Positions 1 to 64,000 of a stretch of DNA of 64,000 bases are shown one piece after another (position 1 is the first letter of the stretch; each line of letters starts with the position of its first letter). This DNA is from Macrostomum lignano (taxonomy: Eukaryota): NCBI GenBank assembly GCA_002269645.1, contig NIVC01003266.1, positions 44,170-108,169 of the forward strand, given 5' to 3'. The notes under the pieces were generated by a model that had not been told where the DNA came from, ran no database searches, and worked only from the letters and a program-made list of their open reading frames with translations. Made by a program: the position numbers and the translations under genes.

Positions 1-90
1 ATTCTCAGATATCCCAACAGCTAGCTGAAATTCTCAGAAATCCCATTGGCTGACATTCTCAGATATCCTATTAGCTGGCATTGTCAGATG

Positions 91-365
91 CTGTGGAAGG
101 GATTGCTAGAATGCACTGTGGAAGGGATTGCTAGAATGCACTGTAGAAGGGATTCTTAGAATGCACTGTAGAAGGGATTCTTAGAATGCACTGTGGAAGG
201 GATTCTTAGAATGCACTGTAGAAGGGATTCTTAGAATGCACTGTGGAAGGGATTCTTAGAATGCACTGTGGAAGGGATTCTTAGAATGCACTGTAGAAGG
301 GATTCTTAGAATGCACTGTGGAAGGGATTCTTAGAATGCACTGTGGAAGGGATTCTTAGAATGCA
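91..365. repeat. 25-bp minisatellite (ctgtggaagggattcttagaatgca), 11 copies
   Basis: Directly visible tandem units starting at 91, 116, 141 and so on; a remnant of the same unit recurs at about 4434-4490. Confidence 0.97.
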
Positions 366-658
366 CAGTACAAGTCGAAGACACTCATAGAAGTGAAGGG
401 AAGAGAAGGGAAAATTAGATACTTGCTATTGGATTACCAAAACTGCAATTAAGGTATCATCAGTCCAACTATATCTTAAATACCCCATATCCTAAATTTC
501 AGTCTCCAATTTTGACTTACGCACCCAATCTAAAGGTACTTCATATTCATGCCAGTGCCAATGCAGCAGGAATTTTAGCATGTAGGGCCAAGGTAGCAAT
601 TCTTTTTCCATGCTAAAATTTACTTGTGATGGCTTTTCAACACATGTGCTTCAATAAC

Positions 659-2208
659 TCACTGATTTCTTGAACTGCCAGAGAAATCTTCGCATGACAT
701 TCTGCTTGTTTCATCAGCCTGCGTACTCCAGTCGATTCGTGTTGACTCGAGTTGGCTCTCACAAGACGGCACCAGTCTGTATAGTTTCTGTAGAAAGGTA
801 AAATTAATAAACAAAAATTTACAAGTTTGCTTAAAACTGAATTTTATACATTCTTGACCGAGTAATATACAATACTGTAGCAACTTAGAGTGAATAGATC
901 TGTACTACAGAAAGATACTAAACATTAAATAAGTTACATGTACAATGAACACGCGCACCTTTATTCCTTCTCCAAAGTCCAAGACAATTTCGTCTACATC
1001 CCGGAAGGATTCGTGCGATACCGGTAGTTGCATAATAACTCGCCTGTTGCTTCCCCTTTGGTCAGAAGAGCCGCCAACCGCGCCTGATGGACACGGAGCA
1101 CCCAGAGGTTGAAACTCAGTATCGCTCTGCTTAGCATTCGTATACCAGTCAGTCAAATTCGTAACCTCGGTGTCGTCCGAGTTGAGCCGAACTTCAGAGC
1201 AAGTACATCCAAGTACAACAGCGCCAGCGTACTCTTGTACTTTTGCTCGTCGTATCGACAAAATGTCGCCGACACTCCAGTTGACAGCTTGATCGGAGGA
1301 CGACCCCCAAAATGTGCAGGAGACAGAACGACAGGACTGGTCAACAAGAGTCACTTTGGCTACGTTTATCCGCTTCCCAGCCTTCGTCATGACTTCCTCG
1401 GGCGGCTGCAGTGCGTCGATTGCTCCAAGGACATCGACATTTCTAATAAAAGGCAATACAGAGGGGACAGTTTTAAAAGTCTTTTAAAACCTCAAAAACG
1501 CCTTTTGAAGTTCATTTGAATCCTATTCCTACCTACATCAATTGAAGAATGAATATAATGGACTGCTAGTCTAGCCAACATCAAGGAATGAAGGCATACA
1601 ATAGATTGCTAATCTAGTCAAAATAATTTATAAAAGCCGAACATACACTACAGTGCTACACAATTGCCTATACAATTCTCTATTTTCCAATATGCTATAC
1701 TATTATGTCTATTTTACATATAATAATATTGTATACTGTGTCTATACAATAAATACAAGTATAGATACAATGCAACTCACTCTTGCAGGCGTACGTTTTG
1801 AAGGTCGCTTATTCGCGTATAGTTACACGCCCGTTCACTAACAGTCGGAACTTCATTGCTTCGAAATATTGATCCCTTGGAGTCAACAGAAAGAGACACC
1901 TCCATAGGATTATTCGTGCTGTTGTATCTCGGATCCGAAGTCTTTACCATTCCGCCGGCTATCCGAACAGCATCGGAAGTATTGCAAACTTCCCAAATAG
2001 ACCGCAGGTCCTTGCCGAAAACGCTGACTCTCATCTCAGCCGAGTCGTCTACCAAGACGAATGAAAAAACTTCGCTTCGGACGTCGTTCTTCATGTAGGA
2101 CCTGATCTCCTTCAAATCGGTTACAAGGCCAGTAACCGCCGCATTCATGTAGCCCAGTTTCAGGCCAGAGATATTTGCCTTAATCTTCTTGTTGATTGTA
2201 GACGCCAT
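659..2208 (-). CDS. RPA70/RPA1-like ssDNA-binding protein with only two OB folds (DBD-A and DBD-B-like), about 346 aa, 3 exons
   Basis: Exons 2208-1781, 1442-959 and 787-659 join in frame through GT-AG sites (ga|gtgagt...tttattag|a). FSFVLVDDSAEMRVSVFG, NVDVLG, TLVDQSCRSVSCTFWG and LTDWY parallel RPA1 FSLELVDESGEIRATAFN, VDIIG, YLMDTSGKVVTATLWG and LRGWF (recalled sequence). The last exon and its frame are less certain. Confidence 0.82.
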
Positions 2209-3077
2209 TGTAGCTTAGTTGTTCAGTTTAACAGTTTTAACAAAGTAGAAACAAAACTTAGAAAATAGAAAGAGCTTCTAGAAATGTTGCAGTGCAAAAT
2301 ACTTCAGTAGAAATAGCAGGTTAAACTCACAGTTTGCAATACATTTCGATTTAAATAGTCAAGCCCACACCCCAATCACCAGCAGTCAACCCCACACAAC
2401 TAAACAGCCAATCAGAACACAGATAACACTCCCTCCCTGTGCAATCTCTTCGTTTCCAGACTAAATCGGCTGGGGTGGGTGGACTCTGGACCTTGTGGCG
2501 TGATCACACGATGCTAATTGAACTCCCACGACCAACCCCTCGTTGTCTGCGACTTATCGTTTTTCACACTCATGAAAAGTAGCATAAACTTTCTTAGTCA
2601 TTTATCCAGTTCATCTGAACTTGTCTGTGCTTACTCCATTTTCTCACCCTTTTTCATCTAATTCAGTCTTCTTATTCTTTTCTCTGTTTATACCCGCCGT
2701 CTCATTAGCTCTATAATCTCGCGCCTATCTCCACCACCCCTCCTAATTCTTACTTGCAATCAACCATAACCCCGGAGTTTACTCCTGAGTCATTGCAATG
2801 GCTAAGAAAGTAGCAACAATTAAAAAGTGCAGGGTATTCTGTGTTGTTTACCGCTTCAAACTGGTTTTGATTCAATCTCCCCAGGCCCAGCTTGGCTTAA
2901 GCCCCAACCACTGCTGTCACTCTCTTGAGCTTAGCTCCACTTGTCTGCCCCACCCCTGCGTGGCCAATCCACCAACCCACCCCAAAACGTTTTGCTATAA
3001 ATATATTCTCACTTTTTGCCCATTTTATCTTCGCTACTGAATTTCCTACTATTGCTACTACTATTCTGAAAGTTGAA

Positions 3078-3686
3078 ATGAAAGTTACCATCATCGAAGG
3101 CGGCCGGCCTCGATGCCGCCAGAACCAACCCCGTAGAAGTAAGTATCGTACATATTGTTACTACTTTTTCATTTCACCTCTCTAGAAGTGTTGTGTAGAG
3201 TTTTATAAATACTGAACACTTACACAAACTTTCTTCTTTCTTGTTAACTCGTAGAAGCAAAAAACCCGTAGAGTTCTAAATACACAACGCATACACACAT
3301 TTGCTTCCTCTCTTTCTTCACTCTTTGAAGCAAACAAACCAATCGTACGAATCAATCTTAGTCGAACTATATACTGAATTTAATTCTGGGCTTAAGTATA
3401 AATCAAACACGATTGTGTTAAATTAAAAAAACTGACAATTTCACCATACACGCCTTCTTTCACAGAAATCGAATGCTACTTCTGCGGGGAAAACCACAGA
3501 GTGTCTCGCTGCAAGGCAGTGAAACAATACTACGCCCGACAGCGGCAGGAGCAGCAGGCACAGCAGCAGCAGGCACAGCAGCAGCAGGCCCAGCAACAGC
3601 AACAGCAGCAACAAAACCACCAGCAGGCGCAGCAGCAGGAGAAGCAGCAGCAGCAGCAGCAGCGACAGCAGCAGCACAAGCAATAA
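3078..3686 (+). CDS. Small CCHC zinc-knuckle protein with poly-Gln tail, about 93 aa, 2 exons
   Basis: ATG 3078; exon 3078-3138; intron gtaagt...actgac...ttctttcacag; exon 3466-3686. Product MKVTIIEGGRPRCRQNQPRRKIE-CYFCGENHRVSRC-KAVKQYYARQRQEQQAQQQ... contains an exact CX2CX4HX4C motif that the ORF track misses. An additional upstream exon is possible. Confidence 0.75.
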
Positions 3687-4191
3687 TAGCATAGCATCCA
3701 CCACAGTTGCAATCTAAAATAAACATTTGCTGCCAGAAATTGCTGCCTTTTTTGAAATTTGCTGAACAGTGTGCTTTCTGAACTTTCTCTTTTGAATTAG
3801 TGTAGAGGCGCAGTCATTGGCGGAAACTATATAGAACAAATTAAATCTTACTACATGTACTTACAGTAAAACACTGCAACCTGGAACTACCATATTGATG
3901 ACGCACACAAACCTGTACATTTAAAGTAATTTAACTAACCAAAATATCAGAATGGCTGACAATAAATATACAGTAAACTTTTCTGCTTAAACTTCACACA
4001 AAGCAATTTTTAAAAATTATTCATTGTCCCAAAAATTAGGTACGTAATAAGAGAGCAGTTCCGATTGATTAATCCTTTTCTCTGCGTACTCAGACAAAAC
4101 ACAAGAAACTCTATTACAAACAATTTTTGTAGGACCTAATTGCATCTTTCGACTTGATTAAAAGAATCACTGCTTTGAAAGTAGTAGAATC

Positions 4192-4239
4192 ACTACTACT
4201 ACTACCTACTTACTACTACTACTACTACTACTACTACTA
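4192..4239. repeat. (TAC)n microsatellite
   Basis: Visible tactactac run. Confidence 0.95.
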
Positions 4240-4602
4240 TGTCATGTTATGTTTATTACATTATTATGACTCATCAATTTGTTCGGCAAGTCAGTACCAG
4301 TCTCTATTAAAATCAAGTATTGTGCTATGCTTCCATACTCAACGCTGTTAATTTATTTACTCTGTATTTACAATTGCAAAAAGTCATAAAAGAATAAGAA
4401 TCGAGATGTTTCTGCAGAAGGCCTCGGCAACAAGAATGCATCTTAGAATGCACTGTAGAAGGGATTCTTAGAATACAAAGTAGAATAGATTCTTAGAATA
4501 GAAAAGTACAAGACTATTAAGAGCGATAATCCTTGGCTTATCAAGTGCAGTAATCCCTGGTTTATCAAGCCACCTGGTTTATCATTACTACCTTTACACT
4601 AC

Positions 4603-4662
4603 TTAGATTCGAACCCTGGTCGCTGCATTAGCAGTCCAGTCTTCTATTCATATCTAGGCTAG
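4603..4662 (-). mobile_element. Degenerate tRNA-derived SINE head
   Basis: Minus strand reads ...ggactgctaatgcagcgaccagGGTTCGAATCt, a B-box plus an anticodon-arm-like segment, with no complete cloverleaf. Confidence 0.4.
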
Positions 4663-5159
4663 CTCTCATTGAAATTACAAATGAATTTGTAACACTTATA
4701 TAATTCAACACTCACACCAAGTCAATTGAGTAAGTCACACGAAGCAGTTATGACATAATCAATTTCTTAGGCAAGTCAGTACCAGTCTCTATTAAAGTTA
4801 GCAATATGGTTATGCAATATAAATCAAGTATTGTGCTAGGCTTCCACACTGCGTTTTCAATACTGTGACGCAATTCAATGCAGTGTCAAAATTCAGCCAG
4901 TACACAGAGTGAATAAATAAAAAGCCTGGTGTGATGCAATCTATTTCAGAATCAGAATTCAACCAGGCTTGGAGGGAATCGCTATAGTGCTGTGATTCTT
5001 AAATAAGGAATCACTAAAATGTAAAGGCTTAGGGGAGAAGAATTGCTGAGATTCAAGGCTTTAGGTTGGGTTAAAGTTAGGTTTAGGTCAGGTTTGGGTT
5101 GAGGGTTAGATTTTAGCGGGTTTCAAGATTAACAGGGGATTTTTCAGATATCAAGGTTT

Positions 5160-5365
5160 ATGGGGGGCATCGCTAACATGTCAAGGCTTACGGGGGGAAT
5201 AGCTGAGATGTCAAGGCTCACGGGGGGAATAGCTGAGATGTCAAGGCTCACGGGGGGAATAGCTGAGATGTCAAGGCTCACGGGGGGAATAGCTGAGATG
5301 TCAAGGCTCACGGGGGGAATAGCTGAGATGTCAAGGCTCACGGGGAATAACTGAGATGTCAAGGC
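5160..5365. repeat. 30-bp minisatellite (gggggaatagctgagatgtcaaggctcacg)
   Basis: About 6-7 tandem units; it produces the 10-aa periodic ORFs in the track. Confidence 0.95.
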
Positions 5366-6065
5366 TAAATTCACAAGCTACATGTAGTTCATTGAAAAAT
5401 GTTTTCATTATTTGTTGGCTCTTCACGGGAAGGATCGCTGATAGATAAAGTGTAATGTAAAAAATAAAAAAAGCTTCATGTCGAAGTTAAGAGATTCATT
5501 TGGGAATCCCTACGATGTCGAGGCTTGCAGGGAATCGCTATAATGCTGTAGTGCTATAATGACTCTCGGAGAGAATTACTGAAATGTCAATGCTTTAAGG
5601 TTAGGGTTAGGGTTAGGGTTAGAAGGTTAACAGATTTTTTAAGATTTCAAGGCTTATGGGGGGAATTGCTGAGATGTCAAGGCTTTCAAGGGACTGCTGA
5701 GGTATTGCAAAGAGATGCTACATGTAGTTTATTAAAAACTTGTATTGCATTTTTTGGCTCCCCAACGGGGGGCGCTGATTGCTAGTATTTTTTCTAATCA
5801 TTTTAATTATGACAACCAGCTGCCTTTAGCGATGTGCAGCAAATCTCTTTAAATAAACTTTTATTGCCGGCAAAAAAGAAGCAGAAATAACACGACTTTG
5901 ATTTTTCCTGAGATGTTGCAATCTCTCTGGCATCAACTTTCTTTTATGCCATCACCATGAGAACACGCAAATCAAGTTTAATTTTTCCAATAGATTGAAA
6001 TTTGATTTATTTTTTTACAATAATAATTAATTTTATTTCATACAGTATTATTAATATTAATAATA

Positions 6066-9000
6066 TTAGTCATTATAAATATGCCAAAAAATGTATATTA
6101 TTGTCATTATAAATAATACTAGTAATAACATTATTATTATTATTATGGCATAATTAATTTTATTAATATAAGCTATTTGGGGATAACATTTTTTTGTTTT
6201 TCCATTTACTTTATGTTCAATACCTTCTTTGTCAATAACATTAAGTCTGTTTTGCACTTCTTTTGCTAAGCCAGCAACATCGTTATTGAATGGGTAGTCG
6301 TCAATACAGAGTACATCATAAAGTGCCATCAGCAACCGGCTGCCGTCCTTCTCCTGCCATCGGCTGGCATAGCCTCTCTGGCTGCTGTAGATCACCGAGC
6401 AATTGTGCCGCAGCTTCAGTGGCAGTGAGGCTCCGTCTTCAGGTCCAGAGTCGAGCGCTGGGTACTTTTGCATCTCATAATGCTCTTCGGTGCCTCGGCA
6501 AGCGTGGTAAACTGTCAGAACGTCGTTCGCTGTACTTGACAATGGTCCTAACAGCTCTCTCAATTGGATATGCTCTGTTTGCTCTGTTCCAGTTGAAAAT
6601 CCATTTCTGTTCCCATGCGATGAAATGAACAGAAAAAAATCAAAACATTTTGTCTGATATTTATTCGTGATGTTCTCTTTAATGACGTCAAGAAGGTCTT
6701 GCTTCGAACCATTCTTTTTTTGGTACTGGATGAGCTTAGTACAACCAAGTATCTCGGCTACATCTCGGATGTTATCGCGGTCAGCGTCGTAGCCATCATG
6801 TAGCGTATCATTTCTGTTGTTGTTGTTGGTGATGTTGCTGTTGTTGTTGCTGCTATTGTTGTTGTTGTTGTTGGGATTCTCAAATTTAATTACGATGGAC
6901 ACCGCAATTCTTTCTTTTCTTAATACTGAAATGAAAAGCGCAATTAAAAAAAAACTTTTAGCTGCCTGTTATTCAAAATTACAATGTAAAATTCCTAAGG
7001 CATTCAGACATTTAAGTACCACTTACTTTGACCTGTTTCCGGGATCTTTGGCGATAAATAAATCTCTATTACGGTGGGCTCCGCAGTGCTTTGTTTTTCT
7101 CTCGATGCTGAAATGAAAAACGCAATGTGGAAAAGCATTATAGCTATCTGTCACTGAAAATCAAAATGTTTCTGACAACTCAGATAGTTACATTTGGTTT
7201 CCTGAAATCTTAGATCCCCACTCCTTACATCCCAGATCCCCACTCCTCACATCCCAGATCCCCGCTCCTCACATCCCAGATCCCGCTCCTTACATCCCAG
7301 ATCCCCGCTCCTCACATCCCAGATCCCCGCTCCTCACATCCCAGATCCCCGCTCCTCACATCCCAGATCCCCGCTCCTCACATCCCAAATCCCCACTCCT
7401 TACATCCCAGATCCCTTACTCCTCACATCCCAGATCCCCACTCCTTACATCCCAGATCCCTTACTCCTCACATCCCAGATCCCCGCTCCTCACATCCCAG
7501 ATCCCTTACTCCTCACATCCCAGATCCCTTACTCCACATCCCAGATCCCCGCTCCTCACATCCCAGATCCCCGCTCCTCACATCTTAGATTCCCGCTCCT
7601 CACATCCCAGATCCCGCTCCTTACATCCCAGATCCCGCTCCTAACATCCCAGATCCCCGCTCCTCACATCCCAGATCCCCGCTCCTCACATCCCAAATCC
7701 CCACTCCTCACATCCCAGATCCCCACTCCTTACATCCCAGATCCCTTACTCCTTACATCCCAGATCCCTTACTCCTCACATCCCAGATCCCCGCTCCTCA
7801 CATCCCAGATCCCTTACTCCTCACATCCCAGATCCCTTACTCCACATCCCAGATCCCCGCTCCTCACATCCCAGATCCCTTACTCCTCACATCCCAGATC
7901 CCTTACTCCACATCCCAGATCCCCGCTCCTCACATCCCAGATCCCCGCTCCTCACATCCCAGATTCCCGCTCCTCACATCCCAGATCCCCGCTCCTCACA
8001 TCCCAGATCCCTTACTCCACATCCCAGATCCCCGCTCCTCACATCCCAGATCCCGCTCCTTACATCCCAGATCCCCGCTCCTAACATCCCAGATCCCCGC
8101 TCCTCACATCCCAGATCTCCGCTCCTCACATCCCAGATCCCCGCTCCTCACATCCCAGATCTCCGCTCCTCACATCCCAGATCCCCGCTCCTCACATCCC
8201 AGATCCCCGCTCCTCACATCCCAAATCCCCACTTTTAGCTTGCGATTGTAGATCGTACTGTTAATTGTAAAATTCCGAAGGCATTCATACATTTAAGTGT
8301 CACTTACTTTGACCCGCTTCCGGAATATTTGGCAGCTGATGATCATCCTCGAGTTGTGGTTCTCCTTTGTACTCATTGTCAAACAGAAATCCGCTGTGGA
8401 ATTTAGAGTTCAGATGGGATTCAATCTCTATTTTGCACACTATTAGCAGTTTTGCTATCAGAACTGCGTGCTACATGTATCAGATACCAAAGGAGATTCG
8501 CCGGAAGGCAGCAACGCAGGCACACGGAGGGGGCGACTTAAATGATTTTTGTTTGAGAAGGTGCGCAACAAAAAGTTGACCCGTCTTCTTGAATTTCGTG
8601 TGCCTGCGTTGCTCCGCTCATTCGAAACCATAAGCTTCGTCGCTGCATTTGGGGCACTGTGCACGAAGGCGCGACGAATGTTTCTTACATTCTTAGAACT
8701 GACGTCTCACCCAAAATGAGACCCACTTTCATTATATAATTATTCTGCGCAGTCTTCTCAGTATTTCCTTACAAACTGCATGCCCTGCTTACGAGGGGAT
8801 GCTCTTATTAACTCTAAAAATTACAAAAACGAAGTTGAATGGCCTATAAATTTTCTAGAAAGTTTAGCGCTCCAAATCTTCCTATTTCAATTGGGCCTTA
8901 AAAAATAAAATAAAGTAGACTTTCACGGATAGGCTACAATAAAGTCTTGAAAATTCCCATGTTTCCTACTATACTCATGCAGCTTCAGCAGCAAATGATT

Positions 9001-9316
9001 CTCCCCATCAGAAGTACTCACGCCACATCCGTTGTCTTCTGTTGCTCATTGTGCCCAGTAGCATCCAGTTCGGCTCGCTGCTCTTCTAGCGATCGAACCG
9101 ACCCGTCATTCACGGGGTCACTAAACGCTACTGTTTCTGGCACTTGCAGCAATTTCTCGCGATTTCTCGCACTGTCAGCAGTTAATTGAGATGACTGTGC
9201 GTCGGCGCAATTGTACAACGCCAACACCTCGCTGCTAGCCTCGCCCTTTAAAGTTTAAATCATAATAAGAGTGTAGCCATATAGGAATTTGTTTGGGTTT
9301 GCTCGGAATTGCTCAT
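6066..9316 (-). CDS. Caspase-like (peptidase C14) gene, paralog 1, HACRG type; first exon frame-disrupted
   Basis: Catalytic exon 6925-6066 has IAVSIVI, FLFISSHG, VYHACRG and GYASRWQEKDGSRLL. Upstream exons 7107-7027, 8393-8308 and one ending at 9022 are phase-compatible. The ATG at 9316 matches paralog 2 but hits a stop after 18 codons. Confidence 0.8.
7213..8230. repeat. 22-bp minisatellite (ctcacatcccagatccccgctc) in a caspase-1 intron
   Basis: About 45 tandem units with minor variants. Confidence 0.97.
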
Positions 9317-9339
9317 AACGAAAAGGAGGTTTAAAGCGA

Positions 9340-9607
9340 AGATCTGGGATGCCAGGAGCTTAAAGTGGGATCTGGGATGCCAGCAGCTTAGAGTGGGAAT
9401 CTAGGATTCCAGGAGCTTCAAGTAGGGATCTGGGATGCCAGGAGCTTAAAGTGGGGATCTGGGATGCCAGGAGCTTAAAGAGGGGATCTGGTAGGCCAGG
9501 AGCTTAAAGAGGGGATCTGGTAGGCCAGGAGCTTAAAGAGGGGATCTGGTAGGCCAGGAGCTTAAAGTGGGGATCTGGGATGTCAGGAGCCTCAAGTGAG
9601 GATCTGG
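9340..9607. repeat. 28-29-bp minisatellite (reverse complement of aagctcctgacatcccagatccccacttt)
   Basis: About 9 units; same core as the 22-bp array and the 25630-26305 array. Confidence 0.93.
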
Positions 9608-9649
9608 CAGTGTGCGAAATCGGCAGGCTGCAGCCAAGCCGGCACTCAC

Positions 9650-12099
9650 GGATCCGCTGATGGGGGTGTACAGCAGGCAGTCGTTCCCGCCGGGCACCAG
9701 GCTGGTCTTCCGCAGGCTGCTCAGCGCCTCGCCCACGTGGAAGGTGCACTCGGCCACGCACTTCTGGCTGGAGCTGCCCAGCAGGCCGCCCCTGTCAAAC
9801 AGGGAGCCGCGCGCCGAGCCCAGGTCGCCAACATCGTCGGCGTCGTCTTCGACAGCGTCGGGCGGCAGGCGGAGGACGCAGATGTTGCCGAACTTGTCGC
9901 CGACAGCAACACTGAACTGGTCCAGCATGGCCAGGCAGGTCACCCAGCGGGGCAGCGAATCGTCAGCGAACACCAGCAGCTGGTTGTCCGAGGCTCGGTA
10001 GCGCATCCAGAAGACCGACTCCTGCCGGCGAGGGGTTTCGAGATTACTTGGTTATAGTGTTTTCGATACATATCGGCTTACTAAAAAAGTGGGAAACTAA
10101 AACTCCTTAATCAAATTGTTTTCGATACATATCGGCTTATGTATAACAACAGAAAGACGTTGGCAGATTAGGATTGTACACATATTAATCAAATATTTTA
10201 ATGTAACGATAAAACAGGAAATTCAACTCTTATTAGCTACTCATATTTATTCAGCATATACTTGGAGTTTTATGGAATAATTTGCTACGGAACGCAAGAA
10301 ATGAACTAATATTACAAAGCTCAGACTGTGCTAAAATTTCTCACCTGCACATCGGCAGCGACCACGCGATCGCCGAAAGCCGCCACGGACACAATATAGT
10401 TAGGCAGGGCTTTGGTCTCGCATTTGCGCAGCATTTTCTGCTTGCCCAAATCGTAGATTCGCAGCACGCGACTGACTGAGACCAGGACGCGACCCTGCGG
10501 GAATTATTCATTATTGTTTACAGAACTGCTTTGAGAATGGTGTCACTAGAGGTATAGGCAACCGCCATGTCCCTAATGGGAAAAATCTCCCACAAATCCC
10601 AACACAGGTAAAAATCTCCCACAAATCTCAATACAGGTAGAAATCTCCCACAAATCTCAATACAGGTAGAAATCTCCCACAAATCTCAATACAGGTAGAA
10701 ATCTCCCACAAATCTCAATACAGGTAGAAATCTCCCACAAATCCCAACACAGACAGAAATCTCCCACAAATCCCAACACAGGTAAAAATCTCCCACAAAT
10801 CCCAACACAGGTAAAAATCTCCCACAAATCCCAACACAGGTAAAAATCTCCCACAAATCTCAATACAGGTAGAAATCTCCCATAAATCCCAACACAGACA
10901 GATATCTGCCACAAATCCCAATACAGGTAAAAATCTGCCATAAATCCCAACACAGGCAGAAATCTCCCACAAATCCCAACACAGGCAGAAATCTCCCACA
11001 CATCCCAAGACAGGCAGAAATCTCCCACAAATCTCAAGACAGGCAGAAATCTCCCACAAATCCCAACACAGGCAGAAATCTCCCACACATCCCAAGACAG
11101 GCAGAAATCTCCCACAAATCCCATTCCAACAGACAGAAATCTCCCACAAATCCCATTCCAACAGACAGAAATCTCCCACAAATCCCAACACAGTTAGAAA
11201 TCTCCCTCAAATTCTCCTCCTCCCCTTTCCCAGAAATCTCTCAAAACTTCTCCTCCCCTCTCCCAGAAATCTCCCCAACACAGGTACAATTCGTAACCAG
11301 GTAGATAAAAGCGGTCGTGCACCTGAAAGGGGCACATAGCCTGAGGCGCGTCCTCCACAGCGGTCTCGTGCAGGAAGTCCAACCGTTCGAGAGCCCCAAC
11401 AACCCGATAGGTTCGCAGGACGGCGCCGCCAACGGACCTGGGCGCCAGGGTCATGTCCTTGACAATGCCAACTAGCAGGTAGGATTCCATGGGGTTGCAG
11501 GCGAACCGGCACAGGCAGATGCTGAGCGCTGCTTCATTCTGCTGCAGCCGGATAATCTGAGCAGTCTGGCCAGTGAGCGGTCGCATCACGCGGATCACGG
11601 AGGCCCACATGCCGGCGCCGGGCTTGGGCGCACCGAACACTGGCTCGGGCAGGTTCTCGCTGAGGAAGGCGGCGGCCATCTCCCTGACGAGCTGGGCGTC
11701 ACCAGATCGGTCACCGTCGGCTCCGGCCTGCTCAAGCATCTCCTGAGCAATCTGGCGCTTCTTCTGCTGCTTGCTGTCCTCAGTGAAGGCGTTGTGCTCA
11801 GTCTCGATGAGCACGGCTTGGCCGCTCTCGTGTAGCAGCAGGCGGCGCGGCGTGTACTGCAGGGGGAAGGTCACCTGCGGGCGGGGAGGGGGACACGGTA
11901 TGGTCAGCGGGTTGGATTTGAACTGGCGCCAAATGCTGCGGTCACACGTTGCTTGTATTTTAAGAAAGGCAGTGCTGGCTCACTAAAATTGTATAGTGCT
12001 TCTTCGTAAAGCCGATTTGTCTAACTGCCTACCTGCCTGACTGTGTCTGTCTGCCTGTCTGCCTAAGTGTCTGTCTGTTTGTCTGTCTGTCTGCCTAAG

Positions 12100-12148
<49 letters not shown>

Positions 12149-12181
12149 GATTCTGTCTGTCTGTCTGTCTGTCTGTCTGTG

Positions 12182-12224
<43 letters not shown>

Positions 12225-12417
12225 GTCTGTCTGTGTCTGTCTGTCTGTCTGCCTAAGTGTCTGTCTGTGTCCGTCCGTCTGTCTGCCTGTCTGTCTGTCT
12301 GTCTGTGTCTGTCTGTCTGTCTGCCTAAGTGTCTGTCTGTTTGTCTGTCTGTCTGCCTAAGTGTCTGTCTGTGTGTCTGTCTGTCTGTCTGCCTGTCTGT
12401 CTGTCTGTCTGTCTGCC

Positions 12418-12496
<79 letters not shown>

Positions 12497-12539
12497 TTCT
12501 GTCTGTCTGTCTGCCTGTCTGCCTGTTTGTGTCTGTCTT

Positions 12540-12574
<35 letters not shown>

Positions 12575-12617
12575 GCCTAAGTGTCTGTCTGTGTGTCTGT
12601 GTGTCTGTCTGTCTGTG

Positions 12618-12648
<31 letters not shown>

Positions 12649-12701
12649 GTCTGTCTGTCTGTCTGTCTGTCTGTGTCTGTCTGTCTGTTTGTCTGTCTGC
12701 C

Positions 12702-12756
<55 letters not shown>

Positions 12757-12767
12757 GTGTCTGTCTT

Positions 12768-12856
<89 letters not shown>

Positions 12857-12887
12857 TTCTGTCTGTCTGTCTGTCTGCTGTGTGTCA

Positions 12888-12957
<70 letters not shown>

Positions 12958-14770
12958 GTGTCTGTCTGTCTACCTGCCTGTCTGTCTGTCTGTCTGCCTG
13001 TCTGTCTGTCTATTGCAGCAGCAGCAAAACACAATAAACGCAAACCTGATTAAACACGGTGCCGAGTTTCTCCAGGCTGAGAATCCGCAAAGTGCTGGCA
13101 CTTATTGCCACAATGCCTTCCAGGCACTGCTCAGACGAGAAGCCGGACGCGAACTCCAGACTACCGTAGGACAGCGGAGTCAGGTGGAAGCGGCTCTGGT
13201 AGGTGTAATAAAGCCAAGATCGCGAGGAGATGGCGAGCACAGCTTCCGAGCCTTGGACGAACACTCGGAACAGTTTCACTGGCCGGCTGCCCAGGTACCT
13301 GGTGCGGGTGTCGGACAGGTCTCCAGTCACCGGGTCGATCAGAGCCCGAAGCAGCACCCCATTCTGCAGCCCGATGTTCAGGTAGTGCGTGCCGGCGCTC
13401 CAGCCCACGTCGCCTCCGCCACTGGCGCCGCCGGGAGCGTCCGGAGCGGCGCCTGATTGGAGAATTAATGTGAAGGGAATTATTTTTATACTACTGACAT
13501 GGTTCTGTTGTAAGTAGTAACAGGCAGTCTGTAGAGGCATAAGAGATAAAGCGAAAATCACTTTTCTCGCTAGACAAAAATCGAAATCATGAGCTGAAGA
13601 AACTCAGTAGTAGATAAACCAGAAACTCAGCAGTAGATAAACCAGAAACTCAGCAGTAGATAAACCAGAAACTCAGCAGTAGATAAACCAGAAACTCAGC
13701 ACTAGATAAACTAGAAACTCAGCACTAGATAAACCAAAAACTCAGCACTAGATAAACCAGAAACTCAGCAGAAGATAAACCAGAAGCTCAGCACTAGATA
13801 AACCAGAAACTCAGCAGTAGATAAACCAGAAACTCAGCACTAGATAAACCAGAAACTCAGCACTAGATGAACCAGAAACTCAGCAATAAATAAACCAGAA
13901 ACTCAGCACTAGATAAACCAGAAACTCAGTAGTAGATAAACCAGAAACTCAGCAGTAGATAAACCAGAAACTCAGCAGTAGATAAACCAGAAACTCAGCA
14001 GCAGATAAACCAGAAACTCAGCACTAGATAAACCAGAAACTCAGTAGTAGATAAACCATAAACTCAGCAGTAGATAAACCAGAAACTCAGCACTAGATAA
14101 ACCAGAATCTCAGCGCTAGATAAACCAGAAACTCAGCATTAGATAAACCAGAAACTCAGCATTAGATAAACCAGAAACTCAGCATTAGATAAACCAGAAA
14201 CTCAGCAGTAGATAAACCAGAAACTCAGCACTAGATAAACCAGAAACTCAGCAGTAGATAAACCAGAAGCTCAGCACTAGATAAACCAGAAACTCAGCAC
14301 TAGATAAACCAGAAACTCAGCGCTAGATAAACCAGAAACTCAGCATTAGATAAACCAGAAACTCAGCATTAGATAAACCAGAAACTCAGCAGTAGATAAA
14401 CCAGAAACTCAGCATCAGATAAACCAGAAACTCAGCACCAGACAAATCCCAGAGACCAACCTGACAAAGTAGATCCCAGCTGAGCCAGGCACAGAGACTC
14501 GGGTGGAGCCGGCAGCGCCTGCAGGCTGAGCGGCGCCAAGCAGTCCGCAGGGTCCAAGCTGACGATCCGGACGGTGTTGTCCGACAGTCCCACGGCGAGA
14601 AACCGGCAGCGCTGCTCACCGGGCGGCACCCGGCCAAGAGCCATGCAGACCACATCTGCAGACATGTCCTTCCGCTCAGTGTACTCGTTCAGCTGGCCGG
14701 CCGCGTCCATCTCGAAGTACACCAGCTCGCCGCCGGCCAGGGCGATGGCCACCTGGCGTTGGTTGACGTT
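9650..14770 (-). CDS. SF3B3: Splicing factor SF3B3 (SAP130) gene fragment, 5 exons, about 591 open codons, N- and C-terminal exons not found in the window
   Basis: Exons ~14770/14752-14461, 13452-13046, 11874-11323, 10494-10345 and 10021-9650 splice in frame. They encode [34 protein letters not shown]...[39 protein letters not shown] and [11 protein letters not shown]...GDKFGNI, all characteristic of SF3B3. Confidence 0.95.
10581..11190. repeat. 29-bp minisatellite (aaaaatctcccacaaatcccaacacaggt) in an SF3B3 intron
   Basis: About 21 units. Confidence 0.96.
12025..13010. repeat. (CTGT)n microsatellite in an SF3B3 intron
   Basis: About 1 kb of ctgt with gcctaagtgt interruptions; source of the SVCL ORFs. 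Confidence 0.98.
13595..14430. repeat. 23-bp minisatellite (agataaaccagaaactcagcagt) in an SF3B3 intron
   Basis: About 36 units; period 23 measured (13612 to 13635). Confidence 0.97.
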
Positions 14771-14903
14771 GGATCAGGTGGAGCACATGTGCCAATACTA
14801 AGGCCACTGTATATTAAGTCCTTACCCCAATGTACACCCCGTGTTAGTCTGAAAGATCCGTTGCCATTTTTCCACCATTCGAACTACCAAAAGGGGGGGG
14901 GGA

Positions 14904-15176
14904 ATTCCGCGCCTGACAATTTTTTGCTGCGCGCCGATGAAATTTGGAGGCTTAGCAAAGCTGCACTGAGGCACAGTGCTGATTGGCGCACAAGGGTGTA
15001 TTGAACACACTAGCGCTTATGAAAAATATCCTACCTTCTGGCAAAATCATCTAATATTTCGACAGTCTATAAGGATGGCAACTTGATTCTTGTTTGAGAA
15101 GTTGCGCAACAAAAAGTTAGCCTGTATGCCTGCGTTGCTCCGTTTCGGCGCGGCAAAAAACTGTCAGGGGGCGGAA
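14904..15176. mobile_element. MITE-like element with ~33-bp imperfect terminal inverted repeats
   Basis: attccgcgcctgacaattttttgctgcgcgccg (14904-14936) is the near reverse complement of tcggcgcggcaaaaaactgtcagggggcggaa (15145-15176). The interior motif gcgcaacaaaaagtt...gcctgcgttgct recurs at about 8560-8615 and 28625-28670. No TSD established. Confidence 0.6.
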
Positions 15177-15561
15177 ATGCCCCTTGGTAGTTCTACTGTC
15201 AAGTCCCATGTTGATTCTGAGCTGCTTAATAGGATCATGCTCAGTGGAAGCCAACTAGGACAAATTTGTGGGCTATATATTCATAAGTTCATAAGCCCAA
15301 AAAGCCACTTAGACCAATACGAGGCCAACTCCTCCGTTGGAGGAGAAAGGGAAGAACTCCTATCACCGGAATTCCATTCTCTGAAATCTATCAGCTGAAT
15401 TCTATGACCCGAGTCCCATCATCCAACTCCGAAGACAAAAAATCCTCTCCGTGAAATTGAACACCATCAAAATGCTCGAGATCCGGGAAACAGGGATTCA
15501 GTCGAAATTTTCTCCATCAAAAAGAACTCAACTCTCAGGATTCATTGGTTAGGGTTAGGGT

Positions 15562-18500
15562 CAGTGGCGGATCCAGGGGGAGGGCGGGGAGGGCGGCCGC
15601 CCCCCCACTTTTGCCTTGGCTGGACTTGTACAAAATGGAGGTATTTTAATTTTGGGCTTAATTTGAATTTGAACCAACGCAAAAAGTTTCACTTCTATTC
15701 TACAATATTTTCATTGCTTCTATCGCTCTATGGGTCTGTCTGTCTGCAGCGAGTCTGCTTTTTCTTGGAATGTAATAAAATTACATCGAAAGTAGAAGTG
15801 CTTTCCAACTGGAACAGCAATTCACGAGCAGCAGTTAGTCTTAGTCAGTGCAGGAATTAGCTATTAAGTGTTTTACAGGTGTTACAGTGTACATTCAGTG
15901 CAGACACCTATTATAAGGAAGGCCTAGCCTTGGGATAAGACAGGGGCACTGGGGCAGGGTCGGTAAATAAAATAAAGTAGAGCGGCTTAGTGGCTCAGTC
16001 CCTTAGTGTGAAAAAAACGCTTTTGTCCTCCCTTATTTGGGGTTCAGACTTCAATATTTCTGAGCAATGTACATTTCGAAAACTAAGTGACTGAACTAGA
16101 AGTAAGAAGTAAGAATTTAGGGGAGGAGAGTGGGGTGGGGACTCCTCTGGGCACAGAAGCCCAAAAAGTTAATTGAGCTTTGGCCCTGGGCATACGAGTA
16201 AGCATAAATAAAAGCAAGGGTACATAGGAATTTAAATGCACAAGAGACAAGATCGTGACAAGGAATTGATACGGATTGAAGGATCAATACAAAATCACAA
16301 AGAATGAGGCGAGCATCTTCACCATTACAGCATGACGCAAAAGAGACAGAAATTGCTGACGCATTTTTTGCTACCCCATCTGGTCCTGCTACTAGTTCTG
16401 CCACAGCCGAGATACCAATTTCTTCCTCTGCAGCTACTTATACTGAGGTACATGTACCTACGAATTCTTCTGCCGCTGCTTCGGAACTGCAATTTGCTGA
16501 TACTTTTAATTCAGACCAAGCTGAAGCCAGTCCCTCTGAAAGCAATGCTAATCTTAATGGAGTTACCAGAGAAGCGGATGAGGTACAAGTGAGCAAGTTG
16601 TCTGACTTTGACATAGGTCTATTTGACCCTGCTGCTGCTGCTGACAGTGCCACTAAGTTAGCTTTCTTGACGCAAACGTGGGAGCCCCCTAGTACTTACC
16701 CAATGCCATTTGAAGAGCGAAAAACAAAGGGAAAAATCGAAAAGAGATTCTTAAGGCACAGTCATCTAACCGAAAAACCCTGGTTAGCATATTCACATGT
16801 GAAGAGTGGCTTGTTCTGCAAAGTTTGTGTGCTATTTGGTACTCAGCAAGGACAACAAGGTCACCTATTGGGAAGACTAGTGCATGAGCCATTGCAAAAG
16901 TACGCAAGACTCTTGGGAGCCAATGGCTATCTCTGTGCTCATGAGCATACAAACAACCACAAAGACAATGTACTAAGGGCGCAAGAGTTCAAAAGCGAAT
17001 GGTGCCAGAGCAACATATTGATAGTCGATTTGCTACACAGAGGCAGGAGCAGATTGCAAAGAACAGGCATATCCTCAGCTCCATTGTGCGTGCCATTCTA
17101 GTCTGTGCAATGAGTGGAACTGCTCTTAGGGGACACCGAGATGATCATAGTGTGCTAGAGACTGCCGACCGACCAGGCCAGAATGATGGTCTCTTTCGAG
17201 AGATCCTGCGAGCGATGGTGGACACAGGAGATAAGAGGCTAGAGGAGCATCTGCGCTCTGGACCGAGTAACGCAAAATATACTAGCAAGACAATTCAGAA
17301 TGAGCTGATTGAGTGCATCGGAGAAGTGATTCTGGACCGCCTGAAGGAGCGGATAAACAGTGCACAGTTTGTGTCCATCCTGGCTGATAAAACAACAGAT
17401 CAGGCCACAAAGGAGCAATTGACAGTATGTGTTCGCTATGTGTTTGATGGAGCAATTTTCGAAGACTTTCTGGGATTCGCCATTGCAGAGGACATGACTG
17501 GAGTTGGACTTGCGTTTGCGAGGACATTCTGTCCCAGTTCGTCACACTCGGTATTCCCTTAGAAGGGCGGCTGGTTGGATTGGGATTTGATGGCGCCAGT
17601 GCAATGAGCGGCAAGTTCAAGGGAGCTCAAGCAATTATCCGAGAGAAACATCCTATCGCCATCTATATTCATTGTGCTGCGCATCAACTCAATCTGGTCA
17701 TCAGCAAGAGCAGCGAAGTCCCTGGAATCAGAAATGCGTGGGGAAACATCCAAGAGCTGGCAAAGTTCTTCAACAGTTCTGCCCAGAGAGTGAAGTGTCT
17801 GGAGGACATAGTGAAGTCAGAGAACCAACAGGCCAATACCCGTCGAGTGAAGAACTTATGCGATACTCGCTGGATTGAAAGACATGATGCGGTTCTAACA
17901 AGACATTTGCTGATACCAATGACGCAAGCTCTTGAAGAAATTCGTGAACATTCCAACCCAGAAGCATCCAGGAATGCAAAAGCTCTGCTTAATTCAATGG
18001 ACGCAGAGTTTCTGGTATCAGTTGTGGTTCTGGATGCAACATTGACTCTCACCAAGGGATTGGCAGAAGCACTCCAGAAGAGCGCAATTGATTTGCTCAG
18101 TGCCAGGACTCTAATTGCGGATGTGCAAGAGCAACTGCAGAAGTGGCGAGAAGAGTCTGCAGAGAAGTTTGGTGAGCTCTGGGAGAAGATTCTTGAGACT
18201 GCAAAGGCAATTGAAATCGATGTCACTCCTCCTAGGCGGGTTGCACGTCAGAAGAATCGTGCCAATATTCCTACTACTGATACGAAGGACTACTGGCGTT
18301 TGGTCATCTTTGTTCCCTTCTTGAATGGACTACTGGTCAATCTGCAAGACCGATTTTCCCGCCTTTCTGACGTTGCTGCTGGACTCAGTGCCCTTATCCC
18401 AGCAACAGCCAAAAAGCATGTAAGTCCATTCATTCAGCTCAAGCCATCAGTGCAGCACTTTGCTTTAGTTCTACCAAGCCAGGAGGAAGAGGAGGTTGAA

Positions 18501-19797
18501 GCAGAATTTAACCAGTGGATGCGACTTTGGCAAAGGGAGGACCCACAGAAATGGCCCACAACTTTGACTAAGACCATCTTGGAGTGCGACCATAACCTGT
18601 TTCCCAACGTCAGCGCCCTCTTGAACATTTATGCAACATTGCCTGTCTCCACTGCCACTGGAGAAAGATCTTTCTCTTTGCTGAAATTCTTAAAGAATTA
18701 CTTGCGCAGCACAATGGGAGAAGAGCAGTTGAATGGACTCGCATTGGCCTTCATCCACAGGGACATGATTTGTGATACCGCAGGCACAATATCTGCTACT
18801 ATTGAGAAGTTTCTGTCAAAGGATGTCAATCGCCGGGCCTGCTTCAACTACTAATTGCTTTAGGGCAGTGACTGAAACTGACATAGTGTCCAATCATTTT
18901 ATTTGAATATTCATTCAATTTAATATATGTAAATTCAAAAGTTATAGTTGAAAATTGTGTATTACATACGAGCTATATACTCAGCAACATTGAAAAGTCG
19001 CCACTATATGCGCAAGTGAGCAATTTCCCTTGGACTATTCTGAAAAGAGAAAATGGATCGGGGTAGCTTTAAATTAATCCATCCAATCCTCACACACCAC
19101 TCCTCCCCACTTCATTCCTCTCAACTCAAGTCTGCCATGGTGTAGCTACGAGCTAAGTTGCATCACTCGCAAAGATTTAGAGACTTTACCTTCACTCAAA
19201 AGTGGCGATCATAGATGGAATCTTCTACATGTATGATGGTGACTTTTCAATGTTGCTGATTGTCTTCTAGACAGACACTAGATAGTATAGCTCATATGTA
19301 TAATGTATTGTTTTTATGTTGCTTCAGTTCCTGCTCCAGTTTGCTTTCATCCCTGCATGCATGCATCATACTTGTACAAACAAGTAGTTGTAATAATGTG
19401 TTAAAATTTAAATGCTGCTTTTGACACAACAAACTGCTAATGCCCATTTGCAATGCCAATTGTGTTGCCTCATTATATTCGAATATGATTGAATCAACAA
19501 TAACAATAAGTGTCAGCAGGGAAAGCATCCAATAAGTGACTTAAAATCCACTCCTCTACTAAAAAGCTGCTTATTAACTTTCTCATTTTTTAATGCTCTT
19601 CCACACTGCATGTAATGATAAAAATATAAATGAAATTTAGTGATTCAAACAAAATTAAACTTTTGCAATCAATTGAACTGAAATAGCTAAAAATCTTTTT
19701 TGTATATGAACAAAATATTACTTTTTTTCTAGTTTCAGTTTTGGTTTCAGTATCCAAAAATCCACCCCCTACTTTAAAAATCCTAGATCCGCCACTG
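15562..19797 (+). mobile_element. Full-length hAT DNA transposon (Tip100/ZMYM1-PRKRIR-like), 4236 bp
   Basis: TIRs cagtggcggatc(c/t)ag at 15562 and its reverse complement ending at 19797. Perfect 8-bp TSD GTTAGGGT at 15554-15561 and 19798-19805. Internal transposase. Confidence 0.95.
16304..18854 (+). pseudogene. hAT transposase split into three frames by two frameshifts (about 16995 and 17515)
   Basis: WLAYSHVKSGLFCKVC zinc-finger-like segment; ALRGHRD...NAKYTSKTIQNELI...SILADKTTD (DUF4371-like); GFDGASAMSG, YIHCAAHQLNL, CDTRWIER; and hATC-like ATLPVSTATGERSFSLLKFLKNYLRSTMGEEQLNGLAL. Confidence 0.9.
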
Positions 19798-20919
19798 GTT
19801 AGGGTTAGATTAGGGTTAGGGTTAGAGCTCCACAGAGCTGCATATTGAATTAAAGATGCCAATAAAAATATTGAATTAATTGAATAAATTGATTGTGCAA
19901 CCAATTTCTCAGTTAACCGGTATCAGTTTGTTAAAGTTAACAAAATGACTATGCAATCTAAATCAACCCCCCAATACACAGCAGCAGTAAGAAGTTGAAC
20001 CCTCCCCCTAACTTTATTTATTACATCTTGCAAAACTGAGTACAATCTTTGCAGAAAGTTAAAAGTATAGAAATTATTTTTTGAATGCTGTGCCTTTCCA
20101 TTTCACATTTAAAGTAAACAACTTATATCCCTGAACTCAGCGTTGAAAGATCTTTTTAGCAATATAAGTATTTTCTCTTAAAGTTCAAAACTTGAAGAAT
20201 AGCTTGTGTTTGAAATTTTCTAGTTTAAAGCATTGAATTTTTGAGTGTACATTCACTGCCTGCTAGAGTGAGAGGCTTGCAAGTTTATGCATTGAATTTC
20301 ACTGTCTGCCAGTTAGCAAGGGTCTAAGTGTATACACGCAGCCACTTAGAATGCCCCCATCCCCCCACTGGAGAGAAAATACACTGCTGAGATACGAAAA
20401 AATTGTGGCACAATTGCTCAAAATTGATGCAAATTTTCAGTTCAAAGCAGAAAAAGTGGCCAAAGAAGGTTAAGCAGTTTTCTGCTTTTTTAACAGACTT
20501 AATTTAGAAAATTTCAACATTTAAATAGCCTATTTGTTTCGTAGGAAAATTCTGCATTGATAGATATATAAGTTTTGCATTTAAGTTGTTTTCCATCTAG
20601 GAGGAGATATGCATTAAACCTGGTCTACCGGTCAGTCCGCTCAGCTTTAGATATAAGAAGTCTCATGGTGAATACTCACCATGTAGAATCTTTCTACGAG
20701 ATCAAACAGAGATTTAGTTAAACCTATTGACCAAATTGACTTGAATGGAAGTGAATTAGTGCTTAGCTATGATCACAAATTTATATTCACCAACTTTCTT
20801 ATAAATTTGCTATTGATGTTGCCACTGCCACCGACTTGCTCTAACAAAGTGATTCACCAACCATAAGTATTCCAGAGTTCTATTCATATTAAGCTGTTTA
20901 GGGGATTTTGATAATTGAG

Positions 20920-21180
20920 AACTAGTATTACCAAATTGATAGCTGCGCCATAAGTAGCCCTATAACCACTATACTCTTGCCAATCTATGTATGGCTCATT
21001 GGAAATAGTCGAAACTGCCCTGTGCCCTGTGGTTTTACAAGCGCTACATTGATGACATGTTTACCATGCTTGACAAATGGAAGGACCATTGAATTTTTCA
21101 ATGTCATCAATTCCACCTACCCAAATTCACGCCTGAAGGTAAAGAAAAGAAGCTTCCTTTTCTGGACACTAAGGTTGACT
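20920..21180 (+). mobile_element. Degenerate Penelope-like reverse transcriptase relic
   Basis: With frameshifts it reads YYQIDSCAISSP...LANLCM...FYKRYIDDMF...FNVINSTYPN...KLPFLD, matching the PLE RT pattern GxxMGSP/LANxxM/RYVDD/LPFLD. Confidence 0.7.
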
Positions 21181-23639
21181 CAGGCCCTCAGTTGAAAATC
21201 TACTATTAACACAAGTTTACTAGATTGATGTTACACTTTTATATTAGTAGAGGGTTTTAGAGGGAGGTAAACTTTAATACAACTTTTGGAATTAGCAATA
21301 AGATTAATTTAGAAGATAGAATCTTTCAAAATTGAAACAACCACTAGGACGACTTTAGTGGCTTAATAACAGTAGGATAAAGTGAAGTGACACAACAACC
21401 CTACAACTTTGGTAGCAGCATTTAAATTAAAATATTAAAGAGAGCATGTAACTGCTATATATTACTTTGGGTGGAACAAAAGTAGTCCTTTATACTAAAA
21501 TTTTGTTTAAAATAGCTATCATTCAATAATTTTTAACTTGAATAAAAAATTGCCATATACAAACTGGCTGCTAAAAAACTGCCTTGCCATGAGAAAACTC
21601 ACTTAAGAGTCAGGCTCTAAACCTTTAAGTGTCTATAGAACATGCAAAAAGCATAGGAAAGTGCATTTGAAACATGGAGCCTGACATGCTAATAAGATGC
21701 ATTTTTAATTTTATATGGCTACTTGTCTAAAAATTGGTGATTCAGCTACCAAAGTCTACAAGATCTGAGAGCTGCTGGGGCAATGCGGTTCTATTCCTAA
21801 GTGAGAACCATATAGTGCTAGATGAAAGATATCAAAGATGCTTAGAAATAGTGATCAACCTGGCCAGCCAAAAAGCTCAAGGATAGGAGAGCTGGTAAGA
21901 AGGGGAAAAGTTGATTTGTCATAATCCTTACCTTTTATCTTGTGATCTAGCTAAGGAGCTGAGTAGTGACCACAGCATAATACTTTATGTCTTTCAAGAA
22001 GACCTGCAGCTAAGGTGGGTGTTCTTTGTATGGGTACCTGAAAACTACAGACAGATACAAGTCAACTATGCCACATAGTTGTAATGGGTTCTGCTAGAGA
22101 TGATAAAGGCAATTTTTCCTGTTCTTGGTAGACTTGGTAGTTCTTGCCAGACTTGGGTAATGGAAGTTGCTTTTTGATAAGTCCAGTCTTCTGGTATTTG
22201 AAAATGAAATTTTAGGTACCAAACAGCCAATTTAGCATTTAATATTTCCTAAAAGCACAAAACTTTTATTAAAATACTTATATAATTATACAAAGGTAGA
22301 AAACAGATAACCTAGATCATATAGGTTTTACTTTTTAATTTAAAGCATGTTTTGAAACATTAATTTCAATAGTGATATATTAGTGATTAAGTCTCTTGAT
22401 CACTTTACATTTCGTTGGGGTTTGTTCTATTGAGTTCAAAAAGAAGATTAAAAAGCTATTCCATAAAGACTTAAATGCTCTCAAATCTGTGTTATTAGGC
22501 TCTAGCTAAGGGTGCAAAAAATGTGTGTAGGGGCAAAAAATCAAGTTTACAGGGTGTAATATTAGGTTTCAGGGGTACGCAATATGTTCTATCAAGCAAT
22601 TTTGAGGGGGAGGTGGTCACCCCAGCCCCTTAAATCTACCCCTGCGGGTGACACTATAATGAGTTGATTTTCTAGCACTAATTAGACTCAATTGGTATTC
22701 AACATAGGGCTTTTTATTTTACTTTATTTATATATTAGATTCTTGGCACTTTTAAATTGAGATTCAATCAAGAAAAATGTCAAACTCTTGAATCTCAATT
22801 GTGAAATTGAGATCCTATCCAACCTCTAGTGCATAGGGCCTAAGAGTTTCTTGCTACCCAAAATGTGCAAAGGAATTTTTCCTATAAAATGCATAGAGGA
22901 TACTGGATTTTAGTAGGATTGTAGTATGAGGGGCACATGCTTTTCCCCCAGAAAATGAGTCCATATGGTAATTTTGAGTGCTTTTTTTATGATTTTAGGC
23001 CCTAAATTAGCAGCTTATAAAGGTACCTGTGCCTCCCTTACCCTGTGGGCTGTGCGCAATGCCCCCCCCCCCTTAAAATATTAGGCTACACTGCCCCAAA
23101 ACAAATTGGATTTTTGGGCCTAAGCTAAAATCAAAATCAAAGATTTTTCTTTTAAAAAACTGACAGAATAAAATGGAAATATTTTTTAGGTGTAACTTAC
23201 TAGGTCTAATAGTAATTTTAAGTCTATCTATTGGCATCACTAATGAAAAAAATGTAGTGCGTTTAATCTTTTGTCAAACAGAAACACCTAGATCATAAGC
23301 CTAATTTATAGGCCTCTATTTGATTGATAATTGATTCCAATGGGATTTAATTAACGAAGTTTATGGATAGTTAAGTTAGGGCTTTCAGTGTAACAATTTG
23401 TCTTTTCTCCATAACATAAGGTCAACTGTAGGCCTACTTCTCACCGAGCGTCCCTCATGCCTACCTTGATGTTGTAAGTCTGGAAGTCTGGAAGTTTGCA
23501 AGTAAGTCTTTTTTTGCCTACTAGTAGTGTAGTAGCAGCAGTAGTAATTTGGCTCAGGCAAATAGTCTGTTTTGCTATTATATTAATTAATTATCCCAAA
23601 ATGGGTACTGGACTACAGGATTATAAAAAATGAGAGGGT

Positions 23640-24360
23640 AAATTAAGACACGCCCCACACACACCGCCCGCCGTGCAGCGCTAAACATTAAAACAAATTG
23701 GACTATAACTGAAGACATTTCAAAATGCGTTGTTCGTTTAAGCTTCAAGTTTTTAATTAATTTAGTTTTTTATTTTAAAATATGAGGTTCGGTAAATAAT
23801 AAGTAGTATAAGTAATAATTATAATAAAGACCATCGTTATTTGTTCGGTACCGGGGAAATAATGTTTGCGCTATTTGTCCGGCGCCGGACGAATAACGCT
23901 GGTGTTATTTCTCCGGTAGGCCTATACCAAAATAGCCTAGTGGTTGTACCGGTAATTTATCAGGTGGTCTGCATACACTTGTGCCTAAAGCCAAGGGAAA
24001 AAATAACGGACTAAAACGTATTTTTAAGTCACTTAAGTCAATTAGGGTTACTATACAAATCACCTCAAAAATTGACGTTAGGGTTACTAGCTTGGCAACT
24101 TTTGGTATACCGGAGAAATAACACCAGCGTTATTCATCCGGTACCGGACAAATAACGGGGGCCTATAATAAAATAACAATAATGTAATTTTAATAATGAA
24201 AATGACAATAAGAAAAATAATTATGACCTTTCGTATAACAATTGAAGTTATTTATTTCGTTAATCTTACAACACTTAATTTTTTATGCAATCAAATACTG
24301 CATTGACAAAAAATGTTACAATGTGTAGCGCTGCGGGGCGGTGCGGTACGTGTTTTAGGG
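23640..24360. mobile_element. Palindromic foldback/MITE-like element, about 720 bp
   Basis: tatttgtccggcgccggacgaataacgctggtgttatttctccgg (about 23872-23917) is inverted at about 24110-24157; outer arms ccgcccgccgtgcagcgcta and tagcgctgcggggcgg are also inverted. Confidence 0.7.
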
Positions 24361-24959
24361 AGACCCTTCAGACAGTACATTCAAAACAATCATCTGTAAC
24401 TTTTAACAAAATTTACCTGCTTCAACCATCTTTTTACCAAATATTTACGCAATTGTTTGGTGTTGAATGAGCTTCAATATTTTTACTTAAGTAAAAAACT
24501 TTTTGAGATGCATTGATTCAAAAATTGCTTAGCGACACTCTGATTAGACATCGCTTTACCGTTGACTGATTTTTTTCGATCGTAGCAGCCTAAAAGCAGT
24601 AGCTGGTTTAAAAATGCTTCAATTTACTTTTTACGCATGTCTCAGCTTTAAAATGACACCTCAGGCGCCGCAAGACAGCTCTGGTGCTGAGATATTCGAC
24701 ACTAAACATTGCATGCTTTGCGCGAACTCTCATTCGGAAACTTTACAACTTTTTTATCGATATTTGTTCAGCTGCTGTGTCCTTGTTTTTCATCACAATA
24801 TCGTCAAATTCTATTTGGGCGACAAGACGAGCCCCTTTCATTCCTACGGATACGGATACCCTTTCATTCCTATGCTTGAAATGTCCAGGGGCAGATCAGA
24901 AAAGCACTTGAACTATCTGGGCGGATAACACAAGACACGGATATCCGAAACTATAACAC

Positions 24960-25545
24960 CGGGGTGCTGGGAAAGGGTCGCCACGGCTCTCCCTCCAGAC
25001 ACGATGCAGTAGCCGTAACAGAGGCGGAGTTGATTTGGGACCCGTCAGTGAAGCAGTGGACTTCACGGGGTTTCCAGTTGTCCCTTTCTTTGTGACAGGG
25101 TGGAATGCTGGTTTCGAATTTGAGCGGAGGGCAGAGCGTGAACGGGATTCCGTCCGAGAGGATCAGCAGGCCTCCCACTGCTTCCAGGTCTCGCTGCAGG
25201 CTGTCGCCGTGCGGCCGGAGGTTCCGCTTTCTGAAGGCGAACTGCTTCTGGATTTGGACACGTTAAGCAGACGGCGGGTGGTCTTCATTGCCTCCCCTCT
25301 GACAAAGAGGTCAAGGGGGGAATGTCCAGGAGGGAGTTCATGCTAGCAAAGGGTGCAGAGGGAGCCGTGCTCGTGGTAGCTCGACAAGCGCGGCCTTGCA
25401 CCCTGTTAAGAGCAACGAGAGGGTAAGAAGGATTCAAAGGAGGAAAGAAGGTAGCCCTTTCACCTCTAGGGCACTGTTCCAAATGAAGCCGGCAAAAGAG
25501 AAGGCCTCCTGTCTAACAATGGCAGTGTAATCCACCAGAGGCGGC
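24960..25545 (-). mobile_element. Non-LTR retrotransposon fragment (RT thumb plus RNase H; R1/Loa/I-group-like)
   Basis: Frameshifted TAIVR..., LNRVQGRACRATT...APFASMNSLLDIPPLTSL (thumb motif) and VHCFTDGSQIN (RNase H first acidic motif). Confidence 0.7.
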
Positions 25546-25629
25546 GGGCAGCGCGAATGCGCCAAGCAATGAGATGCGGCTCACCCCCTTATATCAAACT
25601 ACTATAATTTTACCAGGTGTCAACTTGAA

Positions 25630-26305
25630 GCTCCTGGCATCCCAGATCCCCACTTTAAGCTTCTGGCTTAATATATATCTATATTAAAGATATCCCCACT
25701 TTAAGCTCATGGCATCCCAGAGATCCCCACTTCAAGCTCCTGTCATCCCAGATCCGCACTTTAAGCTCCTGACATCCCAGATCCGCACTTTAAGCTCCTG
25801 GTATCCCAGATCCCCACTTTTATCTCCTGTCATCCCAGATCCCCACTTTTATCTACTGACATCCCAGATCCCCACTTTAAGCTCCTGGCATCCCAGATCC
25901 CCACTTTTATCTCCTGACATCCCAGATCCGCACTTTAAGCTCCTGACATCCCAGATCCCCACTTTTATCTCCTGACATCCCAGATCCACACTTTAAGCTC
26001 CTGACATCCCAGATCCACACTTTAAGCTCCTGACATCCCAGATCCCCACTTTTATCTCCTGACATCCCAGATCCCCACTCTAAGCTCCTGACATCCCAGA
26101 TCCCCACTCTAAGCTCCTGACATCCCAGATCCCCACTCTAAGCTCCTGACATCCCAGATCCCCACTTTAAGCTCCTGACATCCCAGATCCCCACTTTTAT
26201 CTCCTGACATCCCAGATCCCCACTTTAAGCTCCTGACATCCCAGATCCCCACTTTAAGCTCCTGACATCCCAGATCCGCACTTTAAGCTCCTGACATCCC
26301 AGATG
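25630..26305. repeat. 29-bp minisatellite (aagctcctgacatcccagatccccacttt)
   Basis: About 22 units, inverted relative to the 9340-9607 array. Confidence 0.96.
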
Positions 26306-26707
26306 TCAGGAACTTGCAGCAATGCTAGCGCTCGCATTCAAACTGACAGGCGTTTTTTTACTCAATTTCTAGGAATGAGCAGCTAATCGATATTAAGTAC
26401 TGGTGCTGAGTATGCTGTGGCTTATTTATTTTTCTAATCAGTTTAAGTATGGACAACCAGCTGCCTTAGCGATGTGCAGCAATTATGTGCAGGCAGAAAA
26501 GAAGCAGAAATAACACGACTTTGATTTTTCCTGAGATGTTGCAATCTCTCTGGCATCAACTTTCTTTTATGCCATCACCATGAGAACACACAAATCAAGT
26601 TTAATTTTTCCAATAGATTGACACTTTATTAATTTTCTTACAATAATAATTAATTTTATTTCATACAGTATTATTAATATTAATAATATTAGTCATTAGT
26701 CCTTATA

Positions 26708-29679
26708 CTATTGTATATTATTGTCATTATTAATGGCACTCGTAACAATATTATTGTTATTAGCATTATTAATTTTATCAGTATAAGCTATTTGGGGGTA
26801 ACACTTTTTTATTATTCCATTAAATTCATGATCAATTCCATATCCATCAATATAATTCAGCCTTTTTTGGATTTTTTGAGCTAAGCCAGCAATACTCGTA
26901 TTGTTATTGAATAATCGGTAGCCGTAAAAACAGAGTACATACCGCACGGCCCTCAGCAACCGGCTGCCGTCCTTCTCCTGCCATCGGCTGACGTAGCCGC
27001 TCTGGCTGCTGTAGATCACCGAGCAGTTGAGCCGCAGCTTCAGTGGCAGTGAGGCTCCGTCTCCACCTTCACCGTCTCCATCGTCTCCAGAGTCGAGCGC
27101 TGGGTCCTCTTGCTTCACGAAATGCTCTTTGGTGCCTCGACAAGCATGGTAAAATGTCAGAACCTCGTCTGCTGCCCTTGACAATGGTTCCAACAGCTCC
27201 CTCAATCGGACATGCTCTGTTCCAGTTGAAAATCCATTTCTGTTCCCATGCGATGAAATGAACAGAAATACTCTTGCCACATGTAGCGGACATTTCTCTC
27301 TGATAAACTTGAGCAGTTCTTGCTTCGATCGGTCACCAGGTTTGTACTCCAAGTTGTCAGTACAACCAAGTTTCTCGGCTACTTTTCGGATGTATTCGCG
27401 GTCAGCCTTGTAGCCATGTTCACATTCGGACGTATCGTTTCTGTTGGCATTCTCAATTACGATGGACACCGCAATGCTTGTTTCTGTCGATACTAAATCT
27501 AAAACGCAATTTGAAAAAAGCACGTTTAGCTGCCTGTCATTAAAAATAAAAATGTTTCTGACATCCCAGATGGCCACAGTTGGTTTTCCGAAATCTTGGA
27601 TCCCCGCTCCTCACATCCCAGATACCCGCTCCTCACATCCCAGATCCCCACTCCTCACATCCCAGATCCCCACTCCTTACATCCCAGATCCCCACTCCTT
27701 ACATCCCAGATCCCCACTCCTTACATCCCAGATCCCCGTTCCTCACATCCCAGATCCCGCTCTTCACATTCCAGATCCCGCTCCTCACATCCCAGATCCC
27801 GCTCCTCACATCCCAGATCCCGCTCCTCACATCCCAGATATATCAGCGTTCAAAAAGCTGATATGCTATTACAAACTTATCATAGATATTTAATGTTAGA
27901 CCCACCCATTTGCCTGCACTAAAACAGCCACACAGAACCTGCGTGCCCTCTCTGTGTTAATTCATCTAACTAGCTAACTATGGAAAAAAGCAAATAAGAT
28001 GGGCGGGGCGGAAAAATATCACGCCACCACCTAACACTGCCCCCGAGCACAATGCCGAGCGTTATAAATACTCGTACAATGCAATTGGAAGAGCCGAGAC
28101 TCTCCACTGCCGAGTTTAGTAAAGTTTGAGCTCAAAACTAAGAAAAGGACTTGTCTCAGTTCTTCGAAGCTTCTGTCTGTCGTGGCAGAGGGGTAGCAGG
28201 CGTGTAAGGCTTGAGAGGCCATCAGAGACACCGATAAACGACCTGTTACAAGATACCCGCTCCTCACATCCCATATCCCCACTTTTAGTTTGCGATTGTA
28301 GATCGTATACTGTTCATTGTAAAATTCCTAAGGCATTCATACATTTAAGTGTCACTTACTTTGACCTGCTTCCGGAATATTTAGCGACTGATGATGATCC
28401 TTGACTTGTGATTCTTCTTTGCGCTCTTTGCCAATCAGAAATCCGCTGTAGAATTTAGAGTTCAGATGGGATTCAATCTCTATTTTGCAGACGATTCGCA
28501 GTTTTACAATATCAGAACTACATGTATCAGATTCAAAGCGGGATTCCCAGAAATGTTTTTGCTGCGCCGGAACTGAACGACGCAGGCACACGGCTGGCTG
28601 GCGACTCTTGTTCTTGTTTGAGAAGGTGCGCAACAATAAGTTGGCCTGTGCCTGCGTTGCTTCGCCCAGCGATGCAGAAAAATTGTGAGATTGGATTCCA
28701 CCTATGATAACTATGCTGCAAATTAACTCTGCTGACAGAATTCTCCCAACAAAAAAGTTTTTGCAAAACCTTATCTTAGAGTCAACCTCAAGCTTTAAGT
28801 TGAACATGTATCCCACTTTGCCTGTACGCTTGTCTATGTGGCTAGTGTTTTGCTAGCGGAGATTCTCACTAAGTAACATCCGCTGCCATAGACAATAAAA
28901 TTAACGCTTTGAGCCAGAGTGAGGTTGGTTGAACACTTTCTTCTACCATAGACAAAACGTGTCCCGCAAATACAGGGAGCGGAGAATACTCATAATCTCC
29001 GCGAATCTAGTCAATATTCTCCGCTCCGTGCATTCGTGGAATTAGGATACATTTCAAAAACCAACTAAAACTCTAACAACTGAATCCGAGGATTTGCCTC
29101 GGAGATTCTGCATCGACATTCTCCTCGTTTCAGTAGGTTATTATACATATTCCTACCGCATGAACAATAAGCTTCGTCGCTGGCGTTTGGGGGCATTGGG
29201 CACGAAGGTATGACGAATGCGCTTCCATTTTTAGAACTGACGCTTGCACCCATATGAGACCCACTTTAATTACAAAAAACTTTCTGCATAGTCTTCTCAA
29301 GTTCTCAGTCTCCTCTAACAAACTGCATTCCCTGCTCACAAGGGAACTCTAAAAGTCGCAAACATGAAGTTGAATGGCCCAAAAGATTTTCTAAAAGGTT
29401 TAGACCTCCAAATTTTCCTATTTCAATTGGGCCTTTAAAAATAAAATAAAGTAGACTTTCGAGGGTAGGCTACAAGAAAGTCTCCCCATCAGAAGTAACT
29501 CACGCTACATCCTTTGCCTTCTGTTGCTCATGGTCTTCAATAGCTTCCAGCTCGGCTCGGAGCTCTTCAAGCGATCGAACCACCAATTCCTCGCTGCCGC
29601 CGAAGCGGCCTTTAAAGTTTGAATCGTTATTGAATTTAAGCCTTATAGGAGTTTGTTCGGTTTGCTCAGAGTTACTCAT
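26708..29679 (-). CDS. Caspase-like (peptidase C14) gene, paralog 2, HACRG type, intact, 350 aa, 3 exons
   Basis: Exons 29679-29504, 28445-28360 and 27498-26708 total 1053 nt, open, with GT-AG sites. N-terminal MSNSEQTEQ...RSLEELRAELEAIEDHEQQKAKD; then IAVSIVIEN, FLFISSHG, FYHACRG, PALDSG and GYVSRWQEKDGSRLL. Confidence 0.85.
27598..27838. repeat. 22-bp minisatellite in a caspase-2 intron (same family as 7213-8230)
   Basis: About 11 units at the position equivalent to the longer array in paralog 1. Confidence 0.95.
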
Positions 29680-31496
29680 AAAAAAGGGGTTAAAGTAGAA
29701 TGAACGCCAGTCAGGCCTTTTTATATTGTATGTAGGGTGAGCGCTAAAGCAGTTTCTCTCTGTGCCGTTGTCGTTGTGTTGTTGTGATACCGATGTCGTT
29801 GCCTAACAACGGTACAGAGAAAAACTGTACGCCAGCTTGAGCTGCTTCTACCCAGCTCACTGGAATTGTGCTTACATCGAAGCGAAAAAAGCAACGGCCT
29901 CCTCTCGTCTCGACCGTTGCTATCCAGCCAGTTTTCTTGCTTGACTATAAAATACACTGCCTTGAATAATTTGCGGCACAGAGAGATTTGGAGATGTGAG
30001 CCTCACACTCATAATAGGGCCTTTAGAGGCCGATGTGTTAGAAATTCTTTCTGGCCTGTGGAGCAGATCGAAGGTATCAAGAAAATAAAAACTGTTATAA
30101 TTTTGTCTATGCGTTCTCGTTGACTATAAAATACACTGCCTTGAATATCTTTCAGTACGACGAACTTCGAGATACAGTTTGTGAGCCTCATACTCATAGT
30201 AGGGCCTTTGGCGGCTGGTGTGTCTGAAACTGAAAGTCTACTGTCATTTGTTGAGTCATACAACTTCTAGACTCACTCTGACGTCCTGTGCCCGCGCTTC
30301 CCCGCTCCCCATCAATATACTGAAATATAACAGCGTCCTTTGTCCCCGAATGATATTGATATTATAGAACACCAGATATGGGGATTACGAGCGTAGAAAT
30401 TAACAAAGAATGAGTTGCATAAAAGGTCAAGGTGAAAGAATATTACGCTAGGTGAAAGTTAAAGGCTGAAGCAGAGGCCAAGAAAGGGACAAATTAAAGA
30501 TAACAGCAGAAACATATGTATGGTACTGGTCTGGTGGCCTGACGTGCGAATCGATTGGAAGAAGGAACGTGTCTCAAAAATCTATAAAACAGACACGGGC
30601 CTCGGCCCCCGAAACGGGCGGCACCTTTCGCTTATACTTTGGACTCCATTGTAGTCTACTCAAACCCACGGCTTCCTATTCGTCGTTTGTGCTAAGAGAC
30701 TAATTATAACTAGCAGTGATCTCAATTGTAAGCCTCTGAGGCTCGGCTGCAGAAAGTGAACAACAGAGAGAGCAAAGCAGGAGACCAAGAAGATATGGGT
30801 CTTACACCGGAGGTCGTTGCTTTTTCCGCTCCGATATAATTATAAGCGCTTTTCCAGTTGCTTGTACATAGCGGGCCGAGGCCAGAGCGCTAATAACTGA
30901 AGTGGCTGTCTATCTATGAAGAGGATATACTAAACGCGTGTTAGTATTTAGTTTTTTAACTATACAGTTCATGCAATAATGAGAATTTCATTTCATACTA
31001 CTGATAGTAATCTTTATTTAAGGCAGCCAAGTGGTAAATATAAGAAATTTAAGAAGTAGCCGAAATGAAAATTACATAAAAAAGAATTAGGCAAAGCTTC
31101 ATCAATATGCCAAATTTAGCAACAATGTTTATTTTAGCTCAGACTATCATCAGAGTGCACCGGTTAAAAATAACTCTGACAATGACAAATGTGATACTCG
31201 CAAAAAAAAGAAACAGACTGGTACGGTTTAGCGAGTTGCTATATTTTACCCAAGTATATACACGCAAGAATATTTGACAAACTAAGCATCATATAGACAT
31301 TTATTAAAGTAAATATTACACTTAATAAACAGATTAGATTCGCTGAATAATTCACATGGCGCGTTAAAAAAATTACAAGAGTGCAAACTGAATAAAAACA
31401 TTTTTTTTAAATTGCAATTAAAAAAATGTTAAAAATTTTTATAGAAGAAAAAATTGGCAGTTTTGTTTAAATAAAATGCTCATTAAAGCCGCCCAA

Positions 31497-34035
31497 TCAG
31501 TCCGGTTGACCAGTGCATTCAGGGTTGTTGAGCTCCAGCCGGGCGAGCTTTTCCCTTGCAGCAGTTGTCCCTCTGCCTCCGCCACCCAAGCCAGTCTCGA
31601 TGACGAAGTTCTCAAATCCCTGATTCGCGCTGTACTGCGTCTGCACGTAGGCGGTGTAGGATTTGCCTTTTTGTCGAAGGGGAACGATGCCCAGCTTCAA
31701 GAGTTGATGCAGCTCAGCTTGCAACAAGTCTGCCAGCCTCTTGACAGTGATTCTGCCACGGCGTCTGACAACATTCAGCAGAGCTTGTGGCATCCAGCTG
31801 CCTTCGTCTTCATTCCTGTACGCCTCATAGCCCGCCATGCTGGCGAAGATGGCAGCAGCAGCCTCCATCTCGGGCGGCAGGGTGCAGCCGGCGGCTTTCG
31901 GCGGGCTGACGAATCCCAGGCAGCAAGCAAAGGCCGGTCGGTGATTCTGCCCGGCCTGAGCAGCGTGAAACCGCGGGCCCCGGCACGCCTGATAGAACAG
32001 CAGGACAAAGCCAGCCAGGTTTTCCACTTTCTTCATCAGCTCCTCAACAGAGACAATTTTCCCGTCCGATGTTCGAATCCCAGCCTCGCAGCCGTGAGCA
32101 GAGATGGCGACAAACAGGCAACGAGGCGTGGTCGACTTGTTACGCCATTCCTGAGCGTAATTATCCACAAATTGCAGAGCTTTCTCGGCTGACACGTAGC
32201 CATCGTCAGGGCAGAGAGAGCGCACGTTCTCTGATAAACAGCCGAGCTGCTTCGCAATTTTACGAAAGTTCTTCTTGTCCTTTTCAAAACCAACTCTGTC
32301 TTTTTCTGAGCTGTCTTTTTCGTACTTGCCGATGATAACAGAAACAAAGGCATTCGGCTCCGCCCACTCATAGGAAGGTTTCGAGTTCAGTGCGTCAAGC
32401 TGCTCAAGAGGATTGCCTTGGTCGTCAGACACCGTAGGAATCGGCGGAGCTTCGGCATTCTCGACACTGGCTGCGACCTCAGCTAACTTGCCGCTCGGGA
32501 CGCCTGACATTCGACGTTGGGAACACCTGCAGCAGTTGGCAATCCGGTCAGCCAACCTGTCTGTCGTTACTGACTTGTCCAATGCCTGATGCACATCCTG
32601 CCACTGCCAGTTTGGCTCCCCAAAGTTTGGCTCCCCAAAGTTTGGCTTGAGTAGGTAGTAGATCTCAGCATTGCAGAGCGACGGACATTTCGGAGCTTCA
32701 TCGTCACCGCTACCAGTCTTGCCAACACCCTGTTCGACGCTGTCACTGTCCACTCCGGTGCATTCTGTCGGACAGAGTAAGTAGGTCACTCGAATCTTGA
32801 TAGGTTCCGAGCTCTGTCTCGAATACAGCGGTTTGTTCAGCTCGTCCTCTGTCACAATTTTGCCGCTAAGCATTGGCTGCATGCAGTTGGCAGTGACGTC
32901 AATCTTGTGAACAATTAACGCCTCGCAAGCTTTTTGCGACTTCGCGTCAGACATGAAGTTTTTAACTGTCTGATGGTAGCTCTCCACCGAATCGGCCTTT
33001 TGAGAATCAAATTTAAACCGCCTGTTGCATGATTCTCCGCTTGGAAACTCCACTTGACTACCTGAGTGGTGAGTGTCGAGAAGCAGAACTGGCAGTGTCT
33101 CACGAGTCTCGAATTGCGGCAGCTGCGGACAGCTCTGTTGAATTCTGCTGCATTGATTCTGGTCATTGCCAGACTCTGAAATGAATTGGAAATTATCATA
33201 CAATGGAAGTCTTGCCAATGTTAAAAAATAGAATATCCAGGATGCACTGTAACTTTTTACTTACCTTCAAGTTCGCAGTCTGGCACTGATGGAGGCCCAA
33301 CTGCATCTTCTTTGGATGCAACCGCAGTTGCACTGCTCAGCTTCTCATCTGGCTTCACTCCTGACATTGAATCCTGCAGAGAAGAGAATGACACACTTTC
33401 AGACATTGCTAATCTTGGAATTAACTTAACTTTCTAGGCTTTAGCAGCAGAATTTATACAGTTGTGATCTTGTTTTGCTTTGGTTAGAAAGCTATTTCTA
33501 ATATCGAGCATTTGCTTTATAATTATGTCATTATATAAAACGTACAATGTCTATTTGTATAGCTATATATTTATAGCTATTAGCTATTATTTACAAAGAA
33601 CTAAGTTGTTGTTGCATTATTACCAATGACTCACAACATAATGTGCACATTGATCTATAAATAAGTAATTGTAGTTGCAATGTAATACACTTTTTGGACA
33701 TTGTAGACATAGTTCCTTGTTATATTTATATATTATAATCACCTATCCTCCAGCTCTAGAAATTACTCATGAGCAAAGGTATACAAGGATGTTAATATGT
33801 AGAAGCCAGACTTGATGTATGTATTTTAAGAAAATAATTAGACTACTTAAGAGATGACAATCCACTAAATAATCCCTTTTATCCTTGCATACTTTTATAG
33901 ACAGTATAATAAATCTGGGGTCTAATTTTGGTTAATTTTGTAAACACCTTTTTAAAATGTGTATTTATAACTTACCAATGCTAAATCCGTAGGCAACATC
34001 GGTGCATTCTGGTGATTGTCCTGATTGATACTCAT
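31497..34035 (-). CDS. Caspase-like protein with long N-terminal region, QACRG type, about 615 aa, 3 exons
   Basis: Exons 34035-33976, 33373-33265 and 33175-31497 are phase-compatible. C-terminal domain has AFVSVIIG, DRVGFEKD, LFVAISAHG, LFYQACRG and GYEAYRNEDEGSWMPQAL. The two short upstream exons are inferred from splice signals only. Confidence 0.85.
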
Positions 34036-35112
34036 TGTCGCTGTTAGTGTGATTTTATTTAGAGTCAGAGTTTAATTTCAAACTCGACTTTGTATTTTTG
34101 AACTAAGATGCTGGCATTTAAAACTGTTCTATTTTTTCTGTTTTAGTAACGGCCGTATTAAAACAATTTTTACTCTATTGTATTTTTTATTGGTAGCAGC
34201 AACAATACACAATGCACAAATATTATTTATTTTTAAGCTGTAAGCCTGACTTAAATGTATTTGATTGTCCGAACTTTTTATTACGACAAAATTGCCGAAT
34301 ATTCGTACATACAGAAACGCATGGACTATATCGCATAGATACAACTTTGCCCATCTTTCACGTTCCCCCAAGACGTTTTTACATCTCTGCGTCTTGAGAT
34401 ATAGTCCTGAAGAGTACTGAACATTATACTAAGTATATAATTCGATTCAAGCAGACTAAATGAAACTACTACTCTACTAGGCGACTGATCGAGTGCAGTG
34501 AATAATTTCTGCCCTCCAGATAAAAGGTTTTAGAAAGTCGAGTCCATCATGCATAATGTTTCAAAACAGATATAACTGCTTTACACTCATATCCTTCCAA
34601 GTTTATTATTCAAGAAGCAGGCATATTGCATTGATTTATTGGCATAGAACGGAGATTTGGAGATTTGGCAGATGACAAGATTTTTAATGAAATTCAAACT
34701 CAGCAACATTAATAATACGAGGTCCAACATGCAAATACATACTTATATTACAGTACAAAATTATAGGCTCGGTTGAGTTGCCAAGCTACAGTTGCTAAGG
34801 CAGTTCGTTGGCGATCGTGCTAAGTCTGGCCGATGAGGCTTGGGATGATGACGCGTTGCTATTGGTTACCGGACTGAGGGACTGGAATAGTTGAGTGAGC
34901 GATGACCGTTTTGAGATTGTTGGCTTTCGTAATCCCATCATTTTACCCATCCTCAGAATTCTCCATCTTCAGCTGAAATTTCCCATCCTCAGAATTCCCC
35001 ATACTCAATTCCCCATCCTCAGAATTCCCCATCGCAGAATTCCTCGAAATTCCCCATCCTCAGAATTCCCCATCGCAGAATTCCTCGAAATTCCCCACAT
35101 CTCCAGACTCAC

Positions 35113-35440
35113 GTCAGCACTGGCGCCTCCGAGTTCGGACTCCAGCGACCCTTTGGAGCGCATCCGCTTGTTGGCGAACCACTTCTTCACCTGGGAATAG
35201 GTCAGCCCGGTGGCCAGGGCTAGGGCCTTGGTGTCCTCGGCACCAGGGTAGGGTCGGTCGCGATGCTGGAGGAACCACCGCAGCAGGTGGTCATTCTGAC
35301 TGCTGCTGGAGTTCTGCCTCATCTGCTGCTGTTGCTCCAGCGGCTCCTCGGATAAAATTGGCTTTGGTTGCTGAGGAACAGCGCTTTCTTCTGCCGGCCG
35401 CTTTTTCGTCTTCAAGCTCAGATCCAAGGCTGTTTCCGCC
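35113..35440 (-). CDS. TALE-class homeobox exon; probable further exons at about 36188-35972, 37400-37265 and 39415-39372
   Basis: LLRWFLQHRDRPYPGAEDTKALALATGLTYSQVKKWFANKRMRSK has the PYP three-residue loop and WFxN helix 3; donor gac|gtgagt at about 35113. Other exons are tentative. Confidence 0.85.
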
Positions 35441-35477
35441 TGTTTGGGCGTTGCGAGATCGAATTTTCTAGAGTGCC

Positions 35478-35925
35478 TTTCCCTTAGTGTCACTCCAATG
35501 TCCTGCAGTGTCACTCCAATGTCCTGCAGTGTCACTCCAATGTCCTGCAGTGTCACTCCAATGTCCTGCAGTGTCACTCTCTTCCTCAGTGTCACTCTCT
35601 TCCTAGTGTCACTCTCTTTCTCAGTGTCACTCTCTTTCTCAGTGTCACTCTCTTCCTCAGTGTCACTCTCTTCCTCAGTGTCACTCTCTTCCTCAGTGTC
35701 ACTCTCTTCCTCAGTGTCACTCTCTTCCTCAGTGTCACTCTCTTCCTCAGTGTCACTCTCTTTCTCAGTGTCACTCTCTTCCTCAGTGTCACTCTCTTCC
35801 TCAGTGTCACTTTAATGTCCTGCAGTGTCACTCTCTTCCTAGTGTCACTCTCTTCCTAGTGTCACTCTCTTTCTCAGTGTCACTTTAATGTCCTGCAGTG
35901 TCACTCTACTCTCCCTCAGTGTCAA
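35478..35925. repeat. Compound 21-bp (cagtgtcactccaatgtcctg) and 18-bp (cagtgtcactctcttcct) minisatellite
   Basis: Visible tandem units sharing the cagtgtcact core. Confidence 0.95.
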
Positions 35926-36284
35926 TCTACCCCCCCCCCTGAGTCTCCCAATCTGAATTTCGACTAACCTGGCAACCAAAGTTAAAGTTGTTGCTAATGA
36001 CGCCAAGAACTCCGCACGGGAAGCCGAATGGTAAAAAATATGATTTTGCATCTGCAGTTGGAAGCTGAGTCTGCTCCATCAGATGGGGTCGCTTGCTGGA
36101 GTGCGGAAGCTGCGGCAGTCCTTGGCACTTGAGCACTGACTGGCTGGTGACTTGTTCACCGTTCAGAGCCAGCGGAATTCGCTCCTGCAATGAAATTACA
36201 GCAACAGAGCGGTGATTTTCTGGCTACTAATAGTAATGTAAATCAGTTCATTAGAATGAATGACACGGGTTCAAGAGCGATGGT

Positions 36285-37170
36285 AGCTGTGGGAAGGGGC
36301 TGTGGGATGGTGCTGTGAGGCTGTGGGATGGGCTGTGAGCCTGTGGGATGGTGCTGTGGGATGGGGCTGTGAGGCTGTGGGATGGTAGCTGTGGGATGGG
36401 GCTGTGGGATGGGGCTGTGAGGCTGTGGGATGGTGCTGTGAGGCTGTGGGGTTGGGCTGTGAGGCTGTGGGATGGTGCTGTGAGGCTGTGGGATGGGGCT
36501 GTGAGGCTGTGGGATGGTGCTGTGAGGCTGTGGGATGGTGCTGTGAGGCTGTGGGATGGTGCTGTGAGGCTGTGGGATGGGGCTGTGAGGCTGTGGGATG
36601 GTGCTGTGAGGCTGTGGGATGGGGCTGTGAGGCTGTGGGATGGTGCTGTGAGGCTGTGGGATGGTGCTGTGAGGCTGTGGGATGGTGCTGTGAGGCTGTG
36701 GGATTGGGCTGTGAGGCTGTGGGATGGTGCTGTGAGGCTGTGGGATGGGGCTGTGAGGCTGTGGGATGGTGCTGTGAGGCTGTGGGATGGTGCTGTGAGG
36801 CTGTGGGATGGTGCTGTGAGGCTGTGGGATGGTGCTGTGAGGCTGTGGGATGGTGCTGTGAGGCTGTGGGATGGTGCTGTGAGGCTGTGGGATGGGGCTG
36901 TGAGGCTGTGGGATGGTGCTGTGAGGCTGTGGGATGGGGCTGTGAGGCTGTGGGATGGTGCTGTGAGGCTGTGGGATGGTGCTGTGAGGCTGTGGGATGG
37001 TGCTGTGAGGCTGTGGGATGGTGCTGTGAGGCTGTGGGATGGGGCTGTGAGGCTGTGGGATGGTGCTGTGAGGCTGTGGGATGGGGCTGTGAGGCTGTGG
37101 GATGGTGCTGTGAGGCTGTGGGATGGTGTTGCGAGGCTGTGGGATGGTGCTGTGAGGCTGTGGGATGGGG
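36285..37170. repeat. 21-bp minisatellite (gggatggtgctgtgaggctgt)
   Basis: About 40 units; source of the HPTASQH and WDGAVRL ORFs. Confidence 0.97.
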
Positions 37171-37407
37171 CTTTTTCATACTACTCTCCACTATCAGCAG
37201 TAGTCAATATAAACTATTTGTATAAATACCAAAAAATCAGGAGCACTGCTGAAGCGCCACTCACCGGTACATGGGATTTTCGCTTCCTCGATCCAATCGG
37301 AGTTGAAGACCCCGGCGTGTGTGCAGCTCTGTCCGGCGATCTGGCGAACTCCTTCATGACCAGGCTGTGCACCGACTGCTGGCTCTGCTGGGTGAATTCA
37401 GCAGAAG

Positions 37408-39175
37408 GTGTCACTCTCTCTCTCTCTCTCTGTCTCTGTCTCTTCAGTGTCATTCTACTCTCCCTCGTGCCACTCTACTCTCCCTCGTGCCACTCTACTC
37501 TCCCTCATGTCACTCTACTCTCCCTCGTGTCACTCTACTCTCCCTCGTGTCACTCTCTCTCTCTCTTCAGTGTCATTCTACTCTCCCTCGTGTCACTCTC
37601 TCTCTCTCTTCAGTGTCACTCTACTCTCCCTCGTGTCACTCTACTCTCCCTCATGTCACTCTACTCTCCCTCGTGTCACTATACTCTCCCTCGTGTTACT
37701 CTCTCTCTCTTCAGTGTCATTCTACTCTCCGCCAGTGTCACTCTACTCTCCCCCAGTGTCACTCTACTCTCCCTCAGTGTCACTCTACTCTCCCCCAGTG
37801 TCACTCTACTCTCCCTCAGTGTCACTCTACTCTCCCCCAGTGTCACTCTACTCTCCCTCAGTGTCACTCTACCAGTACTCTCCCTCGTGTCACTCTCTCT
37901 CTCTCTCTTCAGTGTCATTCTACTCTCCCTCGTGTCACTCTCTCTCTCTCTTCAGTGTCATTCTACTCTCCCTCGTGTCACTCTCTCTCTCTCTTCAGTG
38001 TCACTATACTCTCCCTCATGTCACTCTACTCTCCATAAGTGTTAATATAATCTCCCTCGTGTCACTCTAATCTCCCTCGTGTCACTCTAATCTCCCTCGT
38101 GTCACTCTAATCTCCCTCGTGTCACTCTAATCTCCCTCGTGTTACTCTAATCTCCCTCGTGTCACTCTAATCTCCCTCGTGTCACTCTAATCTCCCTCGT
38201 GTTACTCTAATCTCCCTCGTGTTACTCTAATCTCCCTCGTGTCACTCTAATCTCCCTCGTGTTACTCTAATCTCCCTCGTGTTACTCTAATCTCCCTCGT
38301 GTCACTCTACTCTCCATAAGTGTTAATCTAATCTCCCTCAGTGTCACTCTACTCTCCCTCAGTGTCACTCTACTCTCCCTCGTGTCACTCTACTCTCCAT
38401 AAGTGTTAATCTAATCTCCCTCAGTGTCACTCTACTCTCCCTCAGTGTCACTCTACTCTCCCCCAGTGTCACTCTACTCTCCCCCAGTGTCACTCTACTC
38501 TCCCCCAGTGTCACTCTACTCTCCCCCAGTGTCACTCTACTCTCCCCCAGTGTCACTCTACTCTCCCTCAGTGTCACTCTACTCTCCCTCACTGTCACTC
38601 TACTCTCCCTCAGTGTCACTCTACTCTCCCTCAGTGTCACTCTACTCTCCCCCAGTGTCACTCTACTCTCCCTCAGTGTCACTCTACTCTCCCTCAGTGT
38701 CACTCTACTCTCCCTCAGTGTCACTCTACTCTCCCTCAGTGTCACTCTACTCTCCCTCAGTGTCACTCTACTCTCCCTCAGTGTCACTCTACTCTCCCTC
38801 AGTGTCACTCTACTCTCCCTCAGTGTCACTCTACTCTCCCCCAGTGTCACTCTACTCTCCCTCAGTGTCACTCTACTCTCCCTCAGTGTCACTATAATCT
38901 CCCTCAGTGTCACTCTACTCTCCCTCAGTGTCACTATAATCTCCCTCAGTGTCACTCTACTCTCCCTCAGTGTCACTCTACTCTCCCTCAGTGTCACTCT
39001 ACTCTCCCCCAGTGTCACTCTACCCCCCTAGTGTCACTCTACTCTCTCTCAGTGTCACTCTCTCTCACTCTCCCTCAGTGTCTCTCTCTCTCCCTCTCCC
39101 TCAGTGTCACTATAATCTCCCTCAGTGTCACTCTACTCTCCCTCAGTGTCACTCTACTCTCCCTCAGTGTCACTC
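37408..39175. repeat. 21-bp minisatellite family (cagtgtcactctactctccct and variants)
   Basis: About 1.75 kb with sub-blocks of variant units (cgtgtcactctaatctccct). Confidence 0.97.
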
Positions 39176-40619
39176 TAGACTCCAGAGTCTAGTGTCATTA
39201 AGTTTCATCATTAAGTAAGTCAATGTCACTTTACTATCTACTATACTCTACTCCACTCCACTCTATTTTACTCTTACCCCAAATTACGCTTTTTTTGTCC
39301 TACTCCCAGTCCATATAGTCTATGGAACAAATAGGATATCAGTAAAACAAGCAGACTCCAGATGGCTCACCCAGCGGTCTCCAATTCCACCGATGACGCC
39401 CGCAATATTGTGCATGGCTTATTCTAATTTGTAGTTTTTGAAAACCTATGAAAGTTAAAAGATTTTTCTTGACTAAGCTGCTGCAGGTGATCAGGTCGCG
39501 GCCTTTTTATCCTTTCGTGCCGGCTGGCGGAAGTAGAAGTGGGATGAGAGCCCAAGCAAGGGTTTCAGCACTAGCTGTAAACAATATCTTGTCTCTAAGT
39601 CTCTTATTGCTGCCTCCGAAGCTGATTTCTAAACAGAAATTTTCGCTGAAAGTCTCCACCTAAAGCTGTCAGGCCTTGTGCTGGTGGTGAGGGGGTTTTA
39701 AATCGTTTCAGAGCTGAGATGCCTTATCAACACAGAAAATTATTAACTTCGGGGCCTAGGGGCCTGCTAAGCCTGTGGGGTGGAGGTTGAAGAGGCCGGA
39801 GATGCGATAAATAAACAGAGAACAGCTCGGAGAAACTGGGCACAGGCAGTGCTAGCAACTATAGCTGAAGATGCGGCGCAGATTGCTTGGCTTGTTGCTT
39901 TTGCAGAAGAGAAATTCAGTTTGGTGGCTTGCTGTGATGGAGAACTTTGCTTCAGAGAAGACGGGACAGAGGAATGGCGCTGGTTTTGCTGCTTTTGCTC
40001 CGGAAATTGGAGCTGAAACTGACTGCTATGGCTGTTCTTGATGCAGTCAGAGTTTTGCGATATGCCAAACTTTTATGTTAGCTCTGCTTGTCTGACTCCT
40101 GGAAATTTAGTAGGCTTTTCAAGAGACAGTCGTGCCTACTTATTTTTGAGTACAATTCTTATCCTGTGCTCATCCACGCATTTATGGCTGGGGAGAAGTC
40201 TTCTCTGGTTGGCTGGATCAAGAGCTAGTCTCTGTTGCTGTTTTGCTTCTAAAAGAATATTTTGGGGCTCGAGTGACCACTCCCCCCCTTGGCCTTTGTT
40301 GCAAACTCCCCTAATGCGGCCCCAATTACTCAAACTTCTCACACACCGGCCTCACCCCATTTCTCTGTGTCATTTCCGTTGAGAAGACCATATAATATAA
40401 GCTCAAAAGTTTGCTCTATAGAAATATTGTTTTCCAAACTCCATGGACTGCTACTGTCAACTGGACTGCGATACGCTTTTTCTCAAACAGAAGGAAGCTA
40501 AGAATTTCTTAGAAAGGAGATTGAAGGCCGGAAAGTAGCGAACATTTAGTGTGCTCTAGAGCAGGGATTGGCAAACATTGTTAACTAAAACCGTCAGATA
40601 GATAAGCTAGAGGCCGGAG

Positions 40620-40820
40620 GGGGAGAGAGGAGAGAGAATAGAGAAGAAAGATAGGAGAGACGAGAGACGAGAGGAGAGACGAAAGAGAAGAGGAGAGAGA
40701 GGAAAGTAGAGGAGACGAGAAAGAAGAGGAGAGAGAGGAAAGTAGAGGAGACGAGAAAGAAGAGGAGAGAGAGGAAAGTAGAGGAGACTAGAAAGAAGAG
40801 GAGAGAGAGGAAAGTAGAGA
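40620..40820. repeat. Purine-rich 36-bp tandem repeat
   Basis: gaagaggagagagaggaaagtagaggagacgagaaa, about 4 copies; period 36 measured. Confidence 0.9.
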
Positions 40821-41655
40821 GGCTTTAACATGTGGGCCGCGGGCCGGAGTTTCATGTCGATCTCTGCTCTGGAGGAATCGATTTTTCCTGTCCGAATTTG
40901 TCTATGGCAAACCCCCCCCCCCTGTTCAGCAGTGCGCGTTCTCCAGAGCCAGAGAACTAAATGCAGGAATTGTCTGACTTTTGCCAGCGAAAAATTATGC
41001 TCCGCACAAGTTTCCAGTCCAGATTAGCAGTCTAGTAGTCCCCGCGGTTAGTCAAAGCTCTCAACTCAGCTCCCAGCTCATACAGGCACAGACTGGTCTC
41101 AAAGAGCTTCAGACGCCCGGGTTCTCCCCCCATTTTTCGGGGAAGTTCAGTCATTTCCATGTCTCCCAAGTGTTCCCTCTATGAGCCCCCCCCCTACCTT
41201 TTGTTCTTGTTTATGCAAGCCAAGCCCATAGGAGACGAATATACGAGTGAAATATTAATATCTATACTCATCAAAGTTGAACACAGAAAAAAGTTCGTTA
41301 CTACCGGCTGTACAAGCGGATGTTTAGTTTGTTTATTTGACAATTTGAAACTTGGAAACTTTGCAATAAAGATTCATATTTTTATAGATTTGGATTCAAC
41401 ATTTATTTTTGCTGCAGCAGCAGGAAGTGGATTTCTTCCGAAGCTCTTAATGGTTGTTGCTATGCCATATGGGCCTGTCAACATCCTGTCTGTCTTAATA
41501 TTGTGCTCATCCGGAACTGGAGTCTGAACTGAATCACTCACTTCCTGTCCGAGGGGAATTGTTCTTGACTAAGATTCTTTTTGACTCAAGCGTGATGATT
41601 CATGAGCCTTAAGTACTCTGGATTTTAACTTTTTTATCTTTGAGTACCTGTTATA

Positions 41656-41735
<80 letters not shown>

Positions 41736-42040
41736 TTTTCAATTGATCACAACTGCCCTAATGACCAGATGTGCAACCGATAGCTCAGCCGCAGCTATTG
41801 CGCGGCGCATCTGAAGGCTGCGTACGGCTGTTCAGTCCAAGGACTGGGGGGTCGCCACACACAGCCTCAATTACCCCAGCTAATGCTGGCACCCATTTTA
41901 CAGCTGGGTGAACTGAAGCAATGCAGTGTTAAGTGTCTTGCTCAAGGACACAAATTGTTCCGAGTATAGGTCGAGAATCGAACCCCTGACATTTCAGTCG
42001 TGACTCGTGAGTTTCATGGTGCTCTAACCACTACATGTAG
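41656..42040 (-). mobile_element. tRNA-derived SINE with conserved central domain and (TTA)n tail
   Basis: Minus strand: A-box tggttagagc (42030-42021), B-box ggttcgattc (41984-41975), gtgtccttgagcaagacacttaac and cagctgtaaaatggg (V/Meta/CORE-type central motifs), ending in the (ATA)n tract 41658-41735. Confidence 0.8.
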
Positions 42041-42481
42041 GATAAAACACCCTACAATCTGGTTATGTATGCAGCTGATTGGTAGCATGAAGTTTTGGCC
42101 ATAGACTAAAACTTAATTTTTGTGATTAAAATTTTTAATTTAACGCAGCTTTCTTGTCTACTGAACTGTCTCTGTCATGGGCCAACCAAGCTAGCGGCTA
42201 CGAGTACAAAATTAAGACACCGACAACGACCATAGACAGCGGCTCTGCCAGTGAGAAATGAATAAATGATTCCCATTCCCACTCTATTCATTTCCATGGC
42301 CCGTAGGCAAGCCTGCGGATTTGAAATAGATAAATTGGGAATGAACTATACTTAATTACTTAACTACGTTTCAAAAGTTGGAATAGACGCACAGTAAGGT
42401 ACGTTTTATGGGCCAAAGTTGGTGAGTTCACACTCATTGATGCATTATTCATGTAGTTTTGAAGCAGTAAGGAATATCTTC

Positions 42482-45400
42482 TCTCCTGTCCTGGTTCCTG
42501 TCCTGTCATTTCCTGTCCTGTCCTGTCCTCTCCTGTCCTGTCATTTCCTGTCCTGTCCTGTCCTGTCCTGTCCTGTCCTGTCCTGTCCTGTCCTGTCCTG
42601 TCCTGTCATTTCCTGTCCTGTCCTGTCCTGTCATGTCCTGTCCTGTCATTTCCTGTCCTGTCCTCTCCTGTCCTCTCCTGTCCTGTCCTCTCCTGTCCTC
42701 TCCTGTCCTGTCCTCTCCTGTCCTCTCCTGTCCTGTCATTTCCTGTCCTGTCCTGTCCTGTCATTTCCTGTCCTGTCCTCTCCTGTCCTGTCATTTCCTG
42801 TCCTGTCCTGTCCTGTCCGGTCCTGTCCTGTCCTGTCCTGTCCTGTCTTGTCCTCTCCTGTCCTGTCATTTCCTGTCCTGTCCTGTCCTGTCCTGTCATT
42901 TCCCGTCCTGTCCTCTCCTGTCCTCTCCTGTCCTGTCATTTCCTGTCCTGTCCTGTCCTGTCCTGTCCTGTCATTTCCCGTCCTGTCCTCTCCTGTCCTC
43001 TCCTGTCCTGTCATTTCCTGTCCTGTCCTGTCCTGTCCTGTCCTGTCATTTCCTGTCCTGTCCTCTCCTGTCCTCTCCTGTCCTGTCATTTCCTGTCCTG
43101 TCCTGTCCTGTCCTCTCCTGTCCTGTCCTATCATTTCCTGTCCTGTCCTGTCCTGTCCTGTCCTGTCATTTCCTGTCCTGTCCTCTCCTGTCCTCTCATG
43201 TCTTGTCCTGTGCTGTCCTGTCCTGTCCTGTCCTGTCCTGTCCTGTCCTGTCCTGTCCTGTCCTGTCCTGTCATTTCCTGTCCTGTCCTGTCCTGTCCTC
43301 TCCTGTCCTGTCATTTCCTGTCCTGTCCTGTCCTGTCCTGTCCTGTCATTTCCTGTCCTGTCCTCTCCTGTCCTCTCCTGTCCTGTCATTTCCTGTCCTG
43401 TCCTGTCCTGTCATTTCCTGTCCTGTCCTGTCCTCTCCTGTCCTGTCATTTCCTGTCCTGTCCTGTCCTGTCCTGTCCTGTCCTGTCCTGTCCTGTCCTG
43501 TCCTGTCCTGTCATTTCCTGTCCTGTCCTGTCCTGTCATGTCCTGTCCTGTCATTTCCTGTCCTGTCCTCTCCTGTCCTCTCCTGTCCTGTCCTCTCCTG
43601 TCCTCTCCTGTCCTGTCCTCTCCTGTCCTCTCCTGTCCTGTCATTTCCTGTCCTGTCCTGTCCTGTCATTTCCTGTCCTGTCCTCTCCTGTCCTGTCATT
43701 TCCTGTCCTGTCCTGTCCTGTCCGGTCCTGTCCTGTCCTGTCCTGTCCTGTCTTGTCCTCTCCTGTCCTGTCATTTCCTGTCCTGTCCTGTCCTGTCCTG
43801 TCCTGTCATTTCCCGTCCTGTCCTCTCCTGTCCTCTCCTGTCCTGTCATTTCCTGTCCTGTCCTGTCCTGTCCTGTCCTGTCATTTCCCGTCCTGTCCTC
43901 TCCTGTCCTCTCCTGTCCTGTCATTTCCTGTCCTGTCCTGTCCTGTCCTGTCCTGTCATTTCCTGTCCTGTCCTCTCCTGTCCTCTCCTGTCCTGTCATT
44001 TCCTGTCCTGTCCTGTCCTGTCCTCTCCTGTCCTGTCCTATCATTTCCTGTCCTGTCCTGTCCTGTCCTGTCCTGTCATTTCCTGTCCTGTCCTCTCCTG
44101 TCCTCTCATGTCTTGTCCTGTGCTGTCCTGTCCTGTCCTGTCCTGTCCTGTCCTGTCCTGTCCTGTCCTGTCCTGTCCTGTCATTTCCTGTCCTGTCCTG
44201 TCCTGTCCTCTCCTGTCCTGTCATTTCCTGTCCTGTCCTGTCCTGTCCTGTCCTGTCATTTCCTGTCCTGTCCTCTCCTGTCCTCTCCTGTCCTGTCATT
44301 TCCTGTCCTGTCCTGTCCTGTCATTTCCTGTCCTGTCCTCTCCTGTCCTGTCATTTCCTGTCCTGTCCTGTCCTGTCCTGTCCTGTCCTGTCATTTCCTG
44401 TCCTGTCCTGTCCTGTCCTGTCCTGTCATTTCCTGTCCTGTCCTCTCCTGTCCTCTCATGTCTTGTCCTGTGCTGTCCTGTCCTGTCCTGTCATTTCCTG
44501 TCCTGTCCTGTGCTGTCCTGTCCTGTCCTGTCATTTCCTGTCCTGTCCTGTCCTGTCCTCTCCTGTCCTGTCCTGTCATTTCCTGTCCTGTCCTGTCCTG
44601 TCCTGTCATTTCCTGTCCTGTCCTCTCCTGTCCTGTCATTTCCTGTCCTGTCCTGTCCTGTCCTGTCCTGTCATTTCCTGTCCTGTCCTCTCCTGTCCTC
44701 TCCTGTCCTGTCCTCTCCTGTCCTCTCCTGTCCTGTCATTTCCTGTCCTGTCCTGTCCTGTCATTTCCTGTCCTGTCCTCTCCTGTCCTGTCATTTCCTG
44801 TCCTGTCCTGTCCTGTCCTGTCCTGTCCTGTCCTGTCCTGTCCTGTCCTGTCCTGTCCTGTCCTGTCCTGTCCTGTCCTGTCCTGTCCTGTCCTGTCATT
44901 TCCTGTCCTGTCCTCTCCTGTCCTCTCATGTCTTGTCCTGTGCTGTCCTGTCCTGTCCTGTCCTGTCCTGTCCTGTCCTGTCCTGTCCTGTCCTGTCCTG
45001 TCCTGTCATTTCCTGTCCTGTCCTCTCCTGTCCTCTCCTGTCCTGTCATTTCCTGTCCTGTCCTGTCCTGTCATTTCCTGTCCTGTCCTCTCCTGTCCTG
45101 TCATTTCCTGTCCTGTCCTGTCCTGTCCTGTCCTGTCCTGTCATTTCCTGTCCTGTCCTGTCCTGTCCTGTCCTGTCATTTCCTGTCCTGTCCTCTCCTG
45201 TCCTCTCATGTCTTGTCCTGTGCTGTCCTGTCCTGTCCTGTCATTTCCTGTCCTGTCCTGTGCTGTCCTGTCCTGTCCTGTCATTTCCTGTCCTGTCCTG
45301 TCCTGTCCTCTCCTGTCCTGTCCTGTCATTTCCTGTCCTGTCCTGTCCTGTCCTGTCATTTCCTGTCCTGTCCTCTCCTGTCCTCTCATGTCTTGTCCTG

Positions 45401-45900
45401 TGCTGTCCTGTCCTGTCCTGTCCTGTCCTGTCCTGTCCTGTCCTGTCCTGTCCTGTCCTGTCCTGTCCTGTCATTTCCTGTCCTGTCCTCTCCTGTCCTC
45501 TCCTGTCCTGTCATTTCCTGTCCTGTCCTGTCCTGTCCTGTCCTGTCATTTCCTGTCCTGTCCTGTCCTGTCCTGTCCTGTCATTTCCTGTCCTGTCCTC
45601 TCCTGTCCTCTCCTGTCCTGTCATTTCCTGTCCTGTCCTGTCCTGTCATTTCCTGTCCTGTCCTCTCCTGTCCTGTCATTTCCTGTCCTGTCCTGTCCTG
45701 TCCTGTCCTGTCCTGTCCTGTCCTGTCCTGTCCTGTCCTGTCCTGTCCTGTCCTGTCCTGTCCTGTCCTGTCCTGTCCTGTCCTGTCCTGTCATTTCCTG
45801 TCCTGTCCTCTCCTGTCCTCTCATGTCTTGTCCTGTGCTGTCCTGTCCTGTCCTGTCATTTCCTGTCCTGTCCTCTCCTGTCCTCTCCTGTCCTGTCATT
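42482..45900. repeat. (TCCTG)n pentamer satellite, 3.4 kb, with higher-order blocks
   Basis: tcctg units with tcatt, tctcc and tcatg variants; source of the 1263-aa CPVLS ORF. Confidence 0.98.
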
Positions 45901-46459
45901 TCCTTTCGTCTCTCCTCTCTTTTCTCGATCCCTTCTAACTTCTTTCTTCACTTCTCTTCCCTTCTTAGTCAGCCGCCACCATCATCCCTTTACCCCTGGG
46001 CCTGCTGCCAGTCTGCAGTTGGACTCTGCTGGTCTCACCCCCCCCCGTGATTCTCACGCCCGTGCGTGCCAGACTTCGAAGTGCTCATTTTGCAGTCCTG
46101 ACCCTTGCCCAGCTACTCAACACCAGTTCCATCTCGTCCTACTCAAAGCCGTGCTCAACCGGGAGTACGCACACATGGCATTGGCTGTGTCTGCGCGTAC
46201 CAAAACGTGATTAAACCCAAATCCCGTCGGGTATAGCCGGATTGAGTGAGGGGAGGGGTGAATTGCTAGAAACCCAAAGCGACTCAGGAGGAGACCAGAA
46301 ACACAGAGGAAGGCGAATTTGGGCTGGAAGCGTCGAGTTGCTGTTCTCTCGATCTCCGTCGCTCTTCCCTCCCGCGTCTCGTCTCCCTCGGATGTCGCGG
46401 ATCCCCGCCTCCCGCCCCAAGTCGAAAATCGCGCATCCAGTCATCTTTCCTGGCCTGCC

Positions 46460-46472
<13 letters not shown>

Positions 46473-46526
<54 letters not shown>
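46473..46526. repeat. (GA)n microsatellite
   Basis: Visible run. Confidence 0.97.
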
Positions 46527-46527
<1 letters not shown>

Positions 46528-48983
46528 AACACATGTAGCTATGGCATGTATGTACTAAAGACTACTCTCCATCCCCAGGTCCGCTTTGATGTAAATACAT
46601 GTATATATATAAATACACCGTCTCAACTCCCAGAATCTTTCTCTTTGCTGCCCAGCGAGCTCATACGCCGTACTCATGCGGATCTTTAGTTATTTACTAG
46701 ATCAGCGACCGCACAGATAGATTTTGTAAGCAATTGCCGGATTATTTTTATGCGTGAAACTACCGAGAATTCGTCTAGCACCGATTCTCTTGTGTTGCTG
46801 ACCAGCCAAGATAATCCAGATTTAAATGGCTTTCACTTGTTAGCACCACAAGAAATCGGTGTCATATTCTCTTTCTACATCAGTGTAGCGAATACGCTCG
46901 TACATGGTCTGGCCTTTTGCTTTGATGATGATTACGGCATTCAACTCTATTATTGTTGAGCAGTTTTTATGCACTCTTGCTGCATGATAGCGAAGCAGAC
47001 AGCTGACATTTACATTAGGCTCAAGTTATCCCAGTGGTTTTTCTTTTCTGGTACTTGACCGATTTTGTCTCTAATTTTTAGTACGAGTATGGAACTCCTC
47101 GCATTAACAGTGTCCGAGCGCCGAGCGGTAATATAAAGGCACTATTTTTGCTGCTGTTAATAATGCACCAAGTTCTCAATTCGAGCTAGCCGTGGACTGA
47201 AATTTCCCGGCACGGCTGACCGTTGCTCCTCTTTAATTGATTTCCTGTAACGGACTATTCCCTTTTTTATTTTCTGCATTCCAACCAGCAGGTAATTTTA
47301 CTTTCTTTGGAAAATTGTGTAAGTCAACGCTTAAATACTTGTTTCTGGAACCAAAACTCCGAGTTAAAAGGAACCGCGAGTGCTAACAACCAAGGTGGAA
47401 AACTTTATATATTTAAAGTTAATGCGGGGGGAGTTAGGTGGGGTGCGCGGCGTAGATAATGTAACAAAAATCGTTTTAAACAAAAAAAAAGTGATCATTC
47501 AAGCCAACATTACGATACTTAAGCAAAATTTTACGCTTCTAAACAAAAAGGCGTTTTGTGGCGACAATTCAAAATAGCGCCTGCCTCACTATACCTAGTA
47601 TAGTCTTATTTTCAGGTAATACAACACTGTCAAAATACCACTTTTATTAATTTGATTACATACGTGCAAAAAGAGAAAATTTATGTATACAGTTCTGTCA
47701 AAAAATTGACAATAAATTGAAGCGATAAAACTTTCGGTCCTTTATTCCAATGAATATTTTTAGCGATGCTGTTGATCACTTCGACAAATTGTTTCATAAG
47801 TCTCCAGCCGATTTTGGTGGGACATTACTTTATACAACACATCGACTTGTCACTCGCATACACAACGAACCTTAGCTTTTCAGTAAAAAAAATCAGGTAT
47901 AATATTACTTTGTGATTTAAATGATAAAAAAGGCAATAAAAAGCTGTTCATTTTTTCTTTTTGCTATGAAAATTCATACAATAATTGTTTATTTCAAGGT
48001 GAAAATAATTGGCGCACGATATCAACTTTTTAATTTTCAAAGAAACAAAAAATCCGTAATGCGGATGCGCTTTTTGACTGTTGTCCTTTGATTTTTTATT
48101 TTGTTTTTGTTTTTTTATATCTTCTTCACTGGCATAGTAGCTAGAGTTGAGCTGATTGTTTTTTTTATCCTTGTGAATAATTAAAAATATAGTTTTGTCC
48201 GTAATGCCTAAGCTGTTTCTGTTGGTCATTTTCTTGAATTCCACTCTAAAGTAAAGTGCTAACTAGTGCTAAACAGCAGCAAGTCTATATGAATATTTGA
48301 GACTTAGATTAATTGATTTCATTTATCTGAAACTAACTGGTTGAATATTAAAAAATTATGATACAAACAAGTTTATTCCTTTGTTAGATACGAGTATAAA
48401 TCAAAACTATGGAATTGAATGATTGATTGAGTTGAGTGTTATCTATAGTTTTGCTACTTTGCCTGTTTTTAATTGAAAAAAAACCAAATAGAATATTGAA
48501 ACTCGAAAAAGTAAATAATACAAATGACTCAGTAGATATTGTCATTTCTCAGTAGAAAATGTCTATGCCACAATTTTAAATACCTTGCTATATTATTTAT
48601 GGGTATAAAAACATGAAATAGTCAACCAAACTTGTATATGCTTTTAATCAGAATATCCCTAATGTTTCAGATAGCTTATCTAAAACAAATGGACTGTAAC
48701 TGAAAAAGTAATTTAATTTATTAGTTTATTTATTGGTTTGTTAAAATCATTTGATATCCTTAGAATAGTTATTATGGTTATAAATAGATAGAAGAAATTG
48801 GTTGAAACACTAACTATTCTAACTATATAATGCAGCTAAATGGTTATGTTTTTGTAACAATTTCATTTATTAACTTACTAGTTAGCTCATGTATACTACT
48901 TTTAACAAAAATAAAATTTGAGTTTTTACCTGACTATGTTTCTTTTTTAGCCAAAAATATGTAATCAAAGATATATGCAATTA

Positions 48984-49212
<229 letters not shown>

Positions 49213-49237
49213 ACCAGCAGTCTTCTCTGTCCCGCAG

Positions 49238-49560
49238 CCGGTCTCACAGACCCTGGTGAGTCAGCGGAAGCCGCAGCGCTCCGAGAGCTGGCTGAGGAGA
49301 CGGGGTTCAGCGGCTCCGTGGTCGGGCAGGTGTCGCCCAGGTGCGCTGCAGAGTGCAGCATCAGCAGCGCCGATGAAGTGTTCGTCAGCGTGGCCTGTCA
49401 GTCGCGGGGCGCGCAGGCCTCAGAGACGGACGAAGACATTGAAGTGGTTCTGGTGCCAGCAAAACAGCTGCTGCAGACTCTGGACTCCATGGCCAGGGAG
49501 GGCTGCTTGATTTGTTCGAGATTGCAGGCGTTTGCCGTTGGCTTGGCATTTAATATTTAA
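49238..49560 (+). CDS. NUDT5: 3' exon of a NUDT5-like ADP-ribose pyrophosphatase (Nudix hydrolase)
   Basis: Acceptor ctctgtcccgcag|cc; (A)[23 protein letters not shown] is a complete Nudix box GX5EX7REUXEEXGU; [18 protein letters not shown]...[12 protein letters not shown] resembles the NUDT5 C-terminus. Stop at 49558-49560. Upstream exons not recognised. Confidence 0.8.
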
Positions 49561-49751
49561 TTTTGTTCCTTCAATTAATTAAAATTACGAAATATGGTGA
49601 CTATTGCCTACTTACAAAGTGCCAGCAGTAGTGTGATGTGAATTTTTTATATAGAATGTAAAAAATACACACATTTTTCAATTTGCTCTCATAATAATAA
49701 TAGCAATAGTTGCAGGAAGACTAATTGTCGTGCACACAAGCCCTAAATGAA

Positions 49752-49815
49752 TTGGAATCGAACCAAGGTTGCGGCGCGAGAGTCTGACACTTTTATCGCT
49801 GAGCTGCTCTACCTG
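49752..49815 (-). mobile_element. Degenerate tRNA-derived SINE head
   Basis: Minus strand agcagctcagcgataa...ccttGGTTCGATTCC has A- and B-box-like motifs. Confidence 0.45.
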
Positions 49816-50394
49816 CAGTCTCCCCCTCTCTTTCCCTCTCTCCCTCTCTCTTCCCTCCTCCGTTAAATGCGTGTTTTCAGAACATTATAATTAAAAAAAG
49901 AACAGAACATTAAAAAAAGTGCTAAATTCTTGTATATTTAGTTTCAGCTGTTTGTAAAAAACTTGAGTGACTCGATCTTGAATTTGTTTATTTTTTCTTA
50001 TATTTCTACTATGAGTAGAGCAAATTGAATATGAAATTCGCAGCTGATTTTACGCGGGTGTTGGGGACAGACTTGTCTTTCTGCTAGGTGCTTATAACGA
50101 ACTGTTTTTGTTTAACTAGTGTTATAAAAATATTCGATTTTAAAGTTGCATGTAACTTGGTTATAAATATGGAAGTTAATTTTGAGTTGTTTCAACGACA
50201 TTAGCAAACAACTCTGCTAAGAATTTTATTAAAGTTTTGTTTGCATTTAGCAAACTGGTAAACATTCTGCAATACTTCAGTTAGTATTCACAAGGCGCTT
50301 CAGCCGACTCCGGTTACAGCTTGAATGCCAGGAACTGGACCAGTTCTGAACTACAAACTCTAAGGTACTAATTCAGGAGGTATATGTAGCCACT

Positions 50395-50625
50395 ATGACC
50401 TACCCTTCCTGACCTACCCATCCTGACCTACCCATCCTGACCCAACCATCCTGACCTACCCATCCTGACCCACCCATAACTGACCTACCCACCCTGACCC
50501 ACCCATAACTGACCTACCCACCCTGACCCACCCATAACTGACCTACCCACCCTGGCCTACCCACCCTGACCTACCCACCCTGACCTACCCATCCTGACCT
50601 ACCCACCCTGACCCACCCATAACTG
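50395..50625. repeat. 15-16-bp minisatellite (cctgacctacccatc)
   Basis: About 15 degenerate units. Confidence 0.9.
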
Positions 50626-50649
50626 ACGCAACTCATCCGATCCATCCTT

Positions 50650-51160
50650 CTAGACGTGGCTTGTCTCGCTGTACACGCAGCCGTCAGATCTTCGCCGGTG
50701 CCCAGCATCAGCTGCGGCGAAGTCTCCCAGGTCCTGATAGTCATTGGCGTTGCTGCAGGCTGTCAAGGCTGTCACCGCGCCAGCCGATCGTCGAGCTGCT
50801 GAACAGCAGTCAGCAGCGATGCCTCTGATTGGCTGCGGCAACTGCAGCTGTTGCTGCTGGGGATGAAGTTTGCGCTGGTTCTGCCGTCGCGGCCGCGGAG
50901 CTGGCAGAGTTGCTGAATTAACCGACGGTCCCGACATTGACTGCTGCTGCTGTTGCGGCGCCGGTGGCAACTGATCGCTGCGATTATCGTAGAAGCCGCA
51001 GGTGCCGCTGAGCGAATGCGGCAGGCCGGCCAGGGACAGCGGCACGGTGGACGTCGAGTACAGGATCTCGTGAGAGTCATCGCACTCCCCGCGACTAGCG
51101 GCCTCCTTGGCTTTGAACCTGCGGCAGATGCGTTCGGTGTTCGCTTGGGTTTCACTTGCA

Positions 51161-51245
<85 letters not shown>

Positions 51246-51312
51246 TAGTGTCTTAGTGTCTGTCTGTCTGTCTGTATGTCCGTCTGTCTGTATGTCTGTC
51301 TGTCTGTCTGTG

Positions 51313-51349
<37 letters not shown>

Positions 51350-51436
51350 TTCTTAGTGTCTGTCTGTCTGTCTGTCTTTCTTAGTGTCTGTCTGTCTGTC
51401 TGTCTTAGTGTCTGTCTGTCTGTCTGTCTGTCTGAC

Positions 51437-51485
<49 letters not shown>

Positions 51486-51488
51486 TAG

Positions 51489-51557
<69 letters not shown>

Positions 51558-51560
51558 TAG

Positions 51561-51633
<73 letters not shown>

Positions 51634-51649
51634 TAGTGTCTGTCTGTCC

Positions 51650-51701
<52 letters not shown>

Positions 51702-51704
51702 TAG

Positions 51705-51757
<53 letters not shown>

Positions 51758-53882
51758 TAGTGTCTGTCTGTCCGTCTGTCTTAGTGTCTGTAAGAATTTT
51801 CATCGCTGGCCTGTCGCGCGGATCTGGAACTGCAGAGACTCACAGTTTAAAGACAAACGTGGCGAGCACAACCGCCAGCAGGACCAGCAGACTTGTCACC
51901 AGGATGACCAGAAAAATTACTGCAAAGTGATATGTAGTTTTTCCACATTAGCTTGATCTAGTCAGTGCCAAAAAGACGCGCAGGTTACTAATCTAGCTCG
52001 TAGAAGATAAATCTGCAACCGGGGGAGCTGAGAGCTGGGAAATGATTGTCTAAATTGCATCACGGAAAAAACCAGCTTCATCAACTGAGGTTTCCGCTCC
52101 AATGCGCTCTGATTTGCTCTGCTCCAAAGCACAAAAATGAATCGGAAATCTTCTATCAGGTCGAGCGATGTTTTGCTCTCAATTTCCTAATTTACTGCTC
52201 TGTTGCTCAGAGAGTTTTCTGCGAAAGAGTCATCTGGTAGGTTCCATCAGTTCTACAGTATTTTTGCTTTATAGCTAGGGTCACTCTGTGGGACACCCGC
52301 TGTCTCCTTAGGTCACTCTGTCGGACACCCGCTGTCTCCTTGGGTCACTCTGTGGGACACCCGCTGTCTCCTTGGGTCACTGCGACACCTACTGTCTCCT
52401 TGGGTCACTCTGTGGGACACCCGCTGTCTCATTGGGGTCACTCTATGGGACACCCGCTGTCTCCACTGGTGTCATGCTCACCAACACTATCGCCGTATCC
52501 GGAGAATCGCCCAGTGGACGCCACACCATCCCGATAGTTGACCAACACGCTGCCTCTGCCTCCACCGTCGCCGATGCCATCGGCCCAGGCGCCTTTGCTG
52601 CTTTGCGAAGTGGTTCCGCCGACGAGAACAACAGCCGGAGAGGCTGCCGATCCTGCCGTTGTCGTCTCGATCGACTTCGATCTCGCAGCTGGGCTCTCCG
52701 GTATCAATGGTGTCGCTTCGTAGTAAAGCCAGAACCCCGTGTAGCCCACACCAGCCACCAGGCCGGTGGTCAGCGACACACGGACCTCCGGGCCATCGGC
52801 CAGCATGGCTGACTCCATACGACGCTGGCCGCAGCGTCTCCAAACTTGAGGCGCATGCTGGACGGATTGACCGCTGTCAACCAACGTCAGACTGCTGTTG
52901 CAGTCGAGATCCAGGCTGTGCAGTGTTAAGCGAATCTTCTGTCGCTTGGGAGCACCGCTAGCATCAGTGAACAATGGCAAGCTGATCGTCAGGGTGCAGT
53001 TAAGTCCCGCCGGATATGCTTCCGGATAAGCCGGACTGATCACGTGACCCAACTGGCCAACCAACCGTCCGGTCTTGCAGACGTCGTGCAGTTCCTTAGC
53101 CGACACGCAGTCGTACACAGCCTGGTAGTAGGTCGGCCTGACCGGCTTCTGGCAGGCTCCGCTGGGCGCGATCGGGCCCGAGCTGCGCACGCTGGTGACG
53201 CAGTCGGTGAGACCGTTGCACACCCGGTTGAGACTGGCGTCCATGCGAAAGCAGTTGCCGCGGATGTGCCGGCAGTGGCCGCCAGTCCCAGCGCCAAAAA
53301 AGGAATGCTGGATGTGAATTCGCTGGCCGGGCGGGCAGCTCAGCTGAACTGGTGTTGTTGGCATGAATTTTGAATCGCCTACAGAGAAACTGCTGCTGTG
53401 GTCTTCCTCCAGACAGGTGGACATCACCGTGTGTTTGACGTCGCCCGCTGAAAATTTTGTCAATGGCAACGGGGGATCACTCAGAATAGTAGAGCATAAG
53501 AAGGATGGATAAATGAGCAGAGCAGCCACGCGACCATGCATGGTTTGATTCCGTACAAAACCGCATTCGTTTGGGCTTGTGTGCCCGGGGGTTGTCGCAC
53601 GATTCACACACATCAGGGCCAACCCCGAAGGCACAGAGAGGTGTACATGCCTGACGATTAGAAAGTCTGGGCCGCTGTACAATTGCCTCATAAGCGAGTG
53701 GTTGGTTGTGGGACGATGTCGCCGAAGGCGTTGGGCCAGGGTGGCCAGCAGCCTCGTGCGAATATTTATTTCAGATAAAGGCGGGCTGAATGCTTACCTG
53801 CCGAAACTGAAAGCACCAACTGGACGAGTGACAGTAGCAACGGCCACAGCAACTGCAGCAGATTTATTTGATGATGAAGCAT
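50650..53882 (-). CDS. Type I membrane protein: signal peptide, SUEL/galactose-lectin-like domain, CUB domain, stalk, TM helix, cytoplasmic tail; about 531 aa, 4 exons
   Basis: Exons 53882-53798 ([28 protein letters not shown]), 53447-52482 ([17 protein letters not shown]...CNGLTDC...YYQAVYDC; [22 protein letters not shown]...GFWLYYEA), 51919-51844 ([24 protein letters not shown]) and 51118-50650 total 1596 nt in frame. Confidence 0.85.
51160..51790. repeat. (CTGT)n microsatellite with ttag interruptions (intron)
   Basis: Visible run. Confidence 0.97.
52278..52462. repeat. 32-bp minisatellite (gggtcactctgtgggacacccgctgtctcctt) in an intron
   Basis: About 6 units. Confidence 0.9.
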
Positions 53883-56020
53883 TGCCTGCCGTTGTCTGGA
53901 TTTTTCCTGGCAGATATTTTTTTCACGCCTCCTCCTTCCAGGGCCAATTTGAAAGTTGACGCGGTCGGGGCGAAGTTGACGTGGCTGATCTGTTTTTTTC
54001 CTTTTGGTGAGCCTCGGTGCCCTGAGGAGCGGCTCGGCCTGGGGAGAAAAAAATACAAAACAGAGGCTTAAGTAGGGGAAGAGAGGGTAAAGTTTTTTGT
54101 CCACAAACGCTGAGTGAAATGGGAGAGACTTAAAAAGAGAGAGAGGAAGAGAGAGGGCGAGCGAGGGCGATACGGTGCAAAAATAGCCGCTAAAATGGAG
54201 AAAAATGACGGGCCAAAGGCAGCTTGTTGAGGCCTGTGACAAGCGGCAGTGCGCCTGCGGTGGCGAATGGGAAAAGGCTGCATATGAAATCGGAGGCCGC
54301 CGCAAAAAAATAGTCTTCTTGCCTGCGCGTCTTAAGAAAGAGGTGCCATTGCCGGCCATTTTTCTTTGGCAATATTCTCGAGGAAATTGGCTCGGCGCAG
54401 CTGGGCTGAAGAGGAGGTGAAGCTAAATGGAAGATGTCAGCAATTATTGGGGCAGCGGATGGAACATCGCCATGCCGGAATCGCCCCCTCCCCCCCCCCA
54501 GCCCGATGGCGCCCAAGTCTATGTCAAGCTCATCAGAGGAACGTCATCGAGACATTGCCGCCAATTCCTGCGCTTGTTTGCTGCAGTCTCCCTCTTTATC
54601 CGGCTGCCATCTGCGATCTGTTCCAGCCTCTCTCGATTCCCCTGCGTCTTCGTGTCGCGATCGACCTGCCCATTTTTTTCAACAGAAAAATTTGCAATCG
54701 TCTCTCCGCATACTTGAAGGGATGCGTGAAATTTAATCTGGGACGACCTGATGGCGATCGCGGCTGATCGGAGTTCCGCTCGGCTGCAGCTGCTTTCAAT
54801 AATTCAGACCCCCGGGGATCGCTTCGATGCTCAGAACAAGGAATCCTTGATGCAGAGAACAGACGGCCCACTAAACCCCACCTGGCCAAAGCAATTATCT
54901 GCTTCGGATTTCGAATATCTTCGACAATCGCTTAATCCCACTGATAAGTAGGAAAATACCTGCATATTGACTTCGGTCTCCTATTTCCTGAATTCAGCTT
55001 TTCTAACTGGAATCGGCGTTGCCTTACCTGCAATTCGATGCGTTTGTTGTACCTTCTTGCACTTCGGGCAGCACGAACTCAAAGAGGAAGAAAGAAGGCG
55101 ACCGATGGCGCTCTTGTGAGCTCAGAGCAATCCTGTATTATAGTCCTGCTGGGCTCAAGGTGGACGCAGCTGGGACACGGGGAGCAAGGGATGCGGCTAG
55201 CGAAGCAAAGCATCACGGCCCGGGGAGACGATGAGGCACCACTAAATTTCCAGGGGGGGGGGGGGCTGCGAACCCCGATTTTCCAGTCCGTCGGTCGTCG
55301 CCACCTCCGCACCGACCGAGTAGCCGGCCCCGCAGTTCGTCACCGCGCAAATCCCTTTTGCCTCCTTCATAAACGGATTGGCTCGAGTTACTCAGCTCTA
55401 GCAAGGCGACTCTGCAGGTTGTCAGCGCGTCACACGGGCAGGCCCTCTAATTAGTGTCGGACTCGGAAAATGAGCTGACTTCATCAATCGCCGAGGCGCC
55501 TGTGTCCCCAACATGGTTTGGGGGGGATTGACGAATTTCTGCATAGTTGGGCGATCGCGCGTGGCTTGCATTACCCTGCAGCCGTCTGATTTTTGTAATA
55601 TTTGTGTAACACGCTACTGATAGTAAAGCGAGTTGTGTTTTAAAAACGAGCTAGCAAGGAGTAAAAGCAAACAGTCTTCGATCGTTTTTATGAAATGAAA
55701 TTTCTTTCAGTGAAATGTAGATGACTCCCTTGCTCAAAATTTACAGCGCAAAGGAGCTACAGTTACATGCTAAATTCTGTGATTCACCTGTATTATTATT
55801 TCTAATACATGTAGCCCTCAAATAAAACATAGAAGTATCAGAGAAAAAGAGCATCTAATAATTATTTTAACATTATTTAGTATGTTGATTAGTAAAAACT
55901 GCAGACTGAGAAATAGTTAATTCTTCGTAACTTTCGAGACACAGCTATATGTATCGAAAAGTGATAAAATGGACTAACAATTTGATGACGCTGCAGTGCA
56001 CATGTCTTTCTTTCCCCGAA

Positions 56021-56587
56021 TCAGCAAGACACGGCCGGCTCCGGCACTTGAATCAGAGCCAGGCGAGCTCGCCTGAGCAGACGCAGCGCCCAGCTTAGTT
56101 CGAAGTCGTCAGTAGCTGTCAGTGCGTCGTACGTAGCCAGGATGAGACTCGCCCGCTGCTCGCTTGCGATTCTCACCAGAGTTTCCACCCGGCTGCGGCC
56201 GAACGCGTGAATATAGCGGAACGCAGCGCAGTCGCGCGCTTTCAGCTGCTTCGCTAGGCGCTCCTCGCGTCGGACAGACTCGGCCAGCTGCCGCTCCATG
56301 GTTGCCTCAATCGGCGAGACTGGCAACCGTTTGCGTCTCTCAGCATCGGCCTCGTTGTCTGCTACAGTGGTCTCGATCGACCACTCGCTGCCCCCACCGT
56401 TCAGACCGTCCACGCAGCCGCTGTCCGCATCGGGAGCCAGCAGGTCCCGCAGCGTCGGCACCAGAACGCTGACGAACACGAGACGGTCCCCAGCTCGCTT
56501 CAAATTGGCGGCGTACCAGTCGGCGATGTGCAAGTTCGTGTCTAGGCTGGGAACCACCGGTACCAGGATGGACCGTTCGACGCTCAT
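56021..56587 (-). CDS. Universal stress protein (USP)-domain protein, intronless, 188 aa
   Basis: MSVERSILVPV...ADWYAANLKRAGDRLVFVSV and GRSRVETLVRIASEQRASLILAT...LLRRARLALIQVP follow the USP pattern (RxILVxVD, WY...GDxLxxxHV, IxRxAxExxAxLIV, VLVVP). Confidence 0.72.
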   Translation of the reverse strand: MSVERSILVPVVPSLDTNLHIADWYAANLKRAGDRLVFVSVLVPTLRDLLAPDADSGCVDGLNGGGSEWSIETTVADNEADAERRKRLPVSPIEATMERQLAESVRREERLAKQLKARDCAAFRYIHAFGRSRVETLVRIASEQRASLILATYDALTATDDFELSWALRLLRRARLALIQVPEPAVSC

Positions 56588-57464
56588 CTTCAGCTCCCAA
56601 CCCGGACTTCTCCGTCGCGTTTTCGCGTTAAAATTTTCAAGATTCGCCCTCGGGTTATCCAGGTCTTTACGCTGCGTCTGCACTGAAATATAACTGTCGC
56701 ACCGCACGGTAGGACAGTCTGCGCCTGTCAGTCACGTTCTGTCAGTCACGTGGTCGCCAATTGACAGACAAGCGAACCGTCTTGGCGAACAAGGGGGGGG
56801 CTGTTCAGAAGCTGACAAGGGACAAAGTGCGCTAAGATCTTGAACCTTTATTTATGCAGACTATTGACCCTCTTTGGCTGTCTTCCACTGATGAAGCTGT
56901 TATATAGCTTTCTCATGCCTGTCCAATGCTAAATTTGGACTAGTACAGAATCTTGCCATGTACTGTGTTCACGAGTGGAAGCAATATTTGCCAAAAGCAG
57001 GCGCTCGATTCCGGTACACATAAGTCTCTGCCTCTGCATGCACAACAAGCGATTTCGCATTCTGCAGGGGGTCCGTTCACCAGTGCAGATGCATCAGAGA
57101 ATTTGACCGAGAATTTGCTACTGAGGACTGAAGGCGACCTCTTTTTTGTCTGGATCGCCGTCAGCTGCTGCGATATGCGATATGCCTTTTGGCACATTTG
57201 GTGCTGCATCTTTTTAAAGTGTTTCTCTTGTGCCATTTCTTTGTCTTTCTGTCGGTTGCCGAAGTGGCGGGTCGGTGCGAGTGTGTTTTCTTGTAAATGG
57301 GTCTGGCGGAGTCACGTGAGTTGAATTCTATTTGGTGTTATAATCACTAATGAATTCTTGGGCATCTAATTTTCATGTAGACAAATGGATTTGCCTTTAT
57401 CCTACGCTAGTTAAACTATTTGATTCTCTCTCATTTAGTTCTTCAGAGGGTCCCAACTGCCTCA

Positions 57465-57850
57465 ATGCCAATGGTCCTTTGGAGGGTGCCAGTGCCCAAG
57501 ATGGTCCTTTGGAGGGTGCCAGTGCCCCCGATGGTCCTTTGGAGGGTGCCAGTGCCCCCGATGGTCCTTTGGAGGGTGCCAGTGCCCCCGATGGTCCTTT
57601 GGAGGGTGCCATCGCCCCCAAATGGTCCTTTGGAGGGACAATTGCCCCTAATGGTCCTTTGGAGGTGGCCATTGCCCCCGATGGTCCTTTGGAGGGTACC
57701 ATTGTCCCCAATGGTCCTTTGGAGACAGGCCATTGCCTTAATGGTACTTTTGATTCGGAGTGCCATTGCCCCAAACCCAATGGTCCTTTGGAGTGTGCCA
57801 CTACCCCCAATAGTCCTTTGGATGGTGCCACTACCCCCAATGGTTCTTTG
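57465..57850. repeat. 30-bp minisatellite (gatggtcctttggagggtgccagtgccccc), degenerating to the right
   Basis: About 12 units. Confidence 0.92.
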
Positions 57851-58120
57851 GAGGGCTTTGTTCTTGGTGGGCGCCGCTACTAACAACACAGTTGGTCGAC
57901 AGGTCAATTGATGGGATACATCGATCCGATCTGCACTTATAGTACCTTTTTCCTTTGATGGGTGTTAATACGACCACTAGCTCAACGGCGATCCTTTTGG
58001 TGCAAGTTAGAAAGTCTTTCGGTATATTTTCAGTGCTTTCTGATCGGATAAAATAAAATCCGTGAGCAGTTTTTTAGCAAATTGCGTTTAAATTGCCCGC
58101 CAAAGTACAGAGTCGGGCAA

Positions 58121-58200
58121 GGTAGCGTGGCCGAGTGGTCTAAGGCGCTGGATTTAGGCTCCAGTCCGAAAGGGCGTGGGTTCGAATCCCACCGCTGCCA
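58121..58200 (+). tRNA. tRNA-Leu(TAG): tRNA-Leu, anticodon TAG
   Basis: ggtagcg/cgctgcc acceptor stem, D arm tggccgagtggtctaaggc, anticodon stem ctgga/tccag with loop ttTAGgc, variable arm, T arm ggttcgaatcc, then a T5 Pol III terminator at about 58206. Confidence 0.97.
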
Positions 58201-59289
58201 AATATATTTTGACATCCTTACGTCGCAGTTTCTGGTCATATTTTTGTAAATAGCATTTTCAAATTTATATTTGCATTTTAATTTATCTCTTCGTGACATA
58301 ACTTTTATCTTGATTATAACATGATTTATTATTATAACTGTTTTTGAATTTTTGCGCGTAAATTCTTCAGCGATCGAAAATTCTACCTTAATGTCTAATG
58401 GAAAAGTACCTACTTACAGTAGACAGTATAGAATATTTAGCCAACATTCGATACAAATACTGAAATAGTTATAATTGGTCATCTAATTTTATGTTAGAGA
58501 TGTTAGAAAATAAAAATTGTCCGCTACAGTGATGAAATGACCATACAAAATGTGTATGTGATATTTGTGCTATCATGATAAGTTAATAAGTTAATATTTA
58601 AATAAGTCAAATTCTACAAAAATCTAAATTTTTCAATTGTACAAAGTTCTTAGAAGTCTTATTTCTTGTCTATCCTAAGCTGTCTATTTCTATCTATCAA
58701 TTTTATGTTTTCTTTGTTTGTTTATGCCCGAGCGATTTTTGCGTATGCATTCGATTTGTCTGCATTGCATTTTTTCTCTGCATTATGTGAATTTCGATAC
58801 ATATCGCCTACTCATTTCTATTAAATTTTGTGGTAAAATTTTGTCATCGTAAAATTTGTCCTAAAAAGTTCTCCATTTTTCGATTTTTTGAGCTAAGAAT
58901 CTGTATGCACATGTATGAATTTATTGTTTCTCACGATAAACCACGAGTATACTGAAATGTTTTTTCTCAAATATTATTATATATGGAATTCTCTTCGAAT
59001 TTAGTGGCTTTTCTTTAGTTTCAGCATATTATTTTTAGTATATAGGATTGATACTGTACTAAAACACTATAGATTTTTTAATAATCAATACTCCTATCTC
59101 CCTCTCTCTCTAAGTCTTCTATCTTTCTACTCACTTATCTCCTCTCTCCTCTATCTACTCTTTTACCCCTGTACTCTATTTAATCTCTAATCTCACTAAT
59201 ATCTACTCGACTACTCTCCCCATCCCATATCTACTTAGCCCCAAAATCTGGAATGCGTTGGAGCGACTTAGCAAGATCAGATCAAAAAG

Positions 59290-59530
59290 ATTTTGTCAAG
59301 GCAGCCGCCGGATCGCATTGGAAGGTCAACAAAGAAGCAAAGCGCGGCCGATAAGAAACTCCGGCGCCCAAACCAGCAAAAATGTCAAACTCGCCGCTGC
59401 CAAAACTTTCGCGTCGGCGATTCGGTTGTAAAAACCGTTGGTTGTGGTTGTAAAAGCTCTCGCCAAGCAACAGGCGCGCACACGATTCCTGTAAAATATA
59501 CCGTAGATCCAAATACCTGCGCCAGGTGAG
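59290..59530 (+). mobile_element. Possible Ty3/gypsy integrase C-terminal (GPY/F) relic
   Basis: QNFRVGDSVVK...(KLSP in the adjacent frame)...TGAHTI...VDPNT resembles FxVGDxV...KLxPxWxGPYxV; short and degenerate. Confidence 0.35.
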
Positions 59531-59658
59531 TGGGGGGAACTTTCTCGAAGTCTGCCGACTGCGGCGGGGTTTTAACTTGTATGGCTTTGTGAGCCTTGAT
59601 CCCTGGCATTTTCTTCGGGCAAATTTGGGATCCGGGATGCCTGTGAGTCACCCAGCCT

Positions 59659-60056
<398 letters not shown>

Positions 60057-60714
60057 CATAATGGTGGAATGGGAGACAAAGGTGGCAGTGCAGAGAATCA
60101 GAAGCTCCCCTCTTTATTCACGCATCCCTTTAGCACCCTCGCGACCCCGCCTGCCCTTTGCAAGAAGGCTAATTAGATCGCCACCCCTCTCCAGAGTCTC
60201 CGGGGCTTCCTTCGATATGCAGGGCGGGTTTAGCCAGTGCAAACTGCGAATGGAGGCCGCACCCTTATGGCACGGTTTGATATTGAAAACTGGGGCCTTG
60301 TGGAAGCGTGGCAGGCCAGGCTGCGCTGTCTGGGCTGATGGGGATTGCGGGGACATAAAAATTCAGAACGCTCCGGGATTCAAACAAAGGTTGGTCGGGT
60401 TTAAGAGGCTTCTGGAGCCTCTGGGAAACTGAGCTTTGGATAGGGGTACAGGAAGGGGTGGAAGTGGTAGGGGATTCGAAGGAATCGCTGGAATCAGTCA
60501 GTAGATAGCAATAAAACTCGACTTCTGTAGGCTTAAACAGAAGGAAGAAGCCAAGGTTATCCCCACCTAACAGGGCCTCGATCTGGATAAGTCTGGAGTC
60601 CTTGCTGGATTTCTAGACAAATTTTAATTCAAAATTTTGCAAATGCTTCATATAATAGTAGTGGCTCCAGCTAGCTAGAAATACATGTGATATGTTAAGT
60701 ACTCACCCACCCAA

Positions 60715-63700
60715 AGTGCCCACTTTGGAGGACAGAGTGTGCCCCCCAAAGACAGTCAATGTGCCCCCCCTTAAGGACAGTCAGTGTGCCCCCAAAGACA
60801 GTCAGTGCCCCCCCAAAGACAGTTAGTGCCCCCCAAAGACAGTCAGTGCCCCCAAAGACAGTCAGTGCCCCCCCCAAAGACAGTTAGTGCCCCCCCAAAG
60901 ACAGTCAGTGCCCCCCAAAGACAGTCAGTGCCCCCCCCGAAAGACAGTCAGTGCCCCCCCAAAGACAGTCAGTGTGCCCCCTCAAAGACAGTCAGTGCCC
61001 CCCCCAAAGACAGTCAGTGTGCCCCCTCAAAGACAGTCAGTGCCCCCCCAAAGACAGTCAGTGCCCCCCCAAAGGCAGTCAGTGTGCCCCCCTCAAAGAC
61101 AGTCAGTGCCCCCCCCAAAGACAGTCAGTGCCCCCAAAGGCAGTCAGTGTACCCCCCCCCCCAAAGACAGTCGGTGTGCCCCCCCCCCAAAGACAGTCGG
61201 TGTGCCTCCCCCCCCAAAGACAGTCGGTGTGCCCCCCCCCAAAGACAGTCGGTGTGCCCCCCCCCAAAGACAGTCGGTGTGCCCCCCCCCAAAGACAGTC
61301 GGTGTGCCCCCCCCCAAAGACAGTCGGTGTGCCCCCCCCCAAAGACAGTCGGTGTGCCCCCCCCCAAAGACAGTCGGTGTGCCTCCCCCCCCAAAGACAG
61401 TCGGTGTGCCCCCCCCCAAAGACAGTCGGTGTGCCCCCCCCCAAAGACAGTCGGTGTGCCCCCCCCAAAGACAGTCGGTGTGCCCCCCCCAAAGACAGTC
61501 GGTGTGCCTCCCCCCCCAAAGACAGTCGGTGTGCCCCCCCCCCAAAGACAGTCGGTGTGCCCCCCCCCAAAGACAGTCGGTGTGCCCCCCCCAAAGACAG
61601 TCGGTGTGCCCCCCCCCCCAAAGACAGTCGGTGTGCCCCCCCCCTCAAAGACAGTCGGTGTGCCCCCCCCCCAAAGACAGTCGGTGTGCCCCCCCCAAAG
61701 ACAGTCGGTGTGCCCCCCCCCAAAGACAGTCGGTGTGCCCCCCCCAAAGACAGTCGGTGTGCCCCCCCAAAGACAGTCGTGTGCCCCCCCCCAAAGACAG
61801 TCGGTGTGCCCCCCCCCAAAGACAGTCGGTGTGCCCCCCCCCAAAGACAGTCGGTGTGCCCCCCCCAAAGACAGTCGGTGTGCCCCCCCCCAAAGACAGT
61901 CGGTGTGCCCCCCCCCAAAGACAGTCGGTGTGCCCCCCCCCAAAGACAGTCGGTGTGCCCCCCCCAAAGACAGTCGGTGTGCCTCCCCCCCCCAAAGACA
62001 GTCGGTGTGCCCCCCCCCAAAGACAGTCGGTGTGCCCCCCCCCCCAAAGACAGTCGGTGTGCCCCCCCCCAAAGACAGTCGGTGTGCCCCCCCCAAAGAC
62101 AGTCGGTGTGCCCCCCCCCAAAGACAGTCGGTGTGCCCCCCCCCCAAAGACAGTCGGTGTGCCCCCCCCCAAAGACAGTCGGTGTGCCCCCCCCAAAGAC
62201 AGTCGGTGTGCCCCCCCCAAAGACAGTCGGTGTGCCTCCCCCCCCAAAGACAGTCGGTGTGCCCCCCCCAAAGACAGTCGGTGTGCCCCCCCCCAAAGAC
62301 AGTCGGTGTGCCCCCCCCTCAAAGACAGTCGGTGTGCCCCCCCCCCAAAGACAGTCGGTGTGCCCCCCCCCAAAGACAGTCGGTGTGCCCCCCCCCCAAA
62401 GACAGTCGGTGTGCCCCCCCCAAAGACAGTCGGTGTGCCCCCCCCAAAGACAGTCGGTGTGCCCCCCCAAAGACAGTCGGTGTGCCCCCCCCAAAGACAG
62501 TCGGTGTGCCCCCCCCCCAAAGACAGTCGGTGTGCCCCCCCCAAAGACAGTCGGTGTGCCCCCCCCAAAGACAGTCGGTGTGCCCCCCCCCCCAAAGACA
62601 GTCGGTGTGCCCCCCCCCAAAGACAGTCGGTGTGCCCCCCCCCAAAGACAGTCGGTGTGCCCCCCCCCAAAGACAGTCGGTGTGCCCCCCCCAAAGACAG
62701 TCGGTGTGCCCCCCCCCAAAGACAGTCGGTGTGCCCCCCCCAAAGACAGTCGGTGTGCCCCCCCCAAAGACAGTCGGTGTGCCCCCCCCAAAGACAGTCG
62801 GTGTGCCCCCCCCAAAGACAGTCGGTGTGCCCCCCCCCAAAGACAGTCGGTGTGCCCCCCCCAAAGACAGTCGGTGTGCCCCCCCCCAAAGACAGTCGGT
62901 GTGCCCCCCCCAAAGACAGTCGGTGTGCCCCCCCCCAAAGACAGTCGGTGTGCCCCCCCCAAAGACAGTCGGTGTGCCCCCCCCAAAGACAGTCGGTGTG
63001 CCCCCCCCAAAGACAGTCGGTGTGCCCCCCCCAAAGACAGTCGGTGTGCCCCCCCCAAAGACAGTCGGTGTGCCCCCCCCAAAGACAGTCGGTGTGCCCC
63101 CCCCCCAAAGACAGTCGGTGTGCCCCCCCCAAAGACAGTCGGTGTGCCCCCCCCAAAGACAGTCGGTGTGCCCCCCCCCCAAAGACAGTCGGTGTGCCCC
63201 CCCCAAAGACAGTCGGTGTGCCCCCCCCAAAGACAGTCGGTGTGCCCCCCCCCAAAGACAGTCGGTGTGCCCCCCCCAAAGACAGTCGGTGTGCCCCCCC
63301 CCCAAAGACAGTCGTGTGCCCCCCCCAAAGACAGTCGGTGTGCCCCCCCCCAAAGACAGTCGGTGTGCCCCCCCCCAAAGACAGTCGGTGTGCCCCCCCC
63401 CAAAGACAGTCGGTGTGCCCCCCCCAAAGACAGTCGGTGTGCCCCCCCCCCCAAAGACAGTCGGTGTGCCCCCCCCAAAGACAGTCGGTGTGCCCCCCCA
63501 AAGACAGTCGGTGTGCCCCCCCCCAAAGACAGTCGGTGTGCCCCCCCCAAAGACAGTCGGTGTGCCCCCCCCAAAGACAGTCGGTGTGCCCCCCCAAAGA
63601 CAGTCGGTGTGCCCCCCCCCAAAGACAGTCGGTGTGCCCCCCCCAAAGACAGTCGGTGTGCCCCCCCAAAGACAGTCGGTGTGCCCCCCCAAAGACAGTC

Positions 63701-64000
63701 GGTGTGCCCCCCCAAAGACAGTCGGTGTGCCCCCCCCAAAGACAGTCGGTGTGCCCCCCCCAAAGACAGTCGGTGTGCCCCCCAAAGACAGTCGGTGTGC
63801 CCCCCCCAAAGACAGTCGGTGTGCCCCCCCCAAAGACAGTCGGTGTGCCCCCCAAAGACAGTCGGTGTGCCCCCCCAAAGACAGTCGGTGTGCCCCCCCC
63901 AAAGACAGTCGGTGTGCCCCCCCAAAGACAGTCGGTGTGCCCCCCCCAAAGACAGTCGGTGTGCCCCCCCAAAGACAGTCGGTGTGCCCCCCCCAAAGAC
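60715..64000. repeat. 23-27-bp C-rich minisatellite (aaagacagtcggtgtg plus C7-11), over 3.2 kb, runs off the window
   Basis: Over 100 units; source of the GGAHRLSLG ORFs. Confidence 0.98.

Follow-up and report, generated by a model that had tools for sequence, protein, structure and literature searches.

A Macrostomum lignano clade of caspase homologues with an intact catalytic dyad and replaced S1 pocket residues

Introduction

Strict specificity for aspartate at the P1 position is a defining trait of animal caspases and is attributed to three almost invariant residues. These residues, R179, Q283 and R341 in caspase-1 numbering, define the binding of the substrate P1-Asp (PMC2064784; PMC11121540). 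Two caspase genes from the flatworm Macrostomum lignano raise the question of what a caspase becomes when all three positions are replaced and the catalytic His and Cys are kept. We analyzed a window of 64,000 nucleotides from contig NIVC01003266.1 (GCA_002269645.1, 44170-108169), and all positions below are counted from its first nucleotide. An earlier note had suggested that the two paralogs, P1 and P2, are active C14 proteases that are not Asp-specific, rather than products of random decay.

Gene structure

All exons and motifs described here lie on the minus strand. The P1 ORF (6066-6902) and the P2 ORF (26708-27577) are each the last exon of a three-exon gene. The span 6066-29679 given in the earlier note is not a single feature: two separate genes lie in it at a distance of about 17 kb, and the interval contains an SF3B3 fragment and a hAT transposon remnant. 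Adjoining P2 is a canonical comparator, paralog 3 (P0005). The last exon of this 615-aa gene (31497-33218) encodes D-R-V-G (32277-32300), SAHG (32091-32102), QACRG (31977-31991) and A-Y-R-N (31812-31823).

The spliced P2 ORF is intact. Exon 1 (29504-29679) begins with an ATG at 29679 (MSNSEQTEQT...KDVA), is followed by a GTGAGT donor and is 100% identical to UniProt model P0003. Exon 2, GFLIGKERKEESQVKDHHQSLNIPEAGQ (28360-28445), has an AG acceptor and a GTAAGT donor. Exon 3 (26708-27498) holds the entire caspase domain, an Asn-rich tail and the stop codon. A second in-frame acceptor for this exon lies at 27483, and the ORF is 350 or 345 aa long depending on the acceptor; P2 is annotated on the contig as a 360-aa gene. 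The L1 segment C-E-H-G-Y-K-A-D (27401-27424) places Glu (E26) at the R179 position. S-S-H-G (27245-27256) supplies the catalytic His and the oxyanion-hole Gly, and H-A-C-R-G (27134-27148) supplies the catalytic Cys, with His replacing Q283. The L3 motif S-R-W-Q (26978-26989) has Trp at the R341 position and Arg at the W340 position. P-A-L-D-S-G in the inter-subunit linker (27086-27103) is a candidate Asp-directed processing site.

The P1 gene has an intact core and altered ends. In exon 1 (9022-9316) the remainder is not in frame with the ancestral ATG at 9316 (MSNSEQT): the ORF that this ATG opens ends after 18 codons, and two frameshifts in the same direction precede the open frame. The 3' half of the exon (VRSLEEQRAELDA...DVA) and its GTGAGT donor are conserved, and an in-frame AG/GGC at 9246/9245 might serve as a trans-splice acceptor. 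Exon 2, GFLFDNEYKGEPQLEDDHQLPNIPEAGQ (8308-8393), has conserved splice sites. Exon 3 (6066-6925) carries the caspase domain in an intact core ORF, with L-H-D-G-Y-D-A-D in L1 (6780-6803; His at the R179 position), S-S-H-G (6612-6623; catalytic His), H-A-C-R-G (6492-6506; catalytic Cys) and S-R-W-Q in L3 (6354-6365). A P1-specific poly-Asn/Ser insertion (6816-6878) lies between strand beta1 and N-R-N-D of loop L1, and the poly-Asn insertion in this loop is 18 residues long. The C-terminal tail, YAIIIIIMLLLVLFIMTIIYIFWHIYND (6069-6152), is frameshifted by 5 nt inserted into an (ATA)n run, and the ancestral Asn-rich tail is still readable in a different frame. P1 abuts the truncated SF3B3 fragment. 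Despite the out-of-frame ATG and the shifted tail, spliced P1 stays open for about 390 codons with intact splice sites, and its four lineage-specific changes at caspase-conserved columns are no excess over the three and four in other lineages. PacBio indel error may be the source of the frameshifts. SL trans-splicing may provide a non-canonical start; the SL sequence ends in ATG (PMC8629364). P1 is a rearranged copy, with start and tail frameshifted in the assembly analyzed, and is most likely either a duplicate disabled not long ago or a gene needing a non-canonical start.

Homology and phylogeny

P1 and P2 score 35.5 and 25.8 bits against Pfam PF00656, both above its gathering cut-off of 21.4 bits, and the family profile matches caspase-3 over residues 36-246 (E=3e-11). 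Foldseek searches with an AlphaFold2 model of P2 (pLDDT 83.5, pTM 0.84) returned caspase-7, -3 and -6 as top matches (E ~1e-10, TM 0.60-0.74). The resemblance of P1 and P2 to caspases is homology rather than chance. Pfam scores above the cut-off and a caspase-like alpha/beta model are what the Peptidase_C14 fold (clan CD) calls for. No variation occurs at H83, G84 and C119 of the P2 domain among 30 aligned caspases or in any of the four HACRG copies. The prodomain is short and has no Pfam domain match.

HACRG-type genes are present in four copies (P1, P2, P0001 and P0002) at three homeologous loci, all in M. lignano, and all four share HACRG, SRWQ and GSRL. We found no match to this pattern outside M. 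lignano. In a set of 1.84 billion representatives, M. lignano QACRG caspases come closest, followed by caspase-3-like proteins from mites and other animals. In a neighbor-joining tree, the HACRG clade (bootstrap 100) falls among metazoan caspases as sister to M. lignano QACRG genes (89.5), and the two lie within an M. lignano group with 100% support. An HACRG gene adjoins a QACRG gene at all three loci. P1 and P2 are members of a clade of effector-type caspase homologues with a short prodomain (MEROPS C14A fold). The clade, known so far from M. lignano alone, originated by tandem duplication from the neighboring canonical QACRG caspases. Among the 26 nearest caspases, loop L1 is covered in 24, of which 21 keep its arginine, and the L3 arginine is kept in most.

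The S1 pocket

Two independent aligners, HMMER and MAFFT, agree on the register at the S1 positions. Caspase-3 R64 (R179) is matched by E26 in P2 and by the L-H-D-G His in P1, and Q161 (Q283) by the His of HACRG. S-R-W-Q aligns to S-W-R207-N (R341), and the interval bounded by the G-Y and D-G-S anchors contains no indel. Across the clade, Glu, His or Pro stands at the R179 position, and Q283 and R341 are replaced by His and Trp, respectively. Two additional arginines are present, one moved to the W340 position and one at the W348 position (G-S-R-L). The three residues of the basic S1 pocket of Asp-specific C14A enzymes (Arg179, Gln283, Arg341) are absent in both alignments, and all four copies have HACRG in place of the QACxG pentapeptide. 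The acidic S1 of metacaspases and paracaspases is absent as well, with His and Trp at the Q283 and R341 positions. We did not find HACRG as a caspase motif in the literature searched.

These results bear out most of what the earlier note had read from the motifs. SHG and the catalytic Cys are kept and HACRG replaces QACRG in both ORFs, S-R-W-Q stands in register with S-W-R-N, and the replacement of all three S1 positions, noted for two copies, recurs in four copies at three homeologous loci. The note's claim that L1 lacks an arginine holds at the site homologous to R179, two residues ahead of the Gly, but is too broad for the loop. Nine residues ahead of this Gly, P1, P2 and P0002 carry an Arg in N-R-N-D, and in P0001 the sequence S-R-P-P-G puts one three residues ahead.

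The P2 model suggests how these segments are arranged. Its helix alpha1 begins six residues before the conserved Gly, an N-terminal extension that takes in the L1 segment, so the R179-equivalent is placed within the helix; in a model of canonical paralog 3 the helix begins directly after R-V-G. At S-R-W-Q in L3, pLDDT exceeds 90. P-A-L-D-S-G lies at the start of a low-pLDDT inter-subunit linker. The linker motif is conserved without exception as P-[AV]-L-D-S-G in the four copies. The alignment of its Asp to caspase-3 D175 is loose, with HMMER giving a different position. With E, H and P all occurring at the R179 position in the clade, a pocket that has lost its importance is as good a fit as a new one.

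Proposed function and alternatives

The best explanation, which we put forward tentatively and as somewhat short of an even chance, is that intact HACRG members are competent, zymogen-regulated caspase-fold proteases that are not directed to P1-Asp, and that P1 is a rearranged copy. P2, P0002 and probably P0001 are the intact members, predicted from sequence to be catalytically competent cysteine proteases. Their S1 pocket would no longer be basic, and for this reason they would lack the caspase-like choice of P1-Asp. The two extra arginines may line S2-S4 and favor acidic residues upstream of the cut. The proteins would be synthesized as zymogens, and an Asp-directed cut at the invariant L-D/S-G of the inter-subunit linker would open them. 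This cut would be made by a canonical caspase, possibly the adjacent QACRG paralogue. The full scenario, in which a flatworm effector caspase became a protease with non-Asp P1 specificity that is still cascade-controlled through the linker Asp site, is possible but on balance doubtful. If true, it would represent a natural and recent "caspase to non-caspase" switch within Metazoa, and the surface omega of about 1 or more would fit a molecule in conflict, as in immunity or reproduction.

Alternatively, the HACRG proteins could be regulatory pseudo-caspases that process no substrates and instead heterodimerize with neighboring QACRG caspases to tune their activation, as cFLIP does with caspase-8 and as proposed for caspase-12 with caspase-1. 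We consider this unlikely. The adjacent HACRG-QACRG pairs at all three loci would suit such a role, and the CFLAR-CASP8 cluster is a comparable arrangement of neighboring genes. So would the loss of the S1 triad, the lack of conservation at the R179 position and an omega near 1 over most of the surface. The single R341K change in mouse caspase-12 has been read by specialists as predicting a non-functional caspase, which may modulate caspase-1 (PMC11121540). Against this role, His-Gly and Cys-Arg-Gly are invariant in the four copies, and the His of HACRG and the catalytic Cys survive synonymous codon changes (CAT/CAC and TGT/TGC). The pseudo-caspases known to us have lost the catalytic Cys or His, and cFLIP has lost both; all four HACRG copies keep the two residues. 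Should the HACRG proteins be inactive, they would represent a new type of pseudo-caspase with a retained dyad.

It is quite unlikely, in our judgment, that the HACRG proteins are still acid-directed. Here the shifted Arg of S-R-W-Q, the His of HACRG and possibly an L1 Arg would rebuild a basic S1 pocket, allowing cleavage after Asp or Glu and autoprocessing at L-D/S-G. Every copy does contain at least one L1 Arg and an Arg beside the R341 position, its His at the Q283 position could be protonated, and the linker Asp is invariant. The position of the L3 Arg is already variable among M. lignano paralogues, shifted by +1 in P0007 (A-Y-S-R-P), whose S1 is otherwise canonical, and Drosophila DRONC (PFCRG) cuts after Glu and Asp (PMC2180229). 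Several features argue against a rebuilt pocket: no indel separates the G-Y and D-G-S anchors, an Arg one position earlier in the extended L3 strand should, judging from caspase structures, face S2/S4 rather than S1, the L1 Arg differs in position between copies, and the L1 segment is helical in the P2 model.

Selection and decay

Finally, the HACRG genes could be redundant copies drifting to pseudogenes, with their motifs kept by mutual gene conversion, in a hidden-polyploid genome in which most genes have three to four copies. Gene-wide dN/dS is 0.67-0.96 and differs significantly from 1 in no pair, about three quarters of the protein has an omega near 1, and P2 differs from its homeologue P0002 by 12 non-synonymous changes and one synonymous change. 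dS is 2-4 times lower in the motif-bearing center than in the flanks (0.14-0.20 vs 0.28-0.80), and P1 and P2 share an identical run of 57 nt. The low central dS means that motif conservation may partly represent gene conversion. The two 5' frameshifts and one 3' frameshift of P1, beside the truncated SF3B3 fragment, also point to decay, as does P0001, with its 5' frameshift and its annotation as partial.

Other signals oppose decay. ORFs of about 260-390 codons are open in all four copies at 17-24% nucleotide divergence, and under neutrality the probability of no stop codon is 0.003-0.008 per pair. The copies differ in length at many places, none of which breaks the core frame, and splice sites are conserved. 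At columns defined independently as conserved in other caspases, omega is 0.24 (p=0.001), 0.39 (p=0.04) and 0.68, compared with about 1 elsewhere. Variation within the HACRG family affects 16 of 58 caspase-conserved columns versus 82 of 168 others (Fisher p=0.006), and the variable residues fall in clusters (runs test, p=2e-4). We conclude that the HACRG genes stay open and that their caspase-core positions are under purifying selection. Decay of P1 alone is plausible, at roughly an even chance; decay of the whole clade is much less so, and we regard the decaying-duplicate explanation as distinctly improbable.

The earlier note's view that the copies are not random decay is supported, with reservations. 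Open ORFs and purifying selection at conserved columns support it, and P1 has an intact core ORF, but P1 also carries frameshifts at both ends and the poly-Asn insertion. The note had proposed dN/dS between the paralogs as a check and listed a value near 1 among its refuting outcomes, and the gene-wide values do not differ significantly from 1. Overall, the note's reading is supported in part: its sequence observations stand, while gene-wide dN/dS, the low central dS and the P1 frameshifts weigh against it. The case for caspases with a rewired S1 pocket is drawn from sequence and modeling, with mixed signals of selection.

Relation to known systems

The HACRG clade offers a natural experiment on the loss or re-targeting of caspase specificity. 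It could reveal a new output of the caspase cascade in a regeneration model organism with RNAi and transgenesis.

Effector caspases (caspase-3, -7 and -6; MEROPS C14A) are the top profile and structure matches and share the domain order, the short prodomain, SHG, xACRG, the G-Y...D-G-S frame of L3 and an acidic inter-subunit linker with D-S-G. The HACRG proteins differ from them in replacing R179, Q283 and R341, in having Arg at both W340 and W348, and in an L1 loop that is two residues shorter and modeled within helix alpha1. They also evolve very fast (omega 0.7-1), and their identity to solved caspases is 14-20% in Foldseek structural alignments.

Drosophila DRONC (PFCRG) is likewise a metazoan caspase with a non-Gln first pentapeptide residue. 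It is a CARD initiator that keeps both S1 arginines, whereas the HACRG proteins lose both. Its P1 preference is changed to Glu as well as Asp, and the change at the Q283 position alters this preference (PMC2180229). Caspase-12 (R341K in mouse) and cFLIP resemble the HACRG proteins in having a damaged S1 or active site, in lying near active paralogues and in being proposed modulators (PMC11121540). Caspase-12 has one changed S1 residue; the HACRG proteins change three and keep the whole catalytic apparatus.

Metacaspases and paracaspases (MALT1) are also caspase-fold His-Cys proteases, and substitutions at the Q283 and R341 positions account for their lack of Asp specificity (PMC2064784). Their S1 is acidic, with Asp at the Q283 position and Asp or Glu at the R341 position, which gives Arg/Lys specificity (PMC2064784). 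The HACRG proteins instead have His and Trp, and their clade is nested among animal caspases rather than within either of those groups. A parallel pattern comes from two uncharacterized database caspases, P0022 (I-S-G / NACRG / S-F-G-N) and P0025 (L-H-A / NSCRG / S-Y-G-I), whose Pfam caspase domains score E=1e-39 and 1e-34. Both keep the dyad and replace all three S1 positions. Unlike the HACRG proteins, they carry Asn in place of Q283 and Gly in place of R341, and the neighbor-joining tree does not place them as close relatives.

Caspase homology and the S1 pocket

The P1 and P2 ORFs (6066-6902 and 26708-27577, both on the minus strand) are 59% identical. As the earlier note had described, both contain SSHG, HACRG and S-R-W-Q, together with L-H-D-G-Y-D-A-D in P1 and C-E-H-G-Y-K-A-D in P2. 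Their Pfam Peptidase_C14 scores of 35.5 (P1) and 25.8 bits (P2) exceed the cut-off of 21.4. A single-sequence phmmer search of the PDB with P2 returned no caspase, only spurious matches to tau and designed-repeat proteins, and a family profile was therefore needed; it matched caspase-3 with E=3e-11 over residues 36-246. An AlphaFold2 model of the P2 domain was built from a 30-sequence alignment (pLDDT 83.5, pTM 0.84). Its best Foldseek matches were caspase-7, -3 and -6, Spodoptera caspase-1, a coral caspase and CED-3 (E ~1e-10, TM 0.60-0.74). P1 and P2 are real, though distant, caspase homologs.

The Asp-binding pocket of caspases is formed by R179, Q283 and R341 in caspase-1 numbering (PMC2064784; PMC11121540). 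HMMER and MAFFT gave the same register for these positions, and in this register all three are replaced in both P1 and P2, which bears out the central observation of the earlier note. R64 of caspase-3, the equivalent of R179, aligns with His in P1 and Glu in P2, two residues before the Gly of G-x-x-x-D. The Q283 position is the His of HACRG. S-R-W-Q aligns to S-W-R-N without an indel, which places Trp at the R341 position and Arg at the W340 position. The W348 position is also Arg (G-S-R-L versus G-S-W-F).

Gene structure

The two ORFs are the third exons of three-exon genes. P2 is an intact gene, with exon 1 at 29679-29504 (ATG intact), exon 2 at 28445-28360 and exon 3 from 27498 (alternative acceptor 27483) to 26708, all on the minus strand. 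Its complete spliced ORF encodes 350 or 345 aa, and the assembly annotation gives 360 aa.

P1 is an intact core with broken ends. On the minus strand, exon 1 ends at 9022 and is followed by exon 2 at 8393-8308 and exon 3 at 6925-6066; the splice sites are conserved and the spliced frame stays open for about 390 codons. Two same-direction frameshifts lie between this frame and the ancestral ATG at 9316 (MSNSEQT), whose own ORF stops after 18 codons. At the other end, an (ATA)n run has gained 5 nt, and a hydrophobic tail of 28 residues now stands in place of the Asn-rich one. Loop L1 also carries an 18-residue poly-Asn insertion. We see about an even chance that P1, taken by itself, is a decaying redundant copy.

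The N-terminal ~35 codons are unstable in all HACRG copies. P0001, a further M. lignano HACRG protein, has a 1-nt shift at its 5' end and a partial annotation, and P0002, the homeolog of P2, has a compensated double shift. Weak constraint is one possible cause of this instability, and indel errors in PacBio reads are another. Approximately 30% of M. lignano genes are trans-spliced to a leader ending in ATG (PMC8629364), and P1 has an in-frame AG at AG/GGC (9246/9245). We hypothesize that spliced-leader (SL) trans-splicing at this site could rescue the 5' frameshifts of P1. It does not serve as a general rescue, since in P0001 the corresponding AG lies outside the reading frame. Downstream, the 3' flank/UTR of P1 (5950-6070) is near-identical to that of P2 (26600-26710) over ~100 nt, AATAAA included. 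This conservation exceeds that of the adjoining coding sequence and is compatible with gene conversion as well as with a conserved regulatory element.

Genomic context and origin of the HACRG genes

Positions 21497-44035 of the window are 100% identical to contig NIVC01003266.1 of Macrostomum lignano assembly GCA_002269645.1, and the window ORFs match UniProt and NCBI M. lignano proteins at 99-100%. The DNA is eukaryotic, with GT-AG introns, numerous intronic minisatellites and transposon remnants. A 22-bp minisatellite (7212-8230 and 27599-27839) is common to intron 2 of P1 and P2. Further large intronic tandem arrays lie at 12044-13011, 13598-14437, 10583-11212 and 5146-5366; the arrays include (TGTC)n in ~246 copies and units of 23, 29 and 30 bp, and they give rise to many spurious long ORFs.

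The HACRG-type proteins recovered all come from M. lignano. They are P0001, P0002 and two database models of P2, P0003 and P0004. Word-indexed searches of 5.8 billion proteins, and HMMER run exhaustively against 1.84 billion representatives, recovered no HACRG-type relative outside this species. The next-best matches were the M. lignano QACRG caspases P0007, P0008 and P0010 (E ~1e-13 to 1e-11), followed by mite tandem caspases and ordinary caspase-3-like proteins. In a neighbor-joining tree the M. lignano cluster genes form one group (bootstrap 100). Within it the HACRG clade (100) is sister to a QACRG clade (89.5), and P1 branches off first among the HACRG genes (88).

The gene directly upstream of P2 is paralog 3 (P0005, 615 aa; minus strand, 31497-33218, extending to ~34035), a caspase with a canonical S1 pocket (D-R-V-G, SAHG, QACRG, A-Y-R-N). 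It has an N-terminal region of ~330 residues without a Pfam match and an inter-subunit linker without any Asp. In two homeologous loci, L001 and L002, the HACRG gene is followed by a QACRG gene and then by SF3B3, which lies on the other strand. The homeolog of paralog 3 in L001 (P0006, 374 aa) is truncated ahead of the SAHG His. The tree, the canonical gene beside P2 and the HACRG-QACRG order of L001 and L002 together indicate that the S1 change is derived and arose after tandem duplication. The HACRG group is a Macrostomum-restricted, tandemly derived and fast-evolving caspase clade which has kept the catalytic apparatus intact and lost the canonical S1 triad.

P1 is not the ortholog of the second caspase gene in L001 (17173-18285) and L002 (17933-19842). 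These extra genes, one P0007-type of 370 aa and one of 550 aa, lie between the HACRG gene and SF3B3; they are QACRG-type (P0007, P0010-like) and have no counterpart in the window, and P1 groups within the HACRG clade. P0007 carries its L3 Arg one position further on, at +1 (A-Y-S-R-P).

The surroundings of P1 appear rearranged. P1 lies immediately next to a satellite with a 29-bp unit and to a truncated piece of SF3B3 (9647-14767, minus strand; residues 549-1126 of 1217 by tblastn with human SF3B3). The fragment is internal only, without the N-terminal half and last exons that L001 has, and runs in the opposite orientation to the copies in L001 and L002. Either rearrangement left a pseudogene fragment here, or the assembly was joined through a satellite. 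The 29-bp minisatellite occurs at the 3' break of this fragment (9341-9607), directly adjoining the ancestral ATG of P1, and again downstream of P2 (25692-26304); it is also found within an SF3B3 intron of L001. This repeat was likely the substrate for the rearrangement that put P1 at its present site.

Other features of the window include a hAT-family transposase remnant (16304-18854, plus strand) with DUF4371 and a hAT C-terminal dimerization domain, presumably inactive because it is split over three ORFs. On the minus strand, a TALE-class homeobox exon (Homeobox_KN) lies at 35005-35595, and its synteny with the caspase cluster recurs in L001. The minus-strand ORF at 905-1456 encodes a replication protein A OB-fold domain, and that at 52438-53691 matches SUEL lectin weakly, below the Pfam cut-off.

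Predicted activity and specificity

We compared structural models of P2 and paralog 3. In the paralog 3 model (pLDDT 87.9), helix alpha1 starts directly after the Gly of R-V-G. The helix starts six residues earlier in P2, which would place the R179-equivalent Glu inside it (pLDDT ~78), and L1 therefore appears remodeled in P2. L3 of the P2 model is confidently predicted (pLDDT >90), and the inter-subunit linker is disordered (pLDDT ~54). The linker starts with an invariant P-[AV]-L-D-S-G, roughly at the effector-caspase cut site in a loose alignment to caspase-3.

The reading we tentatively favor, at somewhat below even probability, is that intact HACRG members are active proteases. They would keep catalysis yet no longer select P1-Asp, their Arg residues would now line S2-S4, and activation would proceed via an Asp-directed cut in the inter-subunit linker. 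We considered using proteins derived from Logan to gauge expression, but the housekeeping control SF3B3 was also without an entry, which makes absence uninformative.

HACRG proteins might instead be regulatory pseudo-caspases that retain the dyad and partner the neighboring QACRG caspases. The pairing of HACRG and QACRG genes is compatible with such a role, as the intact catalytic apparatus is with proteolysis, and we regard this alternative as unlikely. Slightly less probable still is that HACRG enzymes retain acidic specificity through a shifted Arg together with the His. The earlier note had stated that the loop before G-x-x-x-D has no Arg; this is correct for the R179-homologous position but not for the rest of loop L1, where an Arg lies nine residues before the Gly (N-R-N-D) in P1, P2 and P0002 and three residues before it (S-R-P-P-G) in P0001. 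The differing placement of this Arg and the predicted helical Glu at the R179 position of P2 speak against retained acidic specificity.

Selection and gene conversion

We analyzed selection over 226 aligned core codons. Nei-Gojobori omega (dN/dS) was 0.92 for P1-P2, 0.65 for P2-P0001 and 0.54 for P1-P0001. For P2 and its homeolog P0002 it was 3.5 (12 non-synonymous changes, 1 synonymous). Pairwise codon-model maximum likelihood gave 0.67-0.96 for the diverged pairs and 4.15 for P2-P0002. No pair differs significantly from 1, P2-P0002 included (LRT p=0.07-0.88). The earlier note had listed an omega near 1 among the findings that would count against it, and gene-wide omega is indeed indistinguishable from 1.

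Other signals speak against purely neutral evolution. Under neutrality, 226 codons would remain stop-free at the observed divergence with P=0.003-0.008 per pair, and the residues that vary occur in clusters (runs test p=2e-4). Independently of the HACRG family, we used 26 other caspases to define 58 columns in which consensus reaches at least 50%. Variation affected 16 of these 58 columns versus 82 of the other 168 (p=0.006). Omega at the consensus columns was 0.24 (p=0.001), 0.39 (p=0.04) and 0.68 (not significant), and 0.88-1.15 in the remaining 168. P1 showed no excess of lineage-specific changes at the 58 caspase-consensus columns. We gave little weight to in-frame indels as independent proof of selection, because several fall in triplet repeats and protein-guided alignment forces the frame.

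Gene conversion may contribute to motif conservation, as suggested by low central dS and long identical runs. dS is 0.14-0.20 in the motif-bearing exon center and rises to 0.28-0.80 in the flanking parts, a stretch of 57 nt is identical between P1 and P2, and the 33 nt coding SRWQEKDGSRL are identical in all 4 copies. However, the HACRG His (CAT/CAC) and Cys (TGT/TGC) are kept across synonymous differences. That the whole clade consists of decaying redundant copies homogenized by gene conversion is improbable, on a par with retained acidic specificity. The claim that these genes do not reflect random decay draws support from stop-free ORFs and constrained caspase columns, but not from gene-wide omega, and the interpretation in the earlier note as a whole is partly supported.

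Comparison with other caspases

We examined the S1 positions in the 26 nearest caspases. The L1 Arg is kept in 21 of the 24 that cover this loop, and the L3 Arg in most. The Q283 position is more variable, with Asn and Ser common. The searched literature contained no description of HACRG as a caspase motif and nothing relevant under the M. lignano gene identifiers. In DRONC, a changed Q283 position accompanies a changed P1 preference (PMC2180229). In the nearest-caspase comparison, all three S1 residues are absent only in the HACRG clade and in P0022 (I-S-G / NACRG / S-F-G-N) and P0025 (L-H-A / NSCRG / S-Y-G-I). These two uncharacterized proteins are otherwise typical caspase-3-like proteins with an intact dyad and are unrelated to the HACRG clade. 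Their retained dyad and replaced S1 triad indicate that loss of the triad happened more than once.

What the first reader, a model, noticed from the sequence alone, without database searches (positions are those of the whole stretch)
6066..34035. Possible self-contained two-tier caspase cascade encoded as a cluster
Seen: the long-prodomain gene (31497-34035) keeps every canonical S1 residue (DRVG, QACRG, AYRN) but has no Asp in its intersubunit linker (QACRGPRFHAAQ...PPEMEAAA). The two short-prodomain HACRG genes have altered S1 residues but share a linker site PALD-SG, like caspase-3 IETD-SG. All three lie on the same strand within 28 kb. Inference: the QACRG protein could act as an initiator that cleaves PALD/SG and activates effectors of different specificity.
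Basis: inference. Interest (0 to 1): 0.8.

Follow-up and report, generated by a model that had tools for sequence, protein, structure and literature searches.

The report
Flatworm-specific tandem array of odd caspases

Summary
The window is Macrostomum lignano DNA. Three Peptidase_C14 genes lie on the minus strand. They are c3 (31497-34035), c2 (26708-29709) and c1 (6066-9316).

c3 keeps Arg64, His121, Gln161, Cys163 and Arg207 (caspase-3 numbering) and has no Asp in its linker. c1 and c2 read HACRG, have lost all three Asp-binding residues, and carry PALD-SG where caspase-3 has IETD-SG.

Four corrections apply:
- The HACRG genes have about 100 N-terminal residues from two upstream exons, so their prodomain is not short.
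- The first exon of c1 is frame-broken.
- An SF3B3-like gene and a hAT transposon lie between c1 and c2.
- The PALDSG codons are identical in c1 and c2, which reflects shared descent or gene conversion, not independent conservation.

All cluster members form one lineage-specific clade, so they are tandem duplicates. Among the three subgenomic copies of the locus, c3 is broken in one and not detected in another. The cluster genes evolve at dN/dS 0.5-1.6, against at most 0.17 for the neighbouring SF3B3.

The cascade therefore remains possible but unsupported.

One new lead emerged: the c3 "prodomain" looks like a degenerate second caspase domain, not a death fold.

The parts
31497..34035 (-). 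c3: 615-aa caspase (BOX15_Mlig001330g1), three exons (about 34035-33970, 33373-33266, 33182-31497). It has a canonical dyad and S1 triad.
32385..33176 (-). c3 N-terminal region (P0001 aa about 57-320). It matches no Pfam domain and is probably a degenerate caspase p20-like pseudo-domain. A Cys aligns with the catalytic Cys; the catalytic His position holds Val.
31575..32357 (-). c3 catalytic caspase domain (p20 plus p10), with DRVG, SAHG, QACRG and AYRN
31884..31976 (-). c3 intersubunit linker, 31 residues, with no Asp and no Glu
26708..29709 (-). c2: intact HACRG caspase paralogue (annotated product 360 aa). CDS exons are 29679-29503, about 28450-28361 and about 27484-26708.
27086..27103 (-). 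PALDSG in the c2 linker (HACRG lies at 27148-27134)
6066..9316 (-). c1: older HACRG paralogue. Exon-like blocks are 9316-9017, about 8395-8309 and about 6926-6066. Exon 1 is frame-broken: +1 insertions within 9301-9291 and 9249-9239, and a TGA at 9262-9260. A poly-Asn microsatellite insertion starts near 6878, and a 5-nt insertion within 6152-6138 gives a hydrophobic tail. Probably a pseudogene.
6444..6461 (-). PALDSG in the c1 linker, with codons identical to those of c2 (HACRG lies at 6506-6492)
9533..13561 (-). Intervening, unrelated SF3B3/RSE1-like gene exons (CPSF_A and Beta-prop_RSE1_2nd). Its orientation relative to the caspases is inverted compared with the two other subgenomic loci.
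16304..18854 (+). Intervening hAT-family transposase split over three ORFs

Best explanation
The region holds a Macrostomum-specific tandem array of very divergent caspase paralogues. The array arose by local duplication and was then copied with the three subgenomes of this neopolyploid.

**c3** is a genuine Asp-directed caspase. Its roughly 270-residue N-terminal region is not a death fold. It is most likely a degenerate second caspase-like domain that keeps the Cys and has lost the His. With no Asp in its intersubunit linker, c3 probably works as an uncleaved single chain, with the pseudo-domain acting as a built-in partner or regulator (inferred).

**c2** is an intact HACRG paralogue. It keeps the dyad, has replaced all three Asp-binding S1 residues, and has LD/SG at the canonical linker position. 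It is most likely a zymogen cut in trans by some Asp-specific caspase. c3 is one candidate, alongside c4 and the canonical flatworm caspases. c2 itself probably does not cut after Asp in the canonical way (inferred).

**c1** is an older HACRG copy that is probably a pseudogene.

The genes lie together because of their duplication history. That is not evidence for a co-selected module.
For: - **Organism and gene identity:**
- **Caspase family membership:**
- **Active-site and S1 mapping against a verified caspase-3 sequence:**
- **Single clade:** c3, P0003, c4 and the HACRG genes are monophyletic, with 200 of 200 NJ bootstraps against 8 canonical caspases.
- **Lineage restriction:** an HMM search of 1.84 billion representative proteins gave only 16 hits and no HACRG protein outside M. 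lignano.
- **Three subgenomic loci with differing content:**. Three subgenomes are reported in PMC10733133.
- **Weak constraint:** pairwise dN/dS is 0.5-1.0 among the HACRG paralogues, 1.6 for c2 versus c2', and 0.47-0.90 for c3 versus c3'. The neighbouring SF3B3 gives 0.06-0.17, and the differences are significant (Fisher p = 1.5e-4 to 2.4e-3).
- **Near-neutral c1-c2 divergence:** their introns (78-81% identical) are as similar as the exon-3 region (about 78% identical for c1 against the c2 homeologue c2'; c1-c2 exon-3 dN/dS 0.99).
- **c1 frame breaks:**
- **Pseudo-caspase prodomain:**
  - hhalign gives a colinear 139-144-column alignment, scoring 30.6 against 14.3 +/- 2.4 for 200 column shuffles.
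  - Reversed controls fall to background.
  - An AF2 model of the prodomain alone shows a beta/alpha order like p20.
  - Its Foldseek hits in the PDB are almost all caspase large subunits, with best E = 1.4e-3, probability 1.00 and TM about 0.40-0.47.
Against: - The pseudo-caspase reading rests on a low-confidence model (mean pLDDT 43).
- An HMM of the cluster caspase domains scores the prodomain no better than 3000 shuffled decoys.
- hhalign against sub-profiles or against canonical caspases is at background.
- The high dN/dS of the HACRG genes could mean decay rather than a new specificity.
- Both c1 frame breaks are 1-nt insertions in short homopolymer runs, so they could be assembly errors.
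- No expression or biochemical data were available.
- The outgroup for the tree is small and was chosen by similarity to the HACRG profile, so long-branch attraction is possible.
Confidence: 0.6

Rival explanations
1. One reading: c3 is the dedicated upstream protease. It cleaves the neighbouring HACRG zymogens at PALD/SG and so switches on effectors of a different specificity. The cluster would be a self-contained two-tier cascade.
For: - c3 has a full Asp-binding S1, and there is no Asp in its own linker.
- The HACRG proteins lack the S1 triad, so self-processing at Asp seems unlikely.
- All four HACRG copies keep D-S-G at the caspase-3-like position.
- c3 and c2 are adjacent (1.8 kb apart, same strand) in two subgenomic loci.
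Against: - The second subgenome has a truncated c3 next to an intact c2, and the third has no c3 next to its HACRG gene.
- c4 and other caspases could cut the site.
- PALD lacks the P3 Glu favoured by most caspases (established knowledge).
- The site is identical at the nucleotide level in c1 and c2 and lies in a low-dS block.
- c1 looks broken.
- No expression data were found.
Confidence: 0.15
2. The HACRG genes are decaying or non-catalytic copies, that is, pseudogenes or cFLIP-like pseudo-enzymes. The LD/SG site and the dyad would then be relics of an ancestral effector-like caspase rather than working parts.
For: - dN/dS is 0.5-1.6, far above the neighbouring gene.
- The c1-c2 coding sequence is no more conserved than their introns.
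- The residue at the R64 position differs in every copy: E, H or P.
- c1 has frame breaks and microsatellite insertions.
- Pfam scores are weak, with E = 1e-5 to 1e-8.
Against: - c2, c2' and P0004 keep long open reading frames across three exons.
- His, Cys, HACRG, LDSG and the block DGASLP..SRWQEKDGSRL are invariant across copies whose flanking synonymous divergence is 0.3-1.2. Low dS in that block, however, points to gene conversion as an alternative cause.
- c2 is annotated as a gene.
Confidence: 0.2
3. The HACRG proteins act as heterodimer partners that tune c3 or c4 activity, as cFLIP tunes caspase-8, rather than as downstream substrates.
For: - They are tandem paralogues with retained fold elements.
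- There is a precedent in the human CASP8-CASP10-CFLAR tandem cluster (established knowledge).
Against: - They keep the catalytic dyad, which cFLIP lost.
- Nothing here tests dimerisation.
- c3 may already carry its own pseudo-domain.
Confidence: 0.05

Closest known systems
Initiator-to-effector caspase activation (caspase-8/-9 cutting procaspase-3 at IETD175/S176)
   Same: - c2 and c1 have an Asp-Ser-Gly in the intersubunit linker. It lies 16 residues after the catalytic Cys, against 12 in caspase-3, and upstream of the invariant Pro.
- c3 has the full Asp-binding triad.
   Different: - c3 has no CARD or DED.
- The putative effectors have about 100-residue N-termini and lack R64, Q161 and R207.
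- All partners belong to one young lineage-specific clade instead of the ancient initiator and effector clades.
- No cleavage has been shown.
Human tandem caspase clusters (CASP8-CASP10-CFLAR at 2q33; CASP1/4/5/12 at 11q22)
   Same: Paralogues made by local duplication lie side by side, and some copies have lost catalytic features. In these human clusters the linkage is a by-product of duplication, although the products interact (established knowledge).
   Different: - Here the divergent copies keep the dyad but change S1.
- The locus is triplicated by polyploidy, with differential loss.
- Interaction among the products is untested.
Pseudo-caspase domains (cFLIP-L C-terminal domain; separase pseudo-protease domain preceding its active caspase-fold domain)
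   Same: A catalytically dead caspase-fold domain sits in cis or in trans with an active one. The c3 N-terminal region gives Foldseek hits almost only to caspase p20 chains and lacks the His.
   Different: - The evidence here is a low-confidence model plus a marginal profile match.
- The domain order and sequence are unrelated to cFLIP or separase.
- A Cys is retained at the catalytic position.
Metacaspases and paracaspases (clan CD enzymes with non-Asp P1 specificity)
   Same: They have the caspase fold and a His-Cys dyad, with an S1 pocket lacking the two Arg residues of caspases.
   Different: - Those families have conserved acidic S1 residues for Arg/Lys. The HACRG copies have E, H or P at the first position, and His and Trp at the others, so no consistent acidic pocket.
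- By sequence they are animal-type caspases, nearest to c4 and c3.

Membership tests
Caspases (MEROPS C14A / Pfam PF00656) | Caspase-hemoglobinase fold recognised by the family profile | tested here: met
   PF00656 matches c3 at E = 2.4e-15, c1 at 1.1e-8 and c2 at 1e-5, all above the gathering score. c3 also matches caspase-2, caspase-1 and caspase-3 chains in the PDB.
Caspases (MEROPS C14A / Pfam PF00656) | Catalytic His-Cys dyad (H121 and C163 in caspase-3 numbering) | tested here: met
   Invariant in c1, c2, c3, c4, P0003 and P0004.
Caspases (MEROPS C14A / Pfam PF00656) | Asp-binding S1 triad R64, Q161 and R207 (R179, Q283 and R341 in caspase-1 numbering) | tested here: not met
   Met in c3 and P0003. 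Not met in c1, c2 or P0004, which have H/E/P, H and W at these positions. The HACRG genes are therefore caspase homologues, but cannot be filed as canonical Asp-specific caspases.
Initiator (apical) caspases | Death-fold recruitment domain (CARD, DED or PYD) in the prodomain | tested here: not met
   No Pfam domain was found in the c3 N-terminus, even at E = 10. Foldseek hits of the prodomain model are caspase p20 chains, not death folds.
Initiator (apical) caspases | Membership of the caspase-2/-9 or caspase-8/-10 clades | tested here: inconclusive
   c3 groups with c4 and the HACRG genes in a lineage-specific clade. The outgroup sample was small and the branches are long.
Effector (executioner) caspases | Short prodomain (about 20-30 residues) | tested here: not met
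   c2, P0005 and P0006 have about 95-105 residues before the first strand of the domain.
Effector (executioner) caspases | Asp cleavage site in the intersubunit linker | tested here: met
   PALD/SG in c1, c2 and P0005, and PVLD/SG in P0004. Actual cleavage was not tested.
Functionally selected gene cluster (cascade encoded as a unit) | Linkage and integrity of all partners kept in related genomes or subgenomes | tested here: not met
   In L001, c3' is deleted and frameshifted next to an intact c2'. In L003 there is no c3 within 10 kb upstream of the HACRG gene, although intergenic homology is present. Other species could not be examined.
Functionally selected gene cluster (cascade encoded as a unit) | Co-expression, and cleavage of one product by the other | not testable with these tools
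   No expression tables naming these genes were found.

The most novel reading that the evidence does not exclude
A two-tier protease module evolved afresh inside one flatworm lineage by local duplication. A single-chain tandem pseudo-caspase/caspase (c3) with canonical Asp specificity would need no linker cleavage. It would cut the neighbouring HACRG zymogens at LD/SG, and these would then cleave after a residue other than Asp. This would be an independent origin of a caspase cascade with a switch of specificity between the tiers.
Probability: 0.12. Interest if true: 0.7.

Novelty: new variant of a known kind. Interest (0 to 1): 0.4.

Why it matters
If the HACRG proteins are active, they would be animal caspases that kept the dyad but abandoned the Asp-binding pocket. 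That would widen the known specificity range of the family.

If the c3 N-terminus is a pseudo-caspase domain, it would add a new prodomain type to the CARD, DED, ankyrin and kinase-like ones listed for lophotrochozoans (PMC11463336). It would also suggest activation without adaptor recruitment.

A cascade built from recent tandem duplicates would show how proteolytic cascades can arise.

As it stands, the locus is mainly an example of a fast-evolving, lineage-specific caspase expansion in a neopolyploid genome.

Tried and rejected
- **AF2 of full-length c3** with a 3-sequence alignment gave pLDDT 35, which is unusable.
- **phmmer of the HACRG protein P0005 against the PDB** gave only noise.
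- **Pfam on the c3 prodomain and on the HACRG N-termini** found nothing credible.
- **Database searches** found relatives only in M. lignano. This held for c3, for c1 and for the prodomain profile. The exhaustive HMM search found no HACRG protein elsewhere. Conservation of PALDSG in orthologues of other species therefore could not be tested.
- **An HMM of the cluster caspase domains against the prodomain** scored no better than shuffled decoys. hhalign against sub-profiles or canonical caspases was at background. The internal-duplication idea is kept only as a moderately supported lead.
- **Literature:** no paper mentions HACRG caspases or Mlig001330. Three papers' supplements held no entry for these genes.
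- **A simple inversion** was considered to explain the different SF3B3 orientation. It was rejected because c1 keeps the orientation of c2, and c4 is absent from the window.


Full report
**What is there**

The window is genomic DNA of the free-living flatworm Macrostomum lignano. The long ORF at 31497-33218 (minus strand) is 100% identical to BOX15_Mlig001330g1. The window corresponds to the last 64 kb of contig NIVC01003266.1.

A tblastn scan with the three proteins finds exactly three caspase-like genes, all on the minus strand. All three pass the Pfam gathering score for Peptidase_C14.

Mapping the database proteins back to the window gives three-exon structures:
- c3: about 34035-33970, 33373-33266 and 33182-31497.
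- c2: 29679-29503, about 28450-28361 and about 27484-26708. It is annotated as a 360-aa product.
- c1: 9316-9017, about 8395-8309 and about 6926-6066.

**Checking the motifs**

I aligned the domains to human caspase-3. The reference sequence was verified against PDB caspase-3 chains.
- c3 and its distant paralogue P0003 keep R64, H121, Q161, C163, R207 and W214.
- The HACRG genes (c1, c2, P0004, P0005) keep H121 and C163.
- In the HACRG genes R64 becomes H, E or P, Q161 becomes H, R207 becomes W with an Arg shifted one position upstream, and W214 becomes R.
- The c3 linker has no Asp and no Glu in 31 residues.
- c1 and c2 have PALDSG 16 residues after the catalytic Cys, upstream of the invariant Pro. 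This matches the position of IETD/SG in caspase-3.

The sequence observation is therefore correct.

**Corrections to the observation**

- The HACRG genes do not have a short prodomain. Two upstream exons add about 100 residues with no recognisable domain.
- c1 is probably not intact.
  - Its ATG (9316) is followed by two 1-nt insertions relative to c2 and c2', and by a TGA at 9262-9260. No in-frame ATG precedes the catalytic Cys.
  - It has a poly-Asn microsatellite insertion in the loop that carries the R64 position.
  - A 5-nt insertion replaces the Asn-rich tail with a 28-residue hydrophobic tail.
  - No protein model matches it.
  - Both exon-1 insertions lie in short homopolymer runs, so assembly error cannot be excluded.
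- The three genes are not contiguous. SF3B3/RSE1-like exons (9533-13561, minus strand) and a hAT transposase (16304-18854, plus strand) lie between c1 and c2.

**Is the shared PALDSG meaningful?**

The 18 nucleotides encoding it are identical in c1 and c2.

Synonymous divergence among the HACRG paralogues is much lower in the central block (FLFISSHG to GSRL) than in the flanks. The counts are 8/69 versus 17/59, 8/70 versus 34/93, and 11/67 versus 32/59, with Fisher p = 0.024, 2.7e-4 and 1.1e-5.

That pattern points to gene conversion or recent shared descent. The identity of the site therefore carries little independent weight. D-S-G is nevertheless present in all four copies, including PVLDSG in P0004.

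**Origin of the cluster**

- A profile of the HACRG proteins, searched against 1.84 billion representative proteins, found only 16 hits below E = 1e-3. The best non-HACRG hits were c4 and P0003 of M. lignano, followed by ordinary caspases of other animals. None of these hits reads HACRG.
- In an NJ tree, c3, P0003, c4 and the HACRG genes form one clade in 200 of 200 bootstraps against eight canonical caspases. The outgroup is small, so this is indicative only.
- The array is thus a lineage-specific expansion by local duplication.

M. lignano has three subgenomes (PMC10733133), and I found three versions of the locus:

| Locus | Gene order |
|---|---|
| Window | homeobox, c3, c2, hAT, SF3B3 (same strand as the caspases), c1 |
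| L001 (NIVC01000482.1) | homeobox, c3', c2', c4, SF3B3 (opposite strand) |
| L003 (NIVC01000172.1) | HACRG (P0004), c4'', SF3B3 (opposite strand) |

- In L001, c3' has lost the roughly 56 codons that include SAHG and is frameshifted, while c2' is intact.
- In L003 the c3-c2 intergenic homology is present, but no c3 is detectable within the 10 kb upstream.
- P0003, the old paralogue of c3, sits alone inside an intron of an IP3-receptor gene.

Linkage and integrity of the proposed pair are therefore not maintained across the subgenomes.

**Selection**

| Comparison | dN/dS |
|---|---|
| c2 vs c2' (between subgenomes) | 1.6 (17 nonsynonymous, 3 synonymous) |
| c3 vs c3' | 0.47-0.90 |
| c4 vs c4'' | 0.76 |
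| Neighbouring SF3B3 exons | 0.06-0.17 |
| Among HACRG paralogues | 0.5-1.0 |

- The cluster genes differ significantly from SF3B3, with Fisher p = 1.5e-4, 2.9e-5 and 2.4e-3.
- The c1 and c2 introns are 78-81% identical. The exon-3 region of c1 is about 78% identical to that of c2', and c1-c2 exon-3 dN/dS is 0.99.
- Over the long term c3 versus P0003 shows constraint, with dN = 0.47 and saturated dS. The prodomain is 38% identical and the caspase domain 53% identical.
- The cluster genes are thus under weak or diversifying selection. This fits young duplicates and cautions against reading every retained motif as functional.

**A new lead: the c3 "prodomain"**

The c3 N-terminal region matches no Pfam domain. 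The evidence that it is caspase-like is as follows.
- A profile-profile comparison of the prodomain (c3, c3', P0003) with the cluster's caspase domains gives a colinear alignment of about 140 columns.
  - GKIVTEDELNKPLY aligns with GKIVSVEELMKKVE.
  - YLLC aligns with YQAC.
  - NWQWQDVHQAL..TTDRLADRI aligns with SWMPQALLNVV..TVKRLADLL.
  - P = 0.0013-0.0025 and the score is 30.6, against 14.3 +/- 2.4 (maximum 24.2) for 200 column shuffles.
  - Reversed controls are at background.
- Modelled alone, the prodomain gives a weak AF2 model (pLDDT 43, pTM 0.50) with a beta/alpha order like p20.
- Foldseek against 350,542 PDB chains returns caspase large subunits in the great majority of the top 50 hits. 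The best has E = 1.4e-3, probability 1.00 and TM 0.40-0.47.

Against this, an HMM of the caspase domains does not score the prodomain above shuffled decoys. Sub-profiles and canonical caspases also give no signal.

I rate a pseudo-caspase domain (Cys kept, His replaced by Val or Thr) as more likely than not, but unproven. If it is right, c3 is not a classical adaptor-recruited initiator.

**Mechanism and verdict**

Shown:
- three caspase homologues;
- a canonical active site in c3;
- a remodelled S1 and a linker Asp-Ser-Gly in the HACRG genes;
- origin by tandem duplication;
- differential decay across the subgenomes;
- weak constraint.

Inferred:
- c3 is Asp-specific and active without linker cleavage;
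- c2 is processed in trans at LD/SG by some Asp-specific caspase and has a non-canonical specificity;
- c1 is a pseudogene.

The specific claim that c3 activates c1 and c2, and that the cluster is a self-contained cascade, is neither supported nor refuted by anything I could compute. The comparative data argue against the cluster being a selected unit.

Flatworm caspases with unusual prodomains have been catalogued, including one kinase-like case in M. lignano (PMC11463336). Neither the HACRG genes nor this prodomain is described there.

Noticed in passing
L001:17173-18285 and L003:18745-19839: A fourth caspase type (c4) lies between the HACRG gene and SF3B3 in both other subgenomic loci but is absent from the window. 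It has QACRG and keeps R64, but has Ser at the R207 position with Arg one residue later. Its linker contains Asp.
   Followed up: partly
window 9533-13561 (minus strand) versus L001:19660-22828 and L003:21080-22274: The SF3B3/RSE1-like gene lies on the same strand as the caspases in the window but on the opposite strand in the other two loci. In the window c1 follows its 3' end. This indicates a rearrangement or a misassembly that a single inversion does not explain.
   Followed up: partly
window 6066-6152: A 5-nt insertion in an (AAT)n tract shifts the c1 tail from Asn-rich to a 28-residue hydrophobic stretch (IIIIIMLLLVLFIMTIIYIFWHIY). The stretch resembles a tail anchor.
   Followed up: no
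window 7212-8230 and 27599-27839; also 9341-9607 and 25692-26304: The same 22-bp minisatellite sits in intron 2 of both c1 (46 copies) and c2 (11 copies). A 29-bp minisatellite flanks both genes and also occurs in L001 and L003.
   Followed up: no
window 16304-18854 (plus strand): A hAT-family transposase (Dimer_Tnp_hAT) is split over three consecutive ORFs. It is probably a degenerate insertion and accounts for part of the wider c1-c2 spacing.
   Followed up: partly
L003:11076-11530 (protein P0004): P0004 carries an internal duplication of the first-strand segment (IAVPILIENANGDD... followed by IAVSIVIENVNGDD...). This suggests unequal crossing-over in this gene family.
   Followed up: no
window 34795-39415 (minus strand): A TALE-class homeobox gene (Homeodomain and Homeobox_KN) lies upstream of c3. 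It is conserved at the same position in L001, and its introns are filled with 18-21-bp minisatellites.
   Followed up: no
window 42484-45904 and 60742-64000: There are two very large tandem arrays. One is a (TCCTG)n-type array of 3.4 kb. The other is a 24-bp array of at least 3.3 kb that runs to the end of the window, which is also the contig end.
   Followed up: no
window 905-2208 (minus strand) and 52438-53691 (minus strand): There are ORFs with replication protein A OB-fold domains (905-1456 and 1777-2208). Another ORF has weak SUEL-lectin and CUB matches (52438-53691). These are other genes in the window, unrelated to the finding.
   Followed up: no
protein P0010 (731 aa, from the representative search): A protein of unknown origin has two complete caspase domains in tandem, reading NACRG in both. 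It is a precedent for tandem caspase-domain architectures.
   Followed up: no
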